Assembly (NCBI RefSeq): GCF_037042905.1
Contig: NC_087250.1
Location: 27,778,001 to 27,842,000 of the forward strand
Reading direction: 5' to 3'
Length of the DNA: 64,000 nt
DNA from: Lytechinus pictus
Lineage: Eukaryota
Shown: positions 1 through 64,000 of the stretch, in pieces
Position numbering within the stretch: the first letter of the stretch is position 1
How the letters are laid out: every line of letters starts with the position of its first letter
Position numbers and translations under genes: made by a program
Notes under the pieces: model-generated
The model's input: only the letters and a program-made list of their open reading frames with translations
What the model was told of the DNA's origin: nothing
The model's database searches: none

Positions 1-705
1 GTACTTTACCTCAGATATAGGTTAGTAAAAGTCGTATTGTTTGGAACTGGAAAAATGTTGATGAAACGCTCCCCTGTGATAAAGGAGTCTTTGTTATGTA
101 TGAGTAGCATGATCATCATGGTATGTTATTTTGAGACGATAGCTCTTTTCTGTCCTTGATATTTTCATCTGGTATCATATTGCAAAGCATGTTCAGATCT
201 TTTCGAACTAATTGACTGATTGCAAACAAAATTGCTAAATGGACTGACTAATCAAGACCAATGTTACATGCGCATTTTGTTCAACATACTAACCAGGAAC
301 CAATCAGAAGTGTTCTTTTATATTTACAGGTACTTTTTTTTCTTTTGATCCCCTTTCCTTTCTCTCTCCATATATCTCTTGATCCTGGCAATATGTACGA
401 ATGTAGTCTTGGAAGTTTTAATTATACCTAAGATCAATAGTATACAGTATACAGGATATGTTTAAACATTGTACCGTAAAGTGTAATTAATGAAATGTAT
501 ACTTGTTTTTGTAGTTGTGTAATTCCCATTCATTTCAGTTTGTTAACTAATGTGGATAATTTAAATTAATACCATTTATCTACATGTATCGATCTATTCA
601 TCTATCAATGCCTGATCTTTATCTGGATAAAGCAGTTTCTATTACCGAAGAGACCACCCTGTCTAAAAAAATAGATAAATCAGTTACTTCAATTTTTTTT
701 CCTAG

Positions 706-869
706 GTGGATTAAGGCATGCTACCGTTAGTATCACCGGTGATCAAGCTTATCGTCTTCTAAGACAGGAGGCTGGCGTCCATCGTGTTCAGAGGGTACCA
801 AAGACAGAGAGACAAGGGCGTATACATACAAGCACCATGTCAATAGCGGTACTTCCACAACCTAAAGAG
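706..869 (+). CDS. MTRF1L: Mitochondrial peptide chain release factor 1-like, internal exon (PxT motif); upstream exons lie outside the window
   Basis: Acceptor tttttttcctAG at 704-705 and donor GAG|GTATAA at 870. Translation (G)[54 protein letters not shown] matches the RF1 signature [11 protein letters not shown]...GRIHTST. Confidence 0.93.
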
Positions 870-3830
870 GTATAAACCAAGGGCGTATACATACTATTTC
901 CATGTCTGTAGTGGCACTACCACAACATAAAGAGGTACAAAAACAAGGGCGTATATAAACAAGTACCATGTCAATAGCGGTACTACCACAACCCAAATAG
1001 GTATAAACCAAAGGCGTATACATACTAGTACCATGTCAGTAGCGGTACTACCACAACCCAAAGAGGTATAAACCAAAGGCGTATACATACAAGCACCATG
1101 TCTATAGCGGTACTACCACAACCCAAAGAGGTATAAACCAAAGGCGTATACATACTAGTACCATGTCAGTAGCGGTAATACCACAACCTAAAGAGATATA
1201 AACCAAGGGCGTATACATACTAGTACCATGTCAATAGCGGTACTACCACAACCCAAAGAGGTATAAACCAAAGGCGTATACATACTAGTACCATGTCAAT
1301 AGCGGTACTACCACAACCTAAAGAGATATAAACCAAGGGCGTATACATACAAGTACCATGTCAATAGCGGTACTACCACAACCCAAAGAGGTATAAACCA
1401 AAGGCGTATAAATACAATACCATGTCAATAGCGGTACTACCACAACCTAAAGAGATATAAACCAAGGGCGTATACATACTAGTACCATGTCAATAGCGGT
1501 ACTACCACAACCCAAAGAGGTATAAACCAAAGGCGTATAAATACCAGTACCATGTCAATAACGGTACTACCACAACCTAAAGAGATATAAACCAAGGGGG
1601 TATACATACTTGTACTATGTCAATAGCGGTACTACCACAACCCAAAGAGATATAAACCAAGGGCGTATACATACTAGTACCATGTCGATAGCGGTACTAC
1701 CACAACCCAAAGAGGTATAAACCAAAGGCGTATAAATACAAGCACCATGTCAATAGCGGTACTACCACAACCCAAAGAGGTATAAACCAAAGGCGTATAT
1801 ATACAAGCACCATGTCTATAGCGGTACTACCACAACCCAAAGAGATATAAACCAAGGGCGTATACATACTAGTACCATGTCAATAGCGGTACTACCACAA
1901 CCCAAAGAGGTATTAACCAAAGGCGTATACATACTAGTACCATGTCTGTAGCGGTACTACCACAACCTAAAGAGATATAAACCAAGGGTGTATACATACA
2001 AGTACCATGTCAATAGCGGTACTACCACAACCCGAAGAGGTATAAACCAAAGGCGTATACATACAAGCACCATGTCGATAGCGGTACTACCACAACCCAA
2101 AGAGGTATAAACCAAAGGCGTATAAATACAAGCACCATGTCGATAGCGGTACTACCACAACCCAAAGAGGTATAAACCAAAGGCGTATACATACTAGTAC
2201 CATGTCTGTAGCGGTACTACCACAACCTAAAGAGATATAAACCAAGGGTGTATACATACAAGTACCATGTCAATAGCGGTACTACCACAACCCAAAGAGG
2301 TATAAACCAAAGGCGTATACATACTAGTACCATGTCTGTAGCGGTACTACCACAACCTAAAGAGATATAAACCAAGGGTGTATACATACTAGTACCATGT
2401 CAATAGCGGTACTACCACAACCCAAAGAGGTATAAACCAAAGGCGTATAAATACAAGCACCATGTCGATAGCGGTACTACCACAACCCAAAGAGGTATAA
2501 ACCAAAGGCGTATACATACTAGTACCATGTCTGTAGCGGTACTACCACAACCTAAAGAGATATAAACCAAGGGTGTATACATACAAGTACCATGTCAATA
2601 GCGGTACTACCACAACCCAAAGAGGTATAAACCAAAGGCGTATAAATACTAGTACCATGTCAATAGCGGTACTACCACAACCTAAAGAGATATAAACCAA
2701 GGGGGTATACATACTTGTACTATGTCAATAGCGGTACTACCACAACCGAAAGAGATATAAACCAAGGGCGTATACATACAAGCACCATGTCAATAGCGGT
2801 ACTACCACAACCCAAAGAGATATGAACCAAAGGCATATACATACAAGCACCATGTCTATAGTGGTACTACCACAACCCAAAGAGATATAAACCAAAGGCG
2901 TATACATACAAGCACCATGTCTATAGTGGTACTACCACAACCCAAAGAGATATAAACCAAAGGCGTATACATACAAGCACCATGTCTATAGCGGTACTAC
3001 CACAACCCAAAGAGATATAAACCAATGGCGTATACATACAAGCACCATGTCTATAGTGGTACTACCACACCCCAAAGAGATATAAACCAAAGGTGTATAC
3101 ATACAAGCACCATGTCTATAGCGGTACTACCACAACCTAAAGAGGTATAAACCAAAGGCGTATACATACTAGTACCATGTCAGTAGCGGTACTACCACAA
3201 CCTAAAGAGATATAAACCAAGGGTGTATACATACAAGTACCATGTCAATAGCGGTACTACCACAACCCAAAGAGGTATAAACCAAAGGCGTATAAATACT
3301 AGTACCATGTCAATAGCGGTACTACCACAACCTAAAGAGATATAAACCAAGGGGGTATACATACTTGTACTATGTCAATAGCGGTACTACCACAACCCAA
3401 AGAGGTATTAACCAAGGATGTATACATACTAGTACCATGTCAATAGCGGTACTACCACAACCCAAAGTGATATAAACCAAGGGGGTATACATACTTGTAC
3501 CATGTCTATAGCGGTACTACCACAACCCAAAGAGATATAAACCAAGGGCGTATACATACAAGCACCATGTCAATAGCGGTACTACCACAACCCAAAGAGA
3601 TATAAACCAAAGGCGTATACATACAAGCACCATGTCTATAGCGGTACTACCACAACCCAAAGAGATATAAACCAAAGGCGTATATATACAAGCACCATGT
3701 CTATAGCAGTACTACCACAACCCAAAGAGGTAAAAAACCAAGGGTGTATTTATACTGGTATTATATCTATAGCATTACTGCCAAAATCTAAGGAGATGCA
3801 ACCTATAATGGTACTACCACAGCCTAAACA
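813..3830 (+). repeat. 65-bp minisatellite (about 46 copies) derived from the exon 3' end plus splice donor
   Basis: Unit caagggcgtatacatacaagcaccatgtcaatagcggtactaccacaacccaaagag(g/a)tataaac. Period 65 checked at 813/878 and 1441/1506/1571. The first copy is the coding exon end. Confidence 0.95.
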
Positions 3831-4166
3831 GGTGCAACTTTCCACAAACATAAAATATTTGAGAATGTTGGTAAAATAGTTTCATAATGTTTTGAAAACT
3901 TTTTAGAACACTCTGAAATCATTTTGTGTTTGCTTAATACCCACCTCACTATTGTTTGTCTTATTGGTTAAAAGTTTTATTTATCTTGCATTTGAATCTG
4001 TAGCAAGTAGGAAGTATTGTGACATCACTGTCATAGCATTAGTTTACCTCTCCCCTTGTTAGCTACAGTATATACCTGTGCAGCTTAGAATACATGTAGT
4101 TATTGGCTAATTCTATGAAGTAAAAAATACCAGCCATTACTTGAAAATAAAAATAAAACTCTAATA

Positions 4167-4323
4167 CCTTGGTCACATTTGCTCTATGGCAGCCATACGG
4201 CAAGTAAAGAACAGCCTTTTTAACATTTTTTTTTACCAGCTACATAGGTGATGTGAATAAAAATGAATAAAACGGCTGTTTTCGACTCGCCGTACGGCTG
4301 CCGTAGAGCAAATCTGACTGAGG
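4167..4323. mobile_element. Small palindromic MITE
   Basis: ccttggtcacatttgctctatggcagccatacggc is an imperfect inverted repeat of gccgtacggctgccgtagagcaaatctgactgagg; TA on both sides. Confidence 0.7.
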
Positions 4324-4474
4324 TACTAGTATTAGTTTCATATTCCTGTTGCATGGCCTGAATACATAAAATAGATGTGTTTGGATTACTATAAATAATA
4401 AATTGTTCTAATTTCTGTTTTGGGCATAAAATTTTGTATTCCTTTCATTCTGAATTTTTACTCTTTTAACTTAG

Positions 4475-4592
4475 ATTGATCTGAAACTGGACCCTAAAGA
4501 TCTGAGGATTGAAACAAAGAAAGCTAGTGGAGCAGGAGGTCAGCATGTGAATACAACGGACAGTGCTGTTAGAATTACCCATATACCAACAG
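4475..4592 (+). CDS. MTRF1L: MTRF1L-like exon carrying the catalytic GGQ motif
   Basis: Acceptor ttttaacttAG at 4473-4474 and donor ACAG|GTATTA at 4593. Translation [39 protein letters not shown](G). Phases fit both neighbouring exons. Confidence 0.95.
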
Positions 4593-4840
4593 GTATTATA
4601 TATCTACTACAGACAGTGCTATTAGAATCACTCATATACCAACAGGTATTATATATCTACTACAGACAGTGCTATTAGAATCACTCATATACCAACAGGT
4701 ATTATATATCTACTACAGACAGTGCTATTAGAATCACTCATATACCAACAGGTATTATATATCTACTACAGACAGTGCTGTTAGAATCACTCATATACCA
4801 ACAGGTATTATATATCTACTACAGACAGGTATTATATATA
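4557..4840 (+). repeat. 53-bp tandem repeat (about 5 copies) derived from the GGQ exon 3' end plus donor
   Basis: cagtgct recurs at 4561, 4614, 4667, 4720 and 4773; each unit contains ccaacaGGTatta. Confidence 0.93.
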
Positions 4841-4869
4841 CATGTGGGGGTTTTCTGCCCCTAAGACTA

Positions 4870-6330
4870 CAGTGCGTCCCCAAAAAAACTATACACTTTT
4901 GAAATAGCTGCCAAATAAAAAGTATATAACTTCGGGGGGAAAGACTTATATATATGGAAAGCCAATAAAGTCATCAAATGACATCAAAATGTTGGAAAAC
5001 TATTCATGCTTGAGTGAGCACTACCCACTTAAACAGAGGGTATGAAAATTAGGGTGGGCAGGAATTAGCCTTTCGGTTTCTTTCAGTTTTTGAGAGGCGA
5101 GTCCCTTGGAACTTGCAAACTTGAGGGTGTTGTGATGAATTAATGGTCATTCATTATCAATTTAAATTGTTAGAGCAAATTTCATGAATTATCAAATTGA
5201 AATTCCATGCATGAGTGAGCGCGAATTGCAAATCTTTAGTGCAGCATTTTAACTTTACAATGTGGATCTCAGCAGTGTGTTGATTGGAGTCAGGAGAATA
5301 GGGGTAAGAAGTGACTCCAGTGGGTGAAGTAAGCTGATGGACCTACAGGTCCGCCCCCCCCCCCCTCCTGTTGAGAGTGAGACTGATTGCTATTACATGT
5401 ACGCATTAAGTGCAGAGCGGACTGTCAATTTGATAATAAATTCTGAAAATTAGGTCATCAACTTTTACCTATCAATCATTTAATCAACAATCTGTTAGTA
5501 AATCAACTCAATCAATGTGATCAATCAAATATTCATCTTTTTCAATAAATTATCATTCAAACATTCAGCTTTTTCAATAAATCTTTTCATTAATCATCAT
5601 AATTAATCAAATTCTTAATAATCATTCAATGGAAAAGAAAGACCCATCAACCATAAGTCACTTGGCATTTAAGTTTTAAATACCATCAAGGAGAGAGAAA
5701 GGGGATGGAGGGCAGGCATGAGTACATGACATGTAATTTGTAAGAGAACACAAAGAAGAATGCCCCTTTAACACAGTCTTACCCTATCTCACCCCCAGAT
5801 ACCATCACATTACTCTGACTCTCACAAGCACACTTGCTAAGATCCACATAATAAACTAAAAATGCTACACTAAAATTACAATTCCTGTTTACTCATGCAT
5901 TACATTTCAATTTAGTAACTCATTAAATTTGCTTAAGAAACCAAAACTGATCTCAATTCATCAGTAATTTATAGCATAACACCCTTAACTTTGCAAGTTC
6001 CAAAGGACTCACCTCTAAAAAAACTGGAAGGCTAATTCCTGCTTACCCTAGCAAATGCTAGTCTCTTAGGAGGGGTGAAAGGGGTAGAGAGGGGGGGGGG
6101 GGGGGGTTAAGTGTTCTGGTGACCCATATCCCGTCAACCTACTTCCCCCACCTAAGTCCTATCCCTATTCTGACTTCCATGAACACATTGCTGAGATCCA
6201 CTTGAAAAAGTGAAAAATTGTATTTCATGTTCACTCATGCATTAAATTTCAATTTAATAATTCTTGAAATTTGCTCTAAAACCTAAATTAATAATGCTTG
6301 ATCATTGATTTATCAAAACACCCTCAACAT
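4870..6330. mobile_element. Degenerate DNA-transposon remnant with a Tc1/mariner-like end and internal inverted/direct ~250-bp repeats
   Basis: TA|CAGTGCGTCCC start at 4870. Segment 5060-5300 is inverted relative to 5810-6045 and partly to 6150-6330. No right terminus found. Confidence 0.45.
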
Positions 6331-6349
6331 GTATTGTTACCCTATCCAA

Positions 6350-6820
6350 AAAACATGTTCATATCACACCCATTCTGAAATCTCTACATTGGTTAAAGGT
6401 CAACGATCGCATCATCTTCAAAATCCTTCTCCTTGCATTCCATGCTATTAACGGCTCTGCTCCACAGTACAATTTCAATCTAATCAGCAAATACACTCCT
6501 GTCAGGTCCCTACATTCATCCAACTCTGGTTCCCTAGTTATTCCCAAATCCGTTAAGACATGGGGGTTCAAGCTTTTGCTCACGCTGGCCCTGTTCTCTG
6601 GAATGATCTTCCCCTGGATATCCGTGAATGCACTTCTATTGACACATTTAAACGTTACCTTAAGACTCGTCTATTCAATGATTCTTACTCTTAATTGTTC
6701 CTGAATCTATTACTATTATATTTGTACTTTTTCTCTTTCTTTCTTTCGCTGCGCCTTGTGCACTCTGCCGAGTGGATTCGGCGCATTACAAATCACATAT
6801 ATTATTATTATTATTATTAT
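6350..6820 (+). mobile_element. L2/CR1-group LINE 3' fragment with (ATT)n tail
   Basis: Translates HITPILKSLHWLKVNDRIIFKILLL...GSAPQY...LWNDLPLDIRE...FKRYLKTRLF (frameshifted), a typical L2 ORF2 C-terminus. ATT tail at 6800-6820. Confidence 0.85.
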
Positions 6821-7359
6821 AAAAGAAAGGTCTGATGAAACACATGACCACCATCCCATGTTATCAATATTTTTTTAACGATACAGTCCTTTATATCAAA
6901 CGTTAGAAGTTATCTTTATGAATCTTGAATATTTGGTGCATTATACATTATTTTGTCTCGGGTTTGTCAGGTTTGCTTTTTTTTTTGTTCAATGCTATGT
7001 TAATTATTGTTTTGCATCTTATGTCTTGTTTTAATTTTCAATCTTACTTCTTTTTAAGTTATTTTTTTTTTAGGATCAAATGGAAGGACAGGTATATTTT
7101 GTAAATATCACTGAAATGGGCTACCCTTCATTGAAAAAATTGTTTTGATTTTCACTTATTTTATTTGTGATTTTAATATGGAAAGTAAAAAAACCAAACA
7201 AACAATCAAAAACTAGGTGAGAGAAGTAGATGTGAACAATTGAGCATATAAGCAATCAAATTCAAGTTGCAGCATCTTCAACAAGTCTTTGACAAAAGAT
7301 ATATATTTTACTTCTTTCTTATGCCTATTTAGTTCAATTTTGTTTTGATCTTGAATAAG

Positions 7360-7721
7360 GTATCTCGGCTGAAAGTCAACAAGAGCGTTCCCAACACAAG
7401 AATCGTTCGATTGCCATGACGATGCTACAGACTCGAATCTACAACCGGATCCTTGAAGACCAGACCAACTCTGAAAGATCGATGCGTCGTTCACAGGTGG
7501 GCACAAGAGGGCGCTCTGAAAAGATTCGTACTTATAATTACCAGCAAGATAGGATCACGGACCATCGGATCAGTCGTAGTATCCATGGAGTAATGGAGTA
7601 TCTACTAGGATCTGAACACTTAGATGAAATGATGGTTAGTTGTATGGAAGGCGAGGAGTGTCAGAATATACGAGAAAGAATCCTAGAAGTTTATGATATG
7701 AGCAAAGAGAACTCAAGATAG
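7360..7721 (+). CDS. MTRF1L: MTRF1L-like terminal coding exon
   Basis: Acceptor AG at 7358-7359. Translation (G)ISAESQQERSQHKNRSIAMTML...RRSQVGTRGRSEKIRTYNYQQDRITDHRI, the RF1 C-terminal signature. TAG at 7719-7721. Confidence 0.93.
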
Positions 7722-7837
7722 GATCACGGACCATCAGATCACTCATAGTATCAATGGAGTATCTACTAGGATCTGAACTCATAGGTGAGATGATGGTTAG
7801 TTGTATGGAAGGCCAGGAGTGTCAGAATATACTAGAA
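7714..7837 (+). repeat. Diverged tandem duplicate of coding sequence 7545-7677
   Basis: caagataggatcacggaccatc...gatggttagttgtatggaaggc.aggagtgtcagaatatac occurs at both 7545 and 7714. Confidence 0.9.
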
Positions 7838-8499
7838 AACGTGGAAGAGGGAGGGGTCACTGTTACTAGCAGTTAGACATCATGGTCGTATACAGACTTC
7901 CCCAGAATTTCTCTATTGATTTGCCCATTTTACAGTACCCTAAACAAATATATATTTATTCCCTAAACTAAATGTCTCAAATGTTGTATTGTAATGAAAA
8001 TGTGAAGCTTATACCCTTTCCATGAAATTTTATACCTTCTTACTGGATGTGCTGATATTGCCTGGCTGTTGAAAACAAGACTTTTTACTTGTTATTTTAA
8101 ATGTGCATTGTGGGCAACTTACTTTTTGTAGTTATTGAACAAATTTACTTGAAATTAAAGCATCTTCAAAATGAATATTCTCTGTAGTTTTTCTTTGATT
8201 CCTTGTTTTATACATTATTTTCATCTATTTCGTCTCAAACATTATTATAACCACAAAATCATTATATCAATTTTAGAATCAATTATTCTTTTTATTTGTA
8301 CATGAAATTTCTAGGAATTTTCTTGCGGTACAAAAGAATTGGTCTCTTATGATTTGAAAGAAGGAATAAAAAAAAAAGAAACCAAACAGATTGTGTGCCA
8401 AATGAATCCAGTTGAAACATGTTTATCATCATTAACCTTCTGTCAGGGAAAAAATTTAATAGATTTAATTCCTTTGATTAGACATATGTTCTGACTTAG

Positions 8500-9208
8500 C
8501 CCTAATAAGACTGGGGGGCCCTCCTTGACATTTTTGGGATAAATCTGCCGCACAGATTTTTTTGACCGCGTCATTCGCTGAATTTTTTACTTTCAAGTCT
8601 CGCGCAACTTTTGACACCAAAATTGCAACCCCCGGGTACGTGGTTCCAAAATTACGCAACATTTTATAAGTGCATGCAGACACAAAATTGCTCGAAAACA
8701 TGAATTTGTGTACAAATCCAATGCAAATAGTGTTTAGAGCCAAAATTCATGAATGTATCATTATTTTTCCTTTTACTGCTTAAAATCAATTAATTTCATC
8801 TTGTCTATGGTAACAATAAAAAACTAAAAGTCGAAAAACAAAGAAATACATAAGAAATTTAGAATACAATAAAATATATACGAAATAAATGTGATGTTGA
8901 TTTTTTTACAATAAATTTGATCAGATTCCTATAAAGAGTCTGTGAAACAATATTTAGCATTTTAGGGTCAGTATTTAGTTAAGTAGAGCAAACTGTTGAT
9001 TTTACGCATAAATTAGCATAATTATTTAGCAATGAGATTTTTCTCAGAATTTGATCTCATAGTTTTATAGATTATGCCATGGGTAACGCGCGTGCCAATT
9101 TTCGTTGCTATAGCGTGATTGACGGCCGAGATCATAAGGGGGGGCTGAATCAGCCCCCCCCCCCCCCTCAGTCTTCTTAGGCGTCGAAATGGCCCAGTCT
9201 TTTTAGGG
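8500..9208. mobile_element. piggyBac-like non-autonomous element
   Basis: TIRs ccctaataagactggg / cccagtctttttaggg (1 mismatch), CCC...GGG ends, flanked by ttag / ttaa. Confidence 0.75.
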
Positions 9209-10719
9209 TTAAAGATAGTTCATGTGTTGGAAATATTTCGACCCCGGTTATGGTTTGTACATTTGTGTTAGGAATATTAATTAAATCCCAGTCAGGTTGA
9301 TGCCATATTTTATACAAGTGTTGGAAATATCAGTCTTTAATGCACAGGAAGTTCTCTTTTGTAACAGGAATATTTTACTTCATATGCTTTATGCACTCAT
9401 CTATTCTTAACATTTTTATGAGTGCTTTCCTAGTTAAGATAGATAGGGTATAATAGGCAGTTGATTTTAGTTTATCAGGGAGATAAGAACCACCTAAAGC
9501 TAATACAGACCATAGATCTCCGTTTAGGCAGTAAAGGTTATCTGAGGGAGTCCACGTCGGTGACGAGACTACGAGCCCAGCTGCCGCCCGGTTCTTCATC
9601 GACATGCTATTCATGTCAATATCCGGGGCTCGATCTCATCCGTAATCGTCAAAGTCCTATCTGAGGGGCATCGCCATCTGCGGAGCCCAGGGGACCGACT
9701 ATCGGGGGCCAAGTGGAGCAACGCCAGACGGACAATGATTCTTCTTTATTCTGCCAAAGTTAAGTTATATTTATTTGTGATCATTTCCATATCCATATAT
9801 ATCATGAATGTTTATTTTCTGAAACAAACCGAAATCAGAGAAATTGTGGATGTATCATCATTAACCTTCAAACTATTAAACTTAAACAGTTAAAATGACT
9901 TGGCTGTTTGGATGGTCTTGAAGACTGCCTAATAAAGGTGGGGGGGGGGGGTTTTGATGGCATACACCCCCATGGTGGACGTATCATACCCCCCCTCCCC
10001 CTCGCTACATATCAGCATCAAAATTTGGCACACCTCTTAGTTCACATTTCTCACGTGAAGTAAAAGACTTTACATAGGCCTATATTGTAAATAAAAATAA
10101 ACATCAAAAGTTTGTTTCATCCAAATTGAAATGATTGCACATATTTTTTGTTTGAATATCAGCAACTAATTCACTTGTTTGACTTGTTCAAATTAATAAT
10201 TGTCTTCTTTTCAGTGTCACCAAGTCAACGTTAATTCTTGATTGAATCGTGTAATGCGGGCGAGACCTGCCAGGGGGCGTTCCTCTTATTAATTATTTGT
10301 ACAAAAATGTTTGCTTTTTCAGATCACAGCAGTTCATTCGATGGCGCTTTGATTTATCTGTCAGTATTAGCTTTTGATCTTTTATATGATTCATAGCTAA
10401 TGTAAACATGGTAAAACAGAGATAACTCATTTCAAGAGGCCTTCACATAATGAAGAGGTTGGACATACATACACTATGGAATAGCTCTTTTGTTGATTCA
10501 TCGCTATCATAAATTGAATCTACACCAGGGGGCCGTTTCATAAAGCTGTTTGTAAGTTAAGAGCGACGTTAAGAACAACTGGTGATCCTTTCTTACGCGC
10601 TAAACTATCTCCAATGAATATACCATTTACCACAATAAAGGATCACCAGTCGTAGCAAATAAGATATCTTGAGAGGGGTGGGGCAAAATGAGTTAAAAGT
10701 GACAATCCTTTCTCTTTAA

Positions 10720-11306
10720 AGGGGAATGAAACATTTGGAATAATTAGGCTTGTGTCGAAACAGAAAAATAAAAGAATAAGAACAAAGAAAATTTGAGAAA
10801 AATCGGACAAATAATGAGAAAGTTATGAGCATTTGAATATTGCAATCACTAATGCTATGGAGATCCTCCCATTGGCAATGCGACAAGGATGTGTGATGTC
10901 ACATGTGAACTACTTTCCCTTTGATGGACTATAAAATACCCTCAAAATGTCTCTTTCTGCTTTTTCTTGTGGTGATACAAACTCTTTATCCATGATGTAT
11001 TCTTTAAAAATCTGTATTACATGCCCTCCTTTATAAAAAGAACACATGATCTACTGATAGATGTGATAAAAGAGGCAATTTAAGTGAAATATATACTAAA
11101 GTAATGGGGAGAGTTGTTCACAAGTGACATCACACATCTTTGTCGCATTACCAATTTGAGGATCTCCATAGCATTAGTGATCGCAGTATTCCAATGCTCA
11201 TAACTTTCTCATTATTTGTCCGATTTTTCTCAAACAGTCGTTGATCTGTTTCTTTGATTTTTCTGTTTTCACACAAGCTATCGTGTTCCAAAGGTTTCAT
11301 TCTCCT
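10720..11306. mobile_element. TTAA-flanked long-TIR MITE (Kolobok-like), family A
   Basis: ttaa|aggggaatgaaac ... gtttcattctcct|ttaa with ~200-bp imperfect inverted arms. Confidence 0.8.
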
Positions 11307-11718
11307 TTAATGAATAATATATCTAGTCTAAACCTACCTTCTTGTCCGTTTCTTTTTTCTTTCTTTCTTTCTCTCTCTCTTTATTTATTTCTTTTGTTCT
11401 TTCTTTCCTTCCTTCTCCTCCTCCCTCTTCTTCTTCTTTTTCTTCTCCTTCTGTATTCCATTTCCTTACTCCCCCTTTAATTTCTTTATTTCTTTCCCTA
11501 CCTGAAAATCATAAATATTGAAAAATTACAAGAATAAAATTATATGCAGTTAAATGATGAACCTCTTAGACTAACAGAGAGGAGAAGGAGACTTGCAAAA
11601 CATGTCTCAAGAATTATTATGTTCTTAAAAATGCAATATCCTGGTAACCTAATGGAAGAAGGAAAAGCTCGAGGCTGTCCCAAGCATCCGTGGCAACAGA
11701 CTTTCTTCAAAGACATTA

Positions 11719-12618
11719 GGCGGTGCTGCACCATCCCGAGTTTGCTCAATCTCGAGATTTTAGCCCGATCAGCCCTCTTCGCGATTAATCTCGAGATTCA
11801 AGAAACCCCGTCTGCACCATCCCACGAGGAGCTATCTGCTCGAGCGAGGCAACAAGCCCGATATTCCGGGCATGCGCACTTTCGGATCTTGGAGTTTCAA
11901 CAGCCCGCGCTTTTGAATAACTTCCCGCGATATGCAAGCAATGAACTCCTTTCACTAGTACTTTCGCCGAATTCAACCGGTGTTATGCAACAATCCTTTC
12001 AGCTCAGCGAGTGAAGAAGTGATGTATTCTTCGTGAAATATGATGGCGGAGTAGGAGGCAACGACAGAGAGAGAGAGAGAGAGAGGGAGAAGGAGGAAAG
12101 AAATGCTATTTGCTCACATTTTGCGAAGGAATAAGACAACACTGCTGTCAGTGTTGTTATTGAATATGACCATCGTCGATGCGATGAGCGCCTCCCCCTT
12201 CGGTCTGGTCTCTCCCGGGGTCTCTCCCAAAATCCATTCACTGGTACTGGTGGGGACACCATCGTTGCTTATGAACGCTATTCGCATGTATAAAGTTGAC
12301 TTTCGCACGTGTTTATGTTTTGACCAAGGCGGAAGTGGAACGCGAATTGCATTATGGACTGACGTCATGAATAAATTACCCCGAGTCCAATCTCGAGTGC
12401 GTCTGCACCGACGAATTAGCGGGATAATTCGTAAAATAGCGCGCTATTTTGCAAATAAACCCGAGTTGACTTGGGATTGCAATCTCGAGATTAATCCTAC
12501 GAACTAGCGCGATAATTGCGTCTGCACCGCCAACTATCTCGAGATTTTTCAGATCGGGATAATTTGCCGGATCAGAAATAGCGCGCTAATTTGAAACTTC
12601 GGGATGGTGCAGACGGCC
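11719..12618. mobile_element. Non-autonomous DNA transposon (PIF/Harbinger-like ends)
   Basis: ggcggtgctgcaccatcccga / tcgggatggtgcagacggcc inverted ends; internal repeats of gtctgcacc and aatctcgagatt; GC-rich relative to flanks. Confidence 0.65.
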
Positions 12619-13350
12619 CTATAGAGTTGACCCATATCTTTATACCAATCTGTTGGAGGTTAAAGCGGTCACAGATAATGATAGATTGTTGCCTATAAAT
12701 GCACTACACAGGAGGGACTAAGTGGTAAGTAAAAAAAACAGGAGTAATTCTGCATCTGATATCCCCTCCCTACCTCCTATTGGCGCCTAATGTGGTCCAA
12801 AGTATCACTATTCATATGTAGTAGTTTATTTGATATTCTGATACGAATGCTATTTGCTCACCAGCATTATATCATAAAAACAAATATTAATATTGCTCTG
12901 ATCAGATAAGGAGAGCTATAAGTGTTGTTAATAATTGTCAGATAGAGTCATATTCTGTTGCTGATAAATTGGGATCTGAATCTGATTCTGCAGTTCTTCA
13001 TTTGAAGTCTAGGTTTACACATTCAGATTTTAAATAATTGTGAACAGGTAATGTAACTTCTAAATTTTCAAATGATCCATCTTAAAATAGTAATTTGTAA
13101 TTATAATGGGATGGGAGATGATTATGTTATGCTGAAACACAAGGTACATTAGCTGAAGTAGTTTTTTTTTCATCATCAAGTTTATCTTTTGCATTAATGT
13201 TGACATGTATGAGAAGGTGCATGGGTAAGGTACATAACTTATTTCTTGCCATTGAAGCTTATTTTAATTTCATTTCTTCTGAAGCTTTTAACCTCACATC
13301 TCTTACATTTTTACTTTTTCCAGAGCTAAACAATCATCAGACATCACATC

Positions 13351-15000
13351 ATGGCATCAAGATTTCCAGAAGGAAACCAAGTTCAACTCCGACCAAGAAA
13401 AGGTCATGACATGAAATGGTCATGTGACAAGCATGGTGAGCCAATCAAATTTTACTGTAAGAAACACAAAATTCCTATATGTCATCCATGCGCTACCAAA
13501 GATCACAGTCAGAAACCATGTGAGCTAGACGACATCGAAGATGTCATCTTCGAAAGGAGGAGACAGCTAGATGAAAAACGGCCAAAAGTTCAAGGACTTC
13601 ACAAACAATTGGAAGCCCTCAGCACGAAAATAAAGACTGTGTCAACGTCTGGAAGTACTCATCTTCGGACAATTAACAACAACATTCAAGATTCATATCA
13701 CGACAAGATCAAATCTGTTGGAGAAAAGGAGAACAGGATGATAAGGGTTATTAACGAGGAGGCAGATGAGGAAATAAGACTAGTAAATGAGAAGAGAGAA
13801 AAAAGGATCAAGGATTGCAACACCGAGAGAGAAAATGAGCGACAAATCATCAAAGACAAAGAAGCAAAACTTCTATCAGATGCAAAGAAAATCAGCGAAG
13901 TCATTTCTAAGAAGATCAAAGATCTGACTGATAAGAATCAGCATGTAATAAACACTGTAGAGAACATTGAATCAACCTTTAAACGTATAAACCAACATGA
14001 TGAAACACTGGTGAATGAAGCTCCGCAAGTACTTGCATCTATTGATGAAAATTTAAGTTTGAATGTTCATCAAGATGTTAGCGACTGCCTTGACCGAATA
14101 CAGAATGAAGTTGAGAGAATGAAGTTTGTAGAGGGGGAAGTAGGTGGAGAATACTATGGTAGAATTGATGGGTATATCGGTAAATGGGAACTTGTCAAAT
14201 CAATTCACATTCCATCGGTTGTTAGTAAGCCGAGTGTGCATGGTTTAGTCAGTGATGATGAGATATGTGTGCGAGACGTAGGTAACAAAGACGTGTATAT
14301 TACAAACATCAACACTCAACACACAGAGAAAGTCATTGATGGAGGTGTGTTGATTACATCATGTGCGCCCATAGACAGTAACGTAATAGTATGTGGTAAG
14401 GTGAGAGGTGGTTGCACGGGTGACAGGTTGAATGGATGCATCACTCTCTATGACAGACAATGGAAGGTGATTAGAGACATCAGCATACCAAGGAATGGAT
14501 ACGATCGTGTGTATGTTGATGTTGATAGGGATGGGATGATCATCGCTGGTCAGTTAGATCAGTCTAATATCTACGTCATCAATCCTGCTGATGATAAGAT
14601 AGTAAACACTATTACGATGCAGGGTAAGGAGGTGTGGGATGGGATACAAGACTTGTCATCAGGTGATATCGTTGTGAGGACAGTTAATAATGAATACACT
14701 GTCATCTCACGATCAGGAGAAGAAAAGACTGTCATACACTGTGATGAGTGGGTATCGTCCCGGTGTCGCGTTGACAAACTGACAGACACACTCTACATCA
14801 CGTACAGGGATGAAGCGCGTAAGACATACTCAGTTGATCAGGTGTCACGTGATGGTATCATCCAGGCAAGGAGGATCGTGGAATACGAGCAATCAGATCG
14901 CACTAACTTCATGAGCCCTTGTCTCGTTACTCCTACTGGTAACTTTATAGGGTGTGATGGAGACAAACTTCTTATCTACAAGAAGACATACATCTTGTAA
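13351..15000 (+). CDS. RING-less TRIM-like protein (B-box2, coiled coil, NHL-like beta-propeller), 549 aa, single coding exon
   Basis: B-box CDKH...FYCKKHKIPICHPCATKDH; charged helical segment ~aa 60-260; C-terminal beta-strand repeats (VYVDVDRDGMIIAG, IYVIN, CLVTPTGNFIGCD). Acceptor ttttactttttccAG at 13323 just upstream of the ATG; candidate upstream donor cag|gtaatg at 13048. Confidence 0.88.
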   Translation: MASRFPEGNQVQLRPRKGHDMKWSCDKHGEPIKFYCKKHKIPICHPCATKDHSQKPCELDDIEDVIFERRRQLDEKRPKVQGLHKQLEALSTKIKTVSTSGSTHLRTINNNIQDSYHDKIKSVGEKENRMIRVINEEADEEIRLVNEKREKRIKDCNTERENERQIIKDKEAKLLSDAKKISEVISKKIKDLTDKNQHVINTVENIESTFKRINQHDETLVNEAPQVLASIDENLSLNVHQDVSDCLDRIQNEVERMKFVEGEVGGEYYGRIDGYIGKWELVKSIHIPSVVSKPSVHGLVSDDEICVRDVGNKDVYITNINTQHTEKVIDGGVLITSCAPIDSNVIVCGKVRGGCTGDRLNGCITLYDRQWKVIRDISIPRNGYDRVYVDVDRDGMIIAGQLDQSNIYVINPADDKIVNTITMQGKEVWDGIQDLSSGDIVVRTVNNEYTVISRSGEEKTVIHCDEWVSSRCRVDKLTDTLYITYRDEARKTYSVDQVSRDGIIQARRIVEYEQSDRTNFMSPCLVTPTGNFIGCDGDKLLIYKKTYIL

Positions 15001-15501
15001 ATCATCTAGACTATCAAAGGAATGATATCGGATTTGTAAGAGAAATATAGACCAGAGGTTTGCTTTTACTTTTAATTTTTATTTCAATTTACATCCTTCA
15101 AGCTCTATATGTACGTGACTACTTTCATATACGCATGGTCACGGTGTGTATATTGTTGTATCAATCCATATCAAATAGAAAACTGTCGCTAATGTCCACT
15201 CCGTCTAGATTTAGGTCTGTAATGAACGCCCTCAGATCCAAATGAATAGTTTACTCGTAACCTGAACAAAATAAATTAAAAAACGAATTGCCTACTTGAA
15301 CCAGATGGTTATTGTAGAAAGTCTTTTAGAATGGCTGAATTCAGAATTGAACGTGTTAATAACTGATTTCTGTGAAGTGAACCCGATCATTTACCAAACG
15401 ACATTTCGTTCAATTTCATTCGATGTTATTCTCAATAGTGATCAGGTTATTCCTCGATTAAAATTGTTCTCGGCTTTTAAGGTATTTAATTCGAATCAAT
15501 T

Positions 15502-15674
15502 AACCAGGACCCCATTTCATAAAAAAATGTTGACTATGATAGCAACTCATGCTAAAATGTCAATTACCATGACAACAATAACGATTCTGCTTCCTGATTG
15601 TCTCATCCAATGAAATTTGATATTCAAACTGGAGTTGTTATCATAGCCAGGTTTTATGAAATGGTACCCTGGTT
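15502..15674. mobile_element. Palindromic MITE
   Basis: aaccaggaccccatttcataaaa...ctatgatagcaactc is inverted to gagttgttatcatag...ttttatgaaatggtaccctggtt. Confidence 0.65.
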
Positions 15675-16644
15675 GATTTCATTTTTTTTATTCTGTGGAA
15701 AAAAAAAAAAAAAAAGCGGGAGGGGTCAAAATGGTATGAAATTGAAGTTTCGTAATGTACACAATCCCCCCTCATGAAGTTAGATTAAAATAAGATAAAA
15801 TCTCGTAAATAATGGTGTTTAATAGGGTTCTTGCTTAGTCTACATTCATATGTCAATATAAAGGGAAAGGGATAATGTTTCCCGTATAATTCTTTTTTTC
15901 GCCAATTAAATATTCTCTAGTTATGTATAACAAAATAGGTGAGATTTTTTTCAAAAATATTTAGCACACGGTATATTCATCATATTCCTGAAAGTATTGC
16001 ATCATATTACTTATTTCAATCAGTTCATTTTTCTTCGCTTGTACAACTTTATTTTATCCTCATATCGCTTAATATTTTCAACATAGATTACTGATTAATT
16101 GTATCCCTACACGAATAATATCATCTTACACATTGGCTACCTGACTTTCAAATCTTAAGTAACAATGATATGGAAGTGAAACTTTTTTTAAAAATAGGTA
16201 TTTGTGTCGACGTTCTGTAATGATGTGTTCGCATTACTACGTTCAGTTATGTTTATCAACATCATGAAATTATGTCAAATTAATTTCATTATAAAGATCA
16301 TATGTCAATAAAAAAAAAACACATGATAGGCTAGCGTACAATGCTGTAAATAAATAAAACAGGAATCTATTTTGTTTAACAGACAGGATTAGATAATTTG
16401 TCAAATATCTGCCCATAATGTAGCTTTTGTTCGTGGTTTCACGTTAATATAATATATAACTCGATTCAATCCATTTGTTTATTTTGTTTCTATTTTAAAT
16501 TGTGTTTAGTGTGTAAACTGGAAGTCTATTCCAGAGGCATAAGCTAAAGTGAATATTCTTAAGATGAAAATGGTTGTATTCTTCTGATCATAATTTATTT
16601 ACATTGTGGTTATCCTTATACATGTGCCCCCTCTATCTCTCTCT

Positions 16645-17231
16645 TCAAGTTTACCCCGACAAAAAAATGATTTGAATAAAAAGAGAAAAATCCAACAAGC
16701 ATAACACTGAAAATTTCATCAAAATCGGATGTAAAATAAGAAAGTTATGACATTTTAAAGTTTCGCTTAATTTCACATAACAGTTATATGCACATCCTGG
16801 TCGGTATGCAAATGAGGAGACTGGTGATGTCATCCACTCACTATTTCTTTTGTATTTTATTATATGAGATATGAAATATTCTAATTTTCTCCTAATAGTC
16901 AAGTGAAACAGTGATTAATTCCTCACTGAACATGTGGAATTAGCATTGTTAATACTATATGGTTCAGTCAAGTCTGTCCCTATGGTCAAATCTGTGAAAA
17001 TGAAATATTGTATAATTCAAACAATAAAAAACAAAAGAAATAGTGAGTGATGGACATCATCAACTGACTCACCTAGTTGTGCATATCACTTTTTTGTGAA
17101 AAATAAGCGAAACTTTAAAATGCCATAACTTTCTTGTTTTACATCTGGTTTTGATGACATTTTCAGTGTTATGCTAGTTTGATTTTTCTCTACATATTCA
17201 AATCAATATTTTGCTGGGGTGGACTTGACCT
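16645..17231. mobile_element. TTAA-type MITE family B (left end eroded)
   Basis: Right end ggggtggacttgacct|ttaa; same family as 41488-42091 and 52617-53213. Confidence 0.8.
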
Positions 17232-19134
17232 TTAACCCCCAAATTAGCCCTTTTACTGTATAATACGACATGGGTATCCATGTTGCTGTAATAAGTTGTA
17301 TATAAATCGTTATTGTTCAAGGTGTGTTGTTTTAAGGTAGGAGTATATCATTTTTCAAAAGAAAAAAAATCCATTCGAATTTATTCTTGCAATAATCAAC
17401 TTTGTACAGGTTGAGTTTAGGTAGGGTTTATGCTTTATTTCAACTATCAATTCAATTGCTCGTTATTGTCTATATAGTATAGGTTATTCAAAGTTTGTTC
17501 CTAAAACTGGAATGGAGAGAGTGCTATATATCAACATTTTCTTCCGGCAATATGTCAGATCTAACGACTTTGCTTGATTTTGATTGCCTGAGAAGCACTG
17601 TTACTATGGGAGCTGTTGAATGAAACGCTTGACAATCCCATCTTTTTTTTTATTTGCTCAATATTTGTTGCCTAATATATACAGCTCATTACAATTTGCT
17701 AAATAAAATTTGGGAGACTATTGTACATAACATGCATAATAAACATTATTATGATATAATGTATATCATGATATCTATTATTTTCAAGTGTATATTGAAG
17801 GATGAGTAGAAAGTATACGTTTGCTTTTGATATAATATATTTTCATTATACTTTGTTGTGAATTACTAACATTGTTGAATAGGAAAAAAAGCCAATGCTT
17901 GTTGTTGTATAGACCTAAATCAAGACGAAATTAATCTTAAATACTTGAGAGCTGAAAATAGTCATGTGAAAATAGTTAGGAAATATCTTTCTTTACTGTG
18001 GGTTAATGTATTTAGTTCATTTCGAGAAAGGTTTGCCAATGCAATATATACATGATAGTTGTATACAAATTACTGATCAAAACACCAATTATCAACCGAT
18101 TTGAATATATCTTCACTTTGGGTTATCTACTACATTTCGAGAAAAGCTTACCAATGCACAATCAGTTGTATGCACATTATTCATCTAAAAACCAAGTATC
18201 AACCGATCTGAATAAATGCTTAATATTTTTAAACTGATCGAAATCTTTGCAGTTTTTTTTTTGAGGTCATTATCATGGTGATGGGGAGGGTGATTTTAAT
18301 GCACAAACAATCATGTAATGTTATAATCAAATAATTTTGTCAGCATAAACGAAAATAAATGTAAAAAAACCCGACTCTATATGCAGTTCATATTTGTGAT
18401 TTACAAATGATTTTATTGGGCATGTAGGACCGATGGTAACAGACGAAGGGGGGGGGGGTGAGAAGATAAAGGGAAAAGAGAGGGGGTGGCAAAGTGGAGG
18501 GGAGTGAGAGATTTAAAAAATGGAGAGACGAGGAAAGTAAAGATGGAAAAAAAGATAGAGAGAAAAAATATATATATGAAAATAAAAGGATAAAGAGACG
18601 GAAAGGAAAGGGATAGAAAAGATGAGAGAGAGAGAGGGGGGGGGGGAGAAAGATAGAAGAAGGGGAGAGAAAAGAATGGAGAGACAGGGTGAATACAGAT
18701 GGAATAAGAGCGAGAGAAAGAGAGAAGAAGAAGAAGAACTACCGAGAGACAAGGAATGATAGAGAGAGATGGGGGGAAGGGGACGGGCTGAATTTGAGTT
18801 TGTATTTGTATTTTCCTTTCTTAGGAAACAAAGAAACATTACATTACAAAGTGAAATACATCACAAACCATGTCAATCATAAAAATTCATAACAAAATTG
18901 AAGAAAGGATGAATTTGAATTCCGTATAGATAGATCTGGCTTCGTCGAAATTAAGTAAAAGGAAAATTAACTGAGGGGCTTGCCAAGAACGAATGAATTT
19001 AAGAGATTAAAAAAAATCATAGAAAAGAGTGAGAGAGAGAAAAGGGGGGAGGGGGGGGGGAAGAACAATCCGAACGCTTCTTTTTTGTATCACTGGGAAA
19101 TTTTGTACGATTAAATAATATTGAATTATATTAA

Positions 19135-19756
19135 AGGGATGGTCCAGGCTGAAAATGTTCATAATAACTAAATAGAGTAAAATCCACAAAGCCAAATGCC
19201 GAAAATTTAATTAAAATCGGATAACAAATAAGGAAGCTATTGAATTTTAATTTGTCTAATTTTAAATATTTTGTGAAAACAGTTATTTGCATATGGTCAT
19301 GATTATTCATTAGGTGGGCTGATGATGTCACATCCCCACTTTTCTTGTTCTTATCTTATTACATGAAATCATACACGTTTCATTTCTTCATACATGTGCA
19401 AATGATGTGTCTCTATTACGATAAAATAGGTTGCAGCTATAAATAACTAATGCACTTGATCAGTTGCCATCCAATTGTTTTAGCTCTTGGTAAAACAAGT
19501 TTAATAAATCTAATTTCATATAATACAATACAAAAGAACTGGCGGGGATATGACTTCATCAGCCTACCTCATGAATATTCATAAAGACATGCCTAGAACA
19601 GTAGAACTCAGTGTTTCACCGGAATGATAATGCAAATCTTTAAAATTCAAATAACTTCGTTATTTTCTACCCGATTTTGATCAAATTTTTAGCATATTGC
19701 TTTTTGATTTTATTCTTTTTATTGAGATTTGAATATCTCCAGCCTGGACCATCCCT
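19135..19756. mobile_element. TTAA-type MITE family C
   Basis: ttaa|agggatggtccaggctg ... cagcctggaccatccct|ttaa. The same insertion is present at 49548-50156; empty site near 44570. Confidence 0.85.
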
Positions 19757-21945
19757 TTAAATGTGACCATTGTGCTACTTCTAAAAATTCAAAGAACTAC
19801 GCCACTGTAATATTGAAATTATGTTCAACGCTTCACCAAAATAATATATCAAAATATAATAACACAACACAAGAAATACATTTAATTATAAAATTATAAA
19901 GAAGATTATGGCAATGGCAATTAATGAAATTGAAATGTGAAGGAACCTGCATAAAAAAGCAGAGCTTTATAATGTCTGCTGGTTCCCTAATATGGTTTAG
20001 ATGCTTTAATATGGTAATTGTTTAACTAGGGGCTGGGGGGGGGGTTCAAGTATATCTAATACAAAATAATGTACACACTGACAGAGCAACGCACGTTGCT
20101 TATTGAATCACCCATTGAAAGTGAATTTCTTTTTCTTTAGAAACCACCCAGTAATGGCTTCCATAAAGTGACAGTGATCTGAAGTCGGGTATCATCGATC
20201 GGGAATCCACCTTCATGTCTATCCATTCTACGTCAAAAGATGGCGCTCTTTCATGTCTACATTACACACACATTGAATCACTTGATGAAGATGTGATTTC
20301 TGACATTAATAAAATCAGTTGAAATCAGAAGTCCTAGCAGTCTACAATGAAGCTGAAATGAAACGATTGATTTCTGTAATGCTAATACGCTAAAGACACA
20401 CTACCTCACTCCTCACTTTTTTCCTTGCACAGAGCAAATATGCAACTAAATAGCTCATGAAATAAATTCGATGAGATTGAGGAATACCCCCCCCCCCCCC
20501 CCATTGCCCAATTGGCAAGCATACACTGTTACTTTACAAACATGCATGTCAGGTCAAAATTTTTATGCAAAAGGAAGATCAAATGAAATATTTTCAAACT
20601 GAGAATGTCGTCTTCCATTATAATCGTTGGAGGAATCATGTCGGGTTTTTTTTGGTGAGGCACCGATCCCTTAGATATGACAAATAAGCTGGAGGTTTCG
20701 TGTTGAGATAGAAAGGCCAACGCAAAAAGCAGGGTAAAAACATGGTGTTGTGATCATGTATCAAGATGCTCAAAGCTACCCGTCACAGGCTGAAAATAAT
20801 ATAGAGTGATACTCACTTACCAAAATGCTGAAAATTTTCATTAAAATATGATTACAAAATACTGCTGTTAGTGTATTTTAATGGGCTGGTGATATCACGT
20901 CCAGTGCCATAGAAAGGACTTTTCAAATAGCGGGTGCTGGGGGATTCGTTAAAAAAATTGTTAACTAGATGATGCCCGAGGGGATTTCGGTAACTAAAAA
21001 AAAAGAAGCAAGAAAAAAAATAATAATAATAAATACATAAATAAATAAATGAATATATAAATAAATAAATAAGTTTCTGCTGCCAAATGTTCCTCTATTT
21101 CAATCATTTTTTTTTTCTTGTCAACTTGATGGCAATGGAGTGCATCCTATGTGATAGCATACGCAACACCCTGTGAAAAATCATGAGGGGTGCAGCTTCC
21201 GCATTCACCCCAGTACCCCCGCTTCATATTTTATTAAGTTATTAGATTAAATCATATTCCTCTACTATCTGAAGACTTGTTTGCATGATAAATATATTAC
21301 ACATTTAATCAGTAGTCAATTCATGTTTTCCGTTCTTGGTGGACGAAATTTGACGAAATATAATTTTCCAAAAAAAAAAAAAAGAATAAGTGCGGATTAG
21401 TCTGCAGGCACAGACCCTGATTAGAACTTCGGCCAACCAGTGTGCCTCCACGCAAAGACTAGCACATACAAAACTTGCTGTTCCAAGATAACCTTCAGTA
21501 CACAAGGCATATAAGTAGGCTGCACATTAAGACCCTTAACTCGAGTGAAGGGTTTGCCCAGCAGACTAAGTGCGGATAGGCATCATCAACTTGTTCATTG
21601 TATTGTAGCGAACCCGTCCGCTACGGTTTTTAGTTATAATGCATTAAACGTAGATGGCGCTATAGCAACGCACTGCGTAAGGCAGCTCTCGGAGACTATA
21701 AATAGCGGAGTTTCGCGGTAATCTCGTCACCGCATTGCTGCGTCACTTGTGCCACTCTTCTTACTCTCCTGGTGATTTGCTATCGGCCTTCGCTTTCGCT
21801 TTTACACAGACCATTTGGCATTCAATTCTGCTTCAATCGTCGGAGATACCGGTGTTAGGACCCTTCTTGCAGACAAGGTAGGAGGTTATTGGAAGTCTCT
21901 CCCCCCTCTAACCCCTCCCCCAACTAACACTCTAAATTCAAAACA

Positions 21946-22659
21946 ATGGCGGATGTTGATGAGTCCGACGACTTTGAAATCGTCACCAACAAAAAGAAAC
22001 GAGCGAGAAACAACAGCTCGCCAGAAAAGAGCGAGGCTCAACCAAACGTTTCAATGTTACAAACAATTTGTCTTGCTCCAATCGAGCAGCAAAAATCAAT
22101 CTCAAAATTAAACCCAATTCACGTTGCAAATGAAATCAAATCTAAAATTGGGGAACCTAAAGAAATCAAAAAATGGGGACGTTGTATCCTCATAAAATGT
22201 AAAGACGAAAGGCAAAAGAAAAGGGCCTTAAATCTAGATAGCTTAGACAACATGCATTTAAAAGCATTTATTTGGATGCAAAACCCGCCAGAAAAGGGTG
22301 TAATCACAGGAATTACTCAATCCGTCACGGACGAGGAGCTCCTTGATGAGCTAAACTCTCAAGGAGTGACCGCCGTAAAAAGAATTAAAAAAAGGGTAAA
22401 CGGCGAACTCACAGACACCACCGCCATTATTTTGTCATTCAAGCAGGGCGAAGCGCTGCCAAAAAGTATCCACATTGGATACATGACTAAAAAAGTCACA
22501 AAATATGTACCACCGGTACAAAGGTGCCAAAACTGCCAAGGTTTTGGTCACCTTAAACAAACCTGTAGATTTAAAACAAGATGTGTTAGGTGTGGGGGAA
22601 AGAATTTTGAGACAAGCCAAAAGAAAATCGTGGGAACAATACTGCAACACAATCAATAG
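21946..22659 (+). CDS. LINE ORF1 gag-like nucleic-acid-binding protein, C-terminally truncated
   Basis: KGVITGI...GVTAVKRI...LPKSIHIGY...YVPPVQRCQNCQGFGHLKQTC (CCHC knuckle). The second knuckle breaks off after CVRCGG at ~22600. Confidence 0.85.
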   Translation: MADVDESDDFEIVTNKKKRARNNSSPEKSEAQPNVSMLQTICLAPIEQQKSISKLNPIHVANEIKSKIGEPKEIKKWGRCILIKCKDERQKKRALNLDSLDNMHLKAFIWMQNPPEKGVITGITQSVTDEELLDELNSQGVTAVKRIKKRVNGELTDTTAIILSFKQGEALPKSIHIGYMTKKVTKYVPPVQRCQNCQGFGHLKQTCRFKTRCVRCGGKNFETSQKKIVGTILQHNQ

Positions 22660-25237
22660 ATTTACCCCTCTTACAGAGGTCTGGAAAAAAGTCAGAGCTC
22701 TACAAAAACCACAAAATAGTCATTCTAACCTTCCACTAAAAGTTGATGGGCAAGCTATCCAAAATGACGAAATGAAGGCAAATTTCATTGCAGATAATTT
22801 TCATAATCCAAAAGAATTAGACGAAGAAACGTCACTCAATAATACTGACTTTGGAAATATAGAACCCGTGAATAATTTGGAAATAATTAATGAAGATTTT
22901 ACTCATAAAGAACTTGTTGAAGCACTAAAAGCAACTCCAAACACAGCCTCAGGACCTGACAATATCAGGGCACTGTTTATTAAAAATCTACCCCACAATG
23001 CAATCGTCATACTGCTTGATATTTTCAATTTAATTTGGCAAACATCTAAATTACCGCTTATTTGGAAATCCTCAATTGTTGTTCCAATATTAAAACCAAA
23101 TAAAGACAAATCAGATGCTAAATCTTATAGACCGGTTTCATTAACCTCGGTCTTATGCAAAATTATGGAAAGGATGATAACTAAAAGACTTTTTTGGCTA
23201 AACGAAAAATACAATCTGATATCACCCCTTCAATCTGGTTTCACTCCAAATAGAAGTGTTTTTGATAATTTAACAAGACTCGACACAGATGTCCATAAAT
23301 CATTTATGAATCACGATTTTGTTATAGCAGCTTTCCTCGACCTTGAGAAGGCTTTTGACAATGTTGACCACGAAATTTTGATATCAAAATTACGAACTTT
23401 TGGTTTCTCAGGTCATATCCTTGATTGGATAACCGAATTCATCAAAGATCGAACTTATAGAGTAAGGATTAATGATTTCATTTCACATCGAAATGAAATA
23501 ACAAAAGGGCTCCCCCAAGGGGGAGTCATAAGTCCATTCTTGTTCAATCTTTACATCAATGATTTGGCCCACTCATGCATTTATTCGAATGTAGCTATTT
23601 TTGCAGATGACATTGCATTATGGTATAGATGTCGAAACCTTAAAATTGCAACCAAAAAAGTCCAAACAGATATCGATTCCATTGCGGAATGTACAAGCAA
23701 AATGAAACTCAAATTATCTGCCACCAAAACCAAAATCATCATTTTCACCAAAAAAACGAAAAATGCCTCCACTGATGTCTATATTAAAGACGATAAAATT
23801 GAAGTTGTATCGAATTTCAAATTTTTAGGTTTAACTTTAGATTCTGAGCTCACGTGGAAATACCACATCAGTGACTTATTAATTAGATGCAAAAAAAGAA
23901 TAAACATATTAAGGTGTATTACTGGCACCCATTGGGGAGCGGATACCAAAACGCTCCTGATTTTGTATCGAGCTCTCATTAAACCTCTGTTGGACTTTGG
24001 TTGCTTTTTATTTGATTCGGCTCCTCAAATTCATAAGAATAAACTAGATTCGATCCAATACCAATCCTTAAAGATTATTACAGGCACATTGCCTTCAACA
24101 TCCTTAAAAAATCTCCAAATTGAATGTGGCGAATTGCCACTTAGCCACCGCAGGGAATTCCTCTCGAAAAAATATAAACTAAATATACTTCATTCAAATA
24201 CATATCATCCAACTAGAGAATCCTTTGCAGACTGCTGGGAGTACAACTACAAATCACCTACTAATTTACCATTACCAATGAGAACTTTGGAGTACTCACC
24301 ATCTGTGGAAAAGATTATTACAGTGCCACAACCACCTTGGCACTTTCCTCCTCCGGAAATCGATTTTAGCCTCAAAGAAAGGATTTCTAAAAAAGACAAT
24401 CCTTCATTACTACAACAAAGCTCTTATGAAACAATTTATTCAAAATATTATAACACCCTTCGAATATATACTGATGGGTCTAAAGATCCTACTTCATCCA
24501 AAACAGGCATATCATTTTATATACCTGACCTAAAATATTCAAAATACCATCGTATTTCACCTGTATCGGTCTGCCGTGCTGAACAGGCAGCAATTATTAT
24601 GGCTCTTACCTGGCTGGAAGATTTCCGCCCTCTATGTGCAACATTGCTAGTTGATTCTCTCAGCACTCTGCAATTGATATCTAACTATGAAAACACTAAG
24701 CTACCCCTAATATTAGAAATACTTACAAAATGTAGGGCACTTTCTTATCTAGGTGCTGAGATAACATTTGTATGGATACCGGCACACTGTGGTATCAGTG
24801 GAAATGAAGAAGCAGACAAATTAGCTAAATTAGCTTTAACCAAACCAGATATCGATGTCGAAATTTCTCCAAATGTAAGTGAACAAATCAGTTCACTGAA
24901 ACAACAATTTCGGGCGTTCAGAAAAGAACCACTACTTAATTGCTATTGTAGACGACATGAAATAATTATCCATCGATTGCGTACAGGTTGGATTAGAACA
25001 GCCTATTTCCTATTCAAAATCCATAGGCATCCAAACGGCCTTTGCGATATTTGTAAAACCAATGATGATGTGGAGCACTATGTCCTCCATTGTAGAAAAT
25101 ACCAAAACGCTAGAACAAAATTCTTACAAACAGATCCAAATATACCAATATCACTATCTACATTATTTGAAAGCGAAAAGGGTCAGTCGTCTCTCATATA
25201 TTTTGTAAGGGCGACTGGACTAATAAATGACTTGTAA
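22505..25237 (+). CDS. LINE ORF2: reverse transcriptase, RNase H and C-terminal Zn finger; no endonuclease
   Basis: RT motifs YRPVSLTS, QSGF, FLDLEKAFD, GLPQGGVISP, IFADDI, FKFLGL; RNase H motifs IYTDGSK, AEQAAI, VDSLS, WIPAHCGISGNEEADKLAK; CDIC...HYVLHC. True ORF2 homology starts at ~22601 (RILRQAKRKSW). Confidence 0.92.
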   Translation: MYHRYKGAKTAKVLVTLNKPVDLKQDVLGVGERILRQAKRKSWEQYCNTINRFTPLTEVWKKVRALQKPQNSHSNLPLKVDGQAIQNDEMKANFIADNFHNPKELDEETSLNNTDFGNIEPVNNLEIINEDFTHKELVEALKATPNTASGPDNIRALFIKNLPHNAIVILLDIFNLIWQTSKLPLIWKSSIVVPILKPNKDKSDAKSYRPVSLTSVLCKIMERMITKRLFWLNEKYNLISPLQSGFTPNRSVFDNLTRLDTDVHKSFMNHDFVIAAFLDLEKAFDNVDHEILISKLRTFGFSGHILDWITEFIKDRTYRVRINDFISHRNEITKGLPQGGVISPFLFNLYINDLAHSCIYSNVAIFADDIALWYRCRNLKIATKKVQTDIDSIAECTSKMKLKLSATKTKIIIFTKKTKNASTDVYIKDDKIEVVSNFKFLGLTLDSELTWKYHISDLLIRCKKRINILRCITGTHWGADTKTLLILYRALIKPLLDFGCFLFDSAPQIHKNKLDSIQYQSLKIITGTLPSTSLKNLQIECGELPLSHRREFLSKKYKLNILHSNTYHPTRESFADCWEYNYKSPTNLPLPMRTLEYSPSVEKIITVPQPPWHFPPPEIDFSLKERISKKDNPSLLQQSSYETIYSKYYNTLRIYTDGSKDPTSSKTGISFYIPDLKYSKYHRISPVSVCRAEQAAIIMALTWLEDFRPLCATLLVDSLSTLQLISNYENTKLPLILEILTKCRALSYLGAEITFVWIPAHCGISGNEEADKLAKLALTKPDIDVEISPNVSEQISSLKQQFRAFRKEPLLNCYCRRHEIIIHRLRTGWIRTAYFLFKIHRHPNGLCDICKTNDDVEHYVLHCRKYQNARTKFLQTDPNIPISLSTLFESEKGQSSLIYFVRATGLINDL

Positions 25238-27667
25238 TCCAAAAGTAAAGCAAAGATAATCGGCCTCTTTGAAATTGAACGGTTGTTATCTATAGCACAT
25301 GTTATCTCAACGACCTCGATTATAACTTTTAATCGTTAATACTTTTAAATAAGTTAAGGCTTCCTCTCGCTAGGAGTACAAGTGTGAGAAAGTTCAATGG
25401 GGGTGGGGCGTGGAGGCCTAGCATGGGAGATGCGTACTAAGATAAACACAATAGAAACGCTGTTTAACTTTTAAACAGCGTTTTTACAGTGAGGGGTAAG
25501 ATAGTCACGTAACAGAAGTGTATACGAGAAACAAGATGGGTTTAATGTCCCGACTAAAATAATTTATTGATAGAAAATTTAAAAATCAATAAGCGTTAAT
25601 GAGTAAACATTAAATTTATAACTAAAAAACTAACAATTTCTATAAGTTGGTAGGATTTAAGGTAGGGTTAAAGCGTTTATTTAAAAAAATACAAAAAAAA
25701 ATACAAAATACAAAATACAAAATACAAAAATATTAGTTTAAGTTACTAACAATCTCCATCTCCCTCTCTCCCTTAACCTTTAACAAAGACTTCCAATGAA
25801 CTCCTATAGCAAGTTTTGAATTTAATCTAAAATGACGATAATGATACTTATGTAACAAAAGTGTACACTTTTCGCCAAGGCCAAAAAGCCAATCAAATTC
25901 TGCTCTATTACAGGCACAAAACGCCAGCCAAATTTGCCATCTAAGCAGGCACAAAATTACCTCATCAAATTGCTCTCCTCAAGGGAACCAAAAAGCCACC
26001 AAAATTTACGACCTCCCCGGGCAAAATTCATAATAATCAATATTGATCTTCCTGGGCAATTACGCTCCAAACATAATTTTGCTTACTAGCGTCACGACGT
26101 GACGGCAGATGTTAAAATGTGAAATAAACATATTCAGTGGGGGTTTGCAAAAGTCTCTCACAGTTTTTCCAGAGTAATTTTGGTCACAATCTCTGTTTTT
26201 TTCTCCTGGATTGACTTGTCGCAACAAGATAATGAAAATTGATTTGAAAAATAATATTACCATATAAGACCCATAAATAACTCTTATTATAACACCATGA
26301 TAATAGATGGTGCATGAAAATAACACCATGAAAACATAAATGGTGCATCAAAATTAATATAACACCATGTTTTCATAAATGGTGCATAAATATCAAAAGC
26401 TGGCACAAAAGCCAATCAAAATTCATTTTTCAGGCATTAAAGCCAAATAAAAATTTAAGTTATTAGCTGGCACAAATAGTCAAATTGACTTACGTGCCAA
26501 TAAAAATAAAATAATAGATAGATAGATCTCGTCACTTCGACGCTGGCGGAGGTCGGAGTCGGACGAAGAACTCCCTGCGCTCCTCTCCAACTGGGCTGAA
26601 TCAAGAAAAGGTTTGGAAATGAACATTGCTCGCTTAATTTCTACTATTGCAAATACAATTCTGGATAATTGGTGACGGTGTTAAAGGTGATAACATGTAA
26701 GAGATGCTGAATGTATAATTAAATTATGACCGTTGTCATAAACCAAATGTAATCATCGTCTCCAACCTGTGTGATCTATGGAATCCCTATTGACTTCTAC
26801 AGTATAAGCCTTCCCATAGAGATTATACAGCTCCAATAGAAATCCCCTGTAATTCTATATTTCACCTGTTCACACTACCTCTCAACACTCCACCCCCATA
26901 TATTTTGGGAAAACGGAACACGCCCGGGTCTCTACATAACGCCATACGGAAACCGCTCGCATTAAGGATGGCTAGCAATTCATCAACAGATGAAGGTGAT
27001 AGAGGCAAGGAACAGGCCGGCCCCCCAGCATCTAGGACCCGATCCAAGACGGAGGGCCGCCACAGTATATTCATGAAGACATGCAGAGGCCCGTCTCATC
27101 AGAACAATGAAAGTGCTTAAAATATCAAAAATCTATCATTTCTTATCCGGTTTCAATGACATTGTCAGTATTTTAATTGTCTCATTTTACTTTTTCTATT
27201 CAAATCATATTATATCCAAGCCTAGAGTACCCCCTCTAAGCTTCCTTTCTTAGGCACGTCAACCCACATGAAATAATAATATTTGTTGACAACGAAACTA
27301 CATAATTTTTATCATGTCATCTCTGCCTTCCAGAAGGTGTACGTTGTTCATTGAATCACATGGATCCTTTTAATTTATACAGTCTTTTATATATCTATAT
27401 GATACACTGAAATATGAAGAGTTAATGGACGAGGTGTAATGTTTAATACTTAATTCTTATATTGCCCCCTTTCCTGTCCAAACGACGGTGTAATATTCGC
27501 AACAATCACCCTCATGAACATTTGGTATTTGCATACTATACCAGCATGCTGACAATCACCATGTAGAAGCATGCTCATTATAACTGTAACGTTAAATATT
27601 TTTAAAATGATATGTTATTTTTCCTGTTTAACCATCCTTGTGATCCCATACAGAGTGTTGTGCATAT

Positions 27668-28668
27668 GAAGAGTTTAGTTACAAAAGGGGTTAGGTCCAC
27701 TATGGACCATTTCGAGTAAAAACCATGTTTTTTATTCTCACTTATGTAATGTTAAGTTGGTGGAATGACACTGTATATCACTGAGATGGACACGTGACTG
27801 ATTGAACTCTCAAATAACAAGTTTATTAACAACAACTCGGAGCCGTAGTTCTTACATCTCGGTTACATGTAGCGTTGCCTAGCAACCCATAGCAACCACT
27901 TAGCAACCACGCGCATGCGTAAACATATATCATAACATGACAACTTGGTGCAATATTCTTATGAGAAACTAAATTATCATGATGTACTGCTCTATCACGT
28001 GAACATAAAATTGGGTATAAAAGAAATCTACCTGCCTTCAATTTTTTTCTATATATTCTTTTAAAAATCATAATTGTGGACCTACCCTCTTTTGCAACTA
28101 AACTGAAATGAATCCAATCTATTTTGACTAAAGAAGTGATTGTTTCATTGCCACTTTTATTCACGTTTTCATGAAAATTTCAAATTTTCTTTGTTTTCAT
28201 TAGAGCAACAAAAAATTTAGAGGTTTTGAGACAGAAAACAATAAAATTTATGAAAAATGGACCTAACCCCTTTTGACAAATGAGCTCTTCAGAAGAGTTT
28301 GTTTGCATAAGGGGTTAGGTCCACTCCAAATAAAAAAATCATTTTTTAAATTCTTCCATATTGCAATATTCTTATGCGAAACTAAATTTTAATGATACCC
28401 TACCATGATAACATAAAATTGGTTATAAAAGAAATCTACCTGTCTTCATCTTTTTCATGATATTCTTTTCCCCCAAAAAAATCTGTATGGACCTAACCCC
28501 TTTTGAAAAAAAGTGTAATTTTTCTTTGCCATTTTAGTTCGATTTTTAATAGGAATTTCAACTTTTCTTTGGTATCATCTTATAGAGCTACTAAAAATCT
28601 ACACATTGAGACATAAAAATCAAATTTGATGAAAAATGGACCTAACCCATTTTCCAAGTGAGCTCTTC
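27668..28668. mobile_element. Head-to-tail pair of MITEs with GAAGAG...CTCTTC ends (27668-28290 and 28292-28668)
   Basis: Each unit has gaagagttt...aggggttaggtcca / tggacctaaccc...gagctcttc inverted ends. The pair is flanked by ATAT on both sides. Confidence 0.75.
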
Positions 28669-28769
28669 ATATACATCGGAAGTGATCGACGGAAATATGC
28701 AAATAAATGTTCAAGTTGATCTAGGGACTGATACAGGATGTAAAACTGCATGTTCAAAACTTGTAGATT

Positions 28770-28833
28770 ATATTCACATTCGTCCACAAAGTGAACAGAG
28801 ACAGAGGGTGTGAACTTGAAATTATCGGTAAGT
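28770..28833 (+). promoter_or_regulatory. Candidate non-coding 5' exon and splice donor for TRIM-like copy 2
   Basis: ...acttgaaattatcg|GTAAGT at 28828; motif conserved in four paralogous modules; octamer ATGCAAAT at ~28698. Exon start is approximate. Confidence 0.5.
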
Positions 28834-30699
28834 TTTGATAATTAGGAATACCCTAATCCGTATTTTCTTCTCATTTTTCCGTATTGATAAACTGGAGAAC
28901 ATGTAAGCTAATACTACATAATCCTGAATCATTTCATATGAATTTATAGGCCTACTTTATTAACACTTGGGATACGAGAAATTTCCTAGTCAATAGAAAA
29001 TCGAATCTAAACATAATCTTGCTGTAGCCTATAACATTGACACTATAAATGTTAGAGGTGAGAGAATTCAAAATATAAGTATGATAAGAGATGAAGAAGG
29101 ACAATTTTATTAGGACTCGAACATTTGTTAATAGAGATAATGAGGGTGACTTTTGCATGTGGTAAACGAATGTGGTGAAAGAAATAATTTTCGTTCTCGC
29201 TGATGTATGACTTTCTGTGATAATACAGCACCCCCCCCATGGTTATGCACGTGATCAGTAAATTACAAAGAAACATGTTTGAAAGTCTCCGTTTCTTTTA
29301 ATTTTTCGTTGTTCTTCCTTAATTGGAACCATAGTAGAATATAAAGTTCACTATCAAACCGTATTCACAAAAACAAATAAACGTTGTTTCTGTCTTTTCA
29401 ATATGAGACACTACACTCAAAGCAAAATATACAAAATTAGAAGAGATGTATTGTGTATCAACATGTTTATTGTAAACTGATGTTTCATACATATTTTGCC
29501 CATGCAACCAGCTAACTGTGACACCTCATCCCTCTCTTTCCTCTCTCTCTTTCTTTCTTGTATCACTATAATCAATATGTAAAAGAGAGAGCTCTGGGGC
29601 TAGGCCCACCCCAAAAGTTCAAGCACCAAGATAAAATTGAGAAAGAGAAAGAAAGGAAAGGAAGAGGTGTGAATTATATACACATATTTTTTCTTAATTT
29701 TCTTATTTTCTTATTATTTTTTATCTATCAGAAAATAAGCTATCCTCTTTTGCTCCCTTTCTTTACTCCGTTTAATGACCTTTTTATCTTTTGGACAATG
29801 TTTGGCCCCCTCATTTTGTTGTTGGTTCATCACCGCATTGGCACAAGGCTTTTATATTTGACAAAAGTTTCTGAAACTGTGATCAAAAAAACAATTTTTG
29901 TTCTAATATCATTCAGACTAAAAATATTCCTTCTGGATAAAAATGAAGGGAAATTATAAAACTAATCAGCATTTGTAATAATTATCTACTGTATTATCAT
30001 AATAGTACAAAACAATTGAATCATATTGGATGGTTCAGAACGGAATATCAGAGATATTTCAATAGTTTTGTATAGTAGCCTGTATGGTATGCGGAGGATA
30101 TCAGTCCTTGGTTCAATATGCTGTCATATTAAACAGACAACTGATTCAGACAAAAATACACATTAAAAATGCATCGCTAAAACCATGGACCGTAGTAGGT
30201 TCCATGCTAAAACACTCTGTAGATTACAATCCTTGATATCAGTATTAATGATATATGACCAGTATTGTCAAAGACATGGTCAGTTATTAAATGTTATTTT
30301 CATCTACGTTATTATCATTCTTATTATAGTTATGGTGACTTTGATTTTTCGTTATCATAATCAAAATTATTACCATAAATGGTGACAATTATAATAATAA
30401 TAATAAAGTAGGTGGCCCTAATGGTACTATTATTATGGTAATATTCACCATCAACGTTATCTAACATACACAATGATAAAACATTTAAGTTTCATGCAGA
30501 AAAGTCTATAGAAAGTACAAATAAAAAAGGCTTTGAAAATGCCTTGAAATTTCAAGGCTCAAAATCCTCAAGGCCTGAAAGTCCAAGGCCAAGGCATCGA
30601 ACAAGTTGGCCTTAAGGCGCTTGAAGGCCATGGTCGAGCATCAAGGCACTACAACAATGGTTCTTGATTACAAAAAATGCTTTTAAACTTTCCAAATTT

Positions 30700-33480
30700 T
30701 AGGTCAGGATGTCAATTTTCAGCTTCGTTTTTTGCTCGCTTCAATAATGTTTAGATGTCTGTTTACCCATCCCAGTTTAAAAGTCGAAAAAAAAAAAATC
30801 ACAGCTCTCTCTCTTCTCGCTCGTATCAGAAGGTTAGTAAGAAAGCTACTTTGCTAATATTTAAACAAAATGCTAAAAATTCCGAATTTAACAATCGGAA
30901 AATTTTTTGATCATCGCGTCACGTAATCAAATGTCCAAGATTTAGTGTCGATCTTTGTATGTTGGTAATTCTCTTATTGATGCAAAGCCCAGTGTACGGA
31001 ACCTTGGTGTTCAATTTAATTCTGAAATGTCATTGGCTTCCCATGTGAATTTGACATGTAGAAATGTGTATTTTCAAATTCATAATATTAATAGTATTAG
31101 AAAATCCATGTCCACAAATGTAACTTTATCTGTTTTACATTCATACATTATTTCTCGTTTAGACTATGGCAATGCGCTGTTGTTCAACGCTAACAACGAT
31201 CAGATCCGCAAGCTTCAAAGAGTGCAAAATGCCGCTGCCCGATTTCTTAGTAAAACTTCTGAAAGAACTTCACTGGTTGCCTGTGGTGGAGAGAATAAAA
31301 TTCAAGATTTTGTTGCTTACATGGGACGATTATAAATGGTTGTGCTCCTCATTATCTTAACGATCTTATCTCTGAATATGTACCCTCTAGAAATTTAAGA
31401 TCTTCAGGGACCGGGTTGTTGACAACTCGTAGAATCAAATGCTCATTTGGTGAAAAAGCTTTTGCTCATTGTGCTCCAACTTTGTGGAATGCACTCTCAT
31501 CAACAATACGCGATGCCAAATCTATAGAGTCATTCAAAGCCAACCTTAAAAAACATAGATCTATTCTCATCATATTTCAAATAACACCCCCTTCTGTTTA
31601 ATAATTCCCTCTTCGCCTCTGAATAGGAAACTAGATAGAAGGCGCACTCTAAATGCTATTAAAATAAAAATGTTCAGCTTGCGATTTGCGCTCGTATAGA
31701 ACGTGTCAATAGATAGCTATCGTCTTAAGGATTACAAAACTTAATTTCAAATGTTTAGTCTGAAAATGAAAATTTCAAGCTTATGCTTCGCCCTCGCATT
31801 AATATTGTTTAAATAAATAATATCATGTTTTTGTTTGCAAAATTACTTATTGCTCACATTGATTGGTAGGATATGTATTCTTCTCATGTGTTACATGGAA
31901 ACATTCATTAACAGGTAGCTTTTCAGATCATTATAGTAACATTTTCAACTCCCGCTCGCAATATCCTCTACATTAGCCACTGTAAAACTGTTATTATTAA
32001 CTCCCTTTTTAGATTAGTGTATTGAAATTTTGGCTCGCGCTTCGCGCTCCCATAAATTATTTAGTTACATACCCATATTGTTAATGATAATTTAACAACT
32101 GCTCAGAATATATCACTATACATGAAATATAAAAAAAAAATAGCTCGCGCTTTGTGCTCGCGTTATTTCTTAATGCCTTATCCTGCTATCTTGTGTGGAA
32201 CACCAAATCTGAAATGAATTAAAACTTCAGTCTTTCGAGAGGAATACCCCTAAAAATTAGCTCTTGGCAGCTAATCGGAATAAAAATATATTTGTTTCTG
32301 CCGATCATTATTATTGTAAGATAATGTGTTCTTTCCCCGGATAACAAAAAATTATTATTACATACGCATATTGTTCATGAACAAAAAAAAACCAACTGCT
32401 CAGAATATCAAAGTTTATATCACTATACATGAAATATTAAAAAAAAAATAGCTCGCGCTTTGTGCTCGCGTTATTTCTTAATGCCTTATTCTACTATCTT
32501 GTGTGGACGCACAAACCTGAGATGTAGTTAAAACTTCGGTCTTTTGAGAGAAATACCCCTAAAAATTAGATCATGGCAGCTAATCGGAATAAAAATATAT
32601 TTGTTTCTGCCGATCATTATTATTGTAAGATATGTGTTCTTTTCCCCGGATAACAAAAAATTATTAAGCTCTTGCTTTAGCTTTAGATTCCCATCATCCA
32701 TTAGTGAGATAATTATATCCTCTCAACAATTTTTATGCCTCTTAAAAAGTGTTCAAAGGTTTCCACTTTTGGTCACTATAATAAAATTTTCACCTTGCGC
32801 TTTGGACTCGCATCAATCATAAAATTAAGATACACAAATTGTTCTTTATTTTAAAAACGTGCTTAAACTTTTCAATTTTCAGATGGGAATATGAAAATAT
32901 CCCAGCTCGCACCCCAAGTTTGTATGGCTTAATTAATCATGCTTAAAAAATTCAATTTTCAGTATAGATAAAAAAAAGAAAAATCAGCTCGCACTTGGCA
33001 CTCGCATCAATTTTTTTATTATAAAGGCATCTTATCTTGAATGATTATACGCGACCACAAAGCGTGAGCTGCATTTATTTTTTATTCTAACCTGAAAAAC
33101 GAAAATGATCTTTTTCATATTATTATAGAAAATTTCAGCTCGCACTTCGCGCTCACATTTTTTGTATTTATCCCTTGTTAGACACCTTACCGTGTTTTTG
33201 AGAATAAATCTCATAATTTATTTAACTTCGGACGGTTTCTACAAAACATATTTATTTTGGTGCCCCCTACAAATGTTCAAGCAGCCCCCCCCCCTCCCAG
33301 CTGAATTAAGTCTCAGATACGCCATTGCCTTTAAGATAACATTAATTCCAAGGGATGTTATCAATAATATTTCTAACCTCCCGCTTACACAATTCTAGGC
33401 CTACTCTGATTAAAAAATACATGAAATTGAAACCCCCAAATACTTAAAACACAAATCACTCGCGCTTTGCGCTCGCATTA
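30700..33480. repeat. Dispersed repeat with recurring agctcgcgcttcgcgctcgc motifs, including a ~300-bp tandem duplication (32067-32665)
   Basis: Motif recurs at ~32035, 32143, 32451, 32987, 33137 and 33459; reverse-complement copies at 38455-38910. Confidence 0.7.
30955..31665 (+). mobile_element. Degenerate L2-group LINE 3' fragment
   Basis: SVRNLGVQFNSEMSL...SRLDYGNALL...KLQRVQNAAAR...LKELHWLPVVERIKFKILLL...FAHCAPTLWNAL, spread over three frames. Confidence 0.88.
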
Positions 33481-34312
33481 ATTCTTTTTGAAGAAAAAGT
33501 GACATTACATATATTATATATATGTGGATTTATTTCCTTCATGAAAATATGATTAGAAATAGTGGTCTTCAAATGCCGTGTTTTATGTGACTAGGAAATA
33601 AAATAATTCAACACGCATTTAAAGCACTTTTCTTGCTCGGCGGGGAGGGAGGAGGCGTATTTTTTTCTCTCTAAAATGGCACCAAAATCAGGTCAGGTTT
33701 CTGCCCCTCCCTATACGAAATCCCAGATCTTATTATCATTATTCTATACATGAGGAATTTCGTATATCATTTTTTACAATGAAAAGAGCCTTTAGACTTT
33801 TTTCTCTTCGAACATTTAAATTTCGCTGTAACTTATGCTCACTGCATGTACTAAATTTGTGCCCTAAACATACTAGACATCTTTTTGACGTTGTTTGTCG
33901 TTTTCTCTACGCACTATCATAATCTATTTCCAAAATTCTTTGCAATTTGAGCACTGATCGACGTTTATCATGAGCTAAAAATAAAAACCATACCACCTAA
34001 TATGTTTATACACTGCACCTCTTCGTGTATTCGTGTTTAATAATACATTATACAAGGATCTCAATTCAACTAAAGGAAAAAAAAAAGTATTAAATTAAGT
34101 GTTGTTTTATCGGTTCACAAAACAACGCAAGAAAAATTAAGATTAAATCTGAGAACACTTTCACTGTAAAGGTTTCTGAGAAAGCGAGAGAATGTTTAAT
34201 ATACCCTCGTAATTTTTTGATCAAATGTTTCTTGAGTTCATTTTAACTTTTCTTGCGTTTTTTTTTTATTTTTTTTTTTTAGGTAGGCTACTGTCCCTAT
34301 TTTATCTTCGTC

Positions 34313-37168
34313 ATGGCGTCTAAGTTCCCAAAAAAGAAGGGTGGAGAGGACGAGCTTCGTACAAGGAAAGGTCATGACATGAAATGGTCATGTGACAAGC
34401 ATGGTGAGCCAATCAAATTTTACTGTAAGAAACACAAAATTCCTATTTGTCATCCATGCGCTACCAAAGATCACAGTCAAAAACCATAGCAGCTAGACGA
34501 CATCGAGGATGTCATCTTCGAAAGGAGGAGACAGCTAGATGAAAAACGGCCAAAAATACAGGAACTTCAGAAACAATTGGACGCCCTCAATGGGAAAATA
34601 AAGACTGTGTCAACGTCTGGAAGTACTCATCTTCGGAAAATTAACAACAACATTCAAGATTCATATCACGACAAGATCGAATCTGTTGGAGAAAAGGAGA
34701 ACAGGATGATTAGGGTTATTAACGAGGAGACAGATGAGGAAATAAGACTCGTAAATGAGAAGAGAGAAAAACGGATCAAGGATTGCAACACCGAGAGAGA
34801 AAATGAGCGACAAATCATCAAAGACAAAAAAGCAAAACTTTTATCAGATGCAAAGAAAATCAGCGAAGTTGTTTCTAAGAAGATCAAAGATCTTGCTAAT
34901 AAGAATCAGCATGTAATAAACACTGTAAAGAACATTGAATCAACCATCAAACGTATAAACCAACATGATGAAACATTGGTGAATGAAGCTCCTCAAGTAC
35001 TTGCATCTATTAATGAAAATTTAAGTTTGAATGTTCATCAAGATGTTAGCGACTGTCTTGACCGAATACAGAATGAAGTTGAGAGAGTGAAGTTTGTAGA
35101 GGGGGAAGTAGGTGGAGAATACTATGGTAAAATTGATGGATATATCGGTAAATGGGAAATTGTCAAGTCAATCCACATTCCATCGGTTGTTAATTACCCG
35201 TTGGTGCATGGTTTAGTCAGTGATGATGAGATATGTGTTCAGGACACAGATAACAATGCCATGTATATTACAAACATCAACACTCAACACACAGAGAAAG
35301 TCATTGATGGAGGTGTGTTTATTACATCATGTGCGCCCATAGACAGTAACGTAATAGTATGTGGTAAGGAGAGAGATGATTTCACGGGTGACAGGTTGGA
35401 TGGATGCATCACTCTCTATGACAGACAATGGAAGGTGATTAGAGACATCAGCATACCAAGGAATGGAGACGATCGTGTGTATGTTGATGTTGACAGGGAT
35501 GGGATGATCATCGCTGCTCAGTGGGATCAGTCTAATATCTACGTCATCAATCCTGCTGATGATAAGATAGTAAACACTATTACGATGCAGGGTAAGAAGG
35601 TGTGGGATGGGATACAAGCCTTGTCATCAGGTGATATCGTTGTGAAGACAGATCATTATGAATACACTGTCATCTCACGATCAGAAGAACGGAAGGCTGT
35701 CATACACTGTGATGAGTGGGACTGGTGGTCACCAACGAACGTAGAGGGCAGCAACACACAAGCGTGTTGCTCTAAGGAAGGTCAACTCAATACGCGCATG
35801 CAGCTGAGGTACGCGCATATTTTATCATTTATGCCAACGAAATCATACGCCGATCAAATACAACAACAAATTAGTAGCGATCACGAAAACAATATGAAAG
35901 AATATGACTACAACGATATCAAAGATAACATTAAAAAATTATGTTGGACAATATACATACATTTAAAAACATACGTTGATATTTAAAACTTTACAAATAT
36001 AAGTTTTAGAAACTAAATCATTACCAAATCGGTGATTGTTGTTATCAGCGATTTCACCAGACGGCTGTATTAGGTGATTTGCGTCGAGACGATTTTGTGA
36101 CCACTCGCAAAGCATTTCGGGATTGAATATGACCACCTTATTTTCTCTGAGCTCTTCGCTGAACCCATCATCACAGTGCAGCTGCAGCGCAGCGCGCAGC
36201 CAATGCAATGCATCCGATGCGTGGGTTGTTTTTTTCACCGTCCATGCCATGGTCTCGGACTCGGAGTTGAAATTTAGACCCGGATTTCGGGGATACAGCG
36301 CCTTTATTTCAGATTTATAGACTTAAAAGTCAAATGACATTTAAAATTTGAAATCTAACCTTGAACAATCATCGTTGATAAACATCAGCCCTGAAGCAAT
36401 TGCACTTCAATTCAGACTAGGCAAATTGGACGTCATTGTCTATGTTGCTAGAAGGTCTATGACGAGTCGCCTGAAGCCCCAGCGCATCATCAACGTCACT
36501 AGCTAGCTGCGCGACCGGCCCAGACTCGGCGCACCCAGGCCAGAAAAATGACCTCGATTATTACGGTGGTTGTCTATGCATTTATTAGTGGTGCAGCGAA
36601 ATTCAGCAGAAGAAAATAAGAGATATGAGGTATCCTCGTCATAGACTTAATATTCCAAAATGAGGAAAAATGTCAAAATCATGATTATTTAAGCTAAATA
36701 TTTTCTTTAAAAATAAAAGTAATATCTTTAATATTTATACCCAGAATAACCGATCTAATAATTGTTCATTAAAAAATATTTGAAATTAACAAATGAAAAA
36801 AAATCAACTCGACTAATTTCTCAAAACCCCACCTTATTTTTTAAAGTGGTCACAAAATTCGAGCGGAGTTGACCTTCCTTAGAGCAACACGCTTGTGTGT
36901 TGCTGCCCTCTACGTTCGTTGGTGGTCACAGTGCCGCGTTGACAAACTGACAGACACACTCTACATCGCGTACTGGGATGGAGCGCGTAATACCATCGCA
37001 GTTGATCAGGTGTCACGTGATGGTATCATCCAGGCAAGGAGGATCGTGGAATACGTGAAATCAGATCGCTTTCACTGGTTCAGCCCTTGTCTTGTTACTC
37101 CTTCTGGTAACCTTGTAGGATGTGATGGGGACAAACTTCATCTTTACAAGAAGACATTAATCTTGTGA
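34313..37168 (+). pseudogene. TRIM-like copy 2, pseudogene (552 codons when repaired)
   Basis: ATG at 34313 after a poly-T AG acceptor at 34282; in-frame TAG at 34487-34489 (TGT in copy 1); transposon inserted at 35733-36921; frame resumes to TGA at 37168. Confidence 0.92.
35733..36921. mobile_element. Young non-autonomous DNA transposon, 1189 bp (P- or hAT-like)
   Basis: Perfect 56-bp TIRs (35733-35788 / 36866-36921) starting CAACGAACG; 8-bp TSD GTGGTCAC (35725-35732 / 36922-36929). Confidence 0.92.
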
Positions 37169-37905
37169 ATCATCCACACTATAAATAATAACTTGTGACA
37201 TTTTGTAAGAAAAAAAAATAGATCACTGATTGCATTGTTTGTGCTTGATTTCATTGTGTTTCCAATCCACTCTTTGTGTTGATTTTATCGTGAGAAACAA
37301 AAGAAGAAAATGTTGTAATTAAAACATTGATGGATATTACGAATGTTAAGTAACAAGAATTTAAACCTCATAAATATCGATGTTTGATATAAAATTATCC
37401 TTATTCATTCATATGATAATGGACTTGAGGAGAATAGACATAATTTACCCCCCCCCCCCCCCGGCCTATAAATCCGCTCGAAATCAGTTTAATATGCTTC
37501 CTAATCATTTGTATGATGGGGTGTCCAAACTTCGCGCACTTTTCAAAAATATTCATCAGGCTTAATTTTGTTCACAAAATATTCATAATTTATACAAAAC
37601 CAATTCAAGAAATAGTTACCACATTGACGGCAAGATCGTGAACTATAAAATCATGGACGAAAATGTAAAGTAGGTCAAGGGGTTTCGCCGGTATCGCGAT
37701 CTCAAAATTCTATTCCGATCGGCGAATGCGGGCTGTGCTGGAAAACCGTTCAGAAAAAAGTGACCTAACTTCGCGCACCAAAGCTTTTGTGGAGATTTAA
37801 ACAAAAACTCAAGTTCAAAAAGTGAAAAATTAAATCAGATTGATGGCAAAATGCTATGGAATCGGTTAGTACCACATTTAACTCACATTTTTGATGATTT
37901 CTGCT

Positions 37906-40163
<2,258 letters not shown>

Positions 40164-40645
40164 TTTCTGCTTGCAAAATGGTGATATCGTGATGCTTGTG
40201 ATTTCTTCAAAACGGGCGCTAGCGGTGACAAATTTGCCGATCTTTTGCCAATATTTTCATGAATACTGAACTCATCCTAAAGAAATTTTCATTATACTGT
40301 AATTTTAGGTCGCTTTTCACGTTGATGATGTCAGATTTTAAGGATATTGGCTAGTTTTTGAGATAAGGACCGTCCGCGAAGTATGGACACGCGCGAAGTT
40401 TGGACACACTGCCATACACATATGGTCAATCCTTATATATATATGTTCATTCAGAACTCTTTAAATTAGGTATTCTAATAACTTGTTAAACCGTCCTTAT
40501 TTTCTTTCATTTGTACATGTCATATCACACCTGATCCACTAATGTTACTTGTTGTCTATATCAGTTAATGAAGTTATCTTTATGCCATCATCATACCACA
40601 TTGTCTACATGATCAGGATATAAGTATCTAAAGAGTCGATTGATT

Positions 40646-41110
40646 TGATAACATTCGGTAGAAATGATAACAATTGGTAGAAATGATAACATTCGGTGGA
40701 AATGATAACATTCGTTAGAAATGATAACAATTGGTAGAAATGATAACAATTGGTAGAAATGATAACATTCGGTGGAAATGATAACATTCGTTAGAAATGA
40801 TAACAATTGGTAGAAATGATAACAATTGGTAGAAATGATAGCATTTGGTAGAAATGATAACATTCGTTAGAAATGATAACAATTGGTAGAAATGATAACA
40901 GTTGGTAGAAACGATAACATTCGGTGAAAATGATAGCATTCGGTAGAACTGACAACATTCCGTAAAAATGATTACATTCTGTAAATATGATAACATTCTG
41001 TAGAAATGATGACATTGCGTAGAAATGTTTTAACATTCAAAGAAATGGCAGCATTCAGTAGAAATGACAGCAATATTTGCTAGACATTCTAGAAATTATA
41101 ACATTCGGTA
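40646..41110 (+). repeat. 19-bp minisatellite (tgataacattcggtagaaa)
   Basis: About 24 units, degenerating rightwards; shorter paralogous array at 57660-57890. Confidence 0.9.
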
Positions 41111-41356
41111 GCAAAATATGATGTTATTTTGCGCCCTCTACATTCATCATACATCACTCGTAAGGTAAATTTGATTACATCATCTTATTATTTTCCCTGT
41201 CGGCCAATGGTATAACAATTTAAGAACCTGCCTTAATGGATATTAAAATCCTTAACATTCAGTAACACACACGATGTACATTGATAAGACATGTTCATAT
41301 TTTCCTATTAGTCAGAATTCGACATGACGAATATTTTGCGTTTGTGATTCAATAAG

Positions 41357-41390
41357 CCCTGTGGCCCAATGGATAAGGCATCTGACTACG
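41357..41390 (+). pseudogene. Tailless retrocopy of the 5' half of tRNA-Arg(ACG)
   Basis: (g)ccctgtggcccaatggataaggcatctgactACG = acceptor 5' strand, D-arm and anticodon; TSD AATAAG (41351-41356 / 41391-41396); empty site at 58132-58137. Confidence 0.85.
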
Positions 41391-41487
41391 AATAAGAATG
41401 TTTTATCATAATGTGTATTGTTAGCGATAGTGATAATATTAGATAATACACTATATGTAATTGTGTACATTCTAAACTCGTGTTTAA

Positions 41488-42091
41488 AGGTCAAGTCCAC
41501 CTCAGAAAATTTTTGATTTGAATCAATAGAGAAAAATGAGATAAGCACAATGCTAAAAATTTCATCAAAATCGGATGTAAAATAAGAAAGTTATGACATT
41601 TCAAAGTTTCGCTTATTTTTAACAAAATAGTTATATGAACGAGCCAGTGACATCCAAATTAGAGAGTCGATGATGTCACTCACTCATTATTTCTTTTGTT
41701 TTTTATTGTTTGAATAATACAATATTTCAATTTTTACGAATTTGACGATTAGGACCTCATTGCCTGAACCACAAAATGTTAAAATAATGGAATTTTACGT
41801 GTTCAGGGAGGAATAAAACTTCATTTCACATGACAATGACGAGAAAATCAAAATATTTCATATTTCATATAATAAAATACAAAAGAAATAGTGAGTGAGT
41901 GATGTCATCGGTTCCCTCATTTGCATACCGACCGGGATGCGCATATAACTGTTTTGTGAAATGAAGCGAAACTTTAAAATGTCATAACTTTCTTATTTTA
42001 CATCCGATTTTTGATGAAATTTTCAGTGTTATGCTCGTTGAATTTTTCTCTTTTTATTCAAATCAAGTTTTTGTTGGGGTGGACTTGTCCT
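41488..42091. mobile_element. TTAA-type MITE family B
   Basis: ttaa|aggtcaagtccacc ... ggtggacttgtcct|ttat; empty site gtgtTTAAgcgaatg at ~58225. Confidence 0.88.
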
Positions 42092-42873
42092 TTATGCGAA
42101 TGGCACATGTTATGCTGTTGATAGTTATAATCAATCTTTCTACAAGACAGATATGAGATAGAATTCAGTGAACTATTTGATACTTTAATACTTTCATATC
42201 CCCCTCTCATATGTTTATACCCATCCTCTCTTATATTCATATTTCTCCTTTCTCTCTCTTCAACGTATATATTTTTTGCACGATCACCATTTTCTTCTCC
42301 ATATAATTTTTATGTTTATAAAGTTTGGGGTAAAATTTATTTTTGATAATGATAATCATGTTGTCTAGATTCTAATCAGATTTATAGTAACAATCATCAA
42401 TATCGTATAAATATCAGCTGTATTATTAATAATTATGTAGATTGTTCTTTCAACCATCGCTCATTATGTAATGTACGAAAGAGCCTTTGCTAAAAATATA
42501 AAAAAGCTTTGTATTATGTGTCGTAGTTCTTCAGTATTTCATGTGCAGATGATCAAAGTGTGTTTCATAAAAATGGACACTACACAAATATAATAAATTT
42601 ATATTATCAGGTGCGTTATAGCTCACAATCATTTCATAGTTCATAGAGTGATATATGTTAGAAACGCTTTTAGATTTTAATATAAATATAAAAGGTATAA
42701 ACTTTAATTCTTAAAATCTGTTTCGTTATCTCTTTTATAATCTCTTTATATGTGGTTCAAAGAATTCATTTTCTTGCTGGTAAATATACATGTATATAGG
42801 AAGTAGAGGCCTTGTTGATCAAAAAGAAGAGAATAGTCAAAACTTTACCATGTTCACTTTTATGAAAAAGATG

Positions 42874-43069
42874 CACTCTTAAAAATGTTGGGCAACATAC
42901 GGTCCACACAACAATTGGTTAAAACTTTATCCAATTCTGGGTAGTTTTACACCAATACTGTGTAGTTTTCACCCAAAGCACACATTATTGGTGTAAAACT
43001 ACCCAGAATTGGATAAAGTTTTAACCAATTGTTGTGTGGACCGTATGTTGCCCAACATTTTTAAGAGTG
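42874..43069. mobile_element. CACT-terminated MITE (CACTA/EnSpm-like) with perfect 84-bp TIRs
   Basis: 42874-42957 is the exact reverse complement of 42986-43069; 2-bp TSD TG. Confidence 0.88.
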
Positions 43070-45846
43070 TGCTTATTAGAATGTCTCCATGTAAAGTATT
43101 TAGAACTTTAGTGGAGATTTTCATTGAAGAAAAAAGGGACTGTTTAGGATTGGTTATACAACTTTTGGCAGTAGCGGTGGAACCGATGATGTGATGAAGG
43201 TGGGGGTGATTTCAGTACATGTGCTTAAAACAGTGAACATGTAAATATTACTTTGATTAGAATAATAGAAAGTATATGTCTTACTTCTAATGAAATATAT
43301 TTTTATTACACTTTGTGTGAATTACGAACACTTCTTGAATAGAAAAAACCCAATGTTTGTAGATGTATCATGGACTTTAATCTATACGAAATAATTCTAA
43401 CCTACTTGGGAGCAGAAAATAGTCATGTGGAAATAGAAAGGAAATATCTTTACTATGGATGATAGTATTAATAAGTACATTTCAAGAAAGGTTTGTCAAT
43501 GCAATATATAGTTGTATACAGATTACTGATCCAATTATCAACCGTTCTGAATAAATATCTAAGATTTTAAATTGGTTGGAATCTTTGCGGTGTGTATTTT
43601 GAAGTCATCATCATGGTTATGAGGAGGGTGTCTTTTAATGCACATATGATTATGTCATTTTGTAATCAAGTAATTTTGTCAGCATAAACGAAATTAAATG
43701 TCAAACCAAAAAAAAAAAAAAACACTCTACATCCAGTTCATATTTCTAATTTACAAATGAGTATATTTGACATGTAGGACTGATTAAAAATAATATATAG
43801 AACGATGGTGACAGACGAAGGAGAAAAGAATGAGATATATAGAAAGAGGGAGGGGTTGGCAAAGTGGTCGGGAGTGAGAGAAAAACAATGGAGAGACGAG
43901 GAAAGTAAGAACGGAGAGAGAGAGAAAAAAGATAAAAATAAAAGGATAAAGAGATGGAAAGGAGAGGGATAGAAAAAATGAGAGAGATGAAGAGAAAGAT
44001 AGAAGAAGGAGAGAGAAAAAAAAATGGATAGACAGTGAGAATAAAGACTAGGAAAGATAGAGAGGGAGAGAGAAAAGTGGAGGAGTGAGGGGGAGAAATT
44101 GCGAGACAAGGGGATTAAAGATGGAATAAGAGAGAGAGGGGGGGGGGGGGTTTAAAGAACTACCGAGAGACAAGAAATGATAAAGAGAGATGGGGGATGG
44201 GGTGAATTTGTAATTGAGTTTGTATTGGAGTTTTCCTTTCTCATGAAACAAAGTATAACATTACAAAGTTGAATATATCACAAAATATGTCAATAATAGC
44301 AAGTCATAACAAAATTGAAGAAAGGGTGAATTTAAACTACGTAGATAGAATTGGCTTCGTCGAAATTAAGTAAAAGGAAACATAACGGAGGGGCTCGCCA
44401 AGAACGATTGAATTTAAGAGATAGGAAAAAAAAAAAAATCTGAGAGAAAAATGAGTGAGAGAGAGAGAGAGAGAAAAAAAAAAGAGGTAGAAAACAATCC
44501 AAACGCTTCTTACTTTTTGTATAACCAGGAAATGTAGTACGATTATATAATATTATATTATATTATATTAAATGTAACCATTATGATACTTCAATTTTTT
44601 CAAAGAACTACACCATTGTCATATCGAATTCATGTTCAATGCTTCAACAAAATAACACATCAAAACATAATATCACAATACAAGAAATACATTTGATTAA
44701 ATACATGTGGGGATATGACATTTTCAGCCCACCTCATGAATATTCATCAAGAAATGCCTAGAACTGCCTAGTAATGGAAATCTTTAAAATTCAATAACTT
44801 CATTATTTGTTACCCGATTTTGATCAAATTTTCAGCATTTTGCTTTTTGAATTTTATTCTCTTTATTGAGATATAAACATCTCCAGCCTGGACCATCCCT
44901 TTAAATACGACCATAATGTTACTTCAGTGTATGCAAAGAACTACACCACTGTCATGACTGTCATATTGAATTTATGTTCAATGCTTCACCAAAGTAATAT
45001 ATCAAAATATAATAACACAATAAAAGAATAAAAGAAATACATTTAATTATAAGATTATACAGAATACAGAAGATTATGACAATGTCAATTAATGAAAGTG
45101 AAATATGTAAAATAACCTGCATAAAAAAACTGAGCTTGTTATGTCTGAAGGTTCCTAAATATAGTTGGGATGCTGTCTCTGTTTTCATGGTACTTCCTCA
45201 AGGGGGAAGGGGGCTTCAAGTATATCTAACAAAATATAATATATGCATAGACAAACCGAGCAACTCACCTGGTATATTAAATCACCCAATGAAAGTGATT
45301 TTCTACTTCATTAGATATTATTAGATATATTACACTCACATTGAATCACTTGATAAAGATGTGGTTTTGGACATTAAATCAGTTAAAATCAGAAGCTATA
45401 TGCAATCTACATTTAAATTGAAATGAAACGATTAATTTTAAAAGTAAAGACAGAAAGGGAGAGGGAGGGTGAGAGCTGGCATTTTTTTTTCTGAAAAGTT
45501 GTAAAATTATTGATCGAATAAGATATTCATTGATCATTGTAAGTGTAAATACACATGTAAAACACGCTACAATATATTTTCTATCTTTCCCAAACCATGC
45601 CAACCAGGCTTATAACAATAGTGCTGGGTATATTGTTTTCAATTTTGACAGAATGATTACCAAGATGTTTAGAGAAAAATGCAAGCCACTGCACTGAGGC
45701 TGGACTTGACTCTCTTTTTTTTTTTTACAACATTGTTTGCTATATGAACGTTGAGGTTAAGAACAGTTGTTTAAAAGTTCAAACACGTTTTTAAAGTCTT
45801 AAACAACAGAGTTCGATTTTTAAAAATAAATCTAATATGCAATATA

Positions 45847-46160
45847 GGCGCATTGTGGTCTAGTGGTTCTGACTCTAAGGGTTCGAACCATAGCCATTGC
45901 GTGTTTTTTTCAGCAAGAAATTTATTCACACAGTGCCGCACTCAACCCAGGTGAGGTAAATGGGTACCCGGCAGGATTGATTCCTTAAATGCACTGAGCG
46001 CTGAAAGGCACCTTAAGCTAAAGCCGGGGTAACATCGATAGCAATGCGCCTCGAAATAAATTGTTTCTAGATAGATGGCGCTTTATGACGGACTATTTTT
46101 ATTAATATTAATTTTATTATTATTATCATTATTATTATTATTATTGTTATCATTATTATT
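45847..46160 (+). mobile_element. tRNA-derived SINE with (ATT)n tail
   Basis: A-box tggtctagtgg at ~45856, B-box ggttcgaacc at ~45880, central cactcaacccaggtgaggtaaatgggtacc, ATT tail at 46100-46160. Confidence 0.8.
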
Positions 46161-48209
46161 CAATAAATTAGACATGATGGTTGTTTAAACTGTACTGTAT
46201 AGACAAATATCGTTGTATAAAAACTAAACAGCGCTTAATTATGGTTATAAAATGTTGTTCTTGAACAAGAAATATTAATTAGATCTGGAATATTCATTAT
46301 GATTTAATACCGAACGAGAGTTACATAAATCAAACAGAAATGATTACCGAAAGAGTTCATGATGCACGGTTTATATGCAAATAAATATTCTAAGAAAATA
46401 TGAGGAGAGGGGTTGGGGGGGGGGGGAAAGTTCCACCCCTCTCTTTGACAAGAATGCTTAACTGTATGTTTTGTACGCTAGACAAAACCATAAGTTTATT
46501 ATTAGCGAAACTTCATAAATTGTCTTCTTTATGAATTTGCGATATATTCATTAGGAATTCACCCCAAAAGAAAAATAAAATCTTAACACAGTTCGCCTGT
46601 ATATTATGTTTATAATATTACATTGCGTGTCAACAAACGCCGTTCTATTACGTTGATAATATTTTTCTGCGTGTCAACAGAGACGGTATGTGTTGATAAT
46701 AATGTAACGGCTTCCACTGGAACGGTAACAAAAACGCGAAACAATAATAAATAAAAAGAGGGAAAATTCGATTTGATGGGTGTTTTATAAAGTTGTTCAT
46801 AAGGTACGAATGACTTCATACGCAAGACTGGTACATGTTCTCAGTTGATAAAGTCAGCTACATATTGGCATCCGTTAACCAAAGAAAGTTTCACCAGTAG
46901 TATTACTTCATTCGTCATAACTCATGGGCAGCTTTATGAAAAACCCAATCGAGAGATTTTCACATTGACTTCTAACAAAGCATTGCCAAAACCTGCGACT
47001 TCCATTATTTAAAGCTATTCGGTTTAAAGTATGTACGTTTACATGTACGTTTTGCGGGTGATAACATTCTAACCTCCGTTAATAGCCGCTATAGAAAATT
47101 ATATCACGGCAATTATAGATGATAGTAGAAATAAATAAGTGACACTGATTATGCACTTTGAACACTCCACAAGTTATTTTGTGCTTTTTTTAAACATAAA
47201 TTTTACTAATATTATTATCATCATGTATCTATATATACGCTGAGAAAATGTAAATTTTCACATGTTTCTCAAATGTATGACAGACGTGAAATACATGTAG
47301 AGCAGAGGGGATTGGATATGACAGATAATGGTATTTTATTTAGTACAAAACTACACGACTAAGACCAGACTTTCTTTAAATCTTATTTAGCCGAGTCCGT
47401 TAGGAATTGATCATTTTCATGCAAACCATTACTCTTGTATTTGTGCTATTAAATGGATTTGATTTTTTTCGCTCGCATATGGTCTTAGTAATCATTTTGG
47501 AAGAGAAGGCACCTGTAAAAAGTGACAGGAACTTAAAGTTGGATTCTCGACCAAACTTGTAAAGTGTTTTAGTTACTTAATAAATCTTATTTTATATGGT
47601 AGTTTTCATTCACATTTTATGTTGTACCGTAAAAGGCAACATGAAAAAGCTAGCCGCTATGTTCTATTAGGATTCCAACCTTTGACACAATAAACACCAT
47701 CATGGAGCGACTAATACAGATTTCAACAATTTTTTCAATACTCATTATTAAGAATCAAGAACCATTACTTTACATATATTTAGAAGCCTACAGTAATTTT
47801 CTACAGCCTCTGCTATTACATGTAAGTCATGTTCCCAACGTTTGTTACACACTCTAGTGTACCCTATAACATGTATAATAAATACTTAATTTGATCTTAG
47901 AATGCTATGTTTAAGAACATATTTCTGATATACCCATTGGCCATATCTTATTTATTGTAAATGTGTAACAAATAAATTCTGATTCAATTCAATACAACCT
48001 GTAGTATTTCTTCCGTTTCAGTTATTACTACACCAACCATTACTGTATGTCATTGCTATACTGTAAGCCACATTAAACTTGTAGTTGTATAAAATTGGAT
48101 CGTAATAATATATAACATTGGGTATTTTATTTGATTTGTGCACTGACCCAGGATGTGGAAAATCCCCAATATGTTTTAAACCACATTGCGCGTCTACTAC
48201 ATTGAATTC

Positions 48210-48278
48210 GCATTCATTCACACAGTGTGCAGAGATTATTAGCTGAAAGAGCGTGTATACTTGAACTTATCGGTGAGT
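48210..48278 (+). promoter_or_regulatory. Candidate non-coding 5' exon and donor (module 2)
   Basis: cattcacacagtgtgcagag...acttgaacttatcg|GTGAGT at 48273; kB-like GGAAAATCCCC at 48157-48167. Confidence 0.5.
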
Positions 48279-49547
48279 ATGTAGCTTAATGTTTTATTTT
48301 TAGGATTAGAAAGAAAAATATGATATTTAAAAACTCCCCCGATTTACTGGGAAGTAAGGAAGCTATGAGCTTAGATAGAGAAATGGTTAACTAGGATGTA
48401 TAAACACGATGAAAGGGACGCTCCTAGTTTTGTGCACCGCGTTGTGACGTCAGAAGTCAACTTGCCCGTTCATATCAATCCTCGACGCCTTGCAATGGGA
48501 ACAATAAACTCGCATCAATTATGATCTCAGCATGTTCTTCTGTACATATGTGTTTGCCGTAAGTACACAAGGAAGTCTGAATTGATCGTAGATGTATACT
48601 ATATGAAATAAATCTGTATGGAAAGATGAAAAGCCTGGTGTCAAGGTTAGGTGTATTAATTAAACGGATAAACATTACAAAGCAAAATCAGCCCTACAAA
48701 ACACTAAGAATTTCATCGAAATCGGATAAAGAATAACGAAGTTTTAAAGCTTTGGATGATATCGAAGAAAAAATTCTATACCGCGCTATGCATGCCATTT
48801 TTATTATTTTGTTTACAGGGTAAATTATGGATATAACATGAACAAAAACTCAGTAATTAAAAAGATACTTACTAATGATACATAAAGATACTAATTAATT
48901 GCAACTTGCTAATTAAATGCAATAAAATGTTGTTAATTTTTATCTATCGCATTTAAAGTGCGTAATGAATAGATTCAGCTTTTGGAAAATTCCATTAATA
49001 GATAAATGGTTCCAGAACTTCAAAGGGTAACTGGGGATAGATTAATGGATAAATAAAAGGAAACATAACGGGGGGGGGGGGGGGGGGGCTTGCCAAGATA
49101 TAAGAAAGGGCGATTAAAAAAAATGTAAGAGAGAAAGAGAGGAAAAGAGAACAATCCCAACACTTCTTTTTGTATAACCACAATTACATTATATTAAATT
49201 ATATTAAGAGTGACCATATGCTACTTCAATGCATTCAAAGAACTACACCACTGTCATATTGAATTTATGTTTAATGCTTCAACAAACCATGTCAATCATA
49301 AAAATTCATAACAAAATTGAAGAAAGGGTGAATTTAAACTACGTAGATAGAACTGGCTTCGTCGAAATTAAGGTAAAACGAAACATAAGTGAGGGGCTTG
49401 CCAAGAACGAATGAATTTAAGAGATATAAAAAAAAACCATAGACAAGAGAGAGAGAGAAAGAGGGGGGGGGGGGAGAACAATCCGAACGCTACTTTTTTG
49501 TATCACCAGGAAATGTTGTACGATTAAATAATATCACATTATATTAA

Positions 49548-50156
49548 AGGAATGGTCCAGGCTGAAATATTCATGATAACTAAATAGAGTAAAATCCACA
49601 GAGAGCCAAATGCTGAAAATTTAATTAAAATCGGATAACAAATAAGGAAATTATAGAATTTTAAATTTTATCAATATTTTGTGAAAACAGTTATTTGCAT
49701 AATATGTTCATAATTATTAATTAGGTGGGCTAGTGATGTCACGTCCCCACTTTCCTTTTTCTTACGTTATTACATGAAATCATAAATGTTTCATTTTTCA
49801 TACATGTGCAAATGATGTGTATCCATTGTGATAAAATAGGTTACAGCAATTAATAATTAATGCACTCGATCAGTTGTCAATCCAATTGTTGTGGGCTCTT
49901 GGTAGAAAAAAATTGAATAAATCTAATTTTATATAATAAAATACAAAAGAACTAGTGAGATATGACTTCATCAGCCCACCTAATGAATATTAATAAAGAC
50001 ATGCCTAGAACTGTTTCACTGGAATAATAATGCAAATCTTTAAAATTCAATAACTTCGTTATTTCATACCCGATTTTCATCAAATTTTCAGCATTTTGCT
50101 TTTTGAATTTTATTATTTTTATTGACATATAAATATCTCCAGCCAGGACCATCCCT
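49548..50156. mobile_element. TTAA-type MITE family C (duplicated together with 19135-19756)
   Basis: ttaa|aggaatggtccaggctg ... ccaggaccatccct|ttaa in the same flanking context as 19135. Confidence 0.85.
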
Positions 50157-52616
50157 TTAAATGTGACCATTATGCTACTTCAGTGAATTCAAACAACTAC
50201 ACCACTATCATATTGAATTTATGTTCAATACTTCACCAAAATAATATATCAAAATATGATAACACAACACAAGAAATACATTTAATTATTAAATTATAAA
50301 GAATAAAGAAGATTATGACAATGTCAATTAATGAAAGTGAAATGTGAAGGAACCTGCATAAAAAGCAGAGCTTATAATGTCTGCTTGTTCCTAATATGTT
50401 ATGGATGCTATTATCATGGTCAAGTTTATCTCACAAAAGACAATGTATGTACCGACATAGCATTCTTGGTTCCACACCCAAGAGGAAATAAAAGAAATTA
50501 TAGGACACAACGTATAATGAAATGAATGGAAACAATGAATTTGCTGAATTTAATGGAAAATCTATCACATAATTAGAATTCAATTTCAATAGGCAATTTT
50601 TTTCCAGCTCCCTTTGCACGCTGGCGACTTTTAACAAATTTTCCACACATTGCTGTTTTGCCCCCCCCCCTCAAAAATTTTGGCTTATTACGCAATTGGG
50701 TTAAATAAATGTGTTGTGTAAAAGCTATATATGTATATGCCCGCGATTTGATTAAAATAGCGGCAATCTGCGAGGTTTAAATGGCTTTGATGTCAAGAAG
50801 TTCCGGGGGCTCCGCCCCGGATCCCAACTGCACAACACCGCGTATAGAAGGGTTGGGCCATTGTCCCAAAAAGTTCTACAAACAAGAACAAAAAAGGAGG
50901 AAAGAAAAGCAAAGGAAAAGTGTAGGATATGATTTTATTTACTGAATATATAGCTCAAAAGTAGATTCTCATGAAAAGGTGATTTTTTTCTAGCTCGCTC
51001 GCTTCGCTCGCTCGGGACTTATATAAAGCAGCTTTTAGAACATGTGCTATACTGCGCCCTTCGTTTTTTTTTACTCTTCACGCTACTGCCGCAAAGAATC
51101 CTGTTCACAGTGGCGTACAGACCACAAAAAAGGAATCTGAAGAGAGAAGAGTGAAATATATTGTTCTCTGGATATCATGTCAAAATCTATCACAAAATTT
51201 GATTTTTGTATTAAAAAGGTCAAAATTTTTGCTCGCTCGCAACTTCTTTTTAAAGATAAATTCTGCCCGATACACAATATCTGGCCTTCTCAAAATAGTC
51301 GCCTCATTACACCATTACGCCCGTTCATACCATGATATGACCGGGAATTTTTTTGCTCTTGCCCCCCCCCCCCCCCCTGGCCACCGACCTCTGTTACGCC
51401 GATGATCTCTCAAGCCTACATTACACACTCATTGAAGCACTTGATGAACATGTGGTTTCTGACATTAATTAGATCAGTTAAAATCAGAAGTCCCAGCAGT
51501 ATAACATGAAGCTGGAATGAAACGATTGGTTCCATAGTTTCAATAAGCTAAAGACGCACCCCTTCACTGAAATCACATTATATTTGGATTAAAGAATAGA
51601 AATACACGTAGTATGATTTTTGTTTCCTTGCATAGAACAAGCATGCAACTAATTAGCTCATGAAATAGATTAGATGCCACTTTGTTAATTTATTATTCAG
51701 AATATGTCATATTCATGTTCTTTTCAAGCGAAACAAGTTTATTTTGTGAGGGAATTTCCGACATTCCTTTTCCCTTCAATTAACTTCAGGAGATCGAGGA
51801 ATACCCTCCCCCCCCCCCATTGCCCAATTGACAAGAATACAGCACTGTGTTTTAGAAACATGCATGTCAGGTCAAAATATTTATGTGAAAAGAAGATCAA
51901 ATGAAATATTTTTAAACTGATAATGTCGTCTTCCATTATAATCGTGGAGGTATTATGTCGGTTTTTTGTTTTTGGTAAGGCACCCGCCCCTTGGATATGA
52001 CGAATAAGCTGGAGGTCTCGTGTTGAAATATAAAGGCCAACGCAAAGAGAAGGGTAAAACAGTGTTGTGGCCACATATCAAGATACTCAAAGCTACCCGT
52101 CACAGGATGACTTAATATGATAAGGGGGGGGGGGGGGTCGGGCTGAAAATAATATAGAGTGATAACCAGTTACCAAAATGCTGAAAATTTCATTAAGATA
52201 TGATTAAAAAATATCGATGTTAGTCTATTTCAATGCATATACAGCTATAATTTTTTCTGAAAAAAAGTTATGTGCATGCCGTCATGAATATTCATTAGAT
52301 GGGCTGATGACATCATGTCCAGGGACATAGGAACGATTATTTTAAATAGCGGGTGACGGGGTACTCGTTAAAAATAACAAACAAAACAAAAAAGAAAAAA
52401 AATAGTTAACTAGATGACGCCTGAGGGGATTTCGGTAAGAAAAAAATAAAACAACAATATTTGCTGCCAAATGTTCCTCCATTTGAATAATGTGTTTTTC
52501 TTGTCAACTTGATGGCAATGGAGTACTTCCTATGTGATAGCATACACAACACCCTCTGAAAATCATGAGGGGTGATTGAGCATTCACCCCAGTACCCCCG
52601 CTTCACACTTTATTAA

Positions 52617-53213
52617 AGGTCAAGTCCACCCCAGAAAAATGATGATTTGAATAAATAGAGAAAAATCAAACTAGCAAAATGCTGAAAATTTCATCAAAAT
52701 CAGATGTGAAATTAGAAAGTTCTGAAATCTTAAAGTTTTGCTTATTTTTCACAAAACAGTGATATGCACAACTGAGTGACATGCAAATGAGACAGTCGAT
52801 AATGTCCCTCACTCACTATTTCCTTTGTTTTTTTATTGTTTGAATTATACAATATTTCATTTTTTTCAGATTTGACAATAAGGACTAACTTGACTGAACT
52901 ATATAGTATTAAACAATGCTAATTCCACATGTTCAGGGAGAAATTAATTGTTTGTTCACTTGACAATGAAAGGAAAATTAGAATATTTCATATAATAAAA
53001 TACAAAAAAAGTAGTAAGTTGATGACATCATCAGTTTCCTCATTTGCATACCGACCAGTATGTACGTATAACTGTTTTGTGAAATTAAGCAAAATTTTGA
53101 AATGCCATAACTTTCTTATTTTACATCCGATTTTCATGAAATCTTTAGTGTTATGCTTGTTGGATTTTTCTCATTTTATTCAAATCAGCTTTTTGTTGGG
53201 TTGGACTTGTCCT
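52617..53213. mobile_element. TTAA-type MITE family B
   Basis: ttaa|aggtcaagtccaccc ... ggacttgtcct|ttta; empty site ttttaTTAAgttattag at ~21234. Confidence 0.88.
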
Positions 53214-54919
53214 TTTAGTTATTAGATGAAACATATTCCTCTACTATCTGAAGACATGTTTGCATGATAAATATATTACACATTTAATCAGTAGTCAATT
53301 CATGTTTTCCGTTCTTGGTGGACGAAATTTGACGAAATATAATTTTCCATAAAATAAAATAAAAAAGAATAAGTGCGGATTAGACTGCAGACACAGACCC
53401 TAATTGGAACTTCGATCAACCAGTGTGCCTCCACGCAAAGACTAGCACATACAACACTTGCTGTTCCAGCCTTCAGTACACAAGGCATAAGTAGGCTGCA
53501 CATTGAGACACTAATCTCGAGTGAAGGGTTTGCCCAGCAGACTAATTGCGGATAGACATCGTCAACTTGTTCATTGCATATTCATGAAGACATGCAGAGA
53601 ACTTTCTCATTAGAACAATGCACGTGCCTAAAATATCACAAATCTATCATTTCTTATCCGGTTTTAATGACATTGTCAGTATTTTATTTGTCAAATTTTA
53701 CCTTTTCTGTTCAAATCATATCATATCCAAGCCTGGAGTACCCCCTTTAAGCTTCCTTTCTAAATCACGTCAGCCCACATGAAACAATAATATTTGTTGG
53801 CAACGAAACTATGTGATTTTTATCATATCATCTCTGCCTTCCAGAAGGTGTATGTTGTTCATTGAATCCAATGGATCCTTTTTGATTTATACAGATTTTT
53901 CAATATCTATATAATACACTTAAATATGGACGAAGTATAATGCTTGATACTTAAATCTTAATGAATTAAGCTTGGTTATTCAAAATCACACTACAGAGAT
54001 CATATAGTAAACAGTGTTGTAAAAAATGGAGCAGCATTTGAACTGAGTGAAATCAGTTTAATGATTCGACGATTAGTACCACTGACTCTCATTTTTTTAC
54101 AAGATACCTAATAGATGTGATTTGATTATATTCGAAGATGAATTTCATTTTGTTTTTAAAGGGCAATATGATGCCATATATCGATTGCATAACAGAGAAA
54201 TAACATTTACTCTAGCAGAGAATGTAAACAAAAGAAAAAAAGAAGGAAAATTAAATGGATAATATCAATCAGCAATATTGCCCCTTTCCTGGTCAAACGA
54301 CGGTGTAATATTTAGAACTATCGCCCTCATGAACATTTTATATTTCCATATTATACCAACATGATGAGAATTACCGTGTAAAAACACACTCATGTACTGT
54401 AATGTTAAAATAATTTTGTAAATAATATTGTGTTATGTTTCCTGTTGCACCATCTTTGTGTTCCTATACACTGCAAAAACTGCGGTGTTAATTTAACACC
54501 AGTCCGGAATTTGTATATGACCACACCAAAGAAGAGTTGTAACAACTCCGTCGGGTTTTAGAATGTATACGATGCATGTTTTTGCAGTAGACATAGTGTT
54601 GTGCATATGGACGCACATCACTAATGGGATCCGGCAATTTCGGGAATCCCCTTTTGACCCCTACCGAAAACGACGTAATGGTTAGAAAAAAAATATTCAT
54701 ATAAAATCAACGGTGCGTATCTGAACAATTTTTTTCACATGGGCATAGAGATGGATTACTACTGGATCTGTTCAGTCCCATGGGAGAGCAGTAATTTGTC
54801 AATTCTGGATTTTATGGGAACAGGCTGTGGAATTCCCCGTGTTTTTCAATACACACTGCACGTCTAACTCATATCATAGAGCTATTACGGTTATACCAAT
54901 GTATCATGTAGCGTTAGCA

Positions 54920-54993
54920 TACCGTCACACGGTAAACTGATAGTGTAAGCTGAAAGAGAGTGTGCAAGCCTATAACTGGATTTATCGGTAAGT
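54920..54993 (+). promoter_or_regulatory. Candidate non-coding 5' exon and donor (module 3)
   Basis: gctgaaagagagtgtgc...ttatcg|GTAAGT at 54988; the following intron start matches 28828-28935; kB consensus GGAATTCCCC at 54829-54838. Confidence 0.5.
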
Positions 54994-55189
54994 TTTGATA
55001 ATTAGGAATGCCCTAAATCCGTATTTTGATTTTATTATTCAGCATTGATAAACTAGCTGGAGTACATGTAAGCTAATAATACTTGATAATCCTAGATCAG
55101 TTGGTTTACTGACGGTTGGTCTATCACTTGGTCTAATAATCAGATGGGCTAACAACGTTCGGGCTACATCCACTTAGTCCGATTCTCTT

Positions 55190-57270
55190 TTGGTCTAATG
55201 ACAACTTGGTCTAATAGCCAATTACTCTAATGACAACTTGGTCTAATAGCCAATTACTCTAATGACAATTTGGTCTAATAGTCAATCACTCTAATGACAA
55301 CTTGGTCTAATAGTCAATTACTCTAATGACAACTTGGTATAATAGTCAATTACTCTAATGACAACTTGGTCTAATAGTCAATTACTCTAATGACAACTTG
55401 GTCTAATAGTCAATTACTCTAATGACAACTTGGTCTAATAGTCAATTACTCTAATGACAAATTGGTATAATAGTCAATTACTCTAATGACAACTTGGTCT
55501 AATAGTCAATTACTCTAATGACAACTTGGTCTAATAGCCAATTACTCTAATGACAACTTGGTCTAACAGTCAATTACTCTAATGACAACTTGGTCTAATA
55601 GTCAATTACTCTAATGACAACTTGGTCTAATAGCCAATTACTCTAATGACAACTTGGTTTAATAGCCAATTACTCTAATGACAACTTGGTCTAATAGTCA
55701 ATAACTCTAATGACAACTTGGTCTAATAGTCAATAACTCTAATGACAACTTGGTCTAATAGTCAATTACTCTAATGACAACTTGGTCTAATAACCAATTA
55801 CTCTAATGACAACTTGGTCTAATAGTCAATTACTCTAATGACAACTTGGTCCAATAGCCAATTACTCTAATGACAACTTGGTCTAATAGCCAATTACTCT
55901 AATGACAACTTGGTCTAATAGTCAATTACTCTAATGACAACTTGGTCTAATAGTCAATTACTCTAATGACAACTTGGTATAATAGTCAATTACTCTAATG
56001 ACAACTTGGTCTAATAGTCAATTACTCTAATGACAACTTGGTCTAATAACCAATTACTCTAATGACAACTTGGTCTAATAGTCAATTACTCTAATGACAA
56101 CTTGGTCTAATAGCCAATTACTCTAATGACAACTTGGTCTAATAGCCAATTACTCTAATGACAACTTGGTATAATAGTCAATTACTCTAATGACAACTTG
56201 GTATAATAGTCAATTACTCTAATGACAACTTGGTCTAATAGCCAATTACTCTAATGACAACTTGGTATAATAGTCAATTACTCTAATGACAACTTGGTCT
56301 AATAACCAATTACTCTAATGACAACTTGGTCTAATAGTCAATTACTCTAATGACAACTTGGTCTAATAGTCAATTACTCTAATGACAACTTGGTCTAATA
56401 GCCAATTACTCTAATGACAACTTGGTATAATAGTCAATTACTCTAATGACAACTTGGTCTAATAGTCAATTACTCTAATGACAACTTGGTATAATAGTCA
56501 ATTACTCTAATGACAACTTGGTCTAATAGTCAATTACTCTAATGACAACTTGGTCTAATAACCAATTACTCTAATGACAACTTGGTCTAATAGTCAATTA
56601 CTCTAATGACAACTTGGTCCAATAGCCAATTACTCTAATGACAACTTGGTCTAATAGCCAATTACTCTAATGACAACTTGGTCTAATAGTCAATTACTCT
56701 AATGACAACTTGGTCTAATAACCAATTACTCTAATGACAACTTGGTCTAATAGTCAATTACTCTAATGACAACTTGGTCTAATAGTCAATAACTCTAATG
56801 ACAACTTGGTCTAATAGTCAATTACTCTAATGACAACTTGGTCTAATAACCAATTACTCTAATGACAACTTGGTCTAATAGTCAATTACTCTAATGACAA
56901 CTTGGTCTAATAACCAATTACTCTAACGACAACTTGGTCTAATAGTCAATTACTCTAATGACAACTTGGTCTAATAGTCAATTACTCTAATGACAACTTG
57001 GTCTAATAACCAATTACTCTAATGACAACTTGGTCTAATAGTCAATTACTCTAATGACAACTTGGTCTAATAATCAATTACTCTAATGACAACTTGGTCT
57101 AATAGTCAATTACTCTAATGACAACTTGGTCTAATAGTCAATTACTCTAATGACAACTTGGTCTAATAACCAATTACTCTAATGACAACTTGGTCTAATA
57201 GTCAATTACTCTAATGACAACTTGGTCTAATAGCCAATTACTCTAATAACAACTTGATTTAATAGCCAAT
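55190..57270 (+). repeat. 32-bp minisatellite (2 x 16-bp subunits), about 65 copies
   Basis: Unit ctaatgacaacttggt-ctaatagtcaattact, highly homogeneous; degenerate ttggtcta lead-in from ~55110. Confidence 0.97.
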
Positions 57271-60046
57271 TAATGACCACTTGAAATCGTCAAGTATTTC
57301 AATGAATGATTTGTAAAAAATATAGACGATATACGTTCCCCACAACATGACTACTTTCATACAAGAAGATTTTAATTTTGTGAATCACCCAGAGTATAAA
57401 AATGACTTACTTGTGACATAAACAAAGATCACTGATTACATTGTTTGTGCTGGATTCCCATGTGTTTCCAATCCAACCTTTGGGCTTATTTAATCGTGAG
57501 AAGAAAAAAAAAGAAGATTTTGTAATTAAGTGGGAACCTAATCTTGATGGATAATGTGAATGTTCAATAACAAGAATGAAAACCTCATCAATATTGATGT
57601 TTAATATAGAATCATGCCACATTGTCTACATGATCAGGATATCTCAAAAAGTCGATTGATTTGATAACATTCGGTAGAAATGATAACATTTGGTAGTAAT
57701 GATAGCATTCGGTAGAACTGATAACATTCCGTAAAAAATGATTACATTCAGCAAATACGATAATATTCTGTAGAAATGATGACATTGTGTATAAATGTGT
57801 TAACATTCCGTAGAAATGACAGCATTCAGTAGAAAAGATATCATTCTGTAGAAATGATAACATTCGCTAGAAGTTATCATTCGGTAGATCATTGGCGCCC
57901 TCTACATTCATTTATGTTTACATACATCATTAGTGAGGTCAATTTGATTACATCATCAAATCATTTTCACTATCGGTCAATGGCATCTCAAGTTATGAAC
58001 CTGCCTTGATGGATATTAAAACCCTTCATATTCAATAACATACACGATGTATATTAACATAATAAGACATGTTCATATTTTCATATTTAAGTCAGAATTC
58101 GACATGACAAATAATTTTGCATTTGTGATTCAATAAGAATGTTTTATCATAATATGTATTGTTAGCGATAGTGATGATATTAGTTAATACATTCTTGTTA
58201 ATTGTGTGCATTCTAAACTCGTGTTTAAGCGAATGACACATGTTATGTTGTTGATAGTTATAATCCTTTTTTCTACAAGACTGATATCACATAGTATTCT
58301 ATGAACTAGTTGATACTTGTTCCCCACCCCCTCTCATATTTTTATACCAACTCTCTCTTATTTTCATATTTCCCCTTTCTCTCTCTTCAACGTATATATT
58401 TTTTGCACGATCACCATATTTTTTCTCTATACGTTTTTTTATGTTGATCAAGTTTGGAGTTATATTTAAATTGCTGATAATGATAATCAAGTTCTCTAGA
58501 TTCCAATCAGATTTATTGTAACAATCATCAATATCGTATAAATTTTAGCTGTATTTTAGTTCTATGAACTATTGCTCATTATATAGTGTACTCAAGAGCC
58601 TTTGCTGAAAATAGAAAACAGAATTGGGTATGTGTCGTATTTCTTCAGTATTTCATATACAGATAATCAAAATTTGCTTCATAAAAATGGACACTACACA
58701 AATCCAGTGAATGTATATTTTTAGGTGCGTTATAGCTATAACAATCATTTTATAGTTCATACAATGATGTATTTTAGAAGCGCTTTTAGATTTTTATATA
58801 AGTAGAAAAGGTATATACTTTAGTTCTAAAACTCTGTTTCGTTATCTCTTTTATAATCTCTGATTGTATAATATGTGATACAAAAAATGCACTTGCTTGC
58901 TAGTAAATATACATGTATATAACGGAGACCTTGTAGATAAAAAAAAAAGAGAGAGACAGTAAGAATGAAGACCGGAAAAGAGAGCGGGAGAAATGGAGAG
59001 ACAAGGGGAATAAGAGAGAGAGAGAGAGAGAGGGAGGAGAATATTTAAAGAACTACCGAGAGACAAGGAATGGTGAAAAGAGATGGGGGAGGGGACGGGG
59101 TGAATTTGTAATTGAATTTGTGTTTGTATTTTCCTTTATCATGAAACAAAGTGATATTACATTACAAAGTTAAATATATAAAAAACCATGTCAATCATAG
59201 TAATTCATAACATAATTAAAAAAGGGTGAATTTGAACTACGTAGATAGAACTGGCTTCGTCGAAATTAAGTAAAAGGAAACAACGGAGGGGCTTGCCAAG
59301 AAAGATTGAATTTAAGAGATAGAAAAAGGAAGGGAGAGAAAAAAGAACGAGAGAGAGAGAGATAGGAAGAGAACAATCCCAACGCTTCTTATTTTTTGTA
59401 TAACCAGGAAATAAAGTACGATTACATAATATTAAATTATATTAGTGGCCATTATGCTACTTCAATGTATTCAAAGAACGACACCACTGTCATGACTGTC
59501 ATATTGAATTTATGTTTTGTTAGTTTATGTTACATGTACATATATAAATCAAACTGAAATGATAATCAAAAGAGGTCATGATGCACGGTTTATACGCAAA
59601 TAAATGATAGAAATGAGGAGAGGGGTTGGAGGAGTTCCATCCCTCAGTTTTTCTCAAATTTTGATATGCAAGAATGTTTAACTGCATGTATGTTTTGTGC
59701 TCTAGACAAAAACATCAGATTATCATTAGCGAAACTTCATAAATTATCTTCTTTATTGTTATTTGATATTTTTATTTAGGAATTCACCCCGAATGAAAAA
59801 TGAAATTTTAACACAATCCGCCGGTATATTATGTTAAAAATATTCAATTGCGTGTCAACAAACACTATTTTATTACGTTGATAATATTTACTGCATGTCA
59901 ACAGAGACGGCACCATTATGTAGATAATAATGTCCCGACATCCACTGGAATGGTAACAAAAAAAGCGAAACAATAATACATGAGAAAAAAAAAATCGATT
60001 TGATGGGTGTTTTATAAAGCTGTTCGTAATAACGTACGAATGACTT

Positions 60047-60588
60047 GGATACACTTCGTAATTCCGAAGGTTCGTAATTCCGAAACATGCAAATTGCCTA
60101 TACCTCGATGTTCGTTAATCCGAAAACGTAAAAGGGTTCTTTAATCCGAACATTTGTGTCGTTATTCCGAAGGTTCGATAATCCGAAAACGAAATAAGGT
60201 TCGATGTTCCGAAGGTTCGTTAATCCGAAAACGATATAAGGTTCGTTGTTCCGAAGGTTCGTTAATCCGAAAACGAAATAAGGTTCGTTGTTCCGAAGGT
60301 TCGTCAGTCCGAAAACGAAATGAGGTTAGTTAATCATTTAGTTTTCGGACTAACGAACATTCGGAATTTCGAACCTCATTTCTTTTTCGGATTAACGAAC
60401 CTTCGGAATTACGAACCTCACTTCGTTTTCGGACTAACGAACCTTCGGAATTACGAACCTCATTTTGTTTTCGGACTAACGAACCTTCGGAATTACGAAC
60501 CTTCGGAAATACGAACCTTCGGAACAACGAACCTTCGGAATAACCGAACCTTCGGAATAACGAAGCTTCGGAATTACGAATGTATGTG
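60047..60588. mobile_element. Foldback MITE (Mutator-like) built of 42-/15-bp ccgaaggttcg subrepeats
   Basis: 9-bp TSD GAATGACTT (60038-60046 / 60589-60597); left arm inverted relative to right arm; empty site at ~46808-46816. Confidence 0.82.
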
Positions 60589-60616
60589 GAATGACTTTAC
60601 GCAAGGCTGGTACATG

Positions 60617-61005
60617 AATTGAATTGAATTGAATTTATTTGAACTTCACTGGCAATTGCCAATATTTTGTTCAAAACAAAAAGTACACAATAATACAAAA
60701 CAAATATACATTGCAAGGAATATAAGCAAATAAACAAAAACAAAATAGTATTTCGTAAAAAAAAATAAAAAAGGAGAATCAACTAATATATACAAATATA
60801 CACAACAAACATAGGAATCATTTGGATAGATAATTGACAATGGATATAGAGAGTGATATCCAAGTGATTCCAAGAAAAGATAGAAACATAACGAAAGTGA
60901 GAGATGAAAGGAAAATAAAGAGGAAACAAGTTCGAAAATGGAGAGAGCGGGAAAGAGAGGAAGAATGAGAAGAATGGCATTACATGTAAGCTCATTGTGT
61001 AACAA
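60617..61005 (-). mobile_element. Probable LINE 3'-UTR fragment with (TTCAA)n tail on the minus strand
   Basis: gaattgaattgaattgaatttattt reads AATAAA plus (TTCAA)n on the minus strand; absent from the paralog at ~46835. Confidence 0.55.
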
Positions 61006-62364
61006 ATGTTCTCAGGTGATGAAGTCAGCTACATAGAAAGGTTCAACAGTCACGTTACGTCATTCGTCATAACTCACGGGCAGTTTTATGAAAAACCCAG
61101 CCGAGAGATTTTCACATTGACTGCTAACAAAGCATTGCCAAAACCTTTGACTTCCATTATTTAAAGCTATTCGGTTTAAAGTATGTACGTTTACATGTAC
61201 GGTTTGCGGATGATAACATTCTAACCTCCGTATAGAAAATTATACCACGGCAATTATAGACGATAGTAGAAATAAATAAGTGACACTGATTATGCGCTTT
61301 GAGCACTCCACAAAGTGGATTTGGTGGGTTTTTAAACATTAATTTTATTAATGTTATCATCATATATTTATGTATATAATATACGTTGAGAAAATATTAA
61401 TTTTCAAATGATTCTTAATCGTATGATTAACGTAAAATAGAGCAGAGAGGGTTTGTATGTGACTCATAATGGTAATTTATTCATTACAAAACTACACGAC
61501 TAAGACCAGACTTTCTTTAAATCTTATTTAGCCGAGTCCGTTAGGTATTATTGATCATTTTCAAGCAAACCATTATTCTTGTATTTCTGCTATTAAATGG
61601 ATTTTAATTTTTGGCTTGCATGGTCGTAGTAATCATTTTTTAAGAAAAGGCACTTCACTTTAAACAGCATTTGTATAGAAAGTGATAGGAATATAGGATT
61701 CTTGACTAAACTTGTAAAGTGTTTTAGTTACTTAAGAAAACTTATTTTATTTGACAGTTTTTATTTATATTTCTTGTGTACTGTAAAAGGCAACTATAAA
61801 AAATCTAGCCGCTATGTTCTATTAGGAATCGAATCTTTGACACAATAAACACCATCATGGAGCGACTAATAAAGATTTCAACAATTTTATACTCATTACT
61901 TGGAATCAAGAACTATTACTTTACATATATTTAGAAGCCTACAGTAATTTTCTACAGCCTCTTCTATTACATGTAAGTCAGGTTCCCAACGTTTGTTACA
62001 CACTCTAGTGTACCCTATAACATGTAGTATAAATACCTAATTTGATCTTAGAATGCTATGTTTAAGAACATATTTCTGATATAACCATTGGCCATATCTT
62101 ATTTATTGTAAAAGTGTAACAAATAAATTCTGATTCAATTCAATACAACCTGTAGTATTTCTTCCGTTCAGTTATTACTAAACCAACCATTACTGTATGT
62201 CATTACTATACTGTAAGCCACATTAAACTTGTAGTTGTATAAAATTGGATCGTACTGATATCTAACATTGGGTATTTTATTTGATTTGTGCACTGACCCA
62301 GAGAGTTGAAAATCCCCAATATGTTTTGATACACATTGCAGGTCCACTCAGTTGCACACTAAAC

Positions 62365-62434
62365 TCGTATTCATTCACACAGTGTGCAGAGATTGTTTAT
62401 AGCTGAAAGAGTATACTTGAACTTATCGGTGAGT
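62365..62434 (+). promoter_or_regulatory. Candidate non-coding 5' exon and donor (module 4)
   Basis: Near-copy of 48210-48278; ttatcg|GTGAGT at 62429. Confidence 0.5.
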
Positions 62435-63104
62435 ATGTAGCTTTGGAAATATATTGTTTGTGAAAATAGTAAAGGACATGACTGATAACTTACATTAAAT
62501 ACAGTTGATCTACTTTACTATATCTTGGCTATTGTTTTGGACATGACTGTGCTTAAAAACAAATGTTATACCAAGTCTTTCTGATAAAATCCCTTTTAAT
62601 GACGTCATCCCTACAACACATGTAGCTCGTCTAATTTCCTATTAGCACTGACAAGGACAAAGGTTGCAAAAAAAGCAAAGATCCCATGATTGGGGGATAT
62701 TTTTTTTACTGATAATGAATGAAATCTCATATCACACTGTACTTTTTTTCCTTAACCCCGGGAAATCGGTGGGGCTAAGGGGGCGGGGGGGGGGGGGGAG
62801 GTCTTAGCCCCACCAATTTCCCGGAGTTAAGCTTAGCCCGCTTAGCCCGCTTCGTTTTCACACTACGTTTTAGCAAAGTTGGCTGGCACGGTAAATAATA
62901 CGGTACTATCTGGCCCTGCCAAAAAATCAGGGTTAGCCGGTGCTAATTGCGATGCTAAGAGATGCAGTGTGAAACGAAAGTGGGCTAAGGAGGAAAAGTG
63001 GGGCTAAGCATTAACCAATCACCAAAATCGAAAATTGCACGTTAATCGCGTTCTTTATGATAAAATCATCAATATTCATGAGCTGTGTGATAGTTCGGGG
63101 TTAA

Positions 63105-63567
63105 AGGAAACCAAAACCCAAGAAGAGAAATAATCTTATTGGAAAGAGTAAAATAAGAGGATGGCTGATTTTGTGGACAACTCTCCATTTTTTTTGTACA
63201 CAAGTTTTCAGATTTTCCACATTATCTTTCAAATTGCATCTTGCCTCCTTCTGAGCACAACATATGTCATGGGAAAATATAATCCACACCATATATGTCA
63301 AGGTCAGGAGGAGATAATGTGAAATGTAAAATAAAGGGGGAAATCTGAAAATATGTGTACAAAACAAATGGAGAGTTGTCCACAAAATCAGCCATTTTGA
63401 AGCACGTTTGCCAATTTGAGGATCCACATTGTAAGTACAACAAGACTTTTTAATCGTCCATAACTTGCTTATTTCATAACCGATTTTGATGAAACTTTTT
63501 TTTTTATTGTTCCTCTCATTTTACTCTTTCCAATAAGATTGCTTCTCTTCATGGGTTTTGGTTTCCT
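63105..63567. mobile_element. TTAA-type MITE family D, nested in a ggggttaa/ggggctaag-rich element (~62720-63665)
   Basis: ttaa|aggaaaccaaaaccca ... tgggttttggtttcct|ttaa. Confidence 0.82.
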
Positions 63568-63671
63568 TTAAGGTGATAACACTGGCTAAGCAAATAGTAT
63601 GGGGTTAAGAAAGACAGTGTGAATAATAAAAAAAAATATGGGGTTAAGGATAGTACGGGGTTAAAGGAAAT

Positions 63672-63990
63672 GGTTACACTTCGTAATTCCGAAGGTTCGT
63701 AATTCCGAAACACGTAAATTGTTCGATGTTCGTTAATCCGAAAAATTAAAAGGGTTCGTTAATCCGAACATTTGTGGCGTTATTCCGAAGGTTCGTTATT
63801 CCGACGGTTCGATAATCCGAAAACGAAATAAGGTTCGATGTTATGAAGGTTCGTTAATCCGAAAACGAAATAAGGTTCGTTGTTCCGAAGGTTCGTTAAT
63901 CCGAAAACGAAATAAGGTTCGTTGTTCCGAAGCTTCGTTAGTCCGAAAACGAAATAAGGTTCGTTAACCATTTCATTTTCGGACTGGAAA
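63672..63990. mobile_element. Second copy (left arm) of the foldback element at 60047
   Basis: ggttacacttcgtaattccgaaggttcg... with 42-bp subrepeats. Confidence 0.8.
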
Positions 63991-64000
63991 GCCAATAAAG

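Follow-up and report, generated by a model that had tools for sequence, protein, structure and literature searches.

Tandem repeats over intron-exon borders, at 5' as well as 3' ends, have been described in amphioxus as 'mirages' (Ebner et al., PMC3087553); in the accessible parts of that account their units measure 10-160 bp, their lengths are unstable, their centres are homogenised and splicing is normal, and the mechanism is unclear. The amphioxus genes named as carriers in the available portions of two papers are Adh3, the globins BflGb6 and BflGb9, PGBD5 and troponin C (PMC3087553, PMC3902484), with lancelet PGBD5 bearing mirages at exons 3 and 4 (PMC3902484). In the human F7 gene, a 37-bp VNTR of intron 7 has downstream pseudo-donors that stay silent while the most upstream donor wins (excerpts of PMC1557585), and whole-exon tandem duplicates are, according to the open sections of PMC9013439, widespread in introns and UTRs and often alternatively spliced. 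Our literature search, which was thin on subscription papers, returned no sea-urchin report and no genome-wide treatment of mirages, and the open passages of PMC10078293 were uninformative on the matter.

Here, we describe three local tandem duplications in one gene of the sea urchin Lytechinus pictus, within a window of 64,000 nucleotides (the whole stretch analysed; NC_087250.1, positions 27,778,001 to 27,842,000). The donor-side repeats are members of the class already published for amphioxus mirages and human F7. Like the former, a 65-bp and a 53-bp array have border-spanning units, keep many but not all of their splice signals and leave splicing normal; a terminal 169-bp copy works alike but lies across a stop codon rather than a splice border. 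What differs from amphioxus is the host, together with a series of array sizes across five paralogues, the stop-codon copy and signs of array bases in the exon. As in the excerpts on F7, the first unit spans the donor and the most upstream site is used; F7 has one array with 5-9 sites there, whereas the sea-urchin array reaches up to 98 units with putative pseudo-donors. The 169-bp UTR copy fits the tandem exon duplicates as those open sections of PMC9013439 portray them, but only exon ends are copied here and none was seen spliced. We put the probability at about three in four that these are ordinary local tandem duplications surviving at coding borders, the two arrays being 'mirage' minisatellites.

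Three duplications in a mitochondrial release factor gene

The gene encodes a mitochondrial release factor of the MTRF1L type: the Pfam domains PCRF and RF-1 matched, the GGQ motif is present, and the database homologues go by the name mitochondrial peptide chain release factor 1-like, with the closest carrying the label Lytechinus pictus. Domains and GGQ are those of MTRF1L-type factors; the difference is that here there are five tandem paralogues, four of them with intact frames. The gene has seven coding exons, and the duplications sit in exons 5-7; the features of the window listed below by position lie on the + strand. The 3' end of coding exon 4 (1-20; exon mapping, self-search) has no duplication, and exons 706-869, 4475-4592 and 7360-7721 splice into a single open frame. 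Exon 5 (706-869; 164 nt, AG..GT borders) contains the end of the PCRF domain and has a phase-0 donor at 870, as supported by the open frame, Pfam and an RNA joint on paralogue C, and exon 6 (4475-4592; 118 nt; open frame, Pfam, RNA) carries the RF-1 domain with the GGQ motif and has its donor at 4593. The coding part of terminal exon 7 (7360-7721; open frame, Pfam) ends with a stop at 7719-7721.

An earlier note on this DNA had reported a 3' duplication at each of three consecutive exons, and TRF and self-comparison bear this out, positions included. The 65-bp donor-spanning minisatellite (813-3749; TRF, unit comparison) has 45.2 copies with 91% matches and a degenerate tail to about 3833; just as the note had proposed, its first unit consists of the last 57 nt of exon 5 plus 8 intron nt. 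Unit 2 agrees with the exon unit at 53 of 65 positions, the central units at 57-62 of 65, and the tail units are 77-81% alike; a homogenised centre with diverged edges (second unit and tail) is the pattern of concerted evolution of mirages. GT is kept at 21 of the 44 donor-position motifs and AT stands at the other 23. Selection against pseudo-donors was considered and dropped, GT-to-AT being only one among several common unit variants. The 53-bp donor-spanning minisatellite (4552-4843; TRF, self-comparison) has 5.2 units and ends in a short partial one with a further donor-like motif; TRF places it at 4552-4828 (97% matches) in a register of 41 exon and 12 intron nt, which is the same unit as the ~36 exon and ~17 intron nt first noted, shifted in a shared GACAG. 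Its units are 94-97% alike and all keep GT, with the -1 G lost in some units of paralogues B and C. Both arrays span an exon-intron border, as mirages do, and their matches (at least 89 and at least 6) fall wholly inside the five-paralogue cluster, which marks them as locus-born and not as a dispersed repeat. A further array in the window, with a 32-bp unit, matches many contigs and represents a dispersed family, unlike the 65-bp and 53-bp arrays.

In the terminal exon, a 169-bp source unit at the end of the coding sequence (7545-7713; self-comparison) is followed by a partial second copy (7714-7838; self-comparison, RNA) that is transcribed: 7545-7592 recurs at 7714-7761 (92%) and 7592-7677 at 7753-7838 (93%). 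This copy spans the stop codon inside the exon, not an exon-intron border; the recopying seen earlier is real, but its source is the end of the coding sequence and not, as then supposed, the end of the exon, since RNA continues past it. Exon-versus-flank scores for the three duplications were 78, 37 and 186, the highest among 7,080 cross-pair nulls being 33, so they are not chance similarity.

Microhomology is present at two of the three seeds. An identical 8-nt word opens and closes the 169-bp unit; in frame, the opening occurrence falls in Gln-Asp-Arg codons and the closing one gives Arg-stop. Because the S. purpuratus protein stops at this position too, at least part of the microhomology probably existed before the duplication. 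At the ends of the 53-bp unit, exon and intron 12-mers match at 10 of 12 bases, which is either the seed or a remnant. At the 65-bp seed no microhomology is demonstrable, the array being old and its unit 2 and tail diverged. Two fragments at 26.13 and 26.30 Mb of the same contig, 86% alike, begin at the start of the terminal unit and hold a full and a partial unit; since these share the terminal copy, the terminal duplication is old. Judged by this sharing, by the 77-81% identity of the 65-bp tail and by the 94-97% identity of the 53-bp units, the three duplications differ in age.

The note had also suggested RNA-templated repair, and the position of the copies at exon ends is the one feature that recommends copying by such repair or by reverse transcription, apart from an ORF of a LINE-type reverse transcriptase in the window, a common thing. 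The units, however, hold 8-17 intron bases and no exon-exon joint, which excludes a spliced mRNA as template for both arrays, and the copies adjoin one another head-to-tail, with neither poly(A) nor a target duplication seen. We consider this origin exceedingly improbable.

Splicing at the array-bearing exons

Two raw RNA runs with the same species label were aligned to paralogue C, to which their reads apply without being sortable among paralogues; an assignment of RNA to paralogues, including the window's own copy D, was rejected because the alleles of the runs and the reference copies do not sort together. The exon 5-6 joint at the first donor was covered by 60 reads (24 + 36 in the two runs) and the exon 6-7 joint by 48 (14 + 34), and among the joints listed for paralogue C in both runs these first donors were the only ones of their exons in use. 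Normal splicing is thus undisturbed, as with mirages, for reads on paralogue C and the joints listed, where decay of aberrant forms could hide others. RNA depth was 0 in the bins of the 65-bp array in both runs (paralogue C), and in the bin with the 53-bp array it was about that expected from its 36 exon bases alone. RNA runs through and past the terminal copy, with several alleles expressed, so the copy is 3' UTR and the third event lies at a stop codon with no donor there. An estimate of array age from contigs of organism B on the array bins was dropped, as these contigs could be misplaced exon ends.

The tolerance that the note had entertained holds: the first donors are used in RNA and four paralogues keep open frames. 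Its statement that the 5'-most copy is the functional one agrees with the RNA, but the geometry forces this outcome, as only that copy is joined to the exon; for the same reason the functional copy is 5'-most at donors and 3'-most at acceptors. Amplification running downstream is likewise geometry only, because a tandem array records no direction.

We asked whether the pseudo-donors might be regulatory, their occasional use leading to decay and thereby buffering the dose of a gene with four intact copies. GT survives in about half of the 65-bp units, a transcript reading through the exon-5 donor reaches a stop at the second codon, so that decay could hide the use of downstream donors, and array length varies among the paralogues. 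Against such a role, the 65-bp array has no RNA depth, GT is lost at 23 of 44 positions, the 53-bp array is missing in two of five paralogues, and the downstream pseudo-sites of F7 do not compete, as far as the excerpts of PMC1557585 go; we therefore regard it as very unlikely.

Array turnover across five paralogues

The gene had been taken as one copy; we found five same-strand tandem paralogues, A-E, at 27.00-27.89 Mb of the 28.5-Mb contig (C6) and thus 0.6-1.5 Mb from its end, with D being the copy in the window. Paralogues A-D have intact frames, A is identical to database protein P0002, and exon 3 found no match in the searched stretch of E. The 65-bp array counts 11.3, 32.9, 7.3, 45.2 and 98.3 units in A, B, C, D and E, respectively, which is the length instability of mirages. 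The 53-bp array is present in three of the five (4.2 units in B, 3.2 in C and 5.2 in D) and in A and E is down to one unit plus a partial tail common to the paralogues, and the terminal 169-bp copy was found in all five. Upstream, where the note had pointed for further cases, exons 1-4 are untouched, with no self-copy within 3 kb in a self-search of two of the five paralogues. From the distribution of the arrays and the terminal copy among the paralogues, each of the three events arose once, before the paralogues split or with spread by conversion, and not as fifteen events.

The exon ends themselves carry traces of the arrays. Paralogues A and C differ at 1, 0 and 0 positions in exons 2, 4 and 5, and the intron just behind the array is near-identical too; in A, exon 6 ends in array-type bases and the 53-bp array is gone. 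In E, exon 6 bears the variant of the array units of C (Ile to Thr), and exon 5 shows the base typical of the array, with the diverged second unit missing. The simplest reading is that contraction through the exon unit would have overwritten coding sequence in A and E; the reverse order, or gene conversion, may instead be the source of these bases.

Neighbouring segments at this locus are near-identical, as would be expected if the arrays or the five gene copies were artefacts of assembly. But the units differ among themselves and from the exon in patterned ways, exon sequences and insertions vary from paralogue to paralogue, two haplotypes could not account for five copies, and RNA from independent runs covers the UTR copy with several alleles expressed, which makes an artefact highly improbable.

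Under ordinary local duplication, slippage or microhomology-mediated repair would duplicate genomic DNA, by chance across a coding border. A copy running from an exon into the following intron or UTR would leave the first copy joined to the exon; with the spliceosome taking the first donor, as seen in RNA, the duplication would be near-neutral and survive, and duplications wholly within coding sequence would mostly be purged. From two units on, unequal exchange and slippage could expand, homogenise and contract the array, in keeping with the observed spread of copy numbers, and contraction through the exon-end unit could replace the last bases of the exon with array sequence, the pattern seen in this cluster. 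Three events would cluster here because the genome makes many local tandem copies and because the locus is an unstable multi-copy block.

Exon borders elsewhere in the genome

For comparison, we scored 60 of 103 planned exons, 51 from kinases and 9 from myosins, each with 140-nt flanks; the kinase exons were hand-picked as short matches from 132 rows, and the myosin exons were the first 9 of 52 picked from 69 rows. Units with over roughly 110 intron bases escape such a flank, making the resulting rate a lower bound, and exon 6, the positive control, passed narrowly (37 vs. a threshold of 36). Two of the 60 exons, L090 and L064, scored at least 36 (null maximum 33, 7,080 pairs). In L090, a kinase exon, the last 85 nt and about 105 intron nt are duplicated across the donor; one copy matches at 87.5%, and two more are partial. 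The kinase exon preceding L064, outside the sample, likewise carries a donor-spanning copy, some 200 bp long. The same donor-spanning architecture is found in two unrelated kinase genes, and a second gene, encoding a kinase, shows copies at two adjacent exons. Next to both kinase cases there are tandem copies made of intron alone (71-73% identity). Upstream, L064 has a copy of 47 nt from inside the exon (81%), which was not accepted as acceptor-spanning because 206 of 500 shuffles scored as well; L048 (score 28) was not counted as a case, nor was a 30-bp array just behind the donor of L096, which is not exon-derived. For 3 of the 60 exons, DNA was also searched at longer range: no copy turned up nearby, and the positive control yielded one.

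Clear donor-side copies thus number at least 1/60 (95% interval 0.04-8.9%) and clear acceptor-side copies 0/60, too few for a test of bias; the clear boundary-spanning copies from the sample (1) and its extension (1) are both donor-side. A mirror case on the same contig lies at an acceptor: a 64-bp unit made of the acceptor and the first exon bases, in 9.9 copies (96%), adjoins a beta-trefoil (CSL/Su(H)-type) exon on its upstream side. A mechanism aimed at exon 3' ends and donors, as the note had inferred, is not supported, given this acceptor array, the third event without a donor, exons 1-4 free of copies in the two paralogues searched, the tandem copies of intron alone beside other cases, and published mirages at both boundaries in the accessible account (PMC3087553).

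Duplications likely cluster by gene. Donors were hit at 2 of 6 here vs. 1 of 60 elsewhere (Fisher p = 0.020, for a gene picked for this feature), so the events are clustered beyond a uniform rate, with a background that is a lower bound of wide interval. Assuming independence, rates of 1.7-9% and 20,000 genes with seven 3' coding borders each, some 3 to 390 genes are expected to have at least three of them hit; for a scan to pick out one is nothing extraordinary. There may be a moderate donor bias or a junction hotspot. A process centred on junctions (breaks from transcription or splicing, R-loops, or a step in chromatin or composition) could raise duplication at exon edges, perhaps more at donors and more in some genes; the three neighbouring exons here, the two in a second gene, and the donor-side 1/60 plus one on extension against a clear acceptor-side 0/60 would all suit it. 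The third event, however, has no splice site, the acceptor array is verified, tandem copies of intron alone are common in these stretches, and exon halves stay recognisable for longer, which biases detection, while 1 vs. 0 is no test. We deem such a process unlikely and continue to favour ordinary local duplication.

Even as a single case, the locus naturally illustrates the choice of the first donor over dozens of decoys, and arrays of this sort are a trap for gene prediction. The five-paralogue series brings expansion, loss and apparent write-back into the exon together at one locus. The origin of mirages is called unclear in the available text of PMC3087553, and a chromosome-scale genome with recurrent mirages makes it testable by a breakpoint count. 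Two further testable questions are whether duplication concentrates at exon borders in this lineage and whether exon ends are rewritten by the arrays. A wider possibility, rather doubtful in our estimation, is that a junction-centred process seeds mirages at a few percent of exon borders, with clustering by gene and perhaps a bias to donors; the arrays would then be unselected reservoirs from which contraction writes changes into exon ends (in one paralogue, the Ile-to-Thr change next to the GGQ domain), and they would repeatedly fuel intron growth and coding mutation.

Copies at exon borders in other genes

Among kinase genes of the same genome, we found one exon on contig C12 (27.214-27.215 Mb; fetched stretches L090/L101) with a donor-spanning copy of 190 bp, that is, a unit covering exon and adjoining intron bases at the splice donor, downstream of which lie two more degenerate partial copies. 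In a second kinase gene (C6, 7.259-7.262 Mb; L103/L102/L064), a single intron holds two exon-derived copies: one is a donor-spanning copy of the preceding exon, and the other repeats 47 nt from the interior of the exon that follows. Separately, 11 near-identical intronless kinase-domain matches, spaced ~4.0-4.3 kb apart, were observed on G000:C7 (28.966-29.009 Mb). The 30-bp minisatellite near a myosin exon donor (L096, 379-475) begins ~17 nt past that donor and is not exon-derived, yet contains a donor-like word. On the acceptor side, a CSL/Su(H)-type gene carries an acceptor-spanning array of 9.9 units of 64 bp (L104, 163-795, minus strand).

Introns 5 and 6 and other contents of the window

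Intron 5 contains a short MITE-like element with inverted repeats (4146-4344), for which genome depth is very high, and intron 6 a larger, nested inverted-repeat element (5050-6327). Intron 6 also includes an 18-nt stretch (7074-7091) with a good acceptor and donor, which is possibly an in-frame microexon; RNA depth at this candidate was nil, and no inserted letters were shown at the exon 6-7 RNA joint. Elsewhere in the window, two long ORFs are of the B-box/coiled-coil/propeller (TRIM-like) type, one (13330-15000) with a Pfam B-box and the other (34490-35986) apparently truncated and interrupted. A LINE-type element (21928-25237) combines an ORF1-like frame with a 916-aa reverse transcriptase/RNase H frame, and the 32-bp array of 65 units (55194-57272) belongs to a family scattered across many contigs.

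Release-factor paralogues and older fragments of the terminal unit

The mitochondrial release factor is ordinarily encoded by one gene copy. Here, five tandem paralogues were located on G000:C6 (27.00, 27.48, 27.64, 27.78 and 27.89 Mb; fetched stretches L011-L030), four with intact reading frames, and RNA shows several expressed alleles of the gene; exon 3 of paralogue E was not found in the stretch fetched. Two older fragments (86% alike) lie on the minus strand of C6 (26.13 and 26.30 Mb; L036, 1370-1723, and L037). Both start exactly at the terminal unit, the 169-bp end of the coding sequence, and comprise one full and one partial unit followed by 1.6 kb of downstream sequence, an arrangement suggesting that the terminal repeat formerly had at least three units.

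Follow-up and report, generated by a model that had tools for sequence, protein, structure and literature searches.

The 64 000-nucleotide stretch of Lytechinus pictus DNA analysed here (the 64-kb window) contains two related sequences, copies A and B, which are best read as belonging to a family of TRIM-like proteins, cytosolic and without a RING, whose genes are arrayed in tandem in echinoids. The frame of their C-terminal propeller is under purifying selection, and at about 35 loop positions on its top face amino-acid change far exceeds synonymous change; these loops very probably make up a diversified binding face, the binding itself being a prediction.

The product of copy A (Table 1) is identical to the annotated protein P0002, and its AlphaFold2 model has a mean pLDDT of 89. 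The B-box gave a Pfam zf-B_box score of 26.2 bits (cut-off 24.1), all eight of its Cys/His residues are invariant in 96 aligned proteins, and a family profile matched the B-box/coiled-coil structures of TRIM28, TRIM25 and TRIM5 (E 2e-6 to 5e-5). One contig of run X1 (depth 4.4; shorter side 30 letters) joined position ~12724 to 13324 with GT..AG ends. An in-frame stop (13327-13329) lies just past the acceptor, so that an upstream RING exon cannot join copy A through this splice; the first exon is non-coding, and no Pfam match to a RING finger was found in copy A or in the 12 relatives scanned. Among the TRIM (RBCC) features, therefore, the B-box and the coiled coil that follows it are present in copy A and the N-terminal RING is apparently absent, and because the proteins have no RING we describe the family as TRIM-like rather than as ubiquitin ligases. 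A B30.2/PRY-SPRY domain is likewise absent from copy A, the C-terminal domain being the propeller.

Table 1. Features of copies A and B and of the DNA around them (positions in the 64-kb window).
Feature	Position	Strand	Remarks
Copy A, untranslated first exon, 3' part	12622..12724	+	Spliced contig, consensus donor at 12725; 12622 is the end of the read pile of an upstream repeat, not the exon start
Copy A, 5' UTR intron	12725..13323	+	599 bp; spliced contig with donor and acceptor
Copy A	13351..15000	+	ORF; intact, one coding exon, 549 aa; B-box, coiled coil, six-bladed NHL-fold propeller
Copy A, B-box	13423..13521	+	Pfam zf-B_box; C25 H28 C36 H39 C44 C47 H52 C57
Copy A, coiled coil	13534..14118	+	aa 62-256; long helices in AlphaFold2 model
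Copy A, six-bladed propeller	14182..14988	+	aa 278-546; hypervariable d-a and b-c loops on top face (VIA, entropy, dN/dS)
Non-LTR retrotransposon between the copies	21928..25234	+	Zinc-knuckle-like ORF, RT, RNase H; outside the gene family
Copy B	34313..37168	+	Pseudogenised paralog; 15-codon leader of a different type
Copy B, premature stop	34487..34489	+	At codon 57 of A, which encodes the last cysteine of the B-box; as in assembled sequence
Copy B, insertion in blade 5	35732..36922	.	1191 bp, non-coding, MITE (DNA-transposon-like); as in assembled sequence

The assignment of the propeller to the NHL type, as proposed from the sequence alone, was borne out by structure comparison. The best VIA match was the NHL domain of Mei-P26 (Z 23.5, rmsd 3.3, 257 aligned), the top eight VIA rows were all TRIM-NHL domains (Z 21.9-23.5), and the nearest Atlas clusters were also NHL (0.94). 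Foldseek placed seven-bladed WD40 proteins first by E-value, with the Brat NHL domain at rank 28 but with the best TM; re-alignment with VIA favoured NHL, and the WD40 assignment was rejected. Identity to solved TRIM-NHL domains is 10-16%, copy A has no Pfam match to the NHL repeat signature, and the family profile matches the TRIM2/3 NHL domain at just E 0.002-0.004 over ~60 residues.

Copies A and B align without gaps over 13394-14752 and 34362-35720 (94.1% identity) and over 14757-15017 and 36925-37185 (86.6%); comparisons between the two exclude codons 1-15, 57 and 468-470. The sequence-only reading had described a B-box and coiled coil about 95% identical in DNA, followed by a propeller with nine short, mostly nonsynonymous patches of change, and we found the same: codons 16-277 are 95.1% identical, compared with 91.3% in the propeller (codons 278-549), and all nine patches are present, at residues 292-295, 308-315, 351-355, 384, 400-402, 443-447, 468-471, 484-494 and 513-521, the VSSR/DWWSQ patch straddling the insertion in copy B. 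Nonsynonymous and synonymous differences number 57 and 13 in the propeller and 20 and 18 in the N-terminal half. Against 5000 shuffles, the amino-acid changes are significantly clustered in the propeller (p = 0.0008) but not in the N-terminal half (p = 0.15). The description of the B-box and coiled coil as near-invariant applies to the A/B pair but not to the family as a whole, in which mean coiled-coil entropy is close to that of the propeller and parts of the coiled coil of some members are just 40-60% identical to A. The patches are periodic, as had been suggested, and their period is that of the repeated blades: the autocorrelation of entropy is ~0.2 at lags of 18-20 and of 43-45.

A search recovered 121 relatives, and among the 120 matches listed every named one is from a sea urchin. 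After fragments, fusions and long models had been dropped, 96 of the 120 were retained in alignment A1, and the face statistics use 54 of these 96, namely the named L. pictus proteins that are apparently from the contig of copy A together with L. variegatus and S. purpuratus proteins, the last a set drawn from more than one annotation release, possibly with alleles among its entries. Sites with an entropy of at least 2 bits in the 54 proteins were called hypervariable, and faces were assigned by strand topology from DSSP rather than by coordinates. Rather than being scattered over the structure, the hypervariable sites are concentrated on the top face, which has 33 of the 37 but 109 of the 272 propeller positions (Fisher p = 4e-11), in agreement with the single variable face predicted from the first reading. 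The same held within each of the three species (13/15, 21/21 and 35/39), and site entropies correlate between species (rho 0.51-0.62). All 11 insertion sites seen in at least two propellers lie in top loops, as does the sole deletion site seen in at least three. Upholding the proposed richness in aromatics, Trp and Tyr account for 230 of the 1919 residues at hypervariable sites (37 sites), compared with 14 of 3219 at the 60 variable N-terminal sites. The top is the ligand face of NHL domains; in TRIM-NHL proteins it is the functional surface (PMC4015489, accessible text).

The expectation of dN/dS above 1 held for a subset of propeller sites and not for the whole propeller, for which the A/B ratio is 1.30 (bootstrap p = 0.20). 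At 37 scorable sites, picked from S. purpuratus alone, A and B show 32 nonsynonymous and 2 synonymous differences (dN 0.48-0.53, local dS 0.08-0.11), giving a ratio of 4.4-6.6 (p 0.02-0.002 against local dS, p < 1e-8 against gene-wide dS), a value that comes from the A/B pair alone, with a pseudogene as one member and 2 synonymous changes at the key sites. The corresponding ratio for the N-terminal half is 0.27-0.36, and the 37 most variable N-terminal sites have a pN of 0.036. Positive selection on these C-terminal, ligand-type loops is thus indicated by one DNA pair and by protein-level data for 54 members. The same pattern could in principle reflect relaxed constraint or a mutational artefact, that is, loop drift in redundant duplicates, decay of a pseudogene, hypermutability of the sites or conversion by distant donors, and copy B is indeed dead, mosaic members exist and the whole-propeller ratio is not significant. 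However, dN over gene-wide dS is 0.35-0.46 in the bottom loops and 4.9-6.7 at the top hypervariable sites, synonymous divergence is not raised locally (0.064 both near and far from hypervariable sites), and just 2 of the 34 changes are CpG transitions. In addition, 64 of the 66 differing residues of copy B occur in other members, so that the A/B differences are not pseudogene decay and the changes are not confined to the pseudogene lineage. We therefore regard such an artefact as highly improbable.

With diversifying selection on the top face as the preferred reading, the nature of the ligand can be considered. Sequence-specific RNA-binding regulators like Brat or LIN-41, with a diversified specificity for host mRNAs or viral RNA, would account for the best fold matches being RNA-binding NHL domains, for the location of the variability on what in Brat is the RNA-binding face (PMC4015489, accessible text) and for the aromatic and Arg residues common on it. 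The RNA-binding faces of TRIM-NHL proteins are electropositive, however (same source), whereas the summed top-face charge in the 54 proteins, as a residue count and not electrostatics, has a mean of -3.6 (range -16 to +4; copy A -4) and is positive in 9 of the 54; the median propeller pI is 5.5. A repertoire of RNA binders seems to us quite improbable.

The family was also proposed to evolve by birth and death, and its size, tandem arrangement, dead copy B, mosaic members and leader swaps agree with this. A and B are its only copies in the window (tblastn); 19 protein clusters apparently lie on the same contig as P0002, and 14 same-contig L. pictus paralogs have a mean distance of 0.69 at hypervariable sites, compared with 0.11 in the frame. 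Trees of 38 proteins (pairwise projection onto copy A, insertions dropped) for the N-terminal part and the propeller frame reject each other (AU p 2e-42 and 2e-4). P0012 and P0008 are 97-100% identical N-terminally and 25% identical at hypervariable sites, and P0038 and P0012 differ in the coiled coil (40-69%) with last blades 93-98% identical; judging from the sequences, leader, coiled coil, blades and C-terminal tail have been exchanged between paralogs. The long Metaclust fusions P0121 (triple tandem) and P0123 (macroglobulin domains) were rejected as probable mis-joined models, as was P0109 (dehydrogenase tail). The MITE in copy B is bounded by perfect terminal inverted repeats of 57 bp and flanked by a direct repeat of 6 bp, the ends being equally well fitted by a 2-bp duplication with slightly longer arms, and the retrotransposon between the copies matches Pfam RVT_1 (E 7e-39) and RNase_H (E 4e-11). 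The region around the copies is rich in transposons.

The same propeller is found behind Death and/or TIR-like heads in four predicted L. pictus gene models (P0087, P0088, P0100 and P0122). The head of P0087 is nearest to MyD88 (Atlas 0.93, 174/256 features), and a comparison of P0087 with solved structures by sequence gave nothing useful; Pfam scores for Death and TIR are under the cut-off (E 0.005-0.025), with no Death or TIR match in P0088. All six matches to such forms are in L. pictus records, and none lies in the window. These models bear on whether the RING-less proteins are decoys or dominant-negative regulators, baiting pathogen antagonists of TRIM-NHL proteins or tuning RING-bearing TRIMs by co-assembly. 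Such a role would suit B-box forms with neither a RING nor a signalling domain and the low expression of many members, and decoy surfaces would evolve fast too; the Death/TIR-headed models, however, point to signalling, and at its low identity to TRIM-NHL domains the propeller would be a poor mimic, which makes this role unlikely.

Of the 12 S. purpuratus gene ids looked up, 9 were present in bulk counts from coelomocytes, and several members figure among the listed markers for clusters of phagocytes or colourless spherule cells (supplements of PMC13043383, a UVB data set of coelomocytes only). Most members are low in these data, often at 0-30 counts, and by eye no higher after UVB; marker status may reflect treatment, because untreated cells make up most of clusters 0 and 1. 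Copy A itself had almost no reads in the L. pictus-labelled raw RNA runs X21 and X22 (~6% read; depth <=3.6), and these, having at least five differences, probably come from paralogs. An L. pictus infection paper mentions neither TRIM nor RNA-seq, and we found no ligand, challenge-induction or loss-of-function data for the family. By analogy, and from the Death/TIR-headed models and the S. purpuratus coelomocyte expression, an immune role is nevertheless fairly probable. The variable face might instead track transposon proteins or RNAs, selfish elements or gamete-compatibility factors: TRIM-NHL relatives are described as acting in the germline and in RNA control, the region is transposon-rich and a signature of selection does not name the opponent. 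Against this stand the coelomocyte expression and the Death/TIR heads, and we consider intragenomic or reproductive conflict rather unlikely.

By analogy, these genes are best read as a cytosolic recognition family, diversified in the germline, that would work as finTRIM or NLR-B30.2 does but with NHL replacing B30.2. The TRIM coiled coil dimerises and keeps two C-terminal domains apart, and on repetitive targets, for instance capsids or microbial surfaces, TRIM B-boxes connect such dimers to form a lattice. In the family described here, the B-box and long coiled coil would carry a repertoire of germline-encoded binders, two propellers being held apart by the dimer and lattices being built by the B-boxes; each paralog would bind its own fast-changing ligand on its top face, most likely an intracellular pathogen or parasite protein. 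The B-box forms, which have no RING, would act either by blocking what they bind or by bringing in a separate effector, and the sister genes may turn binding into inflammatory or cell-death signalling. New residues would arise by point mutation under diversifying selection and be recombined by gene conversion or unequal crossover; copies die through stops and transposon insertion. We put forward tentatively, as possible rather than probable, the whole of this scheme: an undescribed sea-urchin intracellular receptor system in which an antibody-like variable NHL propeller, germline-diversified by selection and gene conversion, is a cassette shuffled between lattice-forming B-box and Death or MyD88-like Death-TIR heads, giving a cytosolic pathogen-recognition repertoire parallel to the TLR, NLR, SRCR and Transformer expansions.

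Specific recognition in antibody-less invertebrates is a long-standing question, for which sea urchins are a main model. We found no published description of this family in a search whose coverage excluded most subscription journals, and name-based surveys of immune genes would miss it because its members are annotated as 'uncharacterized'. It suggests that NHL, a conserved domain known for binding RNA, can become a hypervariable binder, as B30.2 has in vertebrates. With a single coding exon, a well-modelled fold and ~35 specificity positions, the family lends itself to direct ligand screens and loop swaps, and the propeller frame could serve as a natural binding scaffold.

With the TRIM-NHL proteins (Brat, Mei-P26, Thin/TRIM32, TRIM2/3, LIN-41/TRIM71 and NHL-2) the family shares the B-box, the coiled coil and the six-bladed NHL fold (VIA Z 21-23.5), and Brat is RING-less too. 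TRIM-NHL genes, however, are few and conserved, whereas the sea-urchin genes are dozens of tandem paralogs with one coding exon, without a filamin domain or a Pfam NHL match, at 10-16% identity, and with a hypervariable face that is mostly neutral to acidic rather than electropositive. In fish finTRIM and primate TRIM5alpha, too, a TRIM scaffold has expanded or evolves fast, C-terminal loops are under positive selection and paralogs recombine (PMC2657112, accessible text), but these proteins combine B30.2/SPRY with a RING, and an antiviral link is documented for them, none being known for the sea-urchin family. In zebrafish NLR-B30.2 proteins, a positively selected module has been spread by gene conversion over groups with different N-terminal heads (PMC4852459, accessible text), much as the sea-urchin propeller is spread over B-box, Death and Death-TIR heads, although here there is no NACHT and no LRR, the recognition fold is another one and the family is smaller. 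Finally, the DED-TRADD-N-beta-propeller proteins of amphioxus and oyster are also lineage-specific marine-invertebrate expansions that join Death-like domains to variable propellers (PMC8195603, accessible text); those have TRADD-N and WD40 propellers of variable repeat number, whereas in the sea-urchin proteins the scaffold is a B-box with a coiled coil and the NHL fold is fixed at six blades.

The two members of the B-box/coiled-coil/propeller family considered here, copies A and B, lie in animal DNA of ~35% GC that is rich in repeats, and a tblastn search of the window gave no third copy. Copy A is identical to the annotated protein P0002. The reading frame of copy B is broken by a stop at codon 57 (34487), where three changes fall within four bases (34484-34492) of an otherwise conserved stretch; this could be a multi-nucleotide mutation or else an error of the assembly. 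Copy B is also interrupted by an element whose perfect arms suggest a recent insertion; it has an internal palindrome inside its terminal repeats, with inner inverted pairs of 14 nt (36092/36845) and 12 nt (36455/36635), and no second copy in the window. Elsewhere in the window, Pfam detected no endonuclease domain in the retrotransposon, suggesting an internal deletion, and the RF-1 frame resembles the C-terminal exon of a mitochondrial release factor, part of this region (7545-7677) being partly duplicated at 7714-7838. Degraded frames at 6309-6701 and 30946-31598 presumably resemble the 3' ends of CR1/L2-type LINE reverse transcriptases.

Features of the window, in window coordinates
Feature	Position	Strand	Description
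Minisatellite	813-3749		65-bp unit x 45
RF-1 domain open frame	7359-7718	+	E 8e-16
Copy A ORF	13351-15000	+	encodes 549 aa
Non-LTR retrotransposon	21928-25234	+	zinc-knuckle-like ORF and 916-aa open RT/RNase H frame
Copy B	34313-37168	+	second family copy
Insertion in copy B	35732-36922		1191 bp; 57-bp perfect terminal inverted repeats, short flanking duplication
Minisatellite	55194-57272		32-bp unit x 65

The sequence-only reading had described a near-invariant framework (~95% identical DNA) and a propeller differing in short clusters. All nine of the clusters it quoted are present, and DNA identity is 95.1% over codons 16-277 and 91.3% over the propeller. Amino-acid changes are indeed clustered within the propeller (p = 0.0008), and the N-terminal half shows no such clustering (p = 0.15). 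The N-terminal half holds 18 synonymous and 20 non-synonymous differences (dN/dS 0.27); the corresponding figures for the whole propeller are 13 and 57, a dN/dS of 1.30 that is not significantly above 1.

The B-box, with its eight Cys/His residues invariant across 96 proteins, was the sole match above cut-off when copy A was scanned with Pfam. An AlphaFold2 model built from the 96-protein alignment (pLDDT 89) predicts long helices at residues 62-256, followed by 24 strands that would form six four-stranded blades (residues 278-546), strand 522-526 being only partly assigned. In structural alignments of this propeller TRIM-NHL domains rank first, led by Mei-P26 (Z 23.5, rmsd 3.3, 257 aligned, 16% identity) and followed by Brat, Thin and TRIM2/3, with WD40 proteins lower (Z ~18). 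The Pfam scan found no RING in copy A, the first exon of which is untranslated: one contig from run X1, whose RNA origin is a guess, joins 12724 to 13324 by a GT..AG splice, and an in-frame stop follows the 13324 acceptor. A high-copy repeat (11700-12620), with RNA-run reads on both strands, lies directly upstream of this exon.

The b-c and d-a loops make up the top surface of NHL propellers, which binds RNA in Brat (PMC4015489). Using the strand boundaries of the copy A model, and including two strand-end residues in each loop, we labelled 109 propeller positions as top, 103 as bottom and 60 as core. Mean site entropy in 54 proteins was 1.52 bits for the top and 0.52 for the bottom (p = 2e-17). 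The proposal of a single variable surface is supported on the modelled fold, since, of the 37 sites that reach 2 bits or more, 33 map to the top face, three to the core and one to the bottom; the bias holds in each species taken separately, and the recurrent propeller indels are all in top loops. An average of 11 different residues occurs at each of these hypervariable sites, and Trp and Tyr are common there. The 47 amino-acid differences between the A and B propellers are similarly distributed (31 top, 10 core, 6 bottom), and the sites concerned also vary in L. variegatus and S. purpuratus (2.02 bits, against 0.81 elsewhere; p = 2e-12).

In order to avoid circularity, only the 22 S. purpuratus proteins were used to define the hypervariable sites at which A was compared with B, giving 39 sites, of which 37 could be scored. 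At these 37 sites we found 32 non-synonymous and two synonymous changes, with dN 0.48-0.53, local dS 0.08-0.11 and gene-wide dS 0.08-0.10. The resulting dN/dS of 4.4-6.6 (kappa 1-3), obtained by Nei-Gojobori counting on the single A/B pair with few synonymous sites, argues against variable sites at or below 1. The 37 most variable N-terminal sites showed no non-synonymous excess (pN 0.036), and bottom loops stand at 0.35-0.46 of gene-wide dS. Near the clusters synonymous divergence is no higher than away from them (0.064 vs 0.064), and CpG transitions account for two of the 34 changes. Nor are the changes confined to the pseudogene lineage: at 64 of 66 differing positions the B residue occurs in other family members, as does the A residue, and the clusters are therefore older than the death of copy B.

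The A/B alignment spans only codon 16 to ~20 bases beyond the stop; despite a dS of ~0.1, the flanks have only dispersed repeats in common. The 15-codon leaders of A and B represent two types, both found in two Lytechinus species and S. purpuratus and scattered across near-identical bodies. Trees of the N-terminal half and of the propeller frame reject each other, the frame tree being weakly resolved, and clear segment swaps are seen in the family proteins P0038, P0012, P0008, P0100/P0122 and P0015/P0122. We infer that gene conversion or unequal crossover, confined to the coding exon, could account for this mosaic pattern. The last blades of P0015 (an L. variegatus B-box form) and P0122 (an L. 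pictus Death form) are 95% identical and have a ZU5-type tail in common, so that two species have the same tail while the head differs.

In four L. pictus gene models, apparently on the contig of copy A, the same propeller and distal coiled coil (88-97% identical to copy A over residues 213-290) follow a different head, which is Death-TIR in P0087, TIR-like in P0088 and Death in both P0100 and P0122, the last of which also has a ZU5-type tail. These heads score below the Pfam cut-off; that of P0087 is nearest to MyD88 in Atlas, a language-model feature comparison, and its predicted structure matches TIR domains. The four form no common group in the propeller tree; among the matches found such heads occur only in L. 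pictus records, and none lies in the 64-kb window.

A protein search gave 121 matches, and every named one among the 120 listed belongs to L. pictus, L. variegatus, S. purpuratus or Diadema. With a profile as query, 88 representatives reached E <= 1e-30. Twenty more distant profile matches were looked up, and the nine bearing a species name are all echinoid. The contig of copy A apparently carries at least 19 90%-clusters of the family. More distant sister subfamilies (P0113-P0120, P0124 and P0169), which are 22-34% identical and have a longer N-terminus, are likewise arranged in tandem in echinoids, Diadema among them. Language-model features identify similar NHL clusters in molluscs, so comparable expansions outside echinoids are possible. 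No description of the family was found in the literature searched.

Copy A is covered by contigs from runs X1 and X3 at a likeness of at least 88%, raw RNA reads being few. Of 12 S. purpuratus family ids searched, at least nine are represented in coelomocyte bulk counts; three of these reach tens to hundreds of reads and six are low (PMC13043383). Eight ids are single-cell cluster markers, mostly of clusters 0 and 1, called phagocyte by elimination, and of the colourless-spherule cluster 10; the strongest is LOC115926785 (adjusted p 6e-172) (PMC13043383). Bulk counts are seemingly no higher after UVB, although one member is among the genes given as up-regulated in vibratile cells; that study treats the family genes as uncharacterized (PMC13043383). 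Counts for LOC115927415 and LOC115927174 differ strongly across three replicates (PMC13043383, Table 1); variation in alleles or copy number, or expression that differs between individuals, may be the cause.

A diversified binding repertoire is thus well supported, and a role in immune recognition is plausible; we infer that the proteins would dimerize, form lattices and signal, and any ligand identity would be conjectural. The family has the fold of TRIM-NHL proteins but, judged by residue counts, lacks their electropositive face. In finTRIM and zebrafish NLR-B30.2 proteins a ligand face under selection, borne by a constant scaffold, has been spread by conversion over different heads (PMC2657112, PMC4852459). 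The present family, having neither RING nor B30.2, is a member of neither group but appears to work alike, and its evolutionary pattern is the same as theirs, as far as described (PMC2657112, PMC4852459).
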